Virus record (IMG/VR): IMGVR_UViG_3300033463_000034
Strand: one strand, 5' to 3'
Length of the DNA stretch: 33,831 bases
Origin: a virus
Lineage: Duplodnaviria > Heunggongvirae > Uroviricota > Caudoviricetes
The position numbers and the translations under genes are program-made. Below, in pieces: positions 1 to 33,831 of this stretch (positions within the stretch are counted from its first letter, which is position 1; the number at the start of each line of letters is the position of its first letter). The notes under the pieces are model-generated. The model did not search any database, had not been told where the DNA came from, and saw only the letters and a list, made by a program, of their open reading frames with translations.

Positions 1-2008
1 TTAACACTAAATTTTTATATTTTACTGTTAAATTAATTGTATTATTATTTATTTTAGATAAATCATAATTATCTGCAATAGTATAAGGTAATAATAAATC
101 TTGACTATCTTCCGCAATAATTAATGAATTTTTAGGTACTTCCCAATTAACTATACAATTATTTAAAACTAATTTATTTAATTTACCACCTAAATTATCT
201 GTTATTTCAAAAGATAGGGGTTGTATTTCTACATTTTTTTCTAAACTTTGGTTGGTTGGAGAAGTCCCCATTGCATTGTAAATATAAGTTTGATCTCCAT
301 TTATAATATTTAAAAAATATTCTCCTTCGGTAATAAGCATATTTTTTAAAGTGATACTTGCAGTACCTAATAATTCATCATTATTTCAAACAGAGCATTT
401 AAAAGTTGCTGTATTTTTTATCTGAGGAATATTTACATGATATATGTATCTTCCTTCAACTCTCTGTGTATTTTTATATTCATTTATAATTGCTAAATAA
501 CTATCTAATTCAGCTTGACTTGCGGCTGCCATTGCAATACCAGTTGCAATTTTTGCTTGTAATGCTTCATAATTAATTACTGCCGCATTATATATTTGAT
601 TAATTTCTTTGGTTTCATCTAATACAGTATAAATACCATTATTATCAATCATACTTCATTTATAAGTTAAATTATTATTTTCATCTTCATCTCAAACACT
701 ATTTGTTTTACAAGTTAATGTTGGACTTCCAATATCATAATAAAATAATGTACCTTCATCACTTTTAATAGTTAAATTAATATCTGCTGCATAATTACTA
801 ATTGAAATAATTTTTTCTGCTAATATTTTATCATTTCTAACTGCAACACATTTAACATTTAAAATTGCATTTGGAGCATCTGATTTAACTATAGAAATCG
901 TATTAATTGTAGGAATATACATTTTAGATTGCATTTGTCCACCAATTAAAGTATAATTATTTAAACAAGTCCATCCTTTTCCACCAAAATGATTATAATC
1001 ACTAGATGAAACATCTACTCCATTATTCTCTTTAAACCAATAATAATTTATATCTGTATTAATAGTTTTATTTTTAAATTTTACTGCCGCAAATAATTGA
1101 ATAGTAGCATTTTCATCATCATAAGAATTAAAATAAGTTTTACTTCCTTTTGAAATATATATAACATACTCTTTTAATTCTTCATCTGATAAAGCAGAGA
1201 ATAAATTTAATTCAAAATTTTTTACAAAAATATCTTTAGTAGTAATTTCTTCACTACTATTAGGAAAATCTTTTGCAAAAATATAAATTTGTTTTATATC
1301 TACAAAATTTTCAGTTTCTATTTCAAATATTTTATATTGTCTAGTAAAAGTTGTTAATTCATAAGGACTTCCTGACATTTGATTAACATCTAATTGATAT
1401 AATTTTGTAATAATATCTCCAGATATATTATCTTTAAATTCCATTTCAATAACATAACCAAAATTTCCAGGTACTTTTTGACTTATATCTAGATTATTCT
1501 TGAAACTAGCTCCTAATAATATACTATCACTATTTTCTAAATTTTCTTTAAAATTAGTAATATTTATATCAATGTCATTTATTTCTCTATTTCTATCATA
1601 AAGAATAATTTTATCTCCGTCAACTTTATAAGAACATAAGCTAAACTCTTGATTTGAAGTAATTACATTTCCGCTTATATCTTCATATTTTTCGTAATCT
1701 TCTAAAACTGTTGTATATTGAACATCTTTTTTCTCAACTGCATCAATAATAGTTTTAGATTGACTAAAATCATTACCTGGAACTAAAATATTTACCATAG
1801 TTCCAATAGGATAAATAATATCAGGATTATTAGAAAAAACTTCTAATTCACTATCTTGATATTTAACTTTATATTTTCCTATTGATGAATCAATGTTTTC
1901 TAAAATTACTGCTTGAATAGTTTTATCATAACCTGCATTATTAACAGCATTATTTACAACTGTTTCAATAGCATTAAGAATTTGATTTTCATAATTAGTG
2001 CTATTCAT
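1..2008 (-). CDS. Putative tail/baseplate-associated structural protein, >669 aa, runs off the left edge (code 4)
   Basis: Track ORFs 692..2008 and 386..652 are in one frame, joined through TGA at 692 and 656 (..TNSV-W-DEDENNNLTYK-W-SMIDN..). Reading continues through TGA 386 without TAA/TAG to the window edge. RBS AAGGAG precedes ATG 2008. Function is inferred from position directly after the tape measure gene. Confidence 0.75.
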
Positions 2009-2094
2009 TGAAACATCTCTCCTTTTCTCTCATTTTTATCTTCTTATTTAATTTGATTTTTTACTTAAAAATATTATCTCTATTAGACCAAAAT

Positions 2095-2126
2095 AAAAAA
2101 GAGATAGTTTTTATACTATCTCTTTT
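2095..2126 (-). terminator. Intrinsic terminator at the end of the TMP gene
   Basis: Stem AAAAGAGATAG/CTATCTCTTTT with a U-tract on the minus strand, overlapping the TAG stop at 2116-2118. Confidence 0.75.
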
Positions 2127-5100
2127 CCATAATTCTTTGACTTGCGGCATTAACTAAATTATTTAAAGCAGTTTCAATTTCTGCAGCGTTATGTACATTA
2201 GGGAATGTTGCATCAATATGAACATCTTGTTCAAATAATCCGTTTCCGCTTGATATATCATTTCCATGAATATTTGCACTAACACCTGCTAATCTAGCTA
2301 ATGTATTTGAACCTAATGAATAATTTAAATTTCTTATAACTTCAACACTATCTAAAAGATTTTTAGTATCTTTTGAATTTAATACTAATTCTTTTTGATG
2401 TAATCAAGCTAAACGCCCATCATTATCTCCATTATTTCATTCTCCAGTATATCCACCAGTTGCAAATGTAGGTTTAACAAATTTAGATGAAGATGATGAA
2501 GAAGTATTTATAGTAGTTCCATTTACACTAATAGATACAACACTTACTGTTTCTGATTTATTAGGAACATAAGTATATGACATCCCCATTCCAGTACATA
2601 ATCCTTTGGAAGGAATAGACCATGAAGCTTTTACAGAAACTCCATTAATTGTAGCAGTACCAGGAATAGTTACAGATTGGCCTGCTTCTACTTTTTTAGT
2701 AGAATCAGATAAACCATATCCATAATGTAAAGTTATTGTATAATATGTTTTTGCAACAGTAGTAGTTTTTGTAGAAGAAGTTGTTTTTGAAGATGAACTA
2801 CTATTTATCTTATTTCCACTATTAGAAGTATTGTTCGAAGAACTATTTGTATTACTAGAAGTATTTGTTGTAGTTTTTCCATCATTAAATGCTTTGGCTT
2901 CATTTGTTGGAACTGCATCTGGATTAGTTGTATTTCTTGTTTGTTCTTGTGCTGCAGCTTCTTGTCTTTGTCTTTCTAATTCTTGTTGTTGATATGCATA
3001 AGCTGCGGCCGCAGCATCTTTAGCAGCTTTTTCCGCCTCTTTATAATATTCTATTAAATTTTTAACTTCTCCTCAAACAGCTTTTACTGCTTCTAATTCT
3101 CTACCATAAGCATCAATTAAATCATCATTATCTTTTAATAATTCTTCCATTTTTGGTAAATTATCATCTAAACCTTCAGATATTACTCCAAAAGTAATTC
3201 CTGCAGCAACTTCTAATGCTTCAGTATCTGTTTTATATTGATTTTGTGCTTCAATAATTTGATTTCAAGCATTTGTTGTAACTTTTGCAAATCCTTGATC
3301 TCCAGCAAAAGCATCAATCATTTCAGTTAAACCATTTTTTCAAGTTGGAATTAAATTTTCTCTAACAATTTCTCTTTCTTTTTCACTTAAATTTTCATAA
3401 GTTGCATCATTTAATCTTTCTAAATCTCAATAGAATGATTGAGATAAATTATATTTTGAAGTTTCATAATCATTAGCAATTTGCATCATTAATTCATTAT
3501 ATTGTTCCTGAATCATTCGCTCTTTTTCAGCTCTTAATACAGGATCATTGATTAATGCGGCTTCTGCCATTGCTTGTTGATAATTATCTCATGAATCATA
3601 AGCATCATTTAATACTTGATTATATCTTTCTTTATCAAAATTATATAAACTATTATATAATTCATCTAATTTATTTTGAGCTTCATCAATAGCAGCTTGA
3701 TTTGCAACATATTGATAAGTATAATTACCTTGGCTGTCTCTTCTAAGTCTCATTTCAGACCTATTTGCGGCAGCATTTTCTAATTCAATTCTTGCTAATT
3801 CAATTTCATATAATTTATTTGCTCTATCTAAGTCATATTGAGTTAATCTATCTTTTTCTTTTAATTGAGTAATTTGTTCGTTCATTAATTTTTGTAATCT
3901 TTGTTGAATTGAAATTTGTTTACTATCATTTATAGATTTTTGATATTTCTTTTCTAATTCTTTAATACCATAAGTTTTATTTATAGTATCTAAATATCTA
4001 TCCGCATTTTCATTAATTAAGTCTCATTCAGTTTTTACATAATCCAATCCTAATCCGCCCGTAATTGATTCATTTAATTTTTTGAAAATATCATTAATTG
4101 CATTTTCAAATTTATTTTTAGCATTTTCAAGACCTTGTTCTAATATATTATTAAATTCTTGAACTGCACTTTCTCATTTTTCTCTTGCTGATTCTCATTC
4201 TTTAGATCCTTCTTCTGCAGCTTGCATTTCCGCATATCAGAAATCTTTTTGTTGTCTTTGGAAATTTAATTGTTTAGTATAATTTTCTTGTTGTTTTTCA
4301 TAAAATTTAGCCATTTCTCCATAAGCATCTTCACCAAGATACATTTGAGTTAATTTTAAATCATGTTGAATAATTTCAGATAATAATTCATAAGTATGAA
4401 CTTGCTCTGAGAATTTTTCTTGAACTCTATCCATTTCATCAAGAACTGCTTGATGTATTTCTTCTTGTAAATCAAGAACCTCAGATAATGAATCTCTTAA
4501 TTGATCATAATATGTTTTTAAATCTTCTAAAGCTTGTGCTCTATTATTACCATAAACATTATCTTCTCCATTGTCCATTTTACGAATTTCTTCTAAAAGA
4601 TCATTTACTTGTCGAGTAGCTTCTTGTACATCTGCGGTTGCCGCATTATTATAATAAGTGCTATAGTCTAATACTCTAGCTTTAGCATTACCTAAAATAT
4701 CATCTTCTTGAATTCCATCAACAACACGTTTTTTCCATTGATTTCAATCTCTTGTTGCTTGATCCATATTTAAAGAAATTTCAATTTCCATATTAAATTT
4801 CTTAATATTTATTTCAATTTGTTTATCTAGTGAATCAAATATATTTTGTCTTAATTGAGGAATAAAATCAGAAACTAATTCATCATATCTATCTAAATCA
4901 GTTTGGAATTGTTCAAAATCTTTTTTAGCTTGTTCTACGGTATCTTTATATTTTTCTTGTTGCGCTTTTGACATTGAATTATAATTTGCAACAAGGCTAT
5001 TTACATAAGCCTCTTGGCTACGAATTGCTTCAACATAATTATTAATTGTGCCATCTTCATTAAATAGAACACCTTTACCAGATAATTTTTCTGCTAATTC

Positions 5101-8100
5101 TTCTTGTTCTCCATTTGCAATTCTTAATTTTTCATTATAATTATCTATTTGAGTATTTAATAATTCTCATTGTTTATTTAAATTGTCTATTAATTTAGCA
5201 CCAACAAATTTTTCTTGCTCAGCTTGTAATTTTTTTAATGAATTATCTACTTTAGTAATTTGAGTATTTATTTTATGATATCTATCTACTGTTGCTTCAA
5301 CAGGATCCATTTTATCAGGCTTACTTGATGATCCCGATTTACTTAATCCAGTTCCGCCTTTGTTTTTAGATGAAAAATTATTAGCAGACCCACTAGCTCC
5401 TTTAGTAATTTTATTAATTTTTGGAATTACTGTTGTACCAGGTTCAGAAGTAGACATTCCAAAAGCAGGAATCTCACTTTCAATTGGTTTAGATCCAGTT
5501 TCTCTTGTCTCTGTTATTTCATCAAAAGTTTCATAAGTTTGGCCATTTATTGTTTCTGTACCACGATTACCAATTTTATGAGTTGTTGTATATTGTTTTA
5601 CTATACTAGTTACTTTTTGAGGTTGTTCAGCGAAAGTTACATCATAACCCATTCCTGAAAATAATTGATTAACTTGATCAGTTGTTAAACCAGCTTTTTC
5701 AATCATTTTATTACAAGCTTCAACAAAAGCTTGTTGATCTTCTTCTTTAATTTCTACTCCAGCTTCAAGTTTAATATTTAAATTATTTAAATCATTTTGA
5801 AGTTGTTGAATTTGAGATTGAAAAACTTTTGTATCTAATTTGTTTTCTATTCCAATTCCAATAATAATTTCATCTAATGCTGCTTGTCTTAATCTATCAA
5901 TTGCCTCTGCATCACCCTCTGCAGCCAATTGGATATCTTTAGATTGTTTTACAAAAAATTCACCAGATAAAAATTTCTCAGCTTCATCTTCTAAATTTAA
6001 TAAATCTGAAAAAGCTTTTCTCATATCTTTTAAAGATTTTCAATATTCTTCAGATGCTTTATTACTTTCTTTTAATATACTTAATCATTCTTCTTGATTT
6101 TTATTTAAATCTTCAATAGCATCATTCATTCTCATAATAGAACGTGCTACAAATCCTGCGGAAGTACCATTCTCATCTAATGTATCTGCAAGTTCTTCTG
6201 ATTCATCTGCAATATCAGCCAAATATTGACCAAATTCTTTTAAATCATCTTTTTCTAATCCATATAAACTTGCATCTTGAGTTGCAGAAGCTGTTAAAGC
6301 ATTTTCAAATTGTTCTTTTAAAAATTGAGCATACTTTTCTGCATCTCATTCAGATTTCATTGCTAATTCAAAATTTTCAATTAAAGATTTTGCAGCATCT
6401 CCGCCAACTTCTTCTAAATCTTTTACAATAAGATCTTTATACTTAGATACTAATGCATATTCTTTTTCAGATAATTGATTTACATCAAAATCAGCATCAA
6501 ATAATTTATTAATTAATTCATAGCTTAATTTATTTTGAGTATCTTCTCTTAATTTATTTGGTATTTTAGTAACTAAATCTTGATTTTTTGAACCAAATCA
6601 TTCTTCTGCAGCTTGCCAACTACCAAGAATTTGTCCTCATTGTGTTCTTGTATAAGATTCAATTTCTCCTGTTTTAGCATTTCTTACATCTATACCATTA
6701 TTGCCATCTCATCCTCTAACTGCATTATCTATAGAACTATCAACTACATAAGTACCTTCTCCTGCATATTCATTTAATCATGATACAAATTTATCATATT
6801 GTCAATCTCCAGGATCAATAGTAACATTTATATAATCAGCAATTTTTTGTTGTCATTGTTTAGTATATTTTTCAAGATTTTCTTGATATTGATCACTAAA
6901 TAAACGAATTTCTATATTTGATGCTTCGCTACCTAAAATTGAATTTGAAATAGCCTTCATTGTATTTTTTATTTGAATTTCATTATCTTCTCATGCTTTT
7001 CCTCATTGTTGTAATTCTATTCGAGCATTTTTCATTGTTTTAACTCATTGCTGTCCAGCATTTTCAGTAATATAACCATTTTTAATAAATGAATCTGCCA
7101 TTTCTTGAATTTTTTGATTATATTCTTCTGTTGTTATAGTAAATTTAGATAATTCTAATATTTCTGCGTTTGTTAAAACTGCAGGAGTATCTTTTGTATA
7201 AGTTCCACCTAATTCTTTTCTATGAGTTTCTCTTAAATTACTATTAATTCTATTATTTATTGTTTTTGTTTGTAAATCAAACTTCTTTTGTTCCGCTTTA
7301 CTTTGTAAAGATAATGCTGCAGTATTTAAAACAATACTTTGATTTTGTAATTGTTGAACATAATCTTTATATATACCTTCATTTATTGATAATAAACCAG
7401 TATTAATATCTCTTGTAATTATTCCTTCAATTTTTGCTAATTGAGGATATTTTTGTAATATTTCTAATATTGTTTGATTTACATTTTGACAAGCCTTATT
7501 TCATTCTATAGTTCCATCTTTACATTTTTGTAAAGTTTCTAAAGCAGAAGAATATTTATCAAAAGAACTGTTTAAATTATCAACTGTAGTTTGTAATTTT
7601 TCACTTTGTTCTTTTAATTGTTCAGAAGCTTTCTCTAAAGATTTAATTTCTTCTGTTTCTCTATTAGCAGCTTTTACAATAGCATAAATAACTCCAACAA
7701 CAGCCGCTCCAATAGCTAACCAAGGAACTACTTTTTTTAATAAAGCCCCTACATAAGTACCTAATTTAAATACTGAACCACTTGTTTTATTAATAGCTCC
7801 ACTTATTTTATCTTGTTGTAATATAAATTTACCAGAAGTTTCTGTAGCTTTTTTAGAAATAAATGTCATATTAATTCCTTTTAAATTAGAACTATCTGCC
7901 ATACTATTTCTTATTTTTGCAGCCGTATTTTTATCTAATTCTGCAGTATGCTTTTTAATAATAGCTATACTACCAAATCTTGCAATATTAGCAGAATTAA
8001 TTCCTACTAAAATACCAGGCATAATTGCCTTTAATGTTTGAGCGCCTTTTATAAGTAAGCTTAATCCATTAATAAATAAAGGTAAACTCGTGCCGAGTGC

Positions 8101-10593
8101 TGAAAATATTTGAACAGTTTTTTCTCAAATTGATAAACCTTCATTATTTCATATTTTTGAAATATTTAATAATGAATTAATTCCAGAAAACATTTGACCC
8201 AAACCAGCAATTGCATTGGTAAATAATTTTAATTCACCAATTCTTTGCATATTTTCAAAAAATACTTTTGCTTTTGATTCTATAGTACTAATAACTTCTT
8301 CATTATTTTTAATTTCTATTTGTTTATTTTTTAAACTTTCTTTATTTAAAGTATCATAAATATTAGTAATTTTTATTCCTGCAATTTTTGCTCCATTATA
8401 CATATCATTATAAAGTTTACTTAAATTTGAACGTGCTTCTTTTGTTAATCCTGTTTCTATTTGAGTATTTATTTTTTGCATAGTTTCAATAATATTTTGA
8501 TAATCTTCTGTAGAATATATATTTGTTAAAGTAAGAAGAGGTTCATTTGAAAGGGTATTTTTTAAATTTTTATATGCATCTTTAATTTCTTGAATTCTTT
8601 CTTCATATGACTGAGTATCAGTAGAATTTCATTGATATGCTAATTTAGGTATAATTTCTTGATTTAATTCTTCATTAGTTTGTTTTAATTCTTTTAAAAA
8701 ATTATTATCTAAATTATTTCAATCTTCTAATAATTCTTCATGTTCAGCTTCAGATAAATCAATTAATTCAACATATTCAGTGATAGCAGTTTTTATTTCT
8801 TCTTCAATTTTTGCATTAGCTCTTAATTTAGATTCTAATGTTTCAAGATAATCATTACCTTGTTGCACTTGAACTTGGTTTAAATCCCCTTGATATGTAT
8901 TAAAAATATCTTTATAATTACTTAAATTTTTAACTCCTTGTTTATCTAATTCAGAAGAAACACTTATTCTATTAATATTATCTAAGGCAGCTTTAAAATC
9001 ATCTGCGGCATGTTTATTTCTTTCTAAATTAGTTAATGTAATATTTAAACTATTTGCTAAAGTACCACTTAACATTTGAGTTCCAACAGAACCTAACATT
9101 AATAAAGCATTACGACCGCCGCCAATACCTTCAGTAAAGTTAGCTACAAGTGAAATTACTCCAGTTAAACCATCTATTAAACTATTTATACCTTTTTTAT
9201 CTATTAAAGCATTCATTAATCGTTCTGTAGCAGCACTTAATTGATTTAAATGAGCTTCTGTACTTTGCATATAAATATCTTGTTTTTCTTGTAATGAACC
9301 AGTTGCTGTTTCTGCAATAGTTAAATTCTTTTGAAAATCTCCTCAACTATCCATTAATGCAACTAATTGTGTGTATTGTCTAGTACCAGCAACATTTTGT
9401 GCTAATGCTACTTGTTGATCTTTACTTAAAGATTGTCATTTTGAACCCATTTCATCCAAGATTTCATTCATGGATTTAAGCTCACCTTGTTGATTTTTGA
9501 TATTAATACCAACTTTATTTAATGCTTCTGCATATTTACCTAAAGTTGTTCCATCATCTAAAGTTTTTCCTAATTCTAAATCTTGAATTCTTGCAAATAA
9601 TGTTTTAAATGCAGTACCAACTATATCTGCGCTTTGACGAGTTTTAGCAACTACAGTAGCCAATGCAGCAGTTGCATATTCATAACTTAATCCAACAGTA
9701 TCTGAAACTGCAGCAAATTTTTCTAACCCTTCTGCAATTTCTTCAGCGCTTGATGCTGTTGCCGCACCTAATGCAGTAATAACATCTGCAAAATACTCTA
9801 ATGATTTAGAACCTGAATCAAAATTATTCCAAATAGCAGTCATATAATCAGAAACTTCTTTTGCAGAAGATCCTAATACATTAGCCATTTTTAAAGTAAT
9901 TTCAGTTCTTTGATTAGCTTCAGTATCTGATAAACCTTGTTGATAATAAATTAAAGCACCCTTTGTATAATCAAGTGTAGTTCCGCCTAATTCTTTTGCA
10001 GCTTTGTTTGCTTGAACTGCAAATCTTTCCATTTCATCTGCACTTTTTCCAGTAACAATTCTAATATCATTTAATGATTTATCTAAATTTTGACTAAAAC
10101 TTCAAGCTTTTTGAATTGATCCTGTTAAATTATTAAATACACTTGAAGATAAGCCCCATTTAACTGTATTTTTAAATGAAGTTGCAATAGAATTTAATAA
10201 AGTATGAGTTTGTTTAAAATAAGCATTAGTAGTTGTTAATGCTGTATTTAAAGTACCAAATGCGGCAGCTCCAGTAGGACCTAATTTATTTAAATCTTTA
10301 GCTACTTTATCTATACCTATATCTTTGATACCTTTACTAAACTTAGTTAAATTTGTTACACCTACAGCTGGATTAAAAGACTTATCTAATGCCACGCCAA
10401 CTTCATTAGCTGTTTTTTTCAATGACATTAATTCATGTACTGCTTCTTTATAAGTTCCTTGATAATTTGTTGAACCTATAAAACTTGAAGTGGTCATATC
10501 TTGAATCTCTTTTAATTGAGCTTTTAATTGTTGTATTGACTGAGTATCAACATTAAATTTAATACCATACTCCATAGTTCCAGCTTTTGCCAT
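2116..10593 (-). CDS. Tail tape measure protein, ~2825 aa (code 4)
   Basis: Nine track fragments (10102..10593 through 3589..3885) share one frame and are separated by TGA; at least 33 in-frame TGA were traced. TMP-type N-terminal region (DKSLNDIRIVTGKS..MERFA..ANKAAKELG..; AGTRQYTQLVALMDSW), long helical/coiled-coil body, and C-terminal FATGGYTGEW..GRLAWLHQKELVLN motif in which both W are TGA. Stop is TAG. Not every gap was checked codon by codon for TAA/TAG. Confidence 0.9.
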
Positions 10594-10645
10594 ATCCTTT
10601 TTCCTCCTATCATTATGATATTTATATTTTCATTTTTTCTTCCAA

Positions 10646-10685
10646 AATAAAAAATTCCTTCTTATCATATTATGATAAAAAGGAA
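10646..10685 (-). terminator. Intrinsic terminator between chaperone and TMP genes
   Basis: Imperfect hairpin TTCCTTTTTATCATA/TATGATAAGAAGGAA followed by TTTTTTATTTT on the minus strand. Confidence 0.6.
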
Positions 10686-10717
10686 TGATATATTATCTTA
10701 TTTTACCCATGCAAATA

Positions 10718-11254
10718 TTAATTAATATCTCTTCCACCGTTTGCAGCTCTAGCAAAATCAATTACATTTTGAAATTTTTCTTTATCAAAATTATCTACTA
10801 TTTCTGCAGCAGCTTGTGCATTTCTAGGTAAATCATTAATAAATTTTGATACTATTGCAGCTGCAGTTGTATTATATTTTAATTCATTATCTATTTTTTC
10901 TGCAGTTTTATTTAATAAATCAGTATATTCATTTTCAGGTATTGCCGCAACTACTTCATTAATAATACCATTACTATCTAATACATCGTATAATTTTTCT
11001 TCATCTTCTCTTTGTTTATCTGTAAAAGTAATATTAGTATATAAATATATTAAATTTAAATGAAAATACATATTTACTTTTAATGGATTGTATAAATTGT
11101 CTTCTTTTGATTTTTGTAAAGTAATATCTACTAAATCAATTTTATCACTAATTGGTAAATATTGTTTAACTTCTATTGAATTTCCTTCAATATTAATAGT
11201 TTTTATTTCTTCTTTTTGTTTTAATTTTAAACTAGCATAAGTAATTTTACTCAT
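10718..11254 (-). CDS. Hypothetical protein, probable tail assembly chaperone (178 aa)
   Basis: Intact ORF with AGGAGG RBS and TAA stop, immediately upstream of the TMP. Function inferred from synteny only. Confidence 0.6.
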   Translation of the reverse strand: MSKITYASLKLKQKEEIKTINIEGNSIEVKQYLPISDKIDLVDITLQKSKEDNLYNPLKVNMYFHLNLIYLYTNITFTDKQREDEEKLYDVLDSNGIINEVVAAIPENEYTDLLNKTAEKIDNELKYNTTAAAIVSKFINDLPRNAQAAAEIVDNFDKEKFQNVIDFARAANGGRDIN

Positions 11255-11282
11255 ATTAATTCCTCCTTTTATCTCTATTTAT

Positions 11283-11311
11283 ATTTTAAAAATAAAATTT
11301 AACTTTGTCAA
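11283..11311 (-). promoter_or_regulatory. sigmaA-type promoter upstream of the putative chaperone
   Basis: TTGACA (11306-11311) - 17 nt - TAAAAT (11283-11288) on the minus strand. Confidence 0.55.
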
Positions 11312-11314
11312 ATT

Positions 11315-12871
11315 TTATTTATACCCATTTAATATTTTATCCAAATGAATATGAGCACTCATATTTGCACTATTTATCGCTTCATTAGTTTCTCTAACTC
11401 TCATATTCATATTCATTCTTCTAGCTCCCTGAGAAATTGCATTTCTTCCATCAATAGATAATGTAATTGGTTGTTTTTTATCTCCTTTTGCTAAACTGTG
11501 AGAAACTCCTAAAAAATGATTTTCTGCATATAAAATTAATTCTCATATTGATATAACATTTCCATTAGCAAAAATAAATTGAGAAAAATCTTCTGAGCCA
11601 CCTCTTGAAGATACAGCATTTAATAAAAATCTTTTTAAAATTACATCTTGTAAAGCTTGATTTTGAGTTACTCATTCTGGAGATTGATTTCTTGACATGA
11701 CATTATAAGCTAAATAAATATTAAAATTATCTCCATAAATAAATCTAATTGCATCTCCTAATTTAACACCTAAACTACCAACTTCAAAATCTTGACTTCC
11801 TTTTTTATCTAAGTTTCTAAATTTCTTTCCTGAATAAAATTTATTACTAATTCCAATATCAATTATTAAATCTATAAAACTTTTTTCTTCTCCAATTCCA
11901 TATTCAATAGACATTCCAACATTTCCTTCTTTTCTATCGGTTTTTCCATAACGAGTATCACCTTTATTAAAAGTTTGCATACCTCCTTCTGGAGTATATG
12001 TTATAGAAGCTACTTGAGTTGTTCCTGCAAAACTTGTTGTTTTATTAGAAAAATCAACAATAGCATTTTCAATTGCAATTTTTCCAGTTTCATTAGCTAC
12101 TGTAGTAATACCTTCTCCTAGAGCAGTATTAAAAATAGCTCCTACTGAAGTTGCAATACTTTTTTCATTTAATCCTTTTCCAGAAGTTGCAAAAGTACCC
12201 GTTTTTAAACCTTGTGCTAAATAATTAATATATATTGCAGCTCTTTGAACTTGTTCTTCTTTAAATGTCATACCATTATTTTCTTTTATAAAACTTTTAA
12301 CAGCATTTTCTAATCTTTGTCCTAATGTTGTTAATGAAGCTCCACCTTTTTCACTCATTTTTGCGGCTGCCAATGCAGCTCCTAAAGCATTACTATCTGG
12401 AGAATCAATTAAATCAACTGCTTTTTCTAAAGTTTCTAATAATTTATTAAAACTTGCAATTCTACTTTGCGCTTGATCAAACGCTTTTACAAAAGAATCT
12501 TTTGCATTAGTATTTCTATATAATTGCATTAACTCTGCTTGTTTTATATTTTGATCTAATCCTTTTTGAAAACTTTCTTTCAACCCTTTATCAATATTTG
12601 AAACCAAATTATCAGATTCAAAAATTAAATTTAATAAATCTATTGATGAACTTGAAATATTATCACTTAACATTTTTTTATAGTTATATTTAGTTGCCGC
12701 CATAGCTTGTTCTTTTTGAGATTGCATTATTGAAGTAATATTAGATTTACTAACATTTCTATTTTCTGCTTTACCAATGTTTTTTTGATGGCTGTGTATA
12801 TAATATAAATTAGTATTTTCAAAATATGAAGTCCCTGTATAGACTCCATTAACTCTCTGATATTTAGCCAT
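11315..12871 (-). CDS. Hypothetical virion-module protein, 518 aa (code 4)
   Basis: Track ORF 11672..12880 extends through TGA 11672 and 11543 to TAA at 11315. The likely start is ATG 12871 (RBS AGGTG). Confidence 0.75.
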
Positions 12872-12893
12872 ATTTATCACCTACTATAATATA

Positions 12894-12926
12894 AAATAAA
12901 AAAGAGGAGTTATAAAAAACTCCTCT
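12894..12926 (-). terminator. Intrinsic terminator after the major tail gene
   Basis: Stem AGAGGAGTT/AACTCCTCT with a U-tract on the minus strand. Confidence 0.7.
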
Positions 12927-12961
12927 CTATAAAAAATTTAATCCCTTTAATTTATAAACTA

Positions 12962-13897
12962 TTAAATAGATCCGTAAGGTTCTCCATTAGTTGTAACAGA
13001 ATCATATCCAGTTGAATCTATTCTAATTCCAGCTTCATGTTCCATAACAGTGTTAATATCACCAGCTAATTTTTCTGAATCTTCAACAACTTGGATAACA
13101 CATAAAACTTTTTTAGTTCTATTGAAATAAGTATATCCAGGGAATGCATCCATTGTGAATGTAAATGTTGAAGGATCTCCAGTAGCAGCCATTGAGAATG
13201 TGAAGTTTGATTGAATTTTTACGTTTGGTAATGTAATTTCAGCAGGCATATCTTTTCCTGAGATTTGATCTCTGAATAATGTGCTAGCTTCAACATAATA
13301 GTATCCAGCGAAGTTTTCTGCATCAATTTGTAATTCAGAAACTTTTGCAGAATTTTTAACTACATAGTAGTCTACTAAAACAGTAGATCCAGCTTTACTT
13401 GCAGCACCTTCTAATTTTTTACCATCAGCTGATACAGTTAATTCTTCAACCATTTCTCCTGTAATAGATCCATCAGCTTCAGTAATTGTTACGAATACTG
13501 GAGCAGTAGCATCGATTTCTTCAGAAGCTCCTAAAGCATCAGTTAAATCAATATTTCCTTCTGCATCAATATTAGCAGCTGAAGTAGCATGAACGTGAAC
13601 TTCAACACCTTCTTTTTTGAATAATCCAGCTCCTGATAACATTGAGAAACTAATTGGAGATAATAAAGCATCTTCAACAGTGAAAGTTAATGTTTTTTCA
13701 CCTTCCCATGCGATTAAACGAGTATTTCCTCTACCACCAGTTGCATAAACTGTAGTTGCTGCACCTTCGATAGTAGATGTTTTAGCTGTATCAATATATA
13801 ATACTGGTTGTCCAGCTTTGAATGTAGTTCCACCAATTGAAATTGGATATTTAGCTTTGAAAACTACATTACATATCTCTCTTACACCAAATTTCAT
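12962..13897 (-). CDS. Major tail (tube) protein, 311 aa
   Basis: Intact ORF, AAGGAGG RBS, own terminator. Beta-rich sequence (KTSTIEGAATTVYATGGRGNTRLIAWEGEKTLTF..DPSTFTFTMDAF) of the kind seen in siphovirus tail tubes; lies between head-tail genes and TMP. The single Trp is TGG. Confidence 0.75.
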   Translation of the reverse strand: MKFGVREICNVVFKAKYPISIGGTTFKAGQPVLYIDTAKTSTIEGAATTVYATGGRGNTRLIAWEGEKTLTFTVEDALLSPISFSMLSGAGLFKKEGVEVHVHATSAANIDAEGNIDLTDALGASEEIDATAPVFVTITEADGSITGEMVEELTVSADGKKLEGAASKAGSTVLVDYYVVKNSAKVSELQIDAENFAGYYYVEASTLFRDQISGKDMPAEITLPNVKIQSNFTFSMAATGDPSTFTFTMDAFPGYTYFNRTKKVLCVIQVVEDSEKLAGDINTVMEHEAGIRIDSTGYDSVTTNGEPYGSI

Positions 13898-13999
13898 AAG
13901 TTTTTTCCTCCTTTATAAATTATTAATTTTTCCTTTTATCACTTAATAAGATTCGCTTAATTACGTGTTTCTTATTATAATTCATTTATTAGAGTTTTA

Positions 14000-14767
14000 T
14001 TATAAACTCTGGTCTTTTTTATCAACATTCGAGTGAATATCTTCCATCCAGTCATCAACTTCCTCTAAATCCTTTGCTCCAGCTAATTGAGCTTTTAAAT
14101 GGATATCTCAATTAAATTTTAATTGATATCTCTTAAATTCATCAAATAATTGATAAATTGTATAATTTAGCAAAGTATTCATGTCTTTATTTTCTCCTAC
14201 TGCAAGAATTGAAACATATCTACTCAAAATAGCAATTTTCTGATTATTATTTCCCTTAGCTTCTGCCAATTTAATTTGACGATCTCTAAGTTTATCAGCT
14301 ATTTGCCTTGCCAAAGTTCCAGACGGATTATAATCAGTATCTGCGCCGCCGCCTAAACATAGTATTTCATTTAATATTTTTATAAAAGTATCATAATTAT
14401 CTTTATTCAAGTTAATCATAACATCATCTTGTTTTAAATCTATTGACATATTGTCAAAATTTATATTAATTGAATAAGTAGGAAATAATAGAGATAATAC
14501 CATAATAGCACAAGTTTTTTGCTTTTGTACATTGGGATTTTTTTCTCTCATTATTGACATTAATATTTCAAAATTACTTATATTTTCTAAACGATTTCTG
14601 TCCTCACTACTTAATTTTTCTTTTGAAAAACGCAACAATTCACAACCAGAGAAGAATGCCTCTTCTCCAATTAGTGCTACTTCTTTAATTGTTGGCGGAT
14701 GCAATAATAAATGAATTTCTTCTATTGGGATATCGTTACCAGATAACAAAAGTAAATCATTTAACAT
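14000..14767 (-). CDS. Hypothetical head-tail region protein, 255 aa (code 4)
   Basis: Track ORF 14108..14767 extends through TGA 14108 (LKFN-W-DIHLKAQLAGAKDLEEVDDWMED..) to TAA 14000. Start is coupled (TAATG) to the upstream stop. Confidence 0.75.
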
Positions 14768-15351
14768 TAATCCTCATCTGGAATGCGATCATCAGACCCA
14801 TGAATCGCTCTATATGATAGTGTATAACCAGATAACACTTCATCTAATACTAACTCATTACAACCCATAAAATTTAAAGTCCCAATACCTGTTAATTTAG
14901 AATTATTTAATATTCCATCAATATAACCTGCAATTTTTAATGGTCTAATTTGATAATTATCCATAGCTCAATAATCAGTATGACAAATTATATCAAAGTG
15001 AATAGTACAATCTCTAAATTGAGGATTCTTTGCATTTGGAGTAAAATTATCAAAAGAAATGATAATATAAGATTTTACTTTTTCATGCTCTGGCATAGGT
15101 ATTTTTGGGGCTAACTTAATGTAGCCATCCCTAATTAAAGTTGATAATGTAGTATTATTTACTACTTCTTTATAATCTTCATTTTCAAGATTTGATAAAC
15201 AATCTTTCATTGGAATTACTAATAATCTTAATAATTGTTTATTTTTTATTTGATTATCAAAAAATAATTTAGTTAGTATTCTTTCTATATCTTTTTCAAT
15301 AGAAAGAAAAGATGAGTTTAAATCTGGTATTTCAATAACATCTCTTTTCAT
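14767..15351 (-). CDS. Putative tail completion/terminator-like protein, 194 aa (code 4)
   Basis: Track ORFs 14968..15351 and 14767..14964 are in one frame, joined by TGA 14968 (ICHTDY-W-AMDNY). Function inferred from synteny. Confidence 0.65.
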
Positions 15352-15373
15352 ATCTATCTAGCTCCTTTTATCC

Positions 15374-16351
15374 CTATAAAGATTTTATTGTAATAGTTTT
15401 TACAACATCCTCTTCATTTTCTTTTCTATATATTAAATCAACAGATCCACTTTTTGCAGAAATAATTGTTATAATAACTTTATCGGTTGTTTGACTATCT
15501 ATCTTTGCTTTTGTATTACTTAAAACCCAACTACCGCCTAATGAATTAACAATAGTATAAGTACCTCTATCAAAAGGATAAAGTTCATCAGGACCATTTA
15601 TCGCGGCAGCATCGATTGGAGTTTCATTATTCTCATTAGATGATTCTTCATCTTCAGGAATAGTATTTGTAACTGGATCAAATTCATTTGTAAATGTTTC
15701 TTTTAAATATACAATTAACATTGTATCAGAAGTTATATCATTTACCATTTGAACTTCCCATATTCTATCTCTTATTTCGACTTTTTGGAATCTATGGAAG
15801 AATCTTTCAGTAGTTTCATCTTTTGTTACATATAAAACAACTTCATATCCCATTTCACTCCAAGAATTAAGATTTTTAGTATGCCATAATGTTCCTTTAG
15901 TCCATTTGCCAAGATATCCATAATAAGATTTACCATTAATAACAATTTCATCTTCCGCCTTTCTTATAGTTGCACGGAAGTATGCATTTTCTTCCAAGAT
16001 CTCTTGAATAACAATCCATCTTGTTGAAGTTTCTTTTCAAGTAAAAGTATCTCCAACTTTCATTCCTATTTCCTCTTCGCCTTCATGTGTTTTACCTTCG
16101 CGATGATCCGCATTTAAACATATATCTTTATAAGGAATAGAAATAATTTTATCATCATAATCTTCTTTTAATTTATCATGATTTATTAAACATCTAAACT
16201 CTCTACCATCTTCTAAAATTGCAGTTTGACCTTGATAAGAATATAATAATGCTTTTTTTAAACTTCTTAATTTATCAGCATTCATTCTTTGTTCTTGATT
16301 GCCGCCTCCGCGATAATCAATTCTAAGTCTTAAATTATCTAAGCTCGACAT
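15374..16351 (-). CDS. Putative head-closure/head-tail joining protein, 325 aa (code 4)
   Basis: Track ORFs 16037..16351 and 15374..15997 are in one frame, joined by TGA 16037 (GDTFT-W-KETSTRW). Stop is TAG. Function inferred from synteny. Confidence 0.65.
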
Positions 16352-16655
16352 AATCTTTCACCTTATTCATTAAATTTAAACATTCAAAGATTGTTCTTCT
16401 AAAACTGAAAAAATCTCTTTCATCAATTTCAAATAATCCTTCTAATTTAGATATTAATGATAATGTATCTGGACCTAATTCCGCATTAAATAAATTATTC
16501 ATTCCCGCAATTTCTTCAATTATTGTTGAAAGAGGGGTAGCTCAATCTATTCCCTCTTCCTTATTTGGTAGTAATTTATAAGTTTGATTAATTAATCTTT
16601 TTAAATTTGTAATAATAATTTCATTACTAATTTCAGTTTCATACTTAGTTATCAT
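16335..16655 (-). CDS. Small head-tail region protein, 106 aa, absent from the ORF track (code 4)
   Basis: ATG 16655: MITKYETEISNE..YKLLPNKEEGID-W(TGA 16542)-ATPLSTIIEEIAGM..FRRTIFECLNLMNKVKDYVELR, TAA 16335. Exactly fills the gap between two genes; RBS GAAAGGGG. Confidence 0.8.
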
Positions 16656-16657
16656 AA

Positions 16658-17203
16658 TTAACCCCTTTCTTTATAAGGTGCCATTATAATATCTAAAGTA
16701 GATTTAGGAGCACCATCTTTTCTAGGGGCTCTTCTTTTATATAAACGTTGTAAATGAAACCCTTCTCTTTCATAATCTTTCTTTATAACAAGTAACTTTT
16801 GCATGTGATTAGCTTGAGATGTAAATTTAAAATCTGTTCCACTAAATTTCATTCTTACATTTTCTATACTAGCTAACTGTTGACCTAATCATTCAACAAT
16901 CATATAAGTTGATAATATATTAATTTCTTCTAATGATAAAATATTATTAAAATAACCCACTATATATTGTTTTTCAGTATGAGTTTCTTCTTCATTAGTT
17001 ATTTCTATATCTTCTTCTTTTCCTACTTCATAATCAAATAAATTAATTCTAGGAAATTCAAATTTAGGAATTGCAGAAATTAATAAATCTTCTAACATTC
17101 TATAAGTTTCATCTTTTGTCAACTCCATATACATGTCATCAGTTATCTTTGATAAAAAGCTATCATATATAACAGAAAAAGGTGTTGTATTATTATCTTC
17201 CAT
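16658..17203 (-). CDS. Putative head-tail adaptor/connector, 181 aa (code 4)
   Basis: Track ORFs 16889..17203 and 16658..16852 are in one frame, joined by TGA 16889 (TYMIVE-W-LGQQLAS). GAGGTG RBS. Confidence 0.7.
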
Positions 17204-17221
17204 ACTACACCTCCTCTTTTA

Positions 17222-17788
17222 TTAATTTATAATTTTATATCTTCCACTTGTGCTGCTAGTAGTTGTTTTTGTATTTGTAGCTTCCATAGGGTTAGCTCTT
17301 CTTTTACTTGTAGCAGCCTCTTCTTTAGAATCTTCTTCTGAATTTTCATTTAATTCTATAGATCTAGATACATTAAATCCTGTTTTATTAAAAATTTCTT
17401 CTCTTTTAGCATTACTATCAATTTTTAAATCAACTGCATCTTGTTTAATTAACTCAACAACTCCTTTAGGACCAAACTCTAAAGCATCTTGTAACTGAGC
17501 TAAAGATCCTTCTTTTAATAGTTTTTTAATAATTTCTTGAGTATAATAATATTCAGGTTCAACTTCACCTAAAATTTCTTCTACAGCTTCTTCATCTTGA
17601 ATAATAAGATAGTTTTTTAATAATTCTTTTCCGCCTCTTGTCCATGATAATTTTTCAATTTCATCAAAAGTAACTTCTTTAGTTTCTCCAGCAGTAAAAG
17701 TTCTATGTGCTCCTGTATCAGGAATAATATATCCAACAGGACCTGTATCTCTATTTGTTAATTTTATGATTTTACTTTTTTCAATCAT
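17222..17788 (-). CDS. Hypothetical protein downstream of the capsid gene, 188 aa
   Basis: Intact ORF, AAGGAGG RBS, TAA stop. The single Trp is TGG. Confidence 0.8.
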   Translation of the reverse strand: MIEKSKIIKLTNRDTGPVGYIIPDTGAHRTFTAGETKEVTFDEIEKLSWTRGGKELLKNYLIIQDEEAVEEILGEVEPEYYYTQEIIKKLLKEGSLAQLQDALEFGPKGVVELIKQDAVDLKIDSNAKREEIFNKTGFNVSRSIELNENSEEDSKEEAATSKRRANPMEATNTKTTTSSTSGRYKIIN

Positions 17789-17875
17789 AATTTTAAGCCT
17801 CCTTGTATCTCCATTTTATATTTTTATTCTTATAAATAATATACAATAAATTTTCAATATTTTCAAATTTTCCAA

Positions 17876-17915
17876 CAAAAAATCGGGGAAGATTAATTTA
17901 TTATAATTAATCTTC
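17876..17915 (-). terminator. Intrinsic terminator after the major capsid gene
   Basis: Stem GAAGATTAATT/AATTAATCTTC (17888-17915) followed by CCCGATTTTTTG on the minus strand. Confidence 0.6.
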
Positions 17916-17962
17916 TTAAATCTCAATTATAATATTTTTTCTTCCCCAAAATTATTTATATA

Positions 17963-19003
17963 TTAAATTGAATCAGTGATTGATAAACTTGTATTTCTAT
18001 ATACACAAATATTATTTGTAATTAATGTAGCAACACCAAATTTTTTGTAAACTCTGATTTCTCTTGACCAGTCTTCATTGTCAACTTCTTTAACAGCAGT
18101 AGCTCCTTCGAAAGCAATTTTAACTGGTTTTGTATTATCTCCAGCAGGGATAATCCAAGCATATGATGGATCAATAACTTTAGTAGTGTTAGTTTCATCT
18201 GTATAAGATTGATTTAAGATAATTACATTGTGTCCTTTGTAATTAGCTAAGTAACCATTATTCCATCTTTGATCTTTCATTGCGTCAGATCTCCATCCAG
18301 ATTCAGGAACCATAGTTGCAGCAAATTCATAAGTACAGTAAATAGTTGATTTACCATATGAGTCAGCTACAGAAACTAATCTATCCATTTCGCTTTCTAC
18401 GAATTGGTTTTCAGTAACTTTATTAGCTCCTTGTAATGTTTCTACAGATGCAATTAAAGCTTTAGCGATTTCTTTATAAACAGCTTCATCTAATCCTTCC
18501 ATAACGATTTCGATTAAATCAGCAAAATCTACTCTACCATCTAAGAATTCTTCGAATCCGATTTGAGCAGCTCCACCCCAAGCTTCAGTTGTTACATCGA
18601 TATATTTTCCATCTAATTTGAATACTTCATAAACACCAGCTAAACCAACTCTAGTAACGAATTGTTTTGCTCTTCTTTTTGAAGCAGTTGTAATTTTTTG
18701 AACGAATCTAGGTTTATCTCCATTTGCTACAGTTTTAATTTCAGCAAACATTCCATATTGATCTAATACTTTTTTAGGTAATACATCACTAATAACTTCT
18801 TCGATTAATTCAAAAATTGTATTTTGGTTAGCTCTATATAAAGCATAGCTTCCAGCTAATTCTTTTAATTCACTTCTTAAAGTGTCATTTAAAGCAGCAT
18901 AACTTAATTTAGTATCTCCATAAGAATATGCAACTGTTGAAGAAGGATCAGCTTTTGCTACAGTTTTAGCTAATGTAAATAAATCATTTTTTCCTAATGC
19001 CAT
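17963..19003 (-). CDS. Major capsid protein (HK97-fold expected), 346 aa
   Basis: Position after portal-protease-170 aa gene; size; AGGAGG RBS; strongly biased codon usage (GCT, TTC, AAC, ATC, GAA); followed by a terminator. All 5 Trp are TGG. Confidence 0.8.
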   Translation of the reverse strand: MALGKNDLFTLAKTVAKADPSSTVAYSYGDTKLSYAALNDTLRSELKELAGSYALYRANQNTIFELIEEVISDVLPKKVLDQYGMFAEIKTVANGDKPRFVQKITTASKRRAKQFVTRVGLAGVYEVFKLDGKYIDVTTEAWGGAAQIGFEEFLDGRVDFADLIEIVMEGLDEAVYKEIAKALIASVETLQGANKVTENQFVESEMDRLVSVADSYGKSTIYCTYEFAATMVPESGWRSDAMKDQRWNNGYLANYKGHNVIILNQSYTDETNTTKVIDPSYAWIIPAGDNTKPVKIAFEGATAVKEVDNEDWSREIRVYKKFGVATLITNNICVYRNTSLSITDSI

Positions 19004-19018
19004 ACTAATCTATCCTCC

Positions 19019-19531
19019 TTACGCAATTCTTTGAACCTTAACAGCTTCTTGTCCATCTGCCATTGTATATACTTTTACAACTTTAAATTGGATATCGCTT
19101 GAAGCGTCTTTTTCTAAGAATCCTTTCGCATTTATTCCTAATACGTTACCAACTTCTAAATCTGTCATTTCAGTTTTAGCATCTCTAGAAGCAGCAGCTT
19201 TTTCTAAACAGTTAGTTGTATAGATATCACCTACGTTAGTTTTGAAAACTCTTGGATAAATTTTCTTATCTGAGCTATCAGTAACTTTTTGAGCAAAGTC
19301 TTTGTAAGTTTCTCTATAACCATCGTATAATTTAACTTCGTTGAATACTAACATCCATTCACCATCTTCAGCTGTTTTGTTAACTTCACCGTTAGCATAA
19401 TCATATTTAACAAATTCACCATTTTCTAAGATTTCAATATCTTCAGCAGCAGGTAATTGTGCATAAATTTGACCAGTTCTTTGAGCTGATAAATGATTAG
19501 GTTCAACTTGTCCAAAACCTTTTCTTATCAT
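19019..19531 (-). CDS. Putative capsid decoration/cement protein, 170 aa
   Basis: Intact ORF between protease and capsid genes, with the same high-expression codon bias and a GAGGAG RBS. Function inferred. Confidence 0.6.
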   Translation of the reverse strand: MIRKGFGQVEPNHLSAQRTGQIYAQLPAAEDIEILENGEFVKYDYANGEVNKTAEDGEWMLVFNEVKLYDGYRETYKDFAQKVTDSSDKKIYPRVFKTNVGDIYTTNCLEKAAASRDAKTEMTDLEVGNVLGINAKGFLEKDASSDIQFKVVKVYTMADGQEAVKVQRIA

Positions 19532-19549
19532 AGTTTAATCCTCCTCTAT

Positions 19550-20263
19550 TTATTTTTGGCTATTTTGAGTATTTATGCAAGCAGAAATCCATGCAGGTAT
19601 AGAGCTTTCATTATTTTCAATATTGAAAGTTGTAACTGTTGAATTTTCTTCTTCTGTTGTATTTTCATTTTTAGCTATATCCTCTGAATCAAAATTAACC
19701 TTATTTCTTACACAAATTACAGATAATTTTGCTTCAATTTCATCTAAGCTATATTCATTAATATGTTCTTTAACATCTTTCTTATCTTCATCTGATAACA
19801 TATAAAAACTATTAATTAAATTATTTTTCTTTTCAGTTTCTACTTGATTTTTAAATTCAACTAATTCATTATATTTACTTTCTAATTCAGAATAAGATGC
19901 TTTTAAAGAATTATAATCTTCTAAAGAAAATTCAGATTCAGCATTTGCTTCTTCCGTAACTTCTTCAGATTCATTTTCTACTTCTGTATTTTCAATTTCT
20001 TCTTCTACAGGAGTTTCTTCTTCTTGTTCTCCATTAGATTCTTCTTCAGTTTCAGCTTCAGTATTTTCTTCTTCTTCAACTTCAGGTTCTTCTATGCTTT
20101 CTTCAGCTTCACTTTCTTCACTAAATTCAGCTTCAGGAGTTTCTTCTACAGAAGTTTCTTCTGTGTCAATAGAAGCTTCAGCAGTTTCTTCTTCTACTAC
20201 TTCTTCAACATTTTCAGTTTCTGCAGCAGTTTCTTCGATAACTTCTTGATTTTCTATTTCCAT
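19550..20263 (-). CDS. Possible nested in-frame scaffold protein, 237 aa
   Basis: Perfect AAGGAGG sits 6 nt upstream of an internal ATG (20261-20263, ..ALEGGKN-M-EIENQ), exactly at the start of the acidic region. Confidence 0.55.
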   Translation of the reverse strand: MEIENQEVIEETAAETENVEEVVEEETAEASIDTEETSVEETPEAEFSEESEAEESIEEPEVEEEENTEAETEEESNGEQEEETPVEEEIENTEVENESEEVTEEANAESEFSLEDYNSLKASYSELESKYNELVEFKNQVETEKKNNLINSFYMLSDEDKKDVKEHINEYSLDEIEAKLSVICVRNKVNFDSEDIAKNENTTEEENSTVTTFNIENNESSIPAWISACINTQNSQK

Positions 20264-20968
20264 ATTTTTTCCTCCTTCTAATGCAAATTTTAAATCTTGC
20301 ATCATAGTAAATAATGTGTGTTTAAAATCATCATCTACTTTACTAAAAGTTGAACTTACTTGTGGAGCTGTTACGCTAGCACCTTCAAAACAAGGTTCAA
20401 CATCTTCTCCTAAGATACATAATTTAGAAAAAATTGCATCATTAATTATGAAAAAATCCATACCTGTTTTAGTATTAGTTGACCAATGTCCATCTAAACT
20501 TTCTTCATCTAATTCCATAGATTGATTATTTCCTTTTTCAATAACTCTTTTAGCTTCTTCGTATTGTCCAGTCCATAAAAAACCAGTAGTCATTAAATAT
20601 TCTCTTGTTATTTTATTTCCAAAATCATCAGTATCTTCAAATTCTTGAAACCATACTTTTGCATCTGGAGCAACAAAACCATAAGGTTTAGTTAAACAAT
20701 TAAATTTAATTCCTTCATCATCAAAGATAACTTGTTCTCCATGATCTGCGAAGTCTTCTTTTTCTTCTTTATAATATCCTACAATAGGAGCCCCTCTTAA
20801 TGTTTTTGCCATGTCTGCGGCAACTTCTTTAGTTATGTAGCTATGATTTCTATTTTCTCCTACATATAAAACTTTAATCTCACATTTAGACATTAAAGGA
20901 TTAATATCTAAAGGTTGAAGATTAATGAATTCAGGAGAACTAATTGTTGCAATTGATTGATGCATCAT
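19550..20968 (-). CDS. Prohead protease-scaffold fusion, 472 aa
   Basis: N-terminal globular domain (KVLYVGENRNHSYI..LRGAPIVG..QSMEL..FSKLCILG..PCFEGA) followed by a very acidic low-complexity linker and a coiled-coil C-terminus; lies directly after the portal. All 4 Trp are TGG. Confidence 0.75.
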   Translation of the reverse strand: MMHQSIATISSPEFINLQPLDINPLMSKCEIKVLYVGENRNHSYITKEVAADMAKTLRGAPIVGYYKEEKEDFADHGEQVIFDDEGIKFNCLTKPYGFVAPDAKVWFQEFEDTDDFGNKITREYLMTTGFLWTGQYEEAKRVIEKGNNQSMELDEESLDGHWSTNTKTGMDFFIINDAIFSKLCILGEDVEPCFEGASVTAPQVSSTFSKVDDDFKHTLFTMMQDLKFALEGGKNMEIENQEVIEETAAETENVEEVVEEETAEASIDTEETSVEETPEAEFSEESEAEESIEEPEVEEEENTEAETEEESNGEQEEETPVEEEIENTEVENESEEVTEEANAESEFSLEDYNSLKASYSELESKYNELVEFKNQVETEKKNNLINSFYMLSDEDKKDVKEHINEYSLDEIEAKLSVICVRNKVNFDSEDIAKNENTTEEENSTVTTFNIENNESSIPAWISACINTQNSQK

Positions 20969-21032
20969 AATAATTCCTCCCTTAAACTATATTAATATCA
21001 ATTTTTGCTTTATAAAATTTTGATTTTTTGTC

Positions 21033-22640
21033 CTAAGATTGAGATTCTTTATTTTGAATAGTTTTCTCAGTAACATCTTCACCTTTAGACTCATTTGTTG
21101 GTCTTCCAGCTTCATCATTTGTTGAATCGGCATTTCCGCCATTTTTATTTTGTTCATTAACTCTATTAAGTACATCAGAGTTCATTGTACTAGACATCAT
21201 AGGTGGAATAAATACATTAATTAAATCTAATATATCATTTTCAAAATATGCATTAGCAAGTATAGAACTTTGAGATTGACCTAGTGCAATTTGTGCTAAT
21301 AATTTACTATAACCTAATTGCATTTGTTCTTTATATAATTTAGCCATTTCTTTATAATTATAAATAGTTGTTGTTAATAATTGTATTCTATAATATATTT
21401 TCTTTGGAGTCTTATTAAATCTTTTAATTAAATAATTTAAAAAATCTTGAAAACTTAACAATAAATTATATAATGATGCTTCATCATTTAAAATTGATTT
21501 TTCAAGAGCAATATTACCATCAGTATTAAATTGCATTTGAGAAATACCTGCTTCATTAAATACAGTTCTTTCTACTTTCTCTAAATCATCTACTGTTGTT
21601 GTAGTATTTCTATCAGCCATATCTGCAACTTCTACATCTGCAAAAGTAGTTAAAACATCTATTCCAATTGCTTTACCCAACATATTAACAGCATTATTAT
21701 GAAGTTGTTGAGCTTCATCTACATCAAATATTAAATCTCCATTTTTATCTAAAGGCATTTTTTGAATTATAATTTTTAATAATTTTTGCAACATTTTCTT
21801 TCTATCTAATTCTTGTGCATCATTTAAATCAATGATTGCTGGAATAACAGATATAAGAACTGGGAAATCTTCCCCATTAATATTAAATTTAATTGTGTTA
21901 TTTATATCTAATAAATACCATCCTGCAGTATCTCCAGCAAAATCTGGCACCAATTTTCCATTTTTGTAAAGAATATAACCTTTTTTAAATTCTTTTGGAA
22001 ATAAATTTAATACTTTCATTCTTTGATTTGCATCTTTAAATGCTTCATCAAAATATTTCATATTAAATTCTACTGCAGGTCTTCCGCCAACTTTATATCT
22101 AGAACGACAATATTGGATAGGAAGCTCTTGTATTTGAGTTATACTATCTTCTTCAATAATATAACCATAATAACATCCATTTTTAATAACTTTTAAAGCG
22201 ACTTCTCCAAAATATTTTTTTACACCAAAATTATCAAAATAATCAAGGACTTGATGAAATGTATTTAAAATTTTAGTATCTTTTAAATTTTCATCATTAA
22301 TATAAGGAGTTACCATTCAGTCATATCTATACATATATGCTAAATAACGACATAATCTGTTATAAATACCACTTACTCTATAAAAGAAATTAGAAATATC
22401 TCTCATTGTTTTTAAATCATTTTGGGCTATTGCTTTTAAAACAACACCTTTATTAGCAAGTCTTGGATCTACTCTTTTTAAACTAGAATTGATATCAAGA
22501 GTTGCATCTTCTAATGTTTGTAACCCTACTTTAATTTTTGAAAAATCAACAGGAATATATTCTTCACTTGGAACTCTGGTGTCATTAGGAGTCATAACAA
22601 ATCCTTTCTTTTTTATTTCTTGGATTCTATTATTTATCAA
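21033..22640 (-). CDS. Portal protein, 535 aa (code 4)
   Basis: Track ORFs 22317..22661 and 21033..22316 are contiguous in frame across TGA 22317 (YMYRYD-W-MVTPY). Likely TTG start at 22640 after AGGAGG; stop is TAG. Position between terminase and protease. Confidence 0.85.
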
Positions 22641-22674
22641 AGTAGACACCCTCCTTTGCAATTAAATCAGTATA

Positions 22675-23043
22675 TTAAAAACCGCCAAGATTATAATAAG
22701 CTTTCATAATATAATCATAATCAATATAACTTTCATCTGTATATGGAATAGCTATTAAAATTATATTATGTTTTCTACAATATTCTCTTTTTAGCATATC
22801 ATTATACTGTTGTTTTTTTAATCCACTGTTCCCGCCAAATTTACTTTTGGCTGTATAATGTTGAATTCCTTGATATTCAATTAAAAATCATAATTCTCCA
22901 TCATCATCAAAAACAGCAAAATCAAAACGAAGAGGTCTTCCATTTGAGCTGCATAAATCAGAAAAAGAATATTCTTCTTCAAAAATTAAACCTGATTGTT
23001 GTAAAACTTCTTCAATTTTTATTTCTCCTCTACTAGCTCTCAT
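22675..23043 (-). CDS. Small PD-(D/E)XK / Vsr-like (DUF559-type) endonuclease, 122 aa, absent from the ORF track (code 4)
   Basis: ATG 23043 with GGAGGTG RBS: MRASRGEIKIEEVLQQ..FEEEYSFSDL..RPLRFDFAVFDDDGEL-W(TGA 22888)-FLIEYQGIQHY..YNDMLKREYCRKHNIILIAIPY. The RFDF..IEYQG.QH..D..K..YC pattern is typical of this family. Confidence 0.8.
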
Positions 23044-23149
23044 TTCTACACCTCCTACAATATATTTAATATACTGTAGTTACATTTTCATGTTTCCTAC
23101 AGTATTATAATTTTTATCTTAATAAAATAATCTATTTTTACCCAGCGGC

Positions 23150-24910
23150 TTATTTTTTATTTGTAAAAAACATCATATCACTAATATTTCGTTTTTTTCT
23201 CTTTTTCTTTTTATCTTCTTCTTGTTTAATATAATAAAGTCCATATTCAAAAGCAGAAAATTTATCCTTAGGAATTGCACGATTACTTTGTTTTAAAATA
23301 ATATTTACACCTTCATTTTCTTCAGCTAAATTTAACATTTGTTCTCTTAATATTGTTGTAAGAGTAAAAGGTAATAAATAATCTCCTCTTTTATCACTAT
23401 CCATATTTTGTCCAATTTTTGTAGACATTAATTTCACTTTTGCTTGACCTTCATCTATTAAAAACTTAATTTTTCCACTCATTAATTGAGTTTGTACATA
23501 AGTATGAGCTTCTGTATTAATTGCCGCATTTGCTTTAATTAAATACATAGCATCATCTTCAACTCCTGGACCTTTTATTTTTTTATAAGGTTCAATAGCT
23601 TCTTCAGATGTTCCACCTTCAACTCCAAAAGGAGGAAGTTCTTCACCTGTTTCTGGATCTACTTGTCCCTTTGTCATAAAATCAATTAATCCAGCTCCTA
23701 AACCATTGGCATCAATAGCCATAATTTTAGCTTTATATTTATAAAATAATTTTTTAATATTTATTGCTTGTTTTTCAAAATCTTCTGCATCATAAGAATA
23801 TAAATTTACAAGTGTCTTTAATGCTGCACCTTGCACTTGCGGAGTAACTTTAAAAATACAAACTTCAGTAGTACATTTAAAACGTCCAACATCGACACCT
23901 AATATATAATAAGCATTTTTACTACTTCGTCCACTATATTCATATTCTGGTTGCAATAAAACTCTATGTTTATCAAATTTTTCTGCAGAGAAGAATGCGT
24001 TTTCTGCATCTCCACTTCATTCAGATTCATATTCACGAGCAAATGAACTATCATTATAAGTTCCATCTAATTTAAGTTCTTCAATAAAAGATTTTTTAAG
24101 TAACTTTTCCATTACTGGAACTCGTCAAGTTCCACCTAAAACAACAGCTTCCGCAGGTTCAATAATTTGTTGAATAAGTATTTGAATTAATTTCTCATAA
24201 GCAAATGAATTTTTTCATCCTGCAGTTGTTACATAAATTTGAGATTTATTAACGGTTTCTTCTTCATGTCTACTTCCATCTGCCAATCTTCTATCAACGT
24301 TCATAGTGGGAATAATAACTTCATTTAAAAGAGTTTGATCAATAAGAATACACTCTTCCATAAGTCCGCCAGTAGCACGTTTACCACGGGAACTTTGTTG
24401 TGCCGCAATAATATCTAACCTACTACCATTTTTAAATTTATACTCAACCATATTTTTACTAGCTTTTGTTTGACCTCTTGTTCAATCTATTTCATTTTTT
24501 AAACCAGGAATTAACTTACAAAGCTCTTCTGCTTTTTCTCTTGCAATTCCCGCAGCTTGTTCCTTACCACCTGTAGTAACAAATAAATGGGAATTAGGAT
24601 ATAAAATACATCTAAGCATTAAAATTAACACTGATAAAAATGATTTAGAATAAGCACGAGGAAATGTAGCATAAGCATATCTATGACGCATTACAGCTCT
24701 TAAAAATACTCTTTGATAAAAGAATAAATTAAAATTTTCAGGATTGTTTTCTCCGCATAAAAATTCAACAAAAATATCAGGATATTCTCTTCAAAATGCT
24801 ACATATTCTTTTATAATAGGTAAATTTTCTTTTATTCTTTCTTCTGATAAACCAACTTTTTTTATTAAAGATTTATTTTTAGATAATTCCATTAAATCCG
24901 CAAGAGCCAT
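23150..24910 (-). CDS. terL: Terminase large subunit, 586 aa (code 4)
   Basis: Track ORFs 24482..24691, 24215..24451 and 23150..23956 plus the upstream part share one frame across TGA 24791, 24482, 24215, 24125 and 24017. Walker-A-like PRAYSKS, Walker-B LMEE, motif III YVTTAG, RNase H-like nuclease motifs ILGVDVGR, IDANGLG and KDKFSA. ATG is coupled to the upstream TAA. Confidence 0.92.
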
Positions 24911-26151
24911 TAGCTATCACTTCCTTCATTATCAGAATAAGTATCTAAATCTTTTTCTTTTTGAGCTTCAACTTCTTCCATAAAAGCGGCATAATCTTCA
25001 TCTTCAATCTCAGTAACTCCATCTTGAGCAGCTGCTTCCGCCTCATTCATTTCTTTTTGAATTTGAATTTTCTTTAAAGCATCTTCAATTTGTTGACCAA
25101 AACCTAAATCTTGAGTAACTAATTTATGAAGATAATCATTCATATCTTTTAAAGTTAAATCAACTTTATCTTGAGGAATATCTGTTGCATATCTAGGAAT
25201 AAAACCATCTTTTTCACACATTGCAACTAATTCACCTACGCTATCAACAAAATCATTTTTATCTTCTTTATTTTGCGCTGCCGTAAATTTAGCTGATTTT
25301 CTTAATGATTCAGATACTTTTGATAATTTTTGAAAACCATCAACATCTCCAATATCAAGAGATTGATTCATTTTAAGATTTGTTTTACAAATTAATATTA
25401 ATGTATTAATTGTATCTGCATCTTGAATATCAAAAGACTCAGTCATTTCATTATAAATTCTTTCTAATTCAACTCATTCTGCAGGCTTATATAATCTACC
25501 TCATTTCATGGCTAAATATAATTTATCATCTTGAGTTAATTCTGCCGCAGTATCTATCATATCATCTTCAGACATATAATCATTTTCATTCATTCCAATT
25601 GAACCATTCATATTTGGTATTTGTCCAATAGGCAATAGAGTTGGATCTATAACAGGTTGTTCTTTATGTTTAGTTTCTGTTGAAATTAATGTTTTATATT
25701 CAGCTTCTGAAATTTCCCCAGCTTCAAATTTCTCTTTCGCTTCTGCCTCTCTTTGAGCTGCTTCCGCCGCATGTTGTTCTGCTCTTTCTTTATATCTTTG
25801 TTGTAATCTTTCACTATCTTTTCAACCAATAGGCTCACCAGTTTCTGGATCAAATTTTCATTGTTTTAATTTCATTTTAGATAAATATCTTCCAAATACT
25901 GATTGGCTAGTTAATTTACTAGGATCTTTTTCATAAATTCTATCTCTTAAAGTATTCCATTCTGCGGGAATATAAGGAACATCCATTTTTTCTAATAACC
26001 ATAGAAATGTACTTTCATCAAAATTATTAATATGCATTGTTAAACATTTTTTACATAATTCTGTTTTAGTTCCATCTTTATAAGTAAAAAATTGATTTTC
26101 ATCCATTATCTTGCCGCATTTTTCACAATAATATTTTTCTTTTTCGTTCAT
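24910..26151 (-). CDS. Zn-finger protein, candidate terminase small subunit, 413 aa (code 4)
   Basis: Track ORFs 25858..26151 and 24910..25446 are in one frame across TGA 25858, 25822, 25501 and 25474. N-terminal CEKC..CKKC; translationally coupled to terL. TerS identity is inferred. Confidence 0.7.
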
Positions 26152-26165
26152 ATTTTCACCTCTTA

Positions 26166-27260
26166 TTATCTACTTAATCTATCTTCTTTATTTTTTTTAT
26201 TTCTACAACATTTACAAATACTATATCATCCATCTTTTGAGGTAGAATTTTTAGAAAAATATAAATTATGTGCTAATTTTACTTCTCCACAACGAGAACA
26301 CCTTTTTCATTGACCCTTCTTTTGCGTTGTATAATACCAATTTAAATATCTTTTAACGGCTGATTCCGCCAATAATTTAGGTATTTTATTGCGCCAAAGT
26401 GAACTAATATACTCAACCGAATGTTTTATACCGTGGTTAAGCTCTAGTAAGAACTGGATCTCCGCATTACTTCTACCATCTATTTTATAAATTAATAAAT
26501 CATAATATAAAGGATATTCATCTTTTAATGTGGTTTCAATTAAATTATCTAAGTCTAACATCATATAATAACAATCTCCAGTAAAATGTTCATAACTTTC
26601 TTCTTTTAACATACTATAATTACATAATAAAGCAGAAATATGTTTTGGATTAAAGAAAGAACATAATCCATTACTTACTGGCATACCATTTTTATCAAAT
26701 GTAATTTCTTCATCAAAATCAGCATGTGCAAATGATTTAACTGCATTTGAAATAAAAATAGGTTGTTTAATTGTATTTTTTATTGTATATTGTTCTTGGC
26801 ACATTTCTATTAATTGTTTTTTTAAAGCATATTTTCTTTTACCAGTTGCACGAGCAGCCTGGTTTTTAACATTTTCTATAGCGACATCTAACTCTGCTAA
26901 AGCAGGCATTTCCGCCTTATCTTTAGGCGAGATGTGAATTTTTGGTGTTAATAATACATTTTTATCATTATCTATTGTTATATTATAAAGACCATCTTCT
27001 CCATTTTCAAATTTATTTACCAATCCCTGATAAGATACTTCTCTTTTATTTATTGTAATCATTCTATTGTTTGTTAATATTTCTTTTTTTTGTTTTTCTT
27101 CTTTATCCATAGCTAATACTATATAATTTGATAATATTTCAATATATTTTTCGGTTAATTGATTAGGAGGAGTTTGTCTTACTATTTCTTCTACTAGATT
27201 TTTACGATCTTCCGCATTTTTTAAAGTATAATCAAGTTTAATTTTAGTTTCCACTAGCAA
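26166..27260 (-). CDS. Putative transcription regulator: sigma70-region-4-like HTH plus C-terminal C4 Zn finger, 364 aa (code 4)
   Basis: TTG start after AAGGAG. HTH-like YKIDGRSNAEIQFLLELNHGIKHSVEYISSLWRNKIPKLLA. After TGA 26307: KRCSRCGEVKLAHNLYFSKNSTSKDG-W(TGA 26226)-YSICKCCRNKK, then TAA 26166. Confidence 0.75.
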
Positions 27261-27309
27261 AACTCCTTTCTTTCTATATGTTAATCATCTTTGTCCTATC
27301 TTTATAAAT

Positions 27310-27338
27310 ATTATATTCCAAAAATTTTGAAATGTCAA
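27310..27338 (-). promoter_or_regulatory. Consensus sigmaA promoter driving the minus-strand module
   Basis: TTGACA (27333-27338) - 17 nt - TATAAT (27310-27315), followed by ATTTATA as in the early promoters. Confidence 0.85.
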
Positions 27339-27359
27339 ACCTAGATAAAGTAAGATAAA

Positions 27360-27388
27360 TTGATTTTAATAAAAAAGTATAATATAAT
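27360..27388 (+). promoter_or_regulatory. sigmaA promoter P1
   Basis: TTGATT - 17 nt - TATAAT (27383-27388). Confidence 0.7.
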
Positions 27389-27419
27389 ATTTATAGAAAA
27401 AAGAAAAAGGTGAAAATCA

Positions 27420-27692
27420 ATGAATAAATTAAATATATTAAGAATAAAGATAAAAAAATTTTGGATATGCTATTTATATGGCATAGGCAAATATTTGTTA
27501 TGTGCGGCCGCGGTAGCAGGGTTAATGATTCTTTTAGCAGTGACTGCCGCACCAAAAGTATATTATTATATAGATTATAATGGAAATGAAGGAGTCGCTA
27601 AAAATTGTCAAGTAATTGCCGCAGGTTTAGTATGTGAAAAAATGTATGGTGGTAAAATAATGGTAAAAGAATATTCTGAAATAAGGAGGTAA
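27420..27692 (+). CDS. Hypothetical membrane-anchored protein, 90 aa
   Basis: AAGGTG RBS, hydrophobic stretch YLLCAAAVAGLMILLAVTAA, TAA stop. Confidence 0.75.
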   Translation: MNKLNILRIKIKKFWICYLYGIGKYLLCAAAVAGLMILLAVTAAPKVYYYIDYNGNEGVAKNCQVIAAGLVCEKMYGGKIMVKEYSEIRR

Positions 27693-27697
27693 TTAAT

Positions 27698-27856
27698 ATG
27701 GCAGGATATAGAAATAGAAAAATAAGGATGCCTAGAAATCCTATTGGTAGTCCAAGAAAAATAGCTCAAAGAGGTTTTTATGAAATGTTTAATATTTTAT
27801 TAGGAAATGATGTAAAACCTCGTGATTATGGGAAAAAATTAAGGGATAAAAAATAA
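27698..27856 (+). CDS. Small basic protein, 52 aa (below track cut-off)
   Basis: AAGGAGGT RBS; MAGYRNRKIRMPRNPIGSPRKIAQRGFYEMFNILLGNDVKPRDYGKKLRDKK; TAA stop. Confidence 0.7.
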   Translation: MAGYRNRKIRMPRNPIGSPRKIAQRGFYEMFNILLGNDVKPRDYGKKLRDKK

Positions 27857-28170
27857 AATCGTATATTGTAATTGAAAATAGGCTTGGAGATTTTTGTGTC
27901 GAGGCAAAACCCAAATTTAAAAATCAAAAAAAATTTTTCCTACAATACTACCCCTAGTACCTGGCAAATACGTTCTGTAGCAGGTAAAAACCATGGGCAA
28001 CTAGGTATAAAACATAGGGTCGCAGGCACTCGTTTGGCTGCGAATTTTACATAAGATTTACATATAAATAAAATGTAAACTAAAATAAATAAAAAAATAA
28101 ATTAAATAATTTTTCCTAAAATTAAATAGTAAATTGAATTACCTTGAACCGTATTTAAGGGGAACCTTAG

Positions 28171-28184
28171 CGAACATTCGTTTG
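28171..28184. promoter_or_regulatory. Gram-positive LexA (SOS/Cheo) box
   Basis: CGAACATTCGTTTG matches CGAAC-N4-GTTYG. Confidence 0.7.
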
Positions 28185-28226
28185 TATTAAATAAATTAAA
28201 AAAAATTAATTTTTTTCAAAAAACTA

Positions 28227-28255
28227 TTGACAAATTGCTATTGTTATGTTATAAT
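28227..28255 (+). promoter_or_regulatory. sigmaA promoter P2
   Basis: TTGACA - 17 nt - TATAAT with an extended -10 TG and an upstream A-tract. Confidence 0.9.
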
Positions 28256-28288
28256 TATTATAGAAAAAGAGAAAGAGAGTGCTAGAAT

Positions 28289-28465
28289 ATGGAAAAAGAA
28301 AAACTAATGGAAATGATAGAACAAGTTGAAAATGAATTATTTTGTTTAGATTTAATTGATAGATGGACAATAGAAGATAAAAAACAAGCAAATAAATTAT
28401 ACAAAGAATTAGCACAATTAAAAAAACATTTAGCCGAAATAAAAGTAAAAACTTTAAAAAAATAA
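28289..28465 (+). CDS. Hypothetical protein, 58 aa (below track cut-off)
   Basis: Follows P2 with AAAGAGAG leader; MEKEKLMEMIEQVENELFCLDLIDRWTIEDKKQANKLYKELAQLKKHLAEIKVKTLKK; TAA stop. Confidence 0.75.
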   Translation: MEKEKLMEMIEQVENELFCLDLIDRWTIEDKKQANKLYKELAQLKKHLAEIKVKTLKK

Positions 28466-28475
28466 TTAAAACCTA

Positions 28476-28504
28476 TTGACAAATAGATTTGATTATGATA
28501 TAAT
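28476..28504 (+). promoter_or_regulatory. sigmaA promoter P3
   Basis: TTGACA - 17 nt - TG-A-TATAAT. Confidence 0.9.
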
Positions 28505-28537
28505 TATTATAGAAATAAAGAAAGAGAGTTGAAAATT

Positions 28538-28723
28538 ATGATTAATACAAAAACTATTGAATTAAATTATGAAGAAGCACAAACATTAAGAAGAGCATTA
28601 CTTGATAAAATGCAAGAGATAGACTTAACAAATGCTTTCAATGAACCATACTATAGAGCACTTGATAAATTATACACTAAATTAGAAACAATAGAAGAAG
28701 AATTAGAAGAAGAAAGAAATTAA
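28538..28723 (+). CDS. Hypothetical protein, 61 aa
   Basis: Track ORF 28529..28723; ATG 28538 fits the leader spacing better; TAA stop. Confidence 0.75.
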   Translation: MINTKTIELNYEEAQTLRRALLDKMQEIDLTNAFNEPYYRALDKLYTKLETIEEELEEERN

Positions 28724-28797
28724 TTCTATTTAATAATTCTTCTTCTAATTGAAGAAATATCTAGACAATAGGAAAGATTAAAAAGGAGTTGGCGGAA

Positions 28798-29004
28798 ATG
28801 GGTAGAAAAATAATTAAAGAACTAAAACAAATCAAATGGGAAAATGTTGTTACATTGATAATGATAATATTATTTACAATTAGTTTAATTAATCATATTA
28901 TAATAAATGGATTTTACTTTAATCTAATAACTGAATTATTTGTTGACTTGATGTTTATTTTAGCAATAAGATTTACAATAAAAGAAAGTAAAATAAATAG
29001 ATAA
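28798..29004 (+). CDS. Small two-TM membrane protein, 68 aa
   Basis: AAGGAG 9 nt before ATG 28798; two hydrophobic segments separated by a short loop, with basic ends. Confidence 0.7.
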   Translation: MGRKIIKELKQIKWENVVTLIMIILFTISLINHIIINGFYFNLITELFVDLMFILAIRFTIKESKINR

Positions 29005-29006
29005 AT

Positions 29007-29036
29007 AAAATGCAAACAAATGTTTTTGCATTTTTT
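29007..29036 (+). terminator. Intrinsic terminator
   Basis: AAAATGCAAA/TTTGCATTTT stem running into a T-tract. Confidence 0.7.
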
Positions 29037-29149
29037 GTTATAATAAAATGAAATTGGGAAAAACCTTGCTTTAGGGTAAAAGTAGTGTCAAATTTTGTAA
29101 AGCGGCTTGACGGCTCGGGGTGGGTCAGGGCGAGCCGATTTTGCGTACG

Positions 29150-29163
29150 CGAACATTTGTTCG
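29150..29163. promoter_or_regulatory. Gram-positive LexA box (perfect)
   Basis: CGAACATTTGTTCG. Confidence 0.85.
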
Positions 29164-29216
29164 GATTTCGCCGAATAAAAAACGAAAGCGGAAATGATTA
29201 GTTGTTTTCCTAAAAC

Positions 29217-29230
29217 CGAACAAATGTTTG
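29217..29230. promoter_or_regulatory. Gram-positive LexA box
   Basis: CGAACAAATGTTTG, abutting TTGACA at 29233, which is followed 18 nt later by TG-TAAAAT. Confidence 0.75.
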
Positions 29231-29284
29231 AGTTGACAAAATGTCAAATAAAAGTGTAAAATAAAATTAATTAATAAAAAATTA

Positions 29285-29313
29285 TTGATAAATAAATTAA
29301 TTAATGTTATAAT
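29285..29313 (+). promoter_or_regulatory. sigmaA promoter P4
   Basis: TTGATA - 17 nt - TG-T-TATAAT. Confidence 0.85.
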
Positions 29314-29346
29314 TATTATAGTGAAAGAGAGAAAGAGGTTGAAAAA

Positions 29347-29886
29347 ATGAAAAAAATAGTTAAGGTAGTAATTAATTTAATGGTGTTAGTAAGTGCAGTA
29401 ATGATTACAAAAGCAAGAACTTCCGCAAAGGTTGTAACTCAAGTAATAGTTGAAAAGGAAGAACCTATTGTAATAGTAATGGAAAAAAAGGTTATTGAAA
29501 AAGATATTGCTTTCAATAATGCTAATGAAAAAAATATCTATAATAAAGCAATAGAACAAGGACTAACAAAAGAACAAGCAATGTTATTAATAAGTATCTC
29601 AAGACACGAAACAGGTGCTTGGACTAGTAAAGCATTTAAAAATGATAATAACTTTGGTGGCATAATGAGTAATGGTGGTTTAAAACACTATGAAAGTTAT
29701 GAAGAAGGACTTAATGATTTTGTTAGAATATTAAAAACTTATTACTTTGAAAAAGATTTAAATACAATAGAAGAAATAGGTGCAAAGTATTGTCCAGTTG
29801 GAGCGGCAAATGACCAAAATGGTTTAAATAAATATTGGGTTGGCGGAGTTACTAATTTCTACAATTATTACTTAACTTTAATTTAA
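29347..29886 (+). CDS. Exported/membrane-anchored peptidoglycan glucosaminidase (GH73/PF01832-like, lysozyme-like fold), 179 aa
   Basis: N-terminal signal/anchor MKKIVKVVINLMVLVSAVMIT; catalytic region ISRHETG..KAFKNDNNFGGIM..KHYESYEEGLNDFVRILKTYY..TIEEIGAKYCP..YWVGGV, typical of this family. Confidence 0.75.
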   Translation: MKKIVKVVINLMVLVSAVMITKARTSAKVVTQVIVEKEEPIVIVMEKKVIEKDIAFNNANEKNIYNKAIEQGLTKEQAMLLISISRHETGAWTSKAFKNDNNFGGIMSNGGLKHYESYEEGLNDFVRILKTYYFEKDLNTIEEIGAKYCPVGAANDQNGLNKYWVGGVTNFYNYYLTLI

Positions 29887-29899
29887 GCGGCGACCGCAG

Positions 29900-29926
29900 T
29901 CTAGATTTTTCAAATCTAGATTTTTT
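29900..29926 (+). terminator. Intrinsic terminator
   Basis: TCTAGATTT/AAATCTAGA followed by TTTTTT. Confidence 0.8.
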
Positions 29927-29966
29927 CGTGCTTAACCGCTTGCTTCCGCTTCCAACCCGAAAAATG

Positions 29967-29980
29967 CGAACAAATATTCG
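29967..29980. promoter_or_regulatory. Gram-positive LexA box (1 mismatch)
   Basis: CGAACAAATATTCG. Confidence 0.65.
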
Positions 29981-30012
29981 TGTAATAATTTTTCATTGAT
30001 TTGGGGCTTGGG

Positions 30013-30026
30013 CGAACATACGTTCA
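30013..30026. promoter_or_regulatory. Gram-positive LexA box
   Basis: CGAACATACGTTCA. Confidence 0.8.
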
Positions 30027-30069
30027 TATTCCTAAAATTAAAAAAAATAAAAAATATTTAAAAAAAGTA

Positions 30070-30098
30070 TTGACTTTTTACTATTGCTATGGTATAAT
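30070..30098 (+). promoter_or_regulatory. sigmaA promoter P5
   Basis: TTGACT - 17 nt - TG-G-TATAAT. Confidence 0.9.
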
Positions 30099-30130
30099 TA
30101 TTATAGAAATAAAGAAAGAGAGTGGTTAAA

Positions 30131-30325
30131 ATGAATAGAACAGGTTATAAATTAATTGATACAATTACAGGTGAAATAGTAGAGTGTATTTATAGAAATG
30201 TTATTCTAGAAGAAGGACACGAAAGAATGACAAACTATAAAGAAATTTACAACAAAGAGTTTTACTTAGTTGCTATTGATACTACTACTTATGAATTAAG
30301 AGAATATCCTATTCAAAAAAGTTAA
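30131..30325 (+). CDS. Hypothetical protein, 64 aa
   Basis: Track ORF 30122..30325; ATG 30131 fits the leader; TAA stop. Confidence 0.75.
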   Translation: MNRTGYKLIDTITGEIVECIYRNVILEEGHERMTNYKEIYNKEFYLVAIDTTTYELREYPIQKS

Positions 30326-30343
30326 AAACTTTTTGAATAGGTA

Positions 30344-30372
30344 TTGACAAAAATTAATAATTATAGTATAAT
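30344..30372 (+). promoter_or_regulatory. sigmaA promoter P6
   Basis: TTGACA - 17 nt - TATAAT. Confidence 0.9.
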
Positions 30373-30400
30373 TATTATAGTAAGAAAGGGAGTTGATAGT

Positions 30401-30892
30401 ATGGCAAGAAAAATAATTAAGTTTACTAAAAAAGATAAACAATTTATTCAAGACTTTACTAACTCTATCAATAAAAACTTAATAATTGCAATAAGTGAAA
30501 ATAAAAGATTTGAGTGTGATATTCCTAATAATACAATTTATTTAGGACTAAAAAACTTAAATCAAATAGAAAACAACTTATTCAAAAAATGGTTAAAAAA
30601 TGAAAATATAACTATTAAAATGAATAGAAGATTATTAAGTTTGTTACACGAAATAGGACACTTTCAAACTTTCAACGAACAAGAGTTTGAAGATAGAAAC
30701 TCAATGGAAAAAATCTATAATCAAATGTATGAAAATGATTTAATCACTTTTGAAGAATTAAACTTTAATTATTGGAATATGACAAACGAGAAAAAAGCAA
30801 CTTTATGGGGAATACAATATTATTTAGAAAATACAAAAAAATGTAAACAACTAGTTAAAATATTAAAGTTAAATAAATTTGTAAAATTTTAA
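30401..30892 (+). CDS. Putative Zn metallopeptidase (HExxH), ImmA/IrrE-like, 163 aa
   Basis: True start is ATG 30401 after AAAGGGAG (the track start lies in promoter P6). LLHEIGH motif plus a downstream NEKKATLWG helix resembling the E-x-x-A motif of ImmA/IrrE. Confidence 0.55.
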   Translation: MARKIIKFTKKDKQFIQDFTNSINKNLIIAISENKRFECDIPNNTIYLGLKNLNQIENNLFKKWLKNENITIKMNRRLLSLLHEIGHFQTFNEQEFEDRNSMEKIYNQMYENDLITFEELNFNYWNMTNEKKATLWGIQYYLENTKKCKQLVKILKLNKFVKF

Positions 30893-30900
30893 AAAAACTA

Positions 30901-30929
30901 TTGACATAAATAAATAAAAGTGCTATAAT
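30901..30929 (+). promoter_or_regulatory. sigmaA promoter P7
   Basis: TTGACA - 17 nt - TG-C-TATAAT. Confidence 0.9.
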
Positions 30930-30961
30930 ATATATAGAAATAAAGAAAAGGAGTGATAATT

Positions 30962-31120
30962 ATGGCTAAAAGAAAACCAGTAGTTCAAAAAGTAGTAGTT
31001 GACAAAAATGCAAAACAATTTATGAGAACAGCATTAAACCTTGCAAGAAAAGGAAAAACAAACAAAAAATTGCATGGTCGTAATGCTAACCCAAAAGCAA
31101 TGAAATACAACATTGCTTAA
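30962..31120 (+). CDS. Small very basic protein, 52 aa (below track cut-off)
   Basis: AAGGAG RBS; MAKRKPVVQKVVVDKNAKQFMRTALNLARKGKTNKKLHGRNANPKAMKYNIA; has its own promoter and terminator. Confidence 0.8.
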   Translation: MAKRKPVVQKVVVDKNAKQFMRTALNLARKGKTNKKLHGRNANPKAMKYNIA

Positions 31121-31145
31121 GTGTAAAGTAATTTACACTTTTTTT
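31119..31145 (+). terminator. Intrinsic terminator
   Basis: AAGTGTAAA/TTTACACTT followed by TTTTT. Confidence 0.8.
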
Positions 31146-31253
31146 GTTTTAAATTAATACTTTACATTTGGTTGACAGCGGGCCGCCTTCGTGGGTCATT
31201 TCTCGCTGCGGCCCGCATTTTTACAGAGACTTTACATGTAAAGTTTTGTCAAT

Positions 31254-31283
31254 CGAACATTGGTTCTAGCGAACAAATGTATT
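31254..31283. promoter_or_regulatory. Tandem LexA boxes (one good, one degenerate)
   Basis: CGAACATTGGTTCT (31254-31267) and CGAACAAATGTATT (31270-31283). Confidence 0.7.
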
Positions 31284-31318
31284 TTTCCCAAAATTATTAA
31301 AAAAAATTAAAAAAAGTA

Positions 31319-31347
31319 TTGACTTGTTGCCGCCATTGTGCTATAAT
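31319..31347 (+). promoter_or_regulatory. sigmaA promoter P8
   Basis: TTGACT - 17 nt - TG-C-TATAAT. Confidence 0.9.
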
Positions 31348-31376
31348 ATTTATAGAGAAAAGGAAAAGGTGAGAGA

Positions 31377-31778
31377 ATGAAAAAAGTTTACTTAGACATG
31401 GACGGAACTATCGCTAATTTATACACACAAAATAACTGGTTAGAAAGATTAGAAAACGAAGATAAAACAATATTTTTAGATTGTAAGCCAATGACTACAC
31501 AAGAAACATTATTAAAATTATTTCCTATTGATAAATTTGAAATAGTTATCTTAACAATGACACCAAAAAATTGTTCTATTAAATATCATAATCAAGTAAT
31601 AGAACAAAAGAAACAATGGTTAGAAAAGTTTTTCCCAATGTTAAAAAAACAAATATTTATTAAGTATGGAAATAATAAAAACTTAAAAAATAGTGCTAAT
31701 GCAATTTTAATTGATGATAATGCGGTTATTCGTGATAATTTCCGCGGAATTGCACTTAATCCCGCAAACCTTTGGTAA
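31377..31778 (+). CDS. HAD-superfamily 5'(3')-deoxyribonucleotidase-like protein (NT5C-like), 133 aa
   Basis: Motif I VYLDMDGTIANL, motif II ILT, K..WL, motif IV ILIDD. Confidence 0.8.
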   Translation: MKKVYLDMDGTIANLYTQNNWLERLENEDKTIFLDCKPMTTQETLLKLFPIDKFEIVILTMTPKNCSIKYHNQVIEQKKQWLEKFFPMLKKQIFIKYGNNKNLKNSANAILIDDNAVIRDNFRGIALNPANLW

Positions 31779-31806
31779 AAAAAATAAAAAATATTTAAAA
31801 AAACTA

Positions 31807-31835
31807 TTGACAATATTTTTTAAAAATGATATAAT
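31807..31835 (+). promoter_or_regulatory. sigmaA promoter P9
   Basis: TTGACA - 17 nt - TG-A-TATAAT. Confidence 0.9.
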
Positions 31836-31870
31836 TATAATGTAATAAAGAAAGAGAGAGATAAATTAAA

Positions 31871-32614
31871 ATGACAAAGAAAATTGACTTGAAAAAAGAA
31901 AAATATCTACTTTTTGTAGATACTGAAACAATAGGAACTTTAAATGTAAAAGAAAGTGTACTACCATTTGAAATAGGTATTAAAGTATTAGATACTGAAA
32001 CAAATAAAATTGTTAAAGAAAAAAGTTATTTAGTAAGAAAATTCTTTAATAATAAATATATAATGTTATCAACATTTAGTGCTACAAAATATCCAAATTA
32101 TTTTGAAAAGTTAGAAAATGATAAAAGATACAAAACAATGAGTGCTAATGATATTTCAAAAGATTTAGAAAAAACAATTCAAAGATATAATATTAAAATA
32201 ATGGTTGCACACAATGGAAACTTTGACCAACAAGCAATAGCAAGATTATTTGAGGACTTTGGAGTTGAAAATCCACTTGAAAATATTGATTTACTTGATA
32301 CAATGGAAATATCAAAAATAATAACATTTAGTAAAGATTATGCTAACTATTGTATAGAAAATAAAGATAGATTAAATAGTTTAAAAGAAAGTTGTTTTAT
32401 AACTAATAGTGGTAGAGTAAGAACAACAGCACAAGCAATTTATTGCTATTTATCAAATAATGCCGACTTTCAAGAAGCACACACAGGACTTGAAGATATA
32501 GACATTGAAATAGAAATATTTAAAAAATCTATGGAAATGTTAGGAAATACAATAGTAAATCTAAACACTGCACCAACTTGGAGAGATTATTCAAAAGTAA
32601 TTGAAGAAGATTAA
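31871..32614 (+). CDS. DEDDh (DnaQ-like) 3'-5' exonuclease, 247 aa
   Basis: ExoI FVDTETIG, ExoII VAHNGNFD, LDT, ExoIII EAHTGLEDI. Confidence 0.88.
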   Translation: MTKKIDLKKEKYLLFVDTETIGTLNVKESVLPFEIGIKVLDTETNKIVKEKSYLVRKFFNNKYIMLSTFSATKYPNYFEKLENDKRYKTMSANDISKDLEKTIQRYNIKIMVAHNGNFDQQAIARLFEDFGVENPLENIDLLDTMEISKIITFSKDYANYCIENKDRLNSLKESCFITNSGRVRTTAQAIYCYLSNNADFQEAHTGLEDIDIEIEIFKKSMEMLGNTIVNLNTAPTWRDYSKVIEED

Positions 32615-32646
32615 TTCTTCTTCAATTATAAAAAGGTTGTGATATT

Positions 32647-32724
32647 ATGATAAAAAAAATAAAATGGAAAATAGTTTGTATTTGTGCTTGGTTGATAAAT
32701 AAGCAAAATAGATGGGAAGATTAA
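32647..32724 (+). CDS. Putative 25-aa Trp/Cys-rich peptide
   Basis: AAAGGTTGTG leader; MIKKIKWKIVCICAWLINKQNRWED; TAA lies inside the following terminator. Confidence 0.45.
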   Translation: MIKKIKWKIVCICAWLINKQNRWED

Positions 32725-32738
32725 AAATCTTCTTTTTT
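32716..32738 (+). terminator. Intrinsic terminator
   Basis: GAAGATT/AATCTTC followed by TTTTTT. Confidence 0.7.
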
Positions 32739-32751
32739 GGTTGCGGCAATG

Positions 32752-32765
32752 CGTATTTATGTTCG
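32752..32765. promoter_or_regulatory. Degenerate LexA box
   Basis: CGTATTTATGTTCG (reverse complement CGAACATAAATACG), followed by ATTGACA. Confidence 0.5.
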
Positions 32766-32944
32766 ATTGACAAATTATTTACATTTACTTTACGCGGGCG
32801 GCGCGCTCACGATAGAAAAACTTCATTGCGCGCCGAATTTACATAAGGTTTACATATTAGAAAATCTCGTACCGCCGCGATACGCCAGGCTGCGTTGTAA
32901 GATTTTCCCAAAATAAAAAAAATTAAAAAATTTTTAAAAAATGC

Positions 32945-32973
32945 TTGACTTATTTTTAAATAAATGATATAAT
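32945..32973 (+). promoter_or_regulatory. sigmaA promoter P10
   Basis: TTGACT - 17 nt - TG-A-TATAAT. Confidence 0.9.
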
Positions 32974-33006
32974 TATTATAGAAAAAAAGGAAAGGAGATG
33001 ATTGAA

Positions 33007-33201
33007 ATGTCTACAAAAAGTAAATTAATTTATTTAAAAGTTTTAATGAATATTAAAAACAATGTTTACTCACAAAATCAAGCACAATTAAAAAATGATT
33101 TATTAATGATTAAAAGACTTTTAATCATTGAAAATCAAGATAAAACAAACTTACAAAAAATTGAAAAAAATATGCAAAAACTATTGACAAAGGCAAGTTA
33201 A
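33007..33201 (+). CDS. Hypothetical protein, ~64 aa
   Basis: Track ORF 32998..33201; ATG 33007 has the better spacing from AAGGAG. The 3' end overlaps the -35 of P11. Confidence 0.7.
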   Translation: MSTKSKLIYLKVLMNIKNNVYSQNQAQLKNDLLMIKRLLIIENQDKTNLQKIEKNMQKLLTKAS

Positions 33202-33212
33202 TATGATATAAT
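33184..33212 (+). promoter_or_regulatory. sigmaA promoter P11
   Basis: TTGACA - 17 nt - TG-A-TATAAT. Confidence 0.9.
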
Positions 33213-33244
33213 TATTATAGAAATAAAGAAAGAGAGTGATAGTT

Positions 33245-33397
33245 ATGTTAAGATTAGTTGATAGAGTTGAAAATAAAAGTTATAAAGGTTCAAAAAAATC
33301 AATTATGACTTTACTACAATTAAAGTTCAATGAGTACAAATATTATGGAATATTAAAAGGTATTGTTTGTATAAACGATACTTGGTACATAGGTTAA
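33245..33397 (+). CDS. Hypothetical protein, 50 aa (below track cut-off)
   Basis: Follows the P11 leader; MLRLVDRVENKSYKGSKKSIMTLLQLKFNEYKYYGILKGIVCINDTWYIG; TAA stop. Confidence 0.7.
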   Translation: MLRLVDRVENKSYKGSKKSIMTLLQLKFNEYKYYGILKGIVCINDTWYIG

Positions 33398-33412
33398 AAG
33401 GGGGTTGTTAAA

Positions 33413-33646
33413 ATGGTTAAATGGACTGCTCAAGAATTACTAGATACTTTCAATAAAGAAACAAATCTAGAAGAATTAAATGAGTTATACAAAGCACTAA
33501 TTGCTTATAACTTAGGTTGTACTACTATTGAAGAAGATAAACTAAACGAGGTTTTAGAATACTATTACTCTCAAGACTTTATTTATAGTATTATTAATCA
33601 AGATGTAATTGATTATGCTAATGAAATTTTAGAACAAATTCATTAA
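33413..33646 (+). CDS. Hypothetical acidic protein, 77 aa
   Basis: AAAGGGGG RBS, TAA stop. Confidence 0.75.
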   Translation: MVKWTAQELLDTFNKETNLEELNELYKALIAYNLGCTTIEEDKLNEVLEYYYSQDFIYSIINQDVIDYANEILEQIH

Positions 33647-33652
33647 AAAGTA

Positions 33653-33681
33653 TTGACTTTCTATAATAGTTATGTTATAAT
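33653..33681 (+). promoter_or_regulatory. sigmaA promoter P12 (no downstream ORF)
   Basis: TTGACT - 17 nt - TG-T-TATAAT. Confidence 0.8.
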
Positions 33682-33751
33682 TATTATAGAAAGTTAAACA
33701 AAGGTTATTACATAATTAATTTAAAAAAAATAAAAAAATTCAAAAAAACTA

Positions 33752-33780
33752 TTGACATTAAAAATTAATTATGTTATAAT
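33752..33780 (+). promoter_or_regulatory. sigmaA promoter P13
   Basis: TTGACA - 17 nt - TG-T-TATAAT. Confidence 0.85.
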
Positions 33781-33831
33781 ATAAATGTAATAAAGAAAAG
33801 GAAACTTTATTACAAATAGTTAAAAAATCCA

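Follow-up and report, generated by a model that had tools for sequence, protein, structure and literature searches.

Predicted Reading of TGA as Tryptophan, Graded by Gene Class, in a Large Phage of the Cattle Gut

Judging from the reading frames, the aligned relatives, and a tRNA(UCA) on an overlapping contig, TGA is a tryptophan codon in this phage, and TAA and TAG are its sole stops. The window, i.e., the whole stretch of 33,831 nucleotides analyzed here, matches positions 1-33,831 of a 105,241-bp IMG/VR virus record in reverse complement. This record is ~70% complete (near relatives span 117-136 kb), and the phage genome has a GC content of 27%. The window comprises the module for packaging, head, and tail of a large siphovirus-type phage from the cattle gut or rumen, and the stretch is present in bovine gut runs from several studies. 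Taken as a whole, the data are very probably best explained by a phage that reads TGA as Trp with its own tRNA(UCA) in a presumably walled, standard-code Bacillota host, under limited suppression.

Reading frames and gene content

Translation with table 11 leaves the minus strand between positions 1 and 27,338 heavily fragmented; with table 4, the fragments merge into 19 back-to-back open reading frames (ORFs). In-frame TGA codons are found in 13 of them (58 in the window and 57 up to position 27,260, where the sequence-only reading had traced about 56), and TAA and TAG in none. Comparison of coding densities, which that reading had suggested, favors table 4: across the 105-kb record, ORF density rises from 0.73 under code 11 to 0.925 under code 4, the genes become longer and less numerous, and the whole record contains 196 in-frame TGA codons. 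TAA or TAG inside the joined frames had been named as evidence against recoding. Over the 17,512 codons of the record's 40 late ORFs, 140 TGA codons and not one TAA or TAG occur in the reading frame, and the two off-frames of the same ORFs contain 1,378 and 1,627 TAA and TAG codons. The code-4 ORFs of the record end at TAA (87) or TAG (23) and at no other codon, in line with what had been claimed for the true stops, and no window gene was found with TGA as its terminal stop. TGA occurs within the last 5 codons of three ORFs, which by estimate is about what random placement would give. The base after an in-frame TGA is T in 17% of cases, as after a sense codon, versus 57% after true stops; a search for a special (leaky-stop) context downstream of the in-frame TGA codons found none, the context being that of sense codons. 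The earlier placement of the recoding across the morphogenesis module holds for the 13 late ORFs with TGA but needs amending in two respects: recoding extends past the window and this module, as far as ~65 kb in the record, and into replication genes, and the highest-copy virion genes have no TGA at all.

The first late gene (26166..27338; this and all genes below up to the early block are on the minus strand) encodes a sigma-factor-like protein of 390 aa under code 4, which matches phrog_5767 over aa 59-382 and carries a C-terminal Zn-finger/HNH-like tail (HNH/EndoVII-like families at aa 336-387). Its TGA codon at aa 344 is opposite Trp in 24 of 26 relatives and that at aa 371 is opposite Phe in 14 and Trp in 9; the third, at aa 18, is probably located before the true start. 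The next gene, upstream of the terminase (24910..26151; phrog_3314), encodes a 413-aa protein with no assigned function and four in-frame TGA codons, at aa 98, 110, 217, and 226, which correspond to Trp in 17/29, 24/29, 31/32, and 29/33 standard-code relatives, respectively. The terminase large subunit (TerL; 23150..24910; 586 aa) is identified by PHROG terminase matches and contains five TGA and no TGG codons. It is 44 to 46% identical, over 95 to 99% of its length, to TerL of Enterococcus H1 and Geobacillus E3 (588-591 aa), and relatives have Trp opposite aa 143, 232, and 298 in 28/36, 27/37, and 35/36 cases and Tyr, Trp, or Phe opposite aa 40 and 262. As a separate observation, some PHROG families match TerL by halves only and look as if they had been built from table-11 fragments.

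Between TerL and the portal protein lies a gene for a conserved nuclease-like protein of 122 aa (22675..23043; phrog_9084/559) with a single TGA. It is open only under code 4, as is a 106-aa ORF at 16335-16655; both have PHROG matches. The TGA at aa 52 of the nuclease-like protein was considered as a counterexample to Trp, being opposite Asp or Glu in distant relatives, and rejected because the site is variable, with Met or Leu in the nearest relatives. The portal protein (21033..22661; 542 aa; phrog_2739, E 2.6e-78) has one TGA, at aa 115, where 39 of 41 relatives have Trp. Four head genes (17222..20968; 472, 170, 346, and 188 aa) have no TGA and 11 TGG codons; a major-capsid-like protein is encoded at 17963-19003, and its relatives are annotated as the major capsid protein. 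Five head-tail connector/virion genes follow (14000..17203; 181, 106, 325, 194, and 255 aa) with one TGA apiece, four of which face Trp in 40/40, 35/36, 33/35, and 31/32 relatives and the fifth Tyr, Phe, or Trp. A TGA-free gene at 12962..13897 (phrog_2729) encodes a 311-aa virion structural protein, probably the major tail protein, and two genes precede the tape measure (10718..12880; 521 aa with two TGA codons and 178 aa with none).

The tail tape measure protein (2116..10668; 2,850 aa), recognized by 13 PHROG tape-measure families, occupies a single 8.5-kb frame that is open under code 4 and contains 34 TGA versus 7 TGG codons; those at aa 411 and 442 face Trp in 28/28 and 26/28 relatives. 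A tail protein of 1,634 aa runs past the window start, so that its first 669 aa (2..2008) and 3 of its 13 TGA codons fall in the window. Read-through thus restores full-size TerL, portal, and tape measure proteins and two missing genes, as had been asserted, and the sequence contexts quoted for Trp prove exact: YVTTAG-TGA at aa 232 and GGT-TGA-RVP at aa 262 of TerL, GGYTGE-TGA at aa 2744 and GRLA-TGA-LHQKE at aa 2755 of the tape measure. Annotation under table 11, on the other hand, splits these three genes and about 20 others, and two genes vanish. On the plus strand, a divergent early block (27420..33646) consists of 16 small ORFs that do not need TGA read-through and are interleaved with LexA boxes; to the right of position 27,300, each of the 16 plus-strand ORFs with 45 aa or more stops at TAA and none at TGA.

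Residues opposite TGA

Alignment of the TGA positions with 43 standard-code relatives, including Enterococcus H1/EF1 and Geobacillus E3, yielded 835 cells, of which 487 (58%) are Trp, 97 Tyr, 58 Phe, 23 Leu, 14 Gly, 2 Ser, and 1 Cys. The background frequency of Trp is 0.8%, and the TGG control gives Trp in 689 of 951 cells (72%). Gly is depleted, at 1.7% versus a background of 5.3%. Among the well-covered sites, Trp holds the majority at 15 of 25 and aromatic residues at 21 of 25. When 19 TGA-recoded relatives are compared at own TGA sites, Trp (165) and in-frame stop codons (160) are about equally frequent, i.e., TGG and TGA interchange. Scoring homologues in this way had been proposed on the basis of the letters alone, and the assignment to Trp made there is upheld by the alignment, by the interchange with TGG, by the sense-like next base, and by a Trp-type tRNA(UCA) attributed to the same phage.

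A suppressor tRNA on an overlapping contig

ARAGORN and Rfam searches of the window and of the whole ~70%-complete record detected no UCA tRNA; the record has only 6 tRNAs, located at the cut end of the contig. The search was extended beyond the record via overlapping contigs. A rumen contig (L135) that comes from the same habitat but a different sample shares 1,807 nt with the end of the record at 99.945% identity and carries, ~3 kb past that end, a tRNA(UCA) of 95 nt (4856-4950) beside a tRNA-Trp(CCA) (4956-5029). On the strength of this 1.8-kb overlap between separate samples, we assign the Trp-type tRNA(UCA) to the same phage, which closes the main gap in the case made by the sequence-only reading. 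A tRNA(UCA) is found at the same place in a syntenic array in three relatives (G001, G003, and G004); none is detectable in G005, a complete TGA-recoded relative. The search recommended earlier for the rest of the genome thus succeeded for the tRNA, which is absent from the record itself, and failed for the other two items on its list: the record and four relatives, of which one is complete, yielded neither RF-1/RF-2 (PF00472) nor TrpRS/TyrRS (PF00579) domains.

The tRNA(UCA) has the A1-U72 pair, G73, a 7/5 acceptor/T arrangement, and a 4-bp D stem; in Rfam, it fits the tRNA family best, the UCA hairpin taking the place of the anticodon arm. In addition, it has a long variable arm, a replica of the Trp anticodon hairpin, with a covarying stem of 5-6 bp and a 7-nt loop, CUCCAAA. 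No description of a tRNA that has such a second anticodon-like arm turned up in literature searches. In a pattern scan of cellular genomes, 59 of 60 matches were due to chance, and the sole real match of the two-arm tRNA came from a Bacilli metagenome-assembled genome (MAG) that encodes RF1 and RF2, on a phage-like contig. Because that contig is phage-like and has only the tRNA in common with this phage (92% over 106 nt), the MAG says little about the host and was set aside as a pointer to it.

We tentatively suggest, with somewhat less than even confidence in the joint reading, that a tRNA-Trp(UCA) bearing two anticodon-like arms drives the code switch, retains charging by the host TrpRS, and competes with RF2 in amount-limited suppression. 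The UCA arm would decode UGA, and the variable arm would reproduce the usual anticodon hairpin of tRNA-Trp, so that the host TrpRS, which uses the CCA anticodon as a major identity element, could still charge the tRNA. The amount of tRNA(UCA), in competition with RF2, would then limit suppression and give rise to graded TGA use. Such a tRNA bears on how the TrpRS of a standard-code host serves a reassigned codon.

TGA use by gene class

Of the Trp codons, a share of 0.66 is TGA in late genes and 0.83 in the glycosyltransferase cassette; the corresponding value is 0.20 for replication genes and does not exceed 0.17 for the early block of the window, where the TGA codons are probably upstream of the true starts. 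The late and replication genes differ with p = 3e-14. A-ending codons make up 0.88-1.00 of Lys, Glu, and Gln codons, and this A/G bias predicts TGA at 92 to 96% of Trp codons. Within the window, six high-copy-type virion genes have no TGA and 12 TGG codons, versus 68 and 27, respectively, in the other late genes (p = 1.6e-6). The only peptidoglycan hydrolase found, a CHAP-domain protein, has no TGA and 11 TGG codons; it was also the only lysis gene detected by PHROG and Pfam searches of the late block outside the window, which found no holin. In replication genes, TGA codons occur inside conserved domains, at aa 541 of DnaE, aa 189 and 578 of a RecJ-like protein, and aa 211 and 328 of a helicase; therefore, some reading of UGA is needed early, which weakens the case for a strict early/late switch.

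The explanation that we favor would account for this gradient as follows. After infection, the host TrpRS would load Trp onto the phage tRNA(UCA), which would compete with the host RF2 at UGA. With suppression limited in amount or timing, TGG would be kept in genes that are needed first (the early block and replication genes) or in the highest copy (capsid and tail tube), and low-copy late genes, such as those for TerL, portal, tape measure, tail fibers, and glycosyltransferases, would drift to TGA under the strong A-over-G bias. A deliberate timing gate for the late genes, akin to the gate on lytic genes cited in the sequence-only reading, is plausible.

The same distribution might also have arisen with TGA read as Trp but without any regulatory role: once the tRNA was present, AT pressure would have shifted TGG to TGA in places where selection on expression level was weak, making the late-gene bias a by-product rather than a gate. 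This drift has a sizable chance of being the right account, although we would bet against it. TGA use does track the expected expression level and not the module, since the capsid and tail-tube genes, which are late, have none and low-copy genes have many. The CHAP lysin-type gene without TGA, the free interchange of TGG and TGA between relatives, and a relative that already has a tRNA(UCA) and whose capsid region looks standard-code fit drift as well. However, the early and replication genes keep a TGA share of 0.17-0.20 despite a late-like A/G bias, which is what a timing constraint predicts, and the “Agate” phages have been reported to use TGA with a statistical bias in certain families of late genes (Borges et al., bioRxiv 10.1101/2021.08.26.457843). 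The gradient in TGA use among the gene classes of this one genome offers a test of a timing device against drift.

The host

The early block contains seven matches to Bacillota-type LexA boxes, versus 0.08 expected. Together with the graded under-use of TGA, the CHAP lysin, and the standard-code sister phages, these boxes point indirectly to a walled, standard-code Bacillota bacterium as the probable host.

That the host itself uses code 4, as a Mollicutes-like or another gut Bacilli lineage that the phage mirrors with no switch during infection, is very unlikely. Such a host would suit the 27% GC genome, the in-frame TGA codons in replication genes, and the complete recoded relative without a detectable tRNA(UCA). 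Nevertheless, TGA stays far below the 92 to 96% expectation and is graded, from 0.17-0.20 in early and 0.66 in late genes to 0 in high-copy genes; a Mollicutes-type code predicts TGA at the mutational expectation in all classes, i.e., 0.92-0.96 rather than the observed shares of 0.17-0.83. Sister phages with 70 to 99% identical capsid proteins use code 11 or 15, and the phage has a tRNA(UCA) of its own. The only cellular bin with the same tRNA encodes RF2 and has that tRNA on a phage-like contig. Finally, the Bacillota LexA boxes and the CHAP hydrolase do not fit Mollicutes, which are not known to have either a cell wall or LexA.

Other readings of TGA

It is scarcely conceivable that TGA encodes another residue, be it Gly (code 25), selenocysteine, Cys, or Ser/Leu via a class-II suppressor. 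ARAGORN does label the tRNA “SeC(tca),” and its length of 95-97 nt and long extra arm are those of class-II tRNAs. Still, the counts of Gly, Ser, Cys, and Leu given above are dwarfed by that of Trp; code 25, known from phages of Absconditabacteria/Gracilibacteria, was rejected on the below-background frequency of Gly. The acceptor/T arrangement, D stem, A1-U72, and G73 resemble those of bacterial tRNA-Trp and of the adjoining tRNA-Trp(CCA), in Rfam the tRNA family ranks ahead of tRNA-Sec, and selenocysteine decoding was discarded for the mismatch with tRNA-Sec architecture (8/5 acceptor/T and a 6-bp D stem). A SECIS element for each of 196 TGA codons is not possible.

The idea that the TGA codons are real stops, in pseudogenes, truly split genes, or assembly errors, has nothing in its favor beyond the table-11 reading itself and can be practically dismissed, given that the frames are interrupted by TGA and never by TAA or TAG, that full-length homologues align with the joined proteins through each junction, and that the same pattern recurs in 19 independently assembled relatives, the stretch itself being found in runs from several studies.

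Comparison with known systems

Mycoplasmatales and Entomoplasmatales that use code 4, and their phages, likewise read TGA as Trp with a tRNA-Trp(UCA) and are AT-rich. These hosts are not known to have RF2, and TGA dominates their Trp codons throughout. In contrast, TGA use in this phage is graded by gene class and far below the mutational expectation, and the phage has LexA boxes and a cell-wall hydrolase domain. Stop-codon reassignment in crAss-like and Lak phages is said to have been described by Ivanova et al. in 2014 and Yutin et al. in 2021. These phages resemble the present one in their block genome organization, late genes in an alternative code, and phage-borne suppressor tRNAs but belong to unrelated lineages that infect Bacteroidota and mostly reassign TAG to Gln.

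The cultured phages Enterococcus H1/EF1 and Geobacillus virus E3 have a collinear packaging-head-tail module (TerL 44 to 46% and capsid ~40% identical) and use the standard code, with coding densities of 0.91-0.97 under table 11. A related lineage is represented by phAss-1 of the Phassvirus group (Babkin et al. 2023, PMC10607447), with 53% identity in the capsid protein and 42% in TerL. It is described from gut metagenomes, with a giant tape measure and a large tRNA array that includes suppressor tRNAs and comes with no cognate synthetase; it differs in reading TAG as Gln (code 15) with a tRNA(CUA), as opposed to TGA as Trp.

The recoding is an already known phage strategy, of which this phage is a further case. 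The precedent to which the sequence-only reading had referred, the work of Borges et al., reportedly published in 2022, is genuine and available as a preprint. The Agate phages described there (bioRxiv 10.1101/2021.08.26.457843) are TGA-recoded gut phages of ~127 kb from cattle with Firmicutes as predicted hosts; their TGA aligns with Trp, their structural and lysis genes are recoded and the replication genes almost standard, and they have a suppressor tRNA. By its descriptive features alone, the present phage is Agate-like: it shares the ~127-kb size class (105 kb at 70% in the record and 117-136 kb in relatives), the cattle gut, the suppressor tRNA, the mixture of codes 11, 4, and 15 among close relatives, and a TGA-rich GIY-YIG-type homing endonuclease in the early block. 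It differs in that a few replication genes have TGA, too, and the extra arm of the tRNA is not described in the Agate paper. Within the same capsid lineage, 49 loci use code 11, 19 use code 4, and 15 use code 15, and at least four separate placements of code 4 are needed on the capsid tree, a quick tree. These phages provide a further well-documented case of a lineage flipping between three genetic codes over short distances.

Reading frames restored by TGA as a sense codon

As the sequence-only reading had proposed, TGA is a sense codon in this phage, and its interpretation as Trp is supported. The window corresponds, as reverse complement, to positions 1-33,831 of a single IMG/VR virus record of 105,241 bp (GC content of 27%, no terminal repeat, CheckV completeness estimate of 70%). 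On the minus strand left of window position 27,338 (window position x is record position 33,832 - x), the standard code (table 11) yields many ORF fragments and code 4 yields 19 tightly packed ORFs. In-frame TGA codons occur in 13 of these 19 joined ORFs; the window contains 58 of them, 57 at or below position 27,260, close to the earlier estimate of about 56 in 13 genes. Reading through them restores, as had been claimed, a full-size terminase large subunit (TerL; 23150-24910, 586 aa), portal (21033-22661, 542 aa), and tape measure protein (2116-10668, 2,850 aa, 34 TGA codons), all on the minus strand and all recognized in the PHROG scan, which also identified virion structural proteins and a capsid-like protein. 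The lengths of the restored proteins agree with those in two relatives that use the standard code, Enterococcus phage H1 and Geobacillus virus E3. The two genes said to be missing from the annotation track, at 22675-23043 and 16335-16655 (both minus strand), are ORFs only under code 4 and have PHROG matches, and the four TGA sequence contexts quoted earlier were found exactly. Each half of TerL is matched by a PHROG family whose function is unknown: phrog_15503 (aa 12-236) and phrog_24618 (aa 353-582). Both were probably built from table-11-annotated TerL fragments of recoded phages.

Stop codons within the joined frames would contradict this reading and were sought in all 40 late (virion) ORFs of the record. 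The reading frames contain 140 TGA codons and not a single TAA or TAG, versus 1,378 and 1,627 TAA and TAG codons in the two off-frames, which excludes late frames that are open by chance. Re-calling genes in the whole record raises the greedy ORF density from 0.73 with TGA as a stop (154 ORFs, median of 111 aa) to 0.925 with TGA as sense (110 ORFs, median of 170 aa); with TAG as sense, it is just 0.77. The plus-strand early ORFs of the window are all terminated by TAA.

The amino acid at TGA

Relatives came from an IMG/VR scan with the capsid protein, from which the best 80 of 319 were combined with 3 loci from named phages. By ORF density within ±10 kb of the capsid gene, the best-fitting code among these 83 loci is code 11 in 49, code 4 in 19, and code 15 (TAG to Gln) in 15. 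In the 43 clearly standard-code loci, to which the tally was limited, the residues opposite the TGA codons include W in 487 of 835 cells, Y in 97, F in 58, G in 14, S in 2, and C in 1, with a background in the same alignments of 0.8% Trp and 5.3% Gly; the phage's own TGG codons, used as a control, face W in 689 of 951 cells. At the 25 TGA sites covered by at least 20 relatives, W forms the majority at 15 and aromatic residues at 21, with single sites showing W in, e.g., 40/40, 39/41, 35/36, and 28/28 cells. A single odd TGA, in the ORF at 22675-23043, has Asp or Glu opposite it; this is a variable position, since the nearest relatives have Met or Leu.

The 19 TGA-recoded relatives have TGG 165 times and an in-frame stop 160 times at the phage's TGA sites, and W 310 times and stops 94 times at its TGG sites, an exchange of the synonymous type. 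The base following in-frame TGA has the distribution seen after TGG and after codons in general (T in 17%); after true stops (TAA or TAG), the next base is T in 57% of genes record-wide, and T makes up 22% of codon first positions overall. Taken together, the W-dominated tallies, the swapping, and the sense-like 3' base lead us to reject Sec and Ser/Leu suppression, as well as Gly (code 25), which falls below its own background. The earlier Trp assignment thus holds in the homologue alignment, where neither Gly, Sec, nor random residues prevail opposite TGA.

Distribution of TGA across gene classes

Recoding had been assigned to the morphogenesis module; it is present there but is not restricted to it. 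The TGA-rich plus-strand block spans 6.5 to 61 kb of the record and is followed at 61-65 kb by a minus-strand glycosyltransferase/Stealth/RuvC group that is likewise TGA-rich. In the replication block (65-99 kb), Trp codons are mostly TGG, although TGA occurs at aa 541 of DNA polymerase III alpha (within its Pfam domain), at aa 189 and 578 of a RecJ-like protein, and at aa 211 and 328 of a helicase. The TGA share of Trp codons is 0.66 in late genes, 0.83 in the 61-65 kb group, 0.20 in replication genes (P = 3e-14 for late versus replication genes), and at most 0.17 in the early genes of the window. Lys, Glu, and Gln codons have an A-share of 0.88 to 1.00 across all gene classes. The six late genes with the highest expected copy number (the capsid-like protein, its neighbors, and the probable tail tube) contain no TGA and 12 TGG codons, versus 68 TGA and 27 TGG in the remaining late genes of the window (P = 1.6e-6). 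A 473-aa CHAP-domain late protein (L130:6992-8413; record 36992-38413, plus strand) likewise has no TGA and 11 TGG codons among TGA-rich neighbors. TGA codons might act as a regulatory gate on the late genes, but this is a hypothesis; drift under AT pressure would account for much of the same pattern.

A two-arm suppressor tRNA

The record itself lacks a tRNA(UCA); six tRNAs lie at its very end, in an array interrupted by the contig end. In close TGA-recoded relatives, the syntenic array includes a 96-nt tRNA(UCA) adjoining tRNA-Trp(CCA). An exact-word scan of metagenome contigs led to L134, which overlaps the record's end, and a protein look-up from L134 led to a second contig, L135, which has 1 mismatch in 1,807 nt to record positions 103,435-105,241 and extends 4.77 kb beyond. 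Its gene order is tRNAs for Gln, Val, and Ser, three ORFs, tRNAs for His and Cys, one ORF, and tRNA(UCA) (L135:4856-4950), located five bases before tRNA-Trp(CCA). The part of the array just beyond the record's end (L134:2085-3121 and L135:2758-3458) includes two ORFs: one is formate/nitrite-transporter-like (PF01226; 2 TGA codons, 183 aa when read in code 4), and the other, of 139 aa, is of the pyrimidine-dimer excision type (PF03013).

Like bacterial tRNA-Trp, the L135 tRNA(UCA) has A1-U72 and discriminator G73; its acceptor/T arrangement is 7/5, and its D stem has 4 bp. Its best Rfam family is tRNA, not tRNA-Sec; in the alignment to this model, the anticodon arm is the UCA hairpin, and a further 22 nt form an insertion in the variable region. 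This insertion folds into a stem of 5 to 6 bp whose loop, CUCCAAA, is that of the anticodon in tRNA-Trp(CCA). Such two-arm tRNAs of 95 to 97 nt are found on phage contigs in 16 distinct versions, always with tRNA-Trp(CCA) nearby (further copies at L115:6663-6758, L116:1856-1951, and L117:10143-10238). In these versions, 99% of cells are paired in the five helices of the structure, and covariation is seen at the outer pairs of the extra stem. The invariance of the loops is partly by construction, since at least 12 of the 16 were retrieved by a pattern fixing both; the copies in L135 and in the recoded relatives G001, G003, and G004 are independent of it. A search of 185,579 species genomes by the strict pattern yielded a single real copy. 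It lies on a phage-like contig that has only the tRNA in common with this phage; the contig is from a Bacilli MAG with genes for both RF1 and RF2. A literature search found no paper describing this design, and the two-arm tRNA, although located outside the window, is the most novel element of the case.

Neither the record nor four relatives, one of them complete, encode a release-factor or TrpRS domain; thus, of the three components suggested for a search, only the tRNA was recovered, on the overlapping contig. From this we infer that the host TrpRS would charge the phage tRNA(UCA) with Trp, and that the tRNA would compete with host RF2 at UGA.

The complete TGA-recoded relative G005, with terminal repeats, has no detectable tRNA(UCA); a Trp-like tRNA remnant at the matching place (L114:6749-6822; G005:C1:105750-105818) scores weakly (27 bits), has the anticodon UUA, and lacks the extra arm. 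A 77-nt tRNA with the anticodon CUA (amber suppressor) is found in two TGA-recoded relatives, G003 (L116:138-214) and IMGVR_UViG_3300028797_000121 (L129), yet the ORF density of neither is better under code 15. In IMGVR_UViG_3300032038_000012 (L122 and L033, same contig), code 11 suits the capsid region equally well (density of 0.93 versus 0.94), and the two-arm tRNA(UCA) is present, which fits with tRNA acquisition preceding recoding.

The likely host

Several features argue for a standard-code member of Bacillota as the probable host, rather than a wall-less code-4 bacterium: the under-use of TGA is graded by gene class, a late protein has a CHAP peptidoglycan-hydrolase domain, cultured relatives grow on Enterococcus and Geobacillus, and sister phages use codes 11 and 15. 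In addition, the early block contains seven Bacillota-type LexA boxes (CGAACNNNNGTTCG, at most 1 mismatch; window 28171-31267, plus strand), with 0.08 expected by shuffling, and the late module contains none. Bovine-gut sequencing runs of several studies contain the window stretch.

Relationship to known recoded phages

The phage belongs to an already known type. The precedent invoked earlier, recoding of TGA to Trp and of TAG to Gln in gut phages of standard-code hosts, was described by Borges et al. (bioRxiv 10.1101/2021.08.26.457843). Their Agate clade (genomes of ~127 kb from cattle, pig, and tortoise) has TGA-recoded structural and lysis genes, standard-code replication genes, suppressor tRNAs, a TGA-rich intron endonuclease within an early gene, and close relatives that mix codes 11, 4, and 15 (bioRxiv 10.1101/2021.08.26.457843). 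All described features agree with those of this phage, a likeness by description. A 312-aa GIY-YIG ORF in its replication block (L132:16675-17613; record 86675-87613, minus strand), with 2 TGA and no TGG codons, resembles the Agate intron endonuclease. A quick capsid tree places this phage in a clade that has support and comprises ten TGA-recoded phages; code 4 requires at least 4 separate placements on it. The Phassvirus group (PMC10607447) is a related lineage, but there TAG is read as Gln.

What the first reader, a model, noticed from the sequence alone, without database searches (positions are those of the whole stretch)
12962..20968. High-copy virion genes exclude TGA while neighbouring low-copy genes use it
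Seen: protease/scaffold (4 Trp), 170-aa protein (1), major capsid (5), 188-aa protein (1) and major tail (1) give 12 TGG and 0 TGA. In the same module TerL has 5 TGA, the TerS candidate 4, the TMP at least 33, and each head-tail gene 1. In an AT-rich genome with an efficient native UGA-Trp tRNA, TGA would be expected to dominate everywhere. Inference: UGA decoding is limiting (a suppressor competing with host RF2), or bulk shell proteins may accumulate before the code switch while packaging and tail completion are held back.
Basis: partly seen in the sequence, partly recalled or inferred. Interest (0 to 1): 0.7.

Follow-up and report, generated by a model that had tools for sequence, protein, structure and literature searches.

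The report
Abundant virion genes avoid recoded TGA
In a large gut or rumen phage that reads the stop codon TGA as tryptophan, the capsid, capsid-partner and tail-tube genes keep the ordinary codon TGG while their neighbours switch freely to TGA, and several independently recoded relatives do the same, which suggests that reading the recoded stop codon carries a cost that matters most for heavily made proteins.

Summary
In the window the five named genes hold 0 TGA and 12 TGG. The other late genes hold 55 TGA and 20 TGG (Fisher p=1.3e-6).

The window is the late module of a TGA=Trp recoded phage of the "Agate" type. It comes from a 105-kb IMG/VR record. Early genes are mostly TGA-free.

Fold searches confirm an HK97-fold capsid protein and a siphophage tail tube.

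The partition holds in relatives and is convergent. At least three separately recoded clades keep MCP, the 170-aa protein and the tube at 1 TGA to 167 TGG. TerL, the TerS candidate, the sigma-like gene, g178 and TMP together hold 320:217. A TAG-recoded relative, phAss-1, has no TAG in its MCP.

The scaffold-like 472-aa and 188-aa genes are only partly spared (15:73). A CHAP lysin outside the window (0:11) does not fit the copy-number rule.

The best reading is expression-scaled selection against a costly recoded codon. The evidence is a graded pattern, extreme codon bias in MCP and strong ribosome-binding sites. Competition with host RF2 is inferred, not shown. Accumulation before the code switch is less likely.

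The papers I searched do not describe this for phages. This scan has noted the same pattern on at least seven other phage genomes.

The parts
17963..19003 (-). Major capsid protein, 346 aa, HK97 fold. 0 TGA : 5 TGG.
   Evidence: AlphaFold model pLDDT 74.8. Foldseek gives 344 PDB hits at E<=1e-3, all capsids or encapsulins. In recoded relatives 1 TGA: 103 TGG. Lys/Glu/Gln codons end in G only 1.3% of the time.
19019..19531 (-). 170-aa protein between the scaffold-like gene and the MCP. Candidate capsid cement or decoration protein. 0:1.
   Evidence: PHROG families of unknown function. The ESM Atlas neighbours include clusters where a minority of members carry Phage_cement or minor-capsid families, which is a lead only. 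In recoded relatives 0:44.
19550..20968 (-). 472-aa YonD_N-like protein with an acidic, coiled-coil-like middle. Candidate scaffold or prohead protease (unverified). 0:4.
   Evidence: ESM Atlas neighbours carry PF27290 YonD_N. Alignment A3 shows a conserved N-terminal domain and an acidic, low-complexity middle. In relatives 12:57, so it is only partly spared.
17222..17788 (-). 188-aa protein after the MCP, function unknown. 0:1.
   Evidence: phrog_30998, unknown function. In relatives 3:16. Too few Trp codons to say much.
12962..13897 (-). Major tail (tube) protein, 311 aa. 0:1.
   Evidence: phrog_2729 virion structural protein. Model pLDDT 64.7. Foldseek hits siphophage tail tube proteins 8xkn, 9jgh and YSD1 6xgr at E 1e-9 to 1e-6. 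In relatives 0:20.
17880..17947 (-). Terminator-like long hairpin plus U-run just after the MCP stop codon.
   Evidence: Sequence read. Folded at -24.6 kcal/mol, z=-4.8 against shuffles.
12901..12928 (-). Terminator-like hairpin plus U-run after the tube gene.
23150..24910 (-). Terminase large subunit, a contrast gene. 5 TGA : 0 TGG.
   Evidence: phrog_2, phrog_5909 and phrog_15503. Its TGA sites align to W, Y or F in standard-code relatives. In relatives 81:64.
24910..26151 (-). 413-aa gene overlapping the TerL start. TerS candidate by position only. 4:2.
   Evidence: phrog_3314, unknown function. In relatives 96:61.
26166..27338 (-). Sigma-factor-like protein (PHROG name) at the head of the late module. 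3:3.
   Evidence: phrog_5767 at E=3.9e-51, with an HNH/EndoVII-like C-terminus. No Pfam support. In relatives 67:55, and 9:0 in two clade B genomes.
21033..22661 (-). Portal protein. 1:1.
   Evidence: phrog_2739 at E=2.6e-78. In relatives 26:43.
14000..17203 (-). Five head-tail or connector-region genes (181, 106, 325, 194 and 255 aa), one TGA each.
   Evidence: In relatives their TGA share runs from 29% to 65%.
2116..10668 (-). Tape measure protein, 2850 aa. 34:7.
   Evidence: PF10145 PhageMin_Tail and tape-measure PHROG families.

Best explanation
The window is the late (morphogenesis) module of a roughly 130-150 kb siphovirus with an SPbeta/YonD-type head module. It belongs to the TGA-to-Trp recoded gut and rumen phages described as the 'Agate' type, which infect a host with the standard code.

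After the lineage gained an opal-suppressor tRNA, AT mutation pressure pushed TGG towards TGA wherever the change was nearly neutral. In low-copy genes it was nearly neutral. In genes translated in very large amounts (the capsid protein, its 170-aa partner and the tail tube) each UGA carries a cost. The cost could be slower or incomplete read-through, truncated products or misreading, and it multiplies with output. Purifying selection therefore keeps TGG there, and does so more weakly in the scaffold-like 472-aa gene.

Shown:
- the partition itself
- its recurrence in independent clades
- its graded form
- the parallel codon bias of the spared genes

Inferred:
- that expression level is the driver
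- that the cost arises from competition of the suppressor with host RF2, or from poor charging of the UCA tRNA by host TrpRS
For: (1) Code and setting.
- Coding density is 0.70 under code 11 and 0.92 under code 4.
- TGA aligns with conserved W in standard-code relatives.
- The minus-strand block of the genome holds 25 TGA: 88 TGG. The late genes other than the five named ones hold 140:61.

(2) Identity.
- HK97-fold MCP.
- Tail-tube fold.

(3) Relatives, as core (MCP, 170-aa, tube) against other late genes:
- clade A, 25 recoded relatives: 1:136 against 389:372
- clade B, an independent origin: 0:25 against 68:9
- clade C: 0:6 against 19:31
The tree shows these clades are separated by starred branches.

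(4) Turnover on the clade A tree.
- 30 Trp columns of the other late genes: 133 TGG/TGA changes.
- 10 Trp columns of the five genes: 2 changes.
- Poisson p=6e-17.

(5) Gradient of TGA share.
- 1% in core lattice genes
- 17% in the 472-aa and 188-aa genes
- 35% in portal and g181
- 48% in other connector genes
- 60% in TerL, TerS candidate, sigma-like, g178 and TMP

(6) General codon selection. G-ending Lys/Glu/Gln codons make up 1.3% in MCP, 4% in tube and 6% in the 170-aa gene, against 16% in TerL. So these genes prefer A at Lys/Glu/Gln but G at Trp. The effect is specific to the codon, not to base composition.

(7) All five genes have GGAGG-type Shine-Dalgarno sites (dG about -11 to -12). 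Only 3 of 13 other late genes do (p=0.0065). Terminator-like hairpins follow the MCP and the tube gene.

(8) phAss-1, a relative recoded TAG to Gln, has 0 TAG, 0 CAA and 15 CAG in its MCP. Two connector genes there have 6 and 7 TAG. Its paper lists TerL and TMP, not MCP, as carrying TAG (PMC10607447).

(9) Analogy. A ciliate with reassigned stop codons uses them less in highly expressed genes (PMC10553269).
Against: - No expression data. 'High-copy' rests on fold identity and general phage knowledge. The functions of the 170-aa, 188-aa and 472-aa genes are not established.
- The 472-aa and 188-aa genes do carry TGA in several lineages (15:73).
- A CHAP-domain lysin outside the window (G000 36992-38413) has 0 TGA: 11 TGG with fully AT-adapted codons. 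Its partial homologue in one relative has 0:8. Virion copy number does not explain it.
- Across 14 genes the link between Lys/Glu/Gln bias and TGA share is weak (Spearman 0.37, p=0.19).
- The base after TGA does not differ from the base after TGG in this genome (p=0.55).
- The rule is not universal. Published crAss-like phages have reassigned stops in MCP genes (PMC7886860; PMC9523058).
- Counts over relatives are not independent, although the parsimony count and the three clades reduce this problem.
Confidence: 0.65

Rival explanations
1. Timing. The capsid, cement and tube genes stay TGA-free so that they can be translated before the suppressor tRNA is available. Shell proteins would then accumulate early, and TGA would hold back packaging and tail completion.
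For: - Early genes of this phage are also mostly TGA-free.
- Borges et al. propose recoding as a timer for late genes.
- A terminator-like hairpin follows the MCP and another follows the tube gene. A promoter-like site lies after the MCP hairpin. Separate transcription units are therefore possible.
Against: - The partners needed for procapsid assembly carry TGA: portal 1:1 here and 26:43 in relatives, and the scaffold-like gene 12:57, including every clade B genome.
- The sigma-like gene that heads the module has 3 TGA, and 9:0 in two clade B genomes.
- Avoidance is graded, not all-or-none.
- One relative tolerates a TGA at a conserved W of the MCP.
- Promoter-like sites are no more frequent than in shuffled sequence.
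Confidence: 0.12
2. History, not selection. The head and tube genes were recently brought in from standard-code relatives by recombination, or have had too little time to gain TGA.
For: - Standard-code and recoded phages are close kin, down to near-identical genomes.
- On an MCP-only tree some recoded sublineages (L050/L128/L137, L121, L012-15) sit among standard-code phages.
- The CHAP lysin is a variable gene.
Against: - On the MCP-only tree the window's own group is an all-clade-A clade: 22 rows at support 89, with the inner 11 at 100. It has diverged to about 70-88% identity and still has no TGA, while TerL in the same genomes flipped Trp codons about 5.6 times per site.
- Third positions of the five genes are fully AT-adapted, with 96% A-ending Lys/Glu/Gln codons.
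- The same genes are spared in three separate TGA clades and in a TAG-recoded relative.
- The tube tree keeps clade A together.
Confidence: 0.05
3. Stoichiometry throttle. TGA is kept in low-copy genes because partial termination at UGA lowers their output. Lattice proteins are exempt, so the recoded codon helps set virion protein ratios.
For: - TGA share rises as presumed copy number falls.
- The TMP, needed in a few copies, has 34 TGA.
- Borges et al. found a few gene families biased towards the recoded codon.
Against: - In clade B low-copy genes reach 88% TGA. That is close to the 90-96% A-ending share measured at Lys/Glu/Gln codons in the window genome (not measured in clade B). Mutation pressure alone would give this, with no benefit needed.
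- TGA and TGG swap freely at the same sites in low-copy genes, which looks neutral.
- Truncated TMP or terminase fragments would be wasteful.
Confidence: 0.1
4. Accuracy, not efficiency. UGA is decoded ambiguously, by a mischarged suppressor or by near-cognate tRNAs. Wrong residues are most harmful in proteins that build a repetitive lattice.
For: - The suppressor seen in relatives is an odd five-armed tRNA that depends on host TrpRS.
- No phage TrpRS gene was found.
- The spared proteins are lattice builders.
Against: No data on charging. The CHAP lysin is not a lattice protein and is also TGA-free. With the data in hand this cannot be told apart from the efficiency reading.
Confidence: 0.08

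Closest known systems
'Agate'-type TGA-to-Trp recoded gut phages (Borges et al., bioRxiv 10.1101/2021.08.26.457843)
   Same: - Genome of about 127-154 kb with low GC, from cattle or other animal guts.
- Code 4 in late structural genes and standard code in replication genes.
- Very close standard-code relatives.
- A suppressor tRNA in relatives.

   Different: That work looked for gene families biased towards TGA: an intron endonuclease, a tail protein and a lysis-cassette membrane protein. It does not report that MCP, tube and the capsid partner are kept TGA-free inside the recoded module. Whether this record falls inside their Agate clade could not be tested, because their genomes are not on hand.
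phAss-1 / proposed Phassvirus, TAG-to-Gln recoded gut phages (PMC10607447; OQ749652)
   Same: Same head module, with 53% MCP identity. TerL and TMP carry the recoded stop. The MCP and the 170-aa homologue have none, and the MCP uses only CAG for its 15 Gln.
   Different: A different stop codon and amino acid, higher GC (41%), and a human gut source. The authors do not comment on the MCP being spared.
Lower use of reassigned stop codons in highly expressed genes of ciliates (e.g. Oligohymenophorea sp. PL0344, PMC10553269)
   Same: A reassigned stop codon is used less in highly expressed genes. The authors read this as possible translational inefficiency.
   Different: That is a eukaryotic nuclear code with altered eRF1 and a complete reassignment. 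Here a virus imposes the code on a host that presumably still has RF2, and the contrast is nearly absolute (1:167).
crAss-like recoded phages (Yutin et al. 2021, PMC7886860; Peters et al. 2022, PMC9523058)
   Same: Recoding is confined mostly to late genes, and suppressor tRNAs are present.
   Different: In those phages MCP genes can carry reassigned stops. In-frame stops in TerL, MCP and portal were used to detect recoding, and capsid peptides were found only under code 15. MCP sparing is therefore a property of some lineages, not a universal rule.
Cultured standard-code relatives: Enterococcus phages EF1, EF5 and VRE9 (about 134-142 kb)
   Same: The MCP is 39.5% identical over 94% of its length, and genome size is similar.
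   Different: No recoding (PMC10607447). They could serve as a laboratory chassis for tests.

Membership tests
TGA-to-Trp (code 4) recoded phage of a standard-code host | Coding density and ORF length recover when TGA is read as sense | tested here: met
   Density 0.70 rises to 0.92, and mean ORF length 186 rises to 307 aa.
TGA-to-Trp (code 4) recoded phage of a standard-code host | In-frame TGA aligns with conserved Trp in homologues (not Gly as in code 25) | tested here: met
   Window TGA sites align with W in 20-46 standard-code relatives at most sites of TerL, g413, portal and the connector genes. A few sites align with Y or F.
TGA-to-Trp (code 4) recoded phage of a standard-code host | Only part of the genome is recoded, with early and replication genes largely TGA-free | tested here: met
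   Minus-strand block at 65-99.6 kb holds 25:88. Late genes other than the five named ones hold 140:61 (Fisher p=2.6e-16).
TGA-to-Trp (code 4) recoded phage of a standard-code host | Phage-encoded suppressor tRNA with anticodon UCA | tested here: inconclusive
None in the 105-kb record held. Its tRNA array is cut by the contig end. A 96-nt tRNA(UCA) is present in 3 of the 4 close recoded relatives whose tRNA arrays were read; the fifth relative searched showed no tRNA at all. In one of those relatives the tRNAs leading up to it stand in the same order as in the window's cut array.
TGA-to-Trp (code 4) recoded phage of a standard-code host | The host uses the standard code (has RF2) | not testable with these tools
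   The host is unknown. Indirect signs are sister phages with 0 in-frame TGA among 30-50 Trp codons and MAG bins that are mostly Bacillota, where the phage contigs were probably mis-binned.
HK97-fold major capsid protein | HK97 fold | tested here: met
   Model pLDDT 74.8, pTM 0.71. 344 PDB matches at E<=1e-3, all capsids or encapsulins. No Pfam or PDB sequence match.
Siphophage tail tube protein | Tail-tube fold | tested here: met
   Foldseek hits 8xkn, 8ygm, 9jgh and 6xgr at E 1e-9 to 4e-6. The model is of moderate quality, pLDDT 64.7.
Translational selection on codon use in highly expressed genes | Codon choice departs from the mutational expectation in a codon-specific way | tested here: met
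   A-ending Lys/Glu/Gln codons make up 96% while Trp is 0% TGA. In relatives, MCP G-ending Lys/Glu/Gln codons are 1.3% and MCP TGA is 1%.
Translational selection on codon use in highly expressed genes | The strength of bias follows measured expression | not testable with these tools
The proxies agree: copy-number classes and Shine-Dalgarno strength. A 14-gene rank correlation is not significant.
Translational selection on codon use in highly expressed genes | The pattern is conserved and recurs across independent lineages | tested here: met
   Three TGA-recoded clades and one TAG-recoded relative.
Pre-switch (early) expression of TGA-free late genes | All proteins needed for the early step are free of the recoded codon | tested here: not met
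   The portal, the scaffold-like gene (in relatives) and the sigma-like gene carry TGA. Their roles are inferred.

The most novel reading that the evidence does not exclude
In this phage family the recoded stop codon acts as a built-in dosage dial. Genes for lattice proteins, and a CHAP lysin, are kept fully readable under either code. Every other late protein is damped by partial termination at UGA in proportion to its TGA count. Virion stoichiometry and lysis readiness would then be set partly by the code switch and not by promoters alone.
Probability: 0.12. Interest if true: 0.75.

Novelty: new variant of a known kind. Interest (0 to 1): 0.5.

Why it matters
Stop-codon recoding in phages is usually described as an on/off timer for late genes. 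Here the late genes needed in the largest amounts are the ones kept free of the recoded codon. This happened repeatedly and independently, under both TGA and TAG recoding, within one phage family.

That is evolutionary evidence that reading a recoded stop codon stays costly. The reassignment would then be incomplete in the infected cell, and the cost becomes a quantity that can be measured.

The result also has practical uses:
- MCP and tail-tube genes of such phages can be found under the standard code, which affects marker-gene surveys.
- Per-gene use of the recoded codon could serve as a proxy for expression in uncultured recoded phages.

The principle is ordinary codon selection, and the scan has met the same pattern in other phages. 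The result is solid but not startling.

Tried and rejected
- Pfam and PDB sequence searches for the five genes gave nothing useful. Identity had to come from fold searches and the ESM Atlas.
There are therefore no expression data.
- A test for leaky termination context found that the base after TGA does not differ from the base after TGG in this genome (p=0.55). A difference seen in relatives (p=2e-5) rests on non-independent sites, so I do not rely on it.
- The promoter scan found fewer sigma-70-like sites than in shuffled sequence, so it says nothing about separate early promoters.
- Rank correlation of Lys/Glu/Gln bias with TGA share over 14 genes: rho 0.37, p=0.19.
- Code 25 (TGA=Gly) was rejected by alignment. 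TAG recoding of this genome was rejected by coding density, 0.73.
- No release-factor or TrpRS gene was found in this record or in five relatives.
- Host assignment from MAG bins was rejected. The hits are phage-sized contigs spread over bins labelled Erysipelotrichaceae, Bacilli, Lachnospiraceae, Prevotella, Methanobrevibacter, Treponema and others, which points to mis-binning.
- Recent import of the MCP was rejected for the window's own clade. It was not fully excluded for some sublineages.

Full report
WHAT THE WINDOW IS. The window is the reverse complement of bases 1-33831 of a 105,241-bp IMG/VR virus record, estimated about 70% complete. GC is about 27%. Greedy ORF calling gives a coding density of 0.70 under code 11, 0.73 with TAG read as sense, and 0.92 under code 4. 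The minus strand of the window carries a morphogenesis module in this order:
- sigma-like gene (PHROG name only)
- 413-aa gene
- TerL
- HNH endonuclease
- portal
- 472-aa YonD_N-like gene
- 170-aa gene
- 346-aa gene
- 188-aa gene
- five connector-region genes
- 311-aa gene
- two unknown genes
- 2850-aa tape measure protein
. The 346-aa protein has no Pfam or PDB sequence match. Its AlphaFold model (pLDDT 74.8) matches hundreds of HK97-fold capsids. The 311-aa protein models less well (pLDDT 64.7) but matches siphophage tail tubes. The 170-aa protein has only a weak lead to capsid cement proteins. 'Protease/scaffold' for the 472-aa gene and 'TerS' for the 413-aa gene remain guesses.

THE OBSERVATION. 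Every count in the finding is correct. The five genes hold 0 TGA and 12 TGG. TerL holds 5:0, the 413-aa gene 4:2, the TMP 34:7, and each connector gene has one TGA. Against the other 13 late genes of the window (55:20) Fisher's p is 1.3e-6. Without the TMP it is 1.4e-4. The five genes end 96.4% of their Lys, Glu and Gln codons in A, which is more than their neighbours do. The retained TGG is therefore not a G-ending preference and not an un-ameliorated import. TGA means Trp, because the window's TGA sites align with invariant or near-invariant W in 20-46 standard-code relatives.

GENOME CONTEXT. Over the whole record, a minus-strand block at 65-99.6 kb is largely TGA-free (25:88). The late plus-strand genes other than the five named ones hold 140:61. 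This is the published early/late split of recoded phages. Size, GC, source and the presence of very close standard-code relatives fit the 'Agate' phages of Borges et al.. The record ends inside a tRNA array (Ile, Thr, Gly, Met, Ala, Gln) and shows no tRNA(UCA). Three close recoded relatives carry a 96-nt tRNA(UCA), and in one of them the tRNAs leading up to it stand in the same order as the window's cut array. No release factor or TrpRS gene was found in this record or in five relatives, two of them at least 91% complete. Decoding therefore seems to rely on the phage tRNA and host TrpRS. Competition with host RF2 is an inference.

RELATIVES. The MCP finds 319 relatives in IMG/VR, of which 80 were kept, and 72 loci in genome bins. 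Most use the standard code, with 0 in-frame TGA among 30-50 Trp codons. On a concatenated tree the recoded ones fall into at least three groups separated by strongly supported branches:
- clade A: the window plus 25 recoded relatives
- clade B: L156, L165, L166 and L170
- clade C: L184

Counts of TGA:TGG by clade:

| Clade | MCP + 170-aa + tube | 472-aa + 188-aa | Other late genes |
|---|---|---|---|
| A | 1:136 | 7:54 | 389:372 |
| B | 0:25 | 8:13 | 68:9 |
| C | 0:6 | 0:6 | 19:31 |

To limit pseudo-replication I counted changes on the clade A tree. Thirty conserved Trp columns in the other late genes changed between TGG and TGA 133 times. Ten such columns in the five genes changed twice (Poisson p=6e-17). 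The only exception is a single MCP codon in L006. The 472-aa and 188-aa genes are only partly spared.

A DIFFERENT RECODING, THE SAME SPARING. Phage phAss-1 (OQ749652) has a homologous head module with 53% MCP identity, but it reads TAG as Gln. Its MCP has 0 TAG, 0 CAA and 15 CAG. The 170-aa homologue has 0 TAG and 4 CAG. Two connector genes have 7 and 6 TAG. Its paper names TerL and TMP, not MCP, as carrying TAG.

WHY: COST SCALED BY EXPRESSION. Four lines of evidence favour this over a timing device.
- The effect is graded. The TGA share is 1% in lattice genes, 17% in the 472-aa and 188-aa genes, 35% in portal and g181, 48% in the other connector genes, and 60% in TerL, the 413-aa gene, the sigma-like gene, g178 and TMP.
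- The spared genes show the strongest ordinary codon selection. G-ending Lys/Glu/Gln codons are 1.3% in MCP, 4% in tube and 6% in the 170-aa gene, against 16% in TerL, and these sites also change far less often.
- All five genes have GGAGG-type ribosome-binding sites, against 3 of 13 other late genes (p=0.0065). Terminator-like hairpins follow the MCP and the tube gene, as is usual for abundant late messages.
- In clade B the low-copy genes have reached 88% TGA. That is near the 90-96% A-ending share of Lys/Glu/Gln codons in the window genome, so TGA looks close to neutral there while it is still excluded from MCP.

A ciliate with reassigned stops likewise uses them less in highly expressed genes (PMC10553269).

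AGAINST THE TIMING READING. The portal, the scaffold-like gene (in all clade B genomes and some clade A genomes) and the sigma-like gene heading the module carry TGA. A procapsid could therefore hardly be finished before the switch. These roles are inferred, so the argument is not decisive.

AGAINST RECENT IMPORT. On an MCP-only tree the window's group of 22 is made up only of clade A members. It has diverged to about 70-88% identity and still has no TGA. The tube tree keeps clade A whole. Some sublineages do sit among standard-code MCPs, so exchange cannot be excluded everywhere.

LOOSE ENDS.
- A CHAP-domain lysin outside the window (G000 36992-38413) has 0 TGA and 11 TGG with fully AT-adapted codons. 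Its partial homologue in one relative has 0:8. It is not a lattice protein, and it runs against the published idea that lysis genes are the most recoded.
- The rank correlation between Lys/Glu/Gln bias and TGA share over 14 genes is weak.
- The base after TGA shows no bias in this genome.
- MCP sparing is not universal, since crAss-like phages have reassigned stops in MCP genes.
- No expression data could be obtained.

KNOWN OR NEW. The papers I could search describe the early/late split and a few families biased towards the recoded codon. They do not describe exclusion of the recoded codon from the most abundant virion genes. The scan's own notes report the same pattern on at least seven other recoded phage genomes, including TGA=Gly and TAG recodings. 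Those notes are unchecked and agree with my reading but do not add evidence. I class the finding as a new variant of a known kind. It is a well-supported, convergent case of codon selection against a reassigned stop codon in a virus.

Noticed in passing
L116:6163-6258 (-), L117:1856-1951 (-), L118:9143-9238 (-): Three recoded relatives carry a 96-nt Trp-like tRNA with anticodon UCA. Its long extra arm ends in the loop CUCCAAA, which is the normal tRNA-Trp anticodon loop (CCA), and the stem of that arm covaries between the three. It looks like a decoy anticodon arm for TrpRS. Earlier notes of this scan report it too.
   Followed up: partly
L115:5751-5819 (G005, complete genome with terminal repeats): This fully assembled recoded relative has 22 TGA in the late genes examined but no tRNA(UCA) detectable by ARAGORN or Rfam. 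At the homologous spot there is a weak tRNA-like remnant with the loop CUUUAAA.
   Followed up: partly
L116:2830-3203 (-): ARAGORN calls a tmRNA gene (tag ANKVKSLFTVNALSFA) inside the tRNA array of a recoded relative. A phage-borne ribosome-rescue RNA could matter if UGA decoding stalls or fails.
   Followed up: no
L117:138-214 (-): A tRNA with anticodon CUA, which would suppress amber and which ARAGORN labels Pyl, sits in the tRNA array of a TGA-recoded relative.
   Followed up: no
G000:C1:36992-38413 (= L081:5993-7414, outside the window): A CHAP-domain lysin has 0 TGA : 11 TGG with AT-adapted codons. Its partial homologue in G002 (L119) has 0:8. This late-region gene shuns TGA although it is not a lattice protein.
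   Followed up: partly
window 22675-23043 (-): An HNH homing-endonuclease-like gene sits between TerL and the portal. It has one TGA here.
   Followed up: no
window 26166-27338 (-): The PHROG 'sigma factor' family protein at the head of the late module has an HNH/EndoVII-like zinc-finger C-terminus and no Pfam sigma domain. It is itself recoded: 3 TGA here, and 9:0 in two clade B genomes.
   Followed up: no
L001-L191 (trees): One phage family holds at least three separate origins of TGA recoding plus a TAG-recoded branch (phAss-1). It also holds near-identical genomes that differ only in having a few TGA (L028 against L030, L027 and L023), where TGA appears first in the sigma-like and 413-aa genes.
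   Followed up: partly
L120-L191: Phage-sized contigs of this family are binned into MAGs labelled Methanobrevibacter, Prevotella, Treponema, Elusimicrobia, Mollicutes and others. These are almost certainly binning errors driven by low GC.
   Followed up: no
window 29347-32614 (+): The oppositely oriented genes at the window's far end hold 0 TGA : 9 TGG, which fits standard-code early genes.
   Followed up: no

Follow-up and report, generated by a model that had tools for sequence, protein, structure and literature searches.

LexA-type boxes in the early region and TGA recoding in the late genes of an SPbeta-like gut phage

It is not settled what makes recoded phages change over to an alternative code (PMC10879173), and this lends some appeal to the proposal, made in the initial annotation of the 33,831-nucleotide stretch of phage DNA studied here (the window), that the trigger is DNA damage. 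According to it, LexA and the SOS response would gate an early programme, that programme would supply or activate a UGA suppressor, and the suppressor would license the late genes. Is the locus really built as a switch with two locks? Its separate elements, namely code-neutral early genes, LexA-type boxes and TGA-dependent late genes, were all found, but the link from LexA to the suppressor was not, and we regard the switch as a whole as very unlikely.

The source contig is 105 kb in length and 70% complete, with ~28 kb of the genome absent from it. The phage is apparently virulent, SPbeta-like, roughly 130 kb in size and an inhabitant of the bovine gut. A profile search of genomes G000-G003 and G005 gave no match to integrase, tyrosine or serine recombinase (resolvase), ParA or ParB families; one ParA-type match in G005 was below the threshold. 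The features discussed below are collected in Table 1.

Table 1. Features of the window, with positions counted from its first letter.
Feature	Position	Strand	Description
Late (virion) module	2..26151	-	YonG_N-domain protein, TerL, portal, YonD_N, YonB and tail genes; TGA = Trp; YonD_N and YonB capsid-type and TGA-free; 2850-aa protein with 34 TGA among the tail genes
First gene of late module	26166..27254	-	362 aa; GTG start at 27254, as in the public annotation
SigmaA promoter of first late gene	27310..27338	-	TTGACA-17-TATAAT, 12/12 consensus match
Early block	27360..33831	+	about 15 small genes; standard code; all stops TAA
LexA-type box CGAACATTCGTTTG	28171..28184		1 mismatch; 42 nt upstream of -35 at 28227; island A (27860-28200)
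LexA-type box CGAACATTTGTTCG	29150..29163		perfect; island B (29005-29280)
LexA-type box CGAACAAATGTTTG	29217..29230		2 nt from -35 of promoter 29233-29262 (TTGACA-18-TAAAAT)
Glucosaminidase-like gene	29347-29886	+	early block
LexA-type box CGAACAAATATTCG	29967..29980		island C; perfect in 98%-identical strain
LexA-type box CGAACATACGTTCA	30013..30026		43 nt upstream of -35 at 30070; island C; perfect in 98%-identical strain
LexA-type box CGAACAAGAGTTTG	30676..30689		within 163-aa ORF
LexA-type box CGAACATTGGTTCT	31254..31267		51 nt upstream of -35 at 31319; island D (31122-31290)
NT5C-like nucleotidase gene	31377-31778	+	early block
DEDD exonuclease-like gene	31871-32614	+	early block
Weaker LexA-type box CGTATTTATGTTCG	32752..32765		2 mismatches; abuts TTGACA hexamer; island E (32726-32910)

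TGA codons in the early and late genes

The early plus-strand genes read alike in both codes, as had been claimed for them: within 27360-33831, the real coding frames contain 10 TGG and no in-frame TGA, and every stop is TAA. With a TGA share of 0.66 among the Trp codons of the late genes, the chance of finding none is about 2e-5. Two TGA codons counted in early ORFs fall within over-extended 5' ends, and the full early block of a near-identical strain holds 17 TGG and 2 doubtful TGA. Of all Trp codons, 0% are TGA in the early block, 15% and 45% in the middle blocks and 66% in the late one. The virion genes are TGA dependent, again as annotated, with 5 TGA and 0 TGG in TerL and 34 TGA and 7 TGG in the 2850-aa tail protein; the capsid-type genes have 0 TGA. 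In an alignment of homologues, an invariant Trp column is TGA in this phage and TGG in 13 relatives.

Such codons would gate nothing in a host whose own code is code 4, with UGA read as Trp, and the binning of some relatives with 'Mollicutes', 'Tenericutes' or Anaeroplasmatales MAGs points in that direction. We consider such a host extremely unlikely, however: the early genes avoid TGA, close relatives use the standard code with TGA as a stop, and the phage has a tRNA(UCA) of its own as well as a peptidoglycan hydrolase-like gene. RF2 is also present in each of five MAGs that contain relatives, although MAG binning is weak evidence of the host.

The recoding half of the earlier reading holds, and it is already a published model, late-gene gating through recoding having been put forward for the Agate type, which our phage looks like. 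The Agate work of Borges et al. is reportedly published in Nat Microbiol 2022. Agate phages have genomes of about 127 kb, come from the guts of cattle and other animals and are described as virulent; in-frame TGA is found in their structural and lysis genes, the recoding of replication genes is variable, they carry suppressor tRNAs and have very close standard-code relatives, and the proposal of those authors is that recoding delays late proteins (bioRxiv 10.1101/2021.08.26.457843). Our phage matches this description in genome size, in its bovine-gut habitat, in its pattern of code use and in having close relatives with the standard code, and it may belong to the clade. The two accounts differ in that Borges et al. 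make no mention of LexA, SOS or a late regulator, whereas here LexA-type boxes occur in the early region and the gene at the head of the late module depends on TGA.

This head gene was said to have its own strong promoter and to require UGA readthrough for its zinc finger, and both statements stand. Its protein combines a helical (HTH-like) domain with a C-terminal C4 zinc ribbon; one in-frame TGA, at 26307-26309, is an invariant Trp just ahead of the CxxC, another, at 26226-26228, lies within the ribbon, and standard-code translation yields 315 aa without the ribbon. The third TGA of the long ORF (27285-27287) belongs to the 5' UTR, outside the gene. The ribbon is kept in all relatives, with the TGA aligned to an invariant Trp, and the gene has recoded stops in nearly all recoded relatives examined, so that, besides the structural genes, part of the code gate would be located at this gene. 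We infer a regulatory role for it, as a putative late regulator. The product matches PHROG 5767 'sigma factor' with an E of 3.9e-51; Pfam sigma-70 regions 2 and 4 gave no match even at E 5, and a true sigma-70 gene, with regions 2, 3 and 4, sits elsewhere in the near-identical strain. The domain model has a pLDDT of 87 and no PDB fold match with E below 0.001; neither the whole protein nor its C-terminal domain had a significant match in fold searches, those at full length being uninformative, and a PDB sequence search with the product found no match.

LexA-type boxes and the early promoters

The other ingredient of the proposed switch, LexA-type boxes interleaved with the early genes, is likewise present. 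With the Gram-positive LexA (Cheo) type motif CGAACN4GTTCG, 8 boxes at ≤1 mismatch were counted in the 105 kb, against 0.23 ± 0.42 expected from Markov simulations. Seven of them are located at 28171-31267 of the window, six of these in intergenic sequence and the one at 30676 inside an ORF. The near-consensus Firmicute LexA-type sites are carried by five GC-rich intergenic stretches, islands A-E, and as nothing in Rfam matched 26000-33831, even with E allowed up to 1, they belong to no known RNA family. Over 59 loci, the early side holds 62 boxes and the late side 4. With A (49/62) and T (41/62) favoured at the free inner positions, the motif becomes CGAACAwwTGTTCG, the LexA consensus of Firmicutes. 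Between the 98%-identical strains, the boxes diverge about as fast as the flanking sequence, and the box at 30676 is lost, at ≤1 mismatch, in the near-identical strain.

How the boxes might act is less obvious. The early block has about 16 near-consensus sigmaA promoters with an A-rich UP element, one per gene or gene pair, and boxes are found at only 5 of them. The box at 29217 is the sole one positioned like a classical SOS operator and the only one of the eight to abut a -35, an arrangement of box plus TTGACA that candidate host MAGs also show at their lexA promoters; the MAGs into which relatives binned have lexA with similar boxes, binning being no proof of the host. The remaining boxes lie 42-179 nt upstream or in an ORF, and as most are 40-90 nt upstream of the -35, off the core promoter, repression is not the obvious outcome. 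The promoter at 31319 serves the nucleotidase/exonuclease genes; a degenerate half-site at 31271-31284 follows the box at 31254. The boxes are tied to no single downstream gene family. They recur, loosely, near nucleotidase, exonuclease and 163-aa genes.

Sites off the core promoter, as the majority are, could also be decoys: the hundreds of high-affinity sites of a replicating genome would titrate LexA and turn on the host SOS regulon, the phage gaining repair enzymes and a division block while its own promoters stay unregulated. That the boxes match the consensus more closely than the lexA-promoter boxes of candidate hosts do, and cluster where intergenic space is available, would suit this explanation, but the sites are few per genome and their number varies among relatives, and the recurrent spacing of ~42 nt to the next -35, together with the one box abutting a -35, suggests a link to promoters. 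We hold a decoy function to be unlikely. Quite unlikely, in our judgement, is a role of the boxes as operators for a DNA-binding protein of the phage itself that shares the LexA motif, with host LexA uninvolved. The LexA homologue gp6 of GIL01 is a precedent (PMC6182141), and many small early proteins have no assigned function; on the other hand, LexA_DNA_bind and S24 domains are absent from the contig, LexA-like and S24 peptidase families had no match in G000-G003 and G005, no such domain is among the precomputed Pfam matches of near-identical strains over the part of the genome that our contig lacks, and the motif is the host-type consensus down to the inner A/T preference.

Phages that use host regulators in related ways are known. 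In SPbeta/phi3T, Sar is a LexA-controlled antirepressor with a Firmicute SOS box (bioRxiv 10.1101/2025.11.27.690993), and our phage resembles these in having such a box upstream of small early genes and, in its virion module, the SPbeta-type YonG_N, YonD_N and YonB domains. SPbeta, however, is temperate and a single box governs prophage induction through the SroF repressor, whereas here there are 7-8 boxes, mostly upstream of promoters, and neither a repressor of the integrase fold nor an integrase or partition gene was found. In GIL01, LexA together with gp7 represses promoter P1 (PMC4551915, PMC6182141), so that host LexA acts directly at early promoters in place of a CI repressor; the sites here are predicted ones. 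GIL01 differs in being a small temperate tectivirus with its boxes within the promoter, and our phage yielded no protein resembling gp7 or gp6. Finally, the CtrA-box 'lytic deferment' of Alphaproteobacteria phages is a proposal that sites for a host regulator time infection by host state (PMC9437464). The likeness lies in sites for a global regulator of the host within lytic phage genomes; the regulator itself is another one, as are the groups of hosts and of phages.

The suppressor tRNA and the boxes of relatives

That the suppressor lies outside the window was foreseen, and none was found in the window or the contig, for which ARAGORN at low threshold returned noise only. The contig end falls inside a tRNA array that is syntenic with the suppressor-bearing array of relatives, and the suppressor belongs to the ~28 kb that the contig lacks. 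The 98%-identical strain carries a 95-nt tRNA(UCA) at L065:1423-1517 (Rfam tRNA, 58 bits), and there, as in G001, G002 and G005, it adjoins tRNA-Trp(CCA). This tRNA is unusual in being five-armed. RF1/RF2 and TrpRS families had no match in a profile search of G000-G003 and G005. The suppressor block contains 6 TGA and 42 TGG codons, its sigma-70 gene being TGA-free, and sigmaA-like promoters occur inside the tRNA array of the near-identical strain; any timing of tRNA(UCA) expression would be read from such promoter-like sequences, the sequencing runs listed as containing the phage including none of RNA. An Rfam search beside the tRNA(UCA) of that strain returned tRNAs only and no ribozyme, unlike the suppressor tRNAs associated with Theta ribozymes (PMC10879173), with which the question of the code-switch trigger is shared.

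The check for a LexA box upstream of the suppressor came out against the proposed switch. The tRNA(UCA) block of the 98%-identical strains has no such box: at ≤1 mismatch, L065, which some 6 kb separate from the end of our contig, has none except inside tRNA-Asp. Neither does the putative late regulator have one near its promoter, the nearest box in the motif scan at ≤1 mismatch being that at 28171, and most early promoters are box-free, with one box only touching a -35. Control of a suppressor-supplying programme by LexA and SOS thus finds no footing in the sequence. It is true that this phage, like its 98%-identical strains, combines boxes with recoding, that standard code is used in the early genes as well as in the suppressor block and that the late regulator requires TGA readthrough, all as the switch would have it. 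Across 58 related loci, however, box clusters occur in 3/14 of those in standard code, 2/12 of those recoding TGA and 1/21 of those recoding TAG; clusters exist without recoding (L009, L067 and L121) and recoding without boxes (G001, G002, G005 and G003), the closest large relatives (G001, G002 and G005) being among the latter. Perfect palindromic operators were also sought in the box-free relatives, with nothing convincing among the results. With boxes and recoding independent in relatives and the suppressor tRNA devoid of a LexA site, the two-lock switch is unsupported.

Two probable layers of control

We think it probable that the phage has two regulatory layers arranged side by side and not in series. 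In the first, host sigmaA RNA polymerase reads the about 16 near-consensus promoters of the standard-code early block, as the sequence shows, and host LexA may bind the islands and dampen or SOS-tune the adjoining promoters, whose genes would be some of the early ones, among them the nucleotidase/exonuclease pair and the murein-hydrolase-like gene; the boxes would then be a dimmer and not a lock on the whole early programme. In the second, as published work leads one to expect, the phage tRNA(UCA), from a separate and almost TGA-free block with a sigma-70-family gene, would decode TGA as Trp and so permit translation of the late genes, with the zinc-ribbon regulator among them, and of part of the replication genes. 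The high-copy capsid genes avoid TGA, and the suppressor does not stand under LexA boxes.

A LexA-flanked early gene might nonetheless be needed to express, process or charge tRNA(UCA), and if so, host SOS status would still time the code switch; we give this route even less credence than the switch as first proposed. A more likely, though still tentative, reading is that the virulent phage group uses host LexA for an SOS-responsive part of its takeover, independently of recoding.

A trigger in the SOS response would have answered the question of the code switch, and the evidence here points away from it. The recurrent early-region LexA-box clusters of this apparently virulent SPbeta-like group are absent from the Agate description. 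LexA-type sites are found repeatedly in the early regions of these gut phages, a large and apparently virulent group, irrespective of genetic code, and this recurrence suggests that the phages sense or manipulate the DNA-damage response of their hosts.

Genome context and the recoding of TGA

Reverse-complemented, bases 1-33831 of a virus record of 105,241 bp give the window; the GC content is about 27%, and CheckV puts the record at 70% completeness. Related contigs in IMG/VR are 117-136 kb long and, as ENA contigs of 129-134 kb represent strains 98% identical across the shared region, about 28 kb of the phage are absent from the record: the remainder of the early block, a block with sigma-70, SSB and RNA-ligase genes, and most of the tRNA array. 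Genome-wide statements resting on this record alone are incomplete. The stretch is present in public bovine-gut metagenome runs from at least 13 studies. In its size and habitat, its code pattern and its close relatives with the standard code, the phage fits the Agate phages (Borges et al., bioRxiv 10.1101/2021.08.26.457843), of which it is a candidate member. Five related genomes, of which two are 90% complete or more, yielded no gene for an integrase, a resolvase or partition and none resembling CI or LexA; by gene content, the phage looks virulent.

The GC skew changes sign at 27000-28000, near the divergence point at ~27,340. To the left lies the minus-strand virion module (TerL, portal and the SPbeta-type domains YonG_N, YonD_N and YonB), which is intact only with TGA as a sense codon; to the right, small plus-strand genes form one block. 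These early genes are neutral to the code, as the initial annotation had claimed: TGG occurs in them 10 times, TGA never in frame, and every gene stops at TAA. The late genes hold 140 TGA and 73 TGG, TGA making up 66% of Trp codons, and at that rate the probability of observing 0/10 TGA is ~2e-5. By alignment, TGA is read as Trp, since in the first late gene it is aligned with an invariant Trp for which 13 relatives have TGG.

The share of TGA is graded, from 0% in the early block through 15% at genome 84.5-99.6 kb and 45% at 61-84.4 kb to 66% in the late block; replication-side genes therefore need the suppressor too, and the gate is thus not strictly one on late genes. The suggested dependence of low-copy virion genes on TGA stands (five codons in TerL, 34 in the 2850-aa tail protein, none in the high-copy capsid-type genes). 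As a mechanism, the recoding gate is already known for this kind of phage. Among 59 loci classified, the code was called as TGA-recoded in 13, as TAG-recoded in 25 and as standard in 16, with no call possible in 14. One relative (L057, G005:1-12000) carries tRNA(CUA) plus tRNA(UCA), and a TAG-recoded one (L054, G003:1-20000) tRNA(CUA) only.

Features discussed in the text (window coordinates unless a locus is named)
Feature	Position	Strand	Remarks
First late gene	26166-27254	-	GTG start, 362 aa
Promoter of first late gene	27338-27310	-	perfect TTGACA-17-TATAAT
Glucosaminidase-like early gene	29347-29886	+	N-terminal hydrophobic segment; weak Pfam match, E 4.6e-5, below cut-off
NT5C-like deoxynucleotidase and DEDD exonuclease-like gene	31377-32614	+	early pair
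Five islands	27860-28200, 29005-29280, 29887-30040, 31122-31290, 32726-32910		intergenic
tRNA(UCA), 98%-identical strain	L065:1423-1517		within 16-tRNA array of the convergent block
Sigma-70-family gene, 98%-identical strain	L062:14190-15041	-	283 aa; Pfam regions 2, 3, 4; in the suppressor's standard-code block
lexA loci L130-L133	MAGs G007-G009 (low-GC Bacilli and Erysipelotrichaceae)		GAAC-N4-GTTTG directly on -35 TTGACA

The first late gene and the suppressor block

That the first late gene has a strong promoter of its own and needs UGA readthrough for its zinc ribbon holds after correction of its start and TGA count. Its reading frame contains TGA at 26307-26309 and again at 26226-26228, so the standard-code product ends at 315 aa, before all four ribbon cysteines; the third TGA of the long ORF falls in the 5' UTR. 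PHROG 5767 is the sole source of the label 'sigma factor': no Pfam sigma domain was found in the gene, and a fold search with its confident domain model (pLDDT 87) gave no significant match. From its position before the packaging genes and its combination of a helical domain with a zinc ribbon, kept in all relatives examined, we infer a regulatory role. The gene is recoded no differently from other late genes, since the positions of TGA, present in 18 of 19 TGA-recoded relatives, vary and its share across the 19 (45/111) is like that of neighbouring late genes (219/481). A consensus promoter precedes it in only five of these 19.

In three TGA-recoded relatives (G001, G002 and G005), a 96-nt tRNA(UCA) adjoins tRNA-Trp(CCA) in arrays of 17-27 tRNAs. 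The record's contig ends inside the syntenic array, past Thr, Gly, Met, Ala and Gln, and the missing part was explored by walking along the 98%-identical strain. There, the early block runs ~3.5 kb past the window and is followed by a convergent block with the sigma-70-family gene, SSB, RNA ligase, phosphoesterases and the tRNA array with tRNA(UCA). This suppressor block is nearly without TGA (6, with 42 TGG). The proposed control of suppressor supply by LexA finds no support here: at up to one mismatch the block contains no LexA box, bar a chance match within tRNA-Asp, and has sigmaA-like promoters of its own inside the array, one of them strict (genome position 102942). No release factor or TrpRS genes were found. 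The sigma-70-family gene is a better candidate for a middle/late sigma than the gene so labelled by PHROGs. The tRNA(UCA) of this strain and of L052, L053 and L057 is 95-96 nt long, with a long extra arm that resembles a second anticodon arm with a CUCCAAA loop (CCA) and closely matches the anticodon arm of the neighbouring tRNA-Trp(CCA); the molecule looks like a tRNA-Trp with an added UCA arm.

LexA boxes and their relation to recoding

The LexA boxes noted amid the early genes are confirmed, and their signal is stronger than could be known from the sequence alone: the genome has eight sites matching CGAACN4GTTCG at up to one mismatch where 0.23 would be expected, and seven boxes, six of them intergenic, lie inside 3.1 kb of the early block. 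They lie in five GC-rich islands, which also hold terminator-like hairpins and the conserved motifs TTTACAT and TTTCCYAAAA. The island architecture (terminator hairpin, GC-rich hairpin with T-run, TTTACAT/TGTAAA repeats, TTTCCYAAAA, A-rich UP element, promoter) is kept across relatives, also in those without boxes. The glucosaminidase-like gene sits behind the island with the best boxes; an early-made cell-wall enzyme is unusual. Nucleotidase/exonuclease homologues occur near boxes in several relatives, too (L066, L079, L009).

Across the 59 related loci, 62 boxes fall on the early side and four on the late side, in similar lengths of DNA. The search pattern left the four inner positions free, and still the first is A in 49 and the last T in 41 of the 62, yielding CGAACAwwTGTTCG, the Firmicute LexA consensus as established for the B. 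subtilis SOS box. MAG bins holding relatives are low-GC Bacilli, Erysipelotrichaceae and Carnobacterium; lexA is present in four of the five MAGs checked, and several of its promoters have GAAC-N4-GTTTG fused to TTGACA, nearly the layout seen in the phage, where the box at 29217-29230 is followed by TTGACA at 29233. Binding by host LexA is the likelier reading, and a phage protein of the same specificity is a possible reader as well.

Measured from the end of each box, the following -35 is 2, 42, 43, 51, 69, 89 or 179 nt away, and only the box at 29217 has classical operator placement; the boxes could possibly be decoys titrating LexA. LexA is unlikely to lock the whole early programme, because there are some 16 strong early promoters (10-12 of 12 against consensus), boxes in only five islands, and a single operator-like site. 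The putative late regulator's own promoter has no box. Boxes and recoding do not travel together among relatives: L008/L009 have 14 boxes with a standard code and TGA as stop, and zero boxes were found in TGA-recoded G001, G002 and G005 and TAG-recoded G003. At the 58 loci where flanking DNA sufficed, clusters of at least three boxes were present in 3 of 14 standard-code, 2 of 12 TGA and 1 of 21 TAG phages, figures that are descriptive rather than a formal test since the loci are phylogenetically non-independent. A serial switch, in which SOS status would set an early programme supplying the suppressor for late genes, is therefore not supported; the underlying observations stand.

The LexA-controlled phages GIL01 (PMC4551915, PMC6182141) and SPbeta/phi3T (bioRxiv 10.1101/2025.11.27.690993) are temperate, whereas the phage studied here is apparently virulent. 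The boxes are a real feature and one apparently undescribed for these phages, since LexA and SOS do not come up in Borges et al. If host LexA does bind them, it would modulate the adjacent promoters and may render a subset of the early genes responsive to SOS.

What the first reader, a model, noticed from the sequence alone, without database searches (positions are those of the whole stretch)
27420..33646. Early plus-strand genes are code-neutral: 17 TGG, 0 TGA, all stops TAA
Seen: across 15 ORFs I count 17 Trp codons, all TGG, and every ORF ends in TAA. Against a TGA-majority late module this is a sharp, strand-aligned partition. Inference: these genes must be expressed by host ribosomes that still terminate at UGA, which argues that the host uses the standard code and the recoding is phage-imposed and temporally controlled.
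Basis: partly seen in the sequence, partly recalled or inferred. Interest (0 to 1): 0.7.

Follow-up and report, generated by a model that had tools for sequence, protein, structure and literature searches.

The report
TGA-free early genes of recoded phage
In this gut or rumen phage, which reads the stop codon TGA as tryptophan in its late genes, a block of small early genes avoids TGA entirely, so they read the same under either code; this is a clean, well-supported example of a code switch during infection that was published in 2021-22, not a new phenomenon.

Summary
On the plus strand of 27420-33646 I ORFs (15 of 40 aa or more). They hold 18 (15) TGG and no in-frame TGA, and all end in TAA. 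The same ORFs hold 100 off-frame TGAs. Late genes in the window use TGA for 55 of 87 Trp codons (Fisher p about 2e-7).

The split follows gene module, not strand. TGA share of Trp codons is 0% in the early block, 8% and 24% in the two replication modules, and 66-74% in the late modules.

In 21 related phage contigs, conserved Trp sites of early genes stay TGG (78 to 1). In late genes TGG and TGA swap freely.

The early genes sit behind consensus host-type promoters: 8 perfect TTGACA-17-TATAAT matches against 0.008 expected.

The contig is truncated. Five larger relatives carry a phage tRNA(UCA), and none encodes a release factor or TrpRS.

The host is not identified. Relatives' contigs are binned with small low-GC Bacilli MAGs of one order, and 97 of 106 genomes of that order have prfB.

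This scan has also found the same pattern on other genomes. "All stops TAA" is not significant by itself.

The parts
27420..33646 (+). Early block: 16 small ORFs in promoter-leader-SD-gene(-terminator) cassettes. No in-frame TGA, 18 TGG, all stops TAA.
27420..27692 (+). 90-aa small membrane protein and first gene of the block. It has 1 TGG and no TGA here, but its homologs in three relatives carry 1-5 TGA.
27698..27856 (+). 52-aa basic protein of unknown function
27896..28054 (+). 52-aa ORF with a GTG start. Doubtful gene: no homolog in the relatives.
28289..28465 (+). 58-aa ORF behind a perfect promoter
28538..28723 (+). 61-aa acidic ORF behind a perfect promoter
28798..29004 (+). 68-aa membrane-like ORF, followed by a terminator-like hairpin
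29347..29886 (+). 179-aa protein with an N-terminal hydrophobic segment and a weak glucosaminidase/lysozyme-like match (below Pfam's cut-off)
30131..30325 (+). 64-aa ORF
30401..30892 (+). 163-aa conserved early protein with invariant HExxH plus a downstream Glu. Zinc-metallopeptidase-like fold, supported only by weak structural matches.
30962..31120 (+). 52-aa lysine/arginine-rich protein, conserved in 18 relative loci. One relative (L028) ends this gene in TGA where 8 others end in TAA.
31377..31778 (+). 133-aa HAD/NT5C-like 5'-deoxyribonucleotidase
31871..32614 (+). 247-aa DEDD-type exonuclease-like protein, syntenic with the exonuclease of Enterococcus phage H1
32647..32724 (+). 25-aa mini-ORF with 3 TGG (doubtful gene)
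32998..33201 (+). 67-aa ORF
33245..33397 (+). 50-aa ORF
33413..33646 (+). 77-aa ORF, the last complete gene before the contig end
27360..33780 (+). Thirteen sigma-A/sigma-70-type promoters with 17-nt spacers, starting at 27360, 28227, 28476, 29285, 30070, 30344, 30901, 31319, 31807, 32945, 33184, 33653 and 33752. Most have a TG extended -10 and a shared TATTATAGAAA...AGAGAG leader. Seven match the consensus 12 of 12 and five 11 of 12; the one at 27360 matches 10 of 12.
27310..27338 (-). Perfect TTGACA-17-TATAAT promoter pointing into the first late-strand gene
26166..27338 (-). 390-aa protein of PHROG 5767 (annotated there as a sigma factor, not confirmed by Pfam) with a C-terminal zinc-ribbon/HNH-like part. 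It has 3 TGA and 3 TGG; 17 of 18 relatives have 1-6 TGA.
2..27338 (-). Late (virion) module that needs TGA as a sense codon. It includes the tape measure (34 TGA), large terminase (5), portal (1) and others. The major-capsid candidate has 0 TGA and 5 TGG.
28171..32765 (+). Eight LexA (Cheo)-box-like CGAACNNNNGTTCG sites (2 mismatches or fewer). Seven lie in GC-rich stretches between the early cassettes; the eighth (30676-30689) lies inside the 30401-30892 gene.

Best explanation
The window is one end of a truncated contig (105 kb; CheckV estimates 70% complete) of a long-tailed phage of about 125-136 kb. Its relatives include the phAss-1 / Enterococcus H1 / Geobacillus E3 group. The phage reads UGA as Trp.

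The plus-strand block 27420-33646 is an early, host-takeover-type module. Each small gene has its own consensus host promoter, leader and ribosome-binding site. The unmodified host RNA polymerase can therefore transcribe it, and host ribosomes can translate it, directly after infection.

These genes are kept free of UGA, both as a sense codon and as a stop. They give the same protein while host RF2 still ends translation at UGA and after the phage's own tRNA(UCA) has built up. That tRNA is seen in all five large relatives and lies beyond this contig's end.

Genes needed later carry progressively more UGA: replication genes 8-24% of Trp codons, virion, glycosylation and tail genes about 70%. 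They can give full-length protein only once suppression is efficient.

Shown here:
- the codon partition and its conservation across relatives;
- UGA = Trp;
- the promoters;
- the suppressor tRNA in relatives.

Inferred:
- the timing;
- the host (a standard-code, RF2-bearing, low-GC member of the Bacilli);
- that suppression is the rate-limiting gate.
For: 1. Partition. Early block 0 TGA / 18 TGG. Window late genes 55 / 32. Genome-wide late modules 139 / 73 and 20 / 7. Fisher p from 2e-7 to 2e-8. The early ORFs hold 100 off-frame TGAs.
2. Selection. At Trp sites of early genes, relatives have TGG 78 times and TGA once. At late-gene sites, TGG in the window pairs with TGA 38 and TGG 38 times, and TGA in the window pairs with TGA 77 and TGG 79 times. 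p = 9e-14.
3. TGA = Trp. TGA aligns with W 13, Y 9, F 5 and G 1 in standard-code Enterococcus H1 and Geobacillus E3 homologs.
4. Early status. The 6.6-kb block holds 8 perfect TTGACA-17-TATAAT promoters against 0.0075 expected. The roughly 63-kb late module holds none. The block is syntenic with the small-gene block of Enterococcus phage H1, including its HAD hydrolase and exonuclease.
5. Phage-imposed. A 96-nt tRNA(UCA) sits next to tRNA-Trp(CCA) in complete relative G002. It is also present in G003 and G005, and is split by an insert in G001 and G004. This phage and four relatives encode no release factor and no TrpRS.
6. Standard-code background.
   - Relatives' sequence in a MAG contig is fully open under code 11, with 8 of 87 stops being TGA.
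   - An early gene in L028 ends in TGA at the family's conserved C-terminus.
   - All cultured relatives infect Bacillota.
   - The endolysin has a CHAP domain.
   - Relatives' contigs lie in 3 MAGs of one Bacilli order, against 1 weak hit in 111 genomes of another order. That order has prfB over the curated cut-off in 97 of 106 genomes.
7. The model is published: Borges et al., bioRxiv 10.1101/2021.08.26.457843.
Against: - No expression data exist. 'Early' rests on promoter consensus and synteny alone.
- The suppressor tRNA is not on this contig, which stops 5 nt after a tRNA-Gln inside the tRNA array.
- The host link is weak. The endolysin and holin match that led to the MAGs proved to be phage to phage. 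Binning is indirect evidence.
- The partition is not absolute.
  - Homologs of the first early gene carry 1-5 TGA in three relatives.
  - An early-region gene in L008/L009 has a sense-like TGA.
  - Several abundant or critical late proteins have no TGA: the major-capsid candidate 0 / 5 and the endolysin 0 / 11. TGA avoidance therefore also tracks something other than timing.
- Pol III alpha needs one UGA read-through here.
Confidence: 0.8

Rival explanations
1. TGA is avoided where translation must be efficient or reliable, not specifically where it must be early. Suppressor decoding is slower and leakier than TGG decoding. Strongly expressed or dosage-critical genes of any stage therefore keep TGG, and the early genes are one such class.
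For: Late-module genes with many Trp codons and no TGA: the major-capsid candidate 0 / 5, the 472-aa head-region protein 0 / 4 and the CHAP endolysin 0 / 11. The early genes have strong consensus promoters and ribosome-binding sites.
Against: The bias covers every early gene, including tiny ones of unknown function. It also covers the first replication module, where gyrase, ligase and DnaB all have 0 TGA. It grades with the expected order of expression. The two ideas are not exclusive.
Confidence: 0.12
2. The host itself reads UGA as an amino acid (a code 4 Mycoplasma-like or code 25 host). The early genes lack TGA for an unrelated reason.
For: One MAG that holds relatives' sequence is labelled 'uncultured Mollicutes'. 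Phage GC is 27%.
Against: - That MAG and 97 of 106 genomes of its order have prfB over the cut-off, and its genes end in TGA.
- TGA aligns with Trp, not Gly.
- Only about half of the genes carry TGA, against about 90% reported for phages of recoded hosts.
- The lineage carries its own tRNA(UCA).
- The CHAP lysin implies a walled host.
- Standard-code relatives exist.
Confidence: 0.04
3. The early cassettes are recently acquired mobile 'morons' from standard-code phages, and they have not yet had time to pick up TGA.
For: The cassettes are modular, each with its own promoter. Seven of the 16 ORFs called, six of them among the 15 searched, have no homolog in the 21 relatives.
Against: The nine conserved genes are shared at 30-88% identity across relatives. 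Over that same divergence late genes exchanged TGG and TGA dozens of times, yet these genes stay at 78 to 1. Imported standard-code genes would also bring TGA stops, and none is present.
Confidence: 0.03
4. Chance or base composition.
For: Only 15-18 Trp codons are involved. TAA is the default stop in an AT-rich genome.
Against: P(0 of 18) = 1.5e-8 at the late-gene TGA share. The same ORFs hold 100 off-frame TGAs. The pattern is replicated in relatives.
Confidence: 0.01

Closest known systems
'Agate' clade of TGA-recoded phages of about 127 kb from animal guts, and the standard-to-alternative code switch model (Borges et al., bioRxiv 10.1101/2021.08.26.457843; later in Nat Microbiol 2022 from my own knowledge)
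   Same: TGA to Trp in structural and late genes, with replication and early genes compatible with the standard code. TGA stops are depleted. Very close standard-code relatives exist. The suppressor tRNA is phage-encoded. The predicted hosts are Firmicutes. The relatives found here have complete or near-complete genomes of 120-136 kb.
   Different: Clade membership could not be tested, as no Agate sequence was at hand. The paper reports lysis genes as the most recoded; here the endolysin has 0 TGA and the holin-like gene has 1. The paper does not describe the promoter-per-gene early cassettes or the codon-by-codon conservation test.
phAss-1 / proposed Phassvirus group (Babkin et al. 2023, PMC10607447)
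   Same: The closest named phage: major-capsid candidate 53% and terminase 42% identical. It is a long-tailed gut phage with recoded virion genes and suppressor tRNAs.
   Different: phAss-1 recodes TAG (code 15) with tRNA(CUA). This phage recodes TGA. The same phage group therefore uses different reassigned stops.
Late-gene TAG or TGA recoding in crAss-like phages (Yutin et al. 2021, PMC7886860) and its metaproteomic validation (PMC9523058)
   Same: The recoding is confined to some gene modules of phages that infect standard-code hosts.
   Different: An unrelated phage order with Bacteroidota hosts and mostly TAG to Gln.
Host-takeover early module of Bacillus phage SPO1 (from my own knowledge, not tested here)
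   Same: An array of many small genes, each with a strong sigma-A consensus promoter and ribosome-binding site, near a genome end.
   Different: No detectable protein homology (PHROG scans). SPO1 uses the standard code throughout.

Membership tests
Stage-partitioned TGA-to-Trp recoded phage of a standard-code host (Borges model) | In-frame TGA in conserved late genes at positions that are Trp in homologs | tested here: met
   W 13, Y 9, F 5, G 1 in standard-code homologs. TGA and TGG are interchanged 117 times at homologous sites in relatives.
Stage-partitioned TGA-to-Trp recoded phage of a standard-code host (Borges model) | Early and replication genes readable under the standard code | tested here: met
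   Early block 0 / 18. Gyrase B and A, ligase and DnaB have 0 TGA. The second replication module has 1-2 TGA per gene.
Stage-partitioned TGA-to-Trp recoded phage of a standard-code host (Borges model) | Phage-encoded UGA suppressor tRNA | tested here: inconclusive
   Not on this truncated contig, which has 6 tRNAs and none with UCA. Present in all five large relatives.
Stage-partitioned TGA-to-Trp recoded phage of a standard-code host (Borges model) | Host uses UGA as a stop (has RF2) | tested here: inconclusive
   The host is not identified. The candidate order, linked through binned relatives' contigs, has prfB in 97 of 106 genomes.
Stage-partitioned TGA-to-Trp recoded phage of a standard-code host (Borges model) | TGA-free genes are expressed before TGA-bearing genes | not testable with these tools
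   Only promoter consensus and synteny are available.
Agate clade (terminase phylogeny of Borges et al.) | The large terminase falls inside the clade with 95% bootstrap support or more | not tested
   No Agate sequences were available. Size, code and predicted host phylum agree.
Code 25 phages of Absconditabacteria/Gracilibacteria | TGA aligns with Gly, and about 90% of genes carry it | tested here: not met
   Gly at 1 of 54 aligned TGA positions. About half of the genes carry TGA.

The most novel reading that the evidence does not exclude
A single suppressor tRNA competing with active RF2 could hardly give full-length products from genes with 15-34 UGA codons. The tape measure has 34, and at 90% read-through per site only about 3% of chains would be completed. 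This lineage has no phage release factor and no TrpRS. One of the small, uncharacterised, strictly UGA-free early proteins may therefore neutralise host RF2. The conserved HExxH zincin-like protein at 30401-30892 is one candidate. If RF2 were neutralised, UGA would be unusable as a stop from the first minutes. That would explain why early genes avoid it as a stop as well as a sense codon. The graded UGA density (0, 8, 24 and about 70%) would then act as a multi-step translational timer.
Probability: 0.15. Interest if true: 0.7.

Novelty: already known. Interest (0 to 1): 0.25.

Why it matters
The finding adds a well-quantified instance to a published model. It offers a simple test for selection that could be used on other recoded phages: early-gene Trp sites stay TGG (78 to 1) while late-gene sites swap TGG and TGA freely. 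It also shows that the partition is graded by module rather than binary or strand-based.

In practice, this genome and its relatives must be annotated under code 4 for late genes. The early block gives ready-made candidates (consensus promoters, small conserved proteins) for anyone who wants to test how a phage takes over termination at UGA. As a discovery it is ordinary.

Tried and rejected
- ARAGORN at relaxed thresholds gave only noise. Rfam at gathering thresholds found the same 6 tRNAs and nothing in the GC-rich spacers.
- No release-factor domain (PF00472) or class Ib tRNA synthetase (PF00579) turned up in this contig or in four relatives, two of them complete.
- The 'sigma factor' label of PHROG 5767 was not confirmed by Pfam, so I do not build on it.
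- I used the endolysin as a host probe. The best bacterial hit proved to be relatives' phage sequence inside a 181-kb MAG contig. That contig holds two divergent copies of the virion module and is probably chimeric. It is therefore not a prophage-in-chromosome link.
- lexA was found in only one of three candidate MAGs. murG-like genes are present but score below the curated cut-off.
- The run of TAG stops in the second replication module is shared only in part by the closest relative and not by two others. I treat it as lineage drift.
- ORFs 29010-29201, 30001-30129, 31172-31300 and 32737-32916 overlie terminators, promoters or GC-rich spacers. I rejected them as genes.
- Foldseek gave no significant PDB match for the HExxH protein. 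VIA-align gave Z of 5.5 or less, almost all to zinc peptidases, which is suggestive only.
One Pfam call failed on a coordinate slip, and one notes look-up failed on a word limit.

Full report
WHAT THE SEQUENCE IS

The window is positions 1-33831 (reverse strand) of a single 105,241-bp virus contig. The contig has 27% GC and no terminal repeat, and CheckV estimates it at 70% complete.

Under code 11 the minus strand of 2-27338 breaks into fragments. Under code 4 it gives long genes:
- a 2850-aa tape measure with 34 TGA;
- a large terminase with 5 TGA;
- a portal with 1 TGA;
- head and tail proteins.

The nearest named phages are phAss-1 (TAG-recoded; major-capsid candidate 53% identical), Enterococcus phages H1, EF1 and VRE9, Geobacillus E3, and Bacillus and Brevibacillus siphoviruses. 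Every cultured relative infects Bacillota.

THE OBSERVATION

I called genes with TGA allowed as a stop and required a ribosome-binding motif upstream. The plus strand of 27420-33646 then holds 16 ORFs, 15 of them 40 aa or longer. All end in TAA. They hold 18 TGG (15 without the 25-aa mini-ORF) and no in-frame TGA.

The result is not circular, because code 4 gives the same genes. It is not compositional, because the same ORFs hold 100 off-frame TGAs.

The window's late genes use TGA for 55 of 87 Trp codons. Fisher p = 2e-7, and P(0 of 18) = 1.5e-8.

Some frames listed mechanically lie over terminators, promoters or GC-rich spacers and are not genes: 29010-29201, 30001-30129, 31172-31300 and 32737-32916.

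'All stops TAA' is close to the default of this AT-rich genome and is not significant alone.

TGA MEANS TRP

In homologs from the standard-code phages H1 and E3, TGA positions align with W 13, Y 9, F 5 and G 1.

In 21 related IMG/VR contigs, TGA and TGG replace each other at homologous late-gene sites 117 times.

WHOLE-GENOME MAP

The partition follows gene module, not strand.

| Module | TGA / TGG | TGA share | Main content |
|---|---|---|---|
| Early block | 0 / 18 | 0% | small early genes |
| Replication 1 | 4 / 44 | 8% | gyrase B and A, ligase, AAA_24 ATPase |
| Replication 2 | 11 / 35 | 24% | DnaB, RecJ-like, SF1 helicase, Pol III alpha, guanylate kinase |
| Glycosyltransferase / Stealth block | 20 / 7 | 74% | sugar-transferring enzymes |
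| Virion, tail and lysis | 139 / 73 | 66% | structural and lysis genes |

Two details qualify these numbers. In replication module 1, two of the four TGAs lie in a GIY-YIG homing endonuclease and the other two may lie upstream of the true starts. In replication module 2, Pol III alpha has a TGA at codon 540, inside its NTPase domain.

The pattern is nevertheless a gradient, and some replication proteins already need read-through.

Within the late modules, the major-capsid candidate (0 / 5) and the CHAP endolysin (0 / 11) avoid TGA. The holin-like gene next to the endolysin has one.

CONSERVATION TEST

For nine early genes with homologs in the relatives:
- window TGG sites are TGG 78 times and TGA once in the relatives;
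- all Trp codons in the aligned parts are 101 TGG and 8 TGA;
- all 8 TGAs lie in homologs of one gene, the first one (27420-27692), in three relatives.

For five late genes the corresponding numbers are TGG to TGA 38, TGG to TGG 38, TGA to TGA 77 and TGA to TGG 79. Fisher p = 9e-14.

TGG and TGA therefore behave as synonymous codons in late genes, and TGA is selected against in early genes.

Two instructive exceptions appear in relatives:
- The small basic protein family of 30962-31120 ends in TGA in L028 exactly where eight homologs end in TAA. That is a real TGA stop in an early gene.
- A longer early-region gene in L008 and L009 has a TGA where L010 and L028 have Phe. That looks like a sense use.

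WHY 'EARLY'

Almost every gene of the block is preceded by TTGAC(A/T)-17-TATAAT. Most have a TG extended -10 and share a leader ending in a purine-rich ribosome-binding site.

The 6.6-kb region holds eight perfect 12-of-12 matches against 0.0075 expected. The whole genome has 12, and the roughly 63-kb late module has none. One of the eight points the other way, into the first late-strand gene. PHROG 5767 labels that gene a sigma factor; Pfam does not confirm the label.

The block is syntenic with the small-gene block of Enterococcus phage H1, which also holds a HAD hydrolase and an exonuclease.

In complete relatives the early region is about 19 kb long. It is made of two convergent, almost TGA-free blocks and abuts a tRNA array.

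THE RECODING DEVICE

This contig has six tRNAs, none with anticodon UCA. It ends 5 nt after a tRNA-Gln, inside the array.

Relatives of 120-136 kb, two of them with terminal repeats, have 23-27 tRNAs. Complete relative G002 has a 96-nt tRNA with a UCA anticodon loop and a second CCA-bearing arm, directly before a normal tRNA-Trp(CCA).

The same gene is intact in G003 and G005. In G001 and G004 it is interrupted in the anticodon loop by inserts of about 200 and 600 nt. The order of tRNAs at this contig's end matches G004, where the suppressor lies about 3 kb further on.

Neither this phage nor four relatives encode a release-factor domain or a TrpRS.

THE HOST

A scan of bacterial genomes with the endolysin found matches in small (1.2-1.6 Mb), low-GC MAGs labelled Bacilli or 'uncultured Mollicutes'.

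The best match (lysin 63% and holin 52% identical) lies in a 181-kb contig. That contig is itself relatives' phage sequence written in the standard code, with 8 of 87 stops being TGA. It carries two divergent virion modules and is probably chimeric. The link is therefore through binning only.

Two observations still favour this order as the host group:
- A DNA search of its 106 species genomes found contigs of relatives in three MAGs.
- Another small-genome Bacilli order gave one weak hit in 111 genomes.

Features of the candidate order:
- prfB scores over the curated cut-off in 97 of 106 genomes, and prfA is also present.
- Its genes end in TGA at the usual rate.
- murG-like genes are present but score below the cut-off.
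- lexA was seen in only one of three MAGs, and that MAG belongs to the other order.

These points, the CHAP lysin, the Bacillota hosts of all cultured relatives and the phage-borne tRNA(UCA) together make a standard-code, RF2-bearing, walled low-GC Bacillota host the most likely one. It is not shown.

COMPARISON WITH WHAT IS KNOWN

Borges et al. (bioRxiv 10.1101/2021.08.26.457843) describe the following:
- TGA-recoded 'Agate' phages of about 127 kb from cattle and other animal guts;
- a standard-code relative at over 90% ANI with only 4 of 146 TGA stops;
- suppressor tRNAs;
- the explicit model that early genes are read in the host's standard code before a switch.

The present finding is an instance of that model.

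Babkin et al. (PMC10607447) describe the TAG-recoded relative phAss-1.

The scan's own notes show the same 'code-neutral early region' reading on other genomes. They also include earlier reports on this genome that reached the same placement. I re-derived the points I use.

VERDICT

What is added here:
- the graded, module-wise map;
- the codon-level conservation test;
- the promoter-per-gene architecture of the early block.

The most novel reading left open is that an early protein neutralises RF2. Without that, genes with 15-34 UGA codons would rarely be completed by competition with RF2 alone. I put this at about 15%.

Noticed in passing
L003:1154-12910 (genome C1 about 72,150-83,910; replication module 2): Nine of the 10 genes of 80 aa or more in this run, from DnaB to the gene after Pol III alpha (the last of them runs beyond L003), end in TAG. 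Every neighbouring module ends in TAA. The closest relative G003 shares this at 5 of 9 genes; G002 and G001 mostly do not.
   Followed up: partly
window 28171-32765: Eight of the window's nine CGAACNNNNGTTCG-like (Gram-positive LexA/Cheo box) sites lie here; seven sit in GC-rich spacers between the early cassettes and one inside the 30401-30892 gene. The window total is 9 against 1.5 expected.
   Followed up: partly
window 30401-30892: Conserved 163-aa early protein with invariant HExxH and a downstream Glu. The AF2 model has pLDDT 93. Its weak structural neighbours are almost all zinc peptidases: PprI/IrrE, abylysin, selecase, BlaR1 and Wss1.
   Followed up: partly
L059:8971-9066; L061:6277-6309 + 6915-6978; L057:290-325 + 530-592: The relatives' tRNA(UCA) is 96 nt long with a second CCA-bearing stem-loop. 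In two relatives an insert of about 600 or 200 nt splits it inside the anticodon loop. This looks intron-like and explains why tRNA finders miss it.
   Followed up: partly
L001:3992-5413 and L001:5427-5861: Lysis cassette. The CHAP endolysin has 11 TGG, no TGA and a TAG stop. The adjacent holin-like gene has one TGA. The published Agate lysis genes are instead reported as the most recoded.
   Followed up: partly
G004:C1:72990-77947; G001:C1:107262-111191: Pol III alpha has 1 TGA here, 0 in three relatives, 6 in G001 and 3 in G004. In G004 an insert of about 1 kb also splits the gene. TGA appears to be invading replication genes lineage by lineage.
   Followed up: no
L003:15675-16613: A GIY-YIG homing-endonuclease-like gene carries 2 TGA and no TGG, inside a replication module that is otherwise TGA-free.
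   Followed up: no
L084-L087, L063 (G007 contig 1, 180,928 bp, 'uncultured Mollicutes' UMGS1109): This MAG contig is standard-code phage sequence related to the window. It holds two divergent, oppositely oriented copies of the sigma-like / terminase / portal / capsid module. It is probably a chimeric assembly binned into a bacterial MAG.
   Followed up: partly
window 33653-33831: Two more near-consensus promoters (one 11 of 12, one 12 of 12) follow the last gene. The first has no ORF behind it, and the contig ends before any gene after the second.
   Followed up: no
L017:5649-5856, L018:6494-6536, L023:4128: Homologs of the first 'early' gene (window 27420-27692, a small membrane protein) carry 5, 2 and 1 TGA. 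This gene may belong to a later class than the rest of the block.
   Followed up: partly

Follow-up and report, generated by a model that had tools for sequence, protein, structure and literature searches.

LexA-type boxes cluster in early control islands of an apparently lytic, TGA-recoded phage from the bovine gut

The early region of a bovine gut phage, in which TGA encodes Trp in the late genes and the early genes are compatible with the standard code, contains a cluster of 14-bp palindromes resembling the LexA operators of Bacillota. Judged from sequence, the balance tips towards these being genuine operators for the LexA of a Bacillota host, selectively kept in islands that head five early transcription units. 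Binding of host LexA to the boxes is likely, and DNA damage in the host probably affects the expression of some of the early genes. The window analysed comprises 33,831 nt, and its position 33831 is an end of the 105,241-bp contig from which it derives, a linear fragment approximately 70% complete.

Results

Sites were sought with the Bacillota LexA motif CGAAC-N4-GTTCG, a 14-bp inverted repeat, and mismatches were counted. The eight sites listed in a preliminary description of this DNA were all recovered where it had placed them, and all are intergenic (Table 1). Absent from that list was the one-mismatch site at 30676-30689, which is probably a chance occurrence, or no operator. The description had also reported TTGACA or its reverse beside three boxes. 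This holds in substance, with the hexamer following the 29217 and 32752 boxes at a distance of 2 nt, and TGTCAA ending 1 nt before that at 31254; however, the hexamer next to the 32752 box starts at 32768 and not, as given, at 32767.

Table 1 Boxes, hairpins and promoters of the early region, in window coordinates
Feature	Position	Strand	Description
Box A, LexA-type	28171..28184	.	CGAACATTCGTTTG; 1 mismatch; 42 nt 5' of the -35 of promoter 28227
Box B1	29150..29163	.	CGAACATTTGTTCG; perfect palindrome (0 mismatches); 7 nt past the T-run of hairpin B
Box B2	29217..29230	.	CGAACAAATGTTTG; 1 mismatch; same 14-mer as a lexA operator of the candidate host family
Box C1	29967..29980	.	CGAACAAATATTCG; 1 mismatch
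Box C2	30013..30026	.	CGAACATACGTTCA; 1 mismatch; 43 nt 5' of the -35 of promoter 30070
Box D1	31254..31267	.	CGAACATTGGTTCT; 1 mismatch; TTTACATGTAAAG and TGTCAAT on its 5' side
D2, half-site	31270..31283	.	Perfect left half CGAACA, degenerate right half; 3 mismatches; 35 nt 5' of the -35 of promoter 31319
Box E, weak	32752..32765	.	CGTATTTATGTTCG; 2 mismatches, right half perfect; TTGACA about 2 nt further, from 32768
Extra site within 162-aa ORF	30676..30689	.	CGAACAAGAGTTTG; 1 mismatch
Island A hairpin	28015..28049	+	Terminator-like, with T-run; -12.2 kcal/mol, z -3.1
Island B hairpin	29097..29144	+	GC hairpin, then ATTTT; -21 kcal/mol
Island C hairpin	29899..29926	+	Terminator hairpin, 3' of the glucosaminidase gene
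Island D hairpin	31178..31221	+	GC hairpin (9-bp GC stem), then ATTTTT; -26.3 kcal/mol, z -3.7
Island E hairpin	32799..32840	+	GC hairpin, then AATTT; -17 kcal/mol
Promoter 28227	28227..28255	+	Consensus sigma-A, TTGACA-17-TATAAT; 3' of box A
Promoter 29233	29233..29262	+	Weaker, TTGACA-18-TAAAAT; abuts box B2
Promoter 29285	29285..29313	+	Strong; exported glucosaminidase gene
Promoter 30070	30070..30098	+	Strong; 3' of boxes C1 and C2
Promoter 31319	31319..31347	+	Strong; cassette of 5'-nucleotidase-like then exonuclease gene; 3' of D1 and D2

Six sites in the early intergenic DNA (2,042 nt) have no more than one mismatch, where chance predicts 0.014; the 5,000 dinucleotide-preserving shuffles never produced more than one. 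With up to two mismatches allowed, the whole window returns nine matches where 1.5 are expected. Elsewhere in the 105,241-bp contig only two more sites have one mismatch or fewer, one at 30676 and the other in an NrdD-like gene at contig position 71488. Both lie within ORFs, and the 105 kb contain no further intergenic site with so few mismatches. Confinement of the boxes to the early region, as originally described, is likewise borne out: a single two-mismatch site, at 2824, is all that the late module holds. The flanks of the boxes are mutually unrelated, so a single repeat copied several times does not account for them.

The bases adjoining the half-sites also follow the LexA pattern. Position 6, which the search pattern left free, is A in 7/7 left halves within the window and in 52 of the 62 half-sites (84%) of the 31 unique boxes found across the phage family, where CAAAC/GTTTG is the main tolerated change. 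The lexA genes of the candidate host family, small, low-GC, Erysipelotrichaceae-like Bacillota grouped as the G008 MAG family, have double operators of the same motif, with A at position 6 in 23/26 and CAAAC/GTTTG tolerated likewise; one of their boxes sits in the spacer of a divergent promoter and another overlaps the lexA -35. One such operator and box B2 are the identical 14-mer, CGAACAAATGTTTG. C. difficile LexA binds AGAACAAATGTTTG in vitro (PMC4234289). An excess far beyond chance, an A6/T9 preference not specified in the search and a motif shared with candidate-host lexA operators together uphold the assignment of the boxes to the Bacillota LexA type.

A host lacking lexA had been named as an observation that would speak against this assignment. 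The gene is present in 59 of the 61 genomes of the candidate family. This family is a putative host because contigs of related phages fall in its bins; the binning is inconsistent, such contigs turning up in bins of other taxa as well. Among 301 candidate-family genomes compared with 20 kb of phage DNA, CRISPR-spacer-like matches were limited to binned phage contigs and AT-rich, promoter-like matches, and gave no proof of the host.

The boxes sit in five GC-rich islands, each of which combines one or two boxes with a hairpin resembling a terminator, repeats of TTTACA/TTGACA, A-rich DNA and a sigma-A promoter of consensus type. Of about 14 early promoters of consensus type, approximately 5 are close to a box and some nine have none. 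As the preliminary description had it, most boxes lie upstream of promoters and not on them, and its figure of 35-55 bp to the -35 agrees with measured gaps to the next strong -35 of 42, 54, 43 and 35 nt. Five of the six strong boxes are 35 to 54 nt or more upstream of a -35, and box centres are some 45-64 bp upstream of the -35 centre except at promoter 29233. Box B2 alone abuts a core promoter, with gaps of 2 nt to the downstream -35 of 29233, a weak promoter, and of 54 nt to that of the strong promoter 29285; 29233 is thus the sole promoter in the window that bound LexA would directly occlude. Classic occlusion is inapplicable as a general scheme because most boxes overlap no promoter. Helical phasing of box to -35 seemed regular in the window (approximately 5.0, 6.1 and 5.0 turns) but was dropped, as it is not kept in relatives.

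The position of the boxes relative to the hairpins raises the idea of a roadblock or insulator, whereby LexA bound past weak, large-looped terminators would block read-through and leave each cassette dependent on its own promoter until SOS removed LexA. The hairpins do have short T-runs and long loops, features that suggest leaky termination, and several boxes directly follow a T-run (B1 by 7 nt, three in L013, and those of L146, L162 and L176). Others, however, are 35 to 130 nt from a hairpin, the next promoter is of consensus strength so that read-through would add little, and relatives manage without boxes; we consider such a function very improbable.

Looping and an accessory co-factor had both been proposed to account for the upstream placement. 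Neither is supported: the distances within pairs (67, 46 and 16 bp) are not whole helical turns, and we found neither a co-factor nor any gene whose occurrence follows that of the boxes.

The box cluster is an optional add-on, a feature that the preliminary description had missed. Close relatives carry from 0 to 7 boxes, and because those with complete genomes have 0 or 1, the sites are dispensable. Across 67 metagenome loci of relatives we counted 25 boxes, whereas reversing the pattern as a control gave 5; almost all of the box contexts inspected at such loci lie within islands. Five early boxes in G004/L013 and three perfect boxes in L016 show the same island architecture. An exact-pattern search for island D retrieved the L016 contig only. 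There, the perfect box at L016:7502 is the orthologue of box D1; the box and its adjacent palindrome are conserved and the hairpin and remaining island diverge. Closer NT5C relatives have no island 5' of the gene and hence allow no orthologous comparison.

Titration of LexA, the remaining earlier suggestion, would have the boxes soak up the host protein as the phage genome multiplies, with no service to phage promoters. Seven sites per copy, multiplied by hundreds of copies, would either relieve the host SOS genes for recombination, repair and division arrest of repression without damage or hold LexA on DNA, where RecA* could not cleave it; protection of DNA-bound LexA from RecA* is documented (PMC4234289). 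Such a sink would suit the off-promoter position of most boxes and the several predicted high-affinity sites per genome, and copy number varies freely among relatives, as expected if dose and not position matters. Yet the boxes are not scattered; they keep a constant place in the islands 5' of early promoters, with one orthologous position conserved, and the single box of many relatives is too few for titration at low copy number. Our literature search, covering LexA boxes in virulent phages and titration of LexA by phages, returned nothing relevant and no published precedent. Titration as the main role appears unlikely to us.

Might the boxes have no regulatory role, being either conserved linker words at cassette junctions used for module exchange or remnants of captured host promoter DNA? 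The islands do lie exactly at mosaic junctions, cassettes are shuffled among relatives, and box-bearing phages are not monophyletic on an exonuclease tree. Against this, neither the unrelated box flanks nor the orthologous islands of L165/L168/L183 and L176/L180, in which the half-sites are fixed and the spacer varies, are what such a history predicts, and there would be no explanation for an exact fit to the LexA consensus that extends to the A6/T9 preference. We rate this explanation as highly improbable.

The gene content of the phage bears on what might bind the boxes. No integrase, S24 peptidase or LexA-like protein was found in the contig sequence (~70% complete), and neither integrase nor S24 peptidase was found in G000 or five relatives, two of which are complete with terminal repeats. 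The phage is apparently lytic. GIL01, a tectivirus, itself has no integrase, and given this precedent an episomal carrier state may be possible. The earlier suggestion of a GIL01-like lysogeny lock is not supported: searches for integrase, S24, a LexA-like DNA-binding domain and homologues of gp1, gp6 and gp7 found none of these, and only about 5 of some 14 early promoters are boxed. Rfam and tRNA scans of the window gave no matches, known phages matched the early region only trivially in blastn, and Pfam and PHROGs returned nothing for the small early proteins; the larger ones gave weak glucosaminidase, NT5C and RNase_T matches, all at or below cut-off. Relatives of the glucosaminidase were sought in viral contigs and none was found.

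A phage-encoded protein, or another host protein sharing the LexA motif, could be the true binder, making host LexA irrelevant. There is a parallel in GIL01 gp6, a phage LexA homologue acting on phage promoters (according to passages of PMC6182141); the boxes are interleaved with the second repeat family, TTTACA/TTGACA, and the same half is perfect in 7/7 intergenic boxes (six sites and the half-site at 31270). Nevertheless, LexA_DNA_bind, S24 and HTH_3 domains are absent from the G000, G004 and L016 record, and tblastn with GIL01 gp1, gp6 and gp7 gave noise only (E above 0.01), the contig being incomplete. No ORF is common to box-bearing phages alone: the 67-aa ORF at 32998-33201 also occurs in the box-less locus L017, and a divergent 390-aa regulator candidate (26166-27338) is found in all relatives, boxed or not. 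The details of the motif, moreover, agree with the lexA operators of the candidate host. The phage repressor envisaged in the preliminary description thus has no candidate domain or co-occurring gene in the records searched, but because the contig is only ~70% complete a phage regulator could have escaped detection. A binder other than host LexA seems to us distinctly unlikely.

Discussion

If the boxes are operators for host LexA, the early region might operate as follows. In an undamaged cell, LexA dimers would occupy the islands as the DNA enters. At promoter 29233 LexA would overlap the -35 and repress; at the other islands its place would be the distal margin of a very strong promoter's UP-like A-tract region, from which, we infer, it could dampen that promoter without shutting it off fully. 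Cleavage of LexA during SOS would then allow the boxed cassettes to rise, affecting small early proteins, the exported glucosaminidase, and the nucleotidase and exonuclease; the cassette encoding the phage nuclease and nucleotidase may itself trigger SOS. Wired in this way, the boxes would be an optional, host-dependent extra and not the master switch of the early programme.

A broader proposition, which we put forward tentatively and consider possible but doubtful, is that virulent TGA-recoded rumen phages repeatedly gain and lose off-promoter arrays of LexA operators, employed not as classic repressor sites but to recruit or drain LexA and so to link infection with the early programme, or with the SOS state of the host. 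If true, this would be a new use of a host regulator for lytic phages. To our knowledge, LexA sites on mobile elements belong almost exclusively to temperate phages, as induction triggers. In the present case a large phage that appears to be lytic, with a presumed host among uncultured rumen Bacillota, has a LexA-type array lying off promoters, and its relatives have none to seven boxes. Should LexA bind, the system would offer a testable case of a virulent phage sensing or manipulating the SOS state of its host, relatives with and without boxes would form a natural experimental series, and the boxes would serve as a host-prediction marker, pointing to a host whose LexA recognises CGAACA-N2-TGTTCG.

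The phage resembles the 'Agate' TGA-recoded gut phages (Borges et al., bioRxiv 10.1101/2021.08.26.457843) as these are portrayed in parts of that work, being large, low in GC and from the ruminant gut, decoding TGA as Trp in late genes and having early genes that fit the standard code. The passages of Borges et al. (bioRxiv 10.1101/2021.08.26.457843) retrieved by keyword describe neither LexA boxes nor control islands. The boxes themselves resemble the Bacillota SOS (Cheo) box and the lexA and recA operators of B. subtilis and C. difficile (PMC4234289) in the 14-bp palindrome, the A6/T9 preference and the GTTTG/CAAAC variants, and box B2 is one base apart from the C. difficile recA operator, to which LexA binds in vitro (PMC4234289). 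Chromosomal SOS operators, however, overlap the -35, the spacer or the -10, whereas the phage boxes are mostly 5' of the -35.

In tectivirus GIL01 of B. thuringiensis, LexA acts together with gp7 at dinBox1 and dinBox1b of promoter P1 (PMC4551915), and the LexA-like gp6 acts at P3 (as given in portions of PMC6182141). Both phages lack a CI-type repressor and have LexA-type sites in an early control region, and the full site D1 with half-site D2 recalls dinBox1 with dinBox1b. The GIL01 sites, though, lie just 3' of the start of a single key early promoter and hold lysogeny, whereas those described here lie upstream of fewer than half of the roughly 14 early promoters. Unlike GIL01, moreover, this phage has yielded no gp7, gp6 or gp1 homologue and no signs of lysogeny, and close relatives are without the sites.

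Phage phi29 provides a second comparison, as a virulent phage of Bacillota that reads the state of its host through host Spo0A and parS-type sites in its early region. Its sites overlap the main early promoters and their effect has been demonstrated experimentally; in the phage described here, both the regulator and the signal would be different.

LexA-type boxes are concentrated in the early intergenic DNA

The window forms one end of a linear 105-kb IMG/VR virus record (27% GC; CheckV completeness estimate 70%), and DNA of this phage was found in bovine gut sequencing runs from several studies. The late genes require TGA to be read as Trp (34 in-frame TGA codons in one 2,850-aa late frame); the early genes contain no in-frame TGA and do not need recoding. 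A tRNA-like, GC-rich gene cluster lies at the opposite contig end, outside the window.

A scan for CGAAC-N4-GTTCG recovered every site listed in the preliminary description, each at the position given there, together with a further one-mismatch site at 30676 that was absent from it. Over the whole window, nine matches with ≤2 mismatches were found against 1.5 expected. The claimed clustering also held against shuffled sequence: the intergenic DNA from 27857 to 32997 (2,042 nt) contains six sites with ≤1 mismatch, against an average of 0.014 in 5,000 dinucleotide-preserving shuffles made within each segment, none of which exceeded one. Elsewhere in the 105,241-bp contig, the only such sites were that at 30676 and one within an NrdD-like gene. 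The 30-nt flanks on both sides of the boxes share no similarity with one another, and thus the boxes are not copies of one repeat unit.

Between 28171 and 31283, the seven intergenic boxes, counting half-site D2 with the six sites, all have a perfect promoter-distal half CGAACA, with mismatches confined to the promoter-proximal half; the bias is mostly opposite in the boxes of L013, a locus of the relative G004. The 162-aa early protein whose ORF holds site 30676 has an HExxH motif and is kept at 29-53% identity in all relatives, with or without boxes; it gave no Pfam match at E up to 0.01.

Coordinates of the boxes and associated features (window positions unless stated)
Feature	Position	Strand	Description
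Box A	28171		one mismatch
Box B1	29150		perfect palindrome
Box B2	29217		one mismatch
Box C1	29967		one mismatch
Box C2	30013		one mismatch
Extra site	30676		one mismatch; within 162-aa ORF
Box D1	31254		one mismatch
Half-site D2	31270		left half perfect, right half degenerate
Box E	32752		two mismatches
Late-gene region	2116-10668	-	includes 2,850-aa frame
Early region	27360-33800		~14 promoters
Early genes	27420-33646	+	
162-aa ORF	30404-30892		HExxH motif
67-aa ORF	32998-33201		helical
Weaker promoter	29233		TTGACA-18-TAAAAT
TTTACA/TTGACA repeats	28040-28080, 31118-31253, 32768-32860; L001:5540-5660; L013; L016		second repeat family
-10 inverted repeats	28248-28262, 28497-28511, 30091-30105, other early promoters		TTATAAT-T-ATTATAG
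Host-family promoter matches	28186-28271, 29236-29374, 30034-30155, 31290-31349, 31772-31989		A-rich upstream and -35 parts
Replication-region boxes of G004	G004:C1:20348-20361, 20509-20522		one perfect
Counterpart position of the G004 replication-region boxes	contig 82446		two mismatches
tRNA-like cluster	contig ~102,500-105,241		GC-rich

The boxes occupy islands upstream of early promoters

Some 14 sigma-A promoters of near-consensus sequence (TTGACA-17-TATAAT, the majority with a TG extension) occur in the early region, each followed by a small gene. Boxes are limited to five long, GC-rich intergenic islands, each located after a transcription unit. In each island a GC-stem hairpin and its T-run come first, followed by TTTACA/TTGACA repeats in both direct and inverted orientation, a single box or a pair, TTTTCCYAAAAT, an A-rich stretch and the next promoter. 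Promoters without an island, placed directly after the preceding gene, have no box. As initially described, most boxes lie well upstream of the -35, the nearest being 42, 54, 43 and 35 nt from the next strong one. B2 is the only box that directly borders a -35. It does so at the weaker promoter 29233, whose tandem partner is the strong promoter driving an exported glucosaminidase-like gene. For the remaining boxes, the centre-to-centre distance to the downstream -35 is 45 to 64 bp, farther than an UP element usually extends.

The TTTACA/TTGACA hexamers of these islands occur as direct repeats 11-12 nt apart and as palindromes such as TTTACATGTAAA, and are kept in relatives regardless of LexA boxes; the composite GTTCG-A-TTGACA is present in at least six loci. 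The -10 regions form a 7-1-7 inverted repeat one base away from the B. subtilis PerR/Fur-type box, TTATAATnATTATAA; this may represent a second site for a host regulator, or merely a palindromic extension of the -10.

Boxes are scattered among relatives

A 247-aa exonuclease gene served to collect relatives: 21 viral loci and 67 metagenome loci, every one from a ruminant or gut sample. A whole-record pattern search (≤1 mismatch) found seven boxes in G004, five of them in the early region, three in G001 and three, all perfect, in the L016 fragment. Among the two complete records with terminal repeats, G002 has one and G003 none; none was found in G005 or in the records of L009, L007, L020 and L017. 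The relatives' early regions (425 kb) contain 25 boxes vs 5 matches to a reversed control pattern.

Islands of the same kind house the boxes of L013, L016, L012 and around a dozen metagenome loci. There the boxes either follow the hairpin T-run directly or stand amid TTTACA repeats, with an early promoter 35 to 115 nt downstream; a full consensus promoter adjoins the box in L019 and L176. This phage and L016 share an orthologous box ahead of the nucleotidase gene; TTTACATGTAAAGTT-w-TGTCAAT and the box are kept there, while the hairpin and remaining island have diverged. Among the close variants L165, L168 and L183, the half-sites of orthologous islands are constant and the spacer variable; between L176 and L180 the imperfect half changes side. 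Homologous islands of L001 carry only TTTACA-type repeats at the places of this phage's boxes.

On the exonuclease tree, which represents one gene from a mosaic region, the three box-cluster phages each belong to a separate group, and boxes are absent from this phage's sister. This distribution shows that the basic early programme can run without boxes and points to their repeated gain or loss.

Two further G004 boxes lie on either side of the point where two replication-region genes meet, apparently within coding sequence; the corresponding position in this phage shows a version with two mismatches.

Host LexA is the likely binder

Phage-sized contigs encoding relatives of the major capsid protein were binned into many MAGs, mostly Bacillota, the closest relative (78% identity) being in an 'Erysipelotrichaceae' MAG; since this binning is inconsistent, the host link is only a lead. 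The family of G008, a MAG binned with one such contig, has small, low-GC genomes, with lexA in 59 of 61 sampled. Two boxes precede lexA, one in the spacer of a divergent promoter and the other overlapping the lexA -35; among them are CAAACATTTGTTCG and CGAACAATTGTTTG, as well as CGAACAAATGTTTG, which has exactly the sequence of phage box B2. Position 6, left free in our search, is A in 52 of 62 half-sites from 31 unique phage-family boxes and in 23 of 26 from host-family operators, and both sets share CAAAC/GTTTG as the commonest deviation. A LexA-bearing, low-GC Bacillota is a plausible candidate host.

In the host-family loci L118-L123, a small gene is transcribed divergently from lexA and 28-35 bp separate the two boxes, a double operator conserved in uncultured small-genome Bacillota. 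Parts of the early promoters match 300 of 301 candidate-host-family genomes (75-92% identity over 40-120 nt), which may represent promoter mimicry or merely AT-rich composition.

Alternatively, a different protein could bind the boxes. No S24 peptidase, HTH_3 or integrase was found in the contig. Five relatives, including two complete ones, yielded neither an integrase nor an S24 peptidase, and the three box-bearing records no LexA DNA-binding domain. Homologues of GIL01 gp1, gp6 and gp7 were not found, ten small early proteins had no PHROGs match, and no ORF was common to box-bearing phages and restricted to them. The search thus yielded no phage-encoded candidate. Homologues of the 67-aa early ORF occur only in G004/L013 (5 boxes) and L017 (box-less over 8 kb), which is not enough to designate it a LexA cofactor. 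In vitro, AGAACAAATGTTTG is a target of C. difficile LexA, and LexA on DNA is shielded from RecA* (PMC4234289). Given the lack of a phage candidate, the motif shared with host-family operators and the C. difficile precedent, binding of the boxes by host LexA is predicted as likely.

Possible roles of the boxes

Classic occlusion would fit only the promoter at 29233 in this phage and that of L019/L176 in relatives. Our best reading is that LexA would fully control the former and partially damp the island-headed cassettes, with relief by SOS. LexA could instead act as a roadblock reinforcing the terminators, which appear leaky, or be drawn into a sink whose capacity rises with the number of genome copies. 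Looping, also proposed earlier, is not suggested by pair spacings of 67, 46 and 16 bp centre to centre.

Temperate phages and other mobile elements are well known to carry LexA operators. Our literature search found no account of a virulent phage with LexA-box arrays in its early region, or of a phage that titrates LexA; the finding would gain importance if LexA binding off promoters proves functional. In the tectivirus GIL01, LexA and gp7 are located on a single key promoter (PMC4551915), whereas most early promoters here are box-free. A lysogeny lock of this type, mentioned for GIL01 in the preliminary description, is accordingly unsupported here, neither a cofactor nor a lysogeny gene having been found. 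The succession of a full site and a half-site at D1/D2, also seen in L016, does resemble dinBox1/dinBox1b of GIL01.
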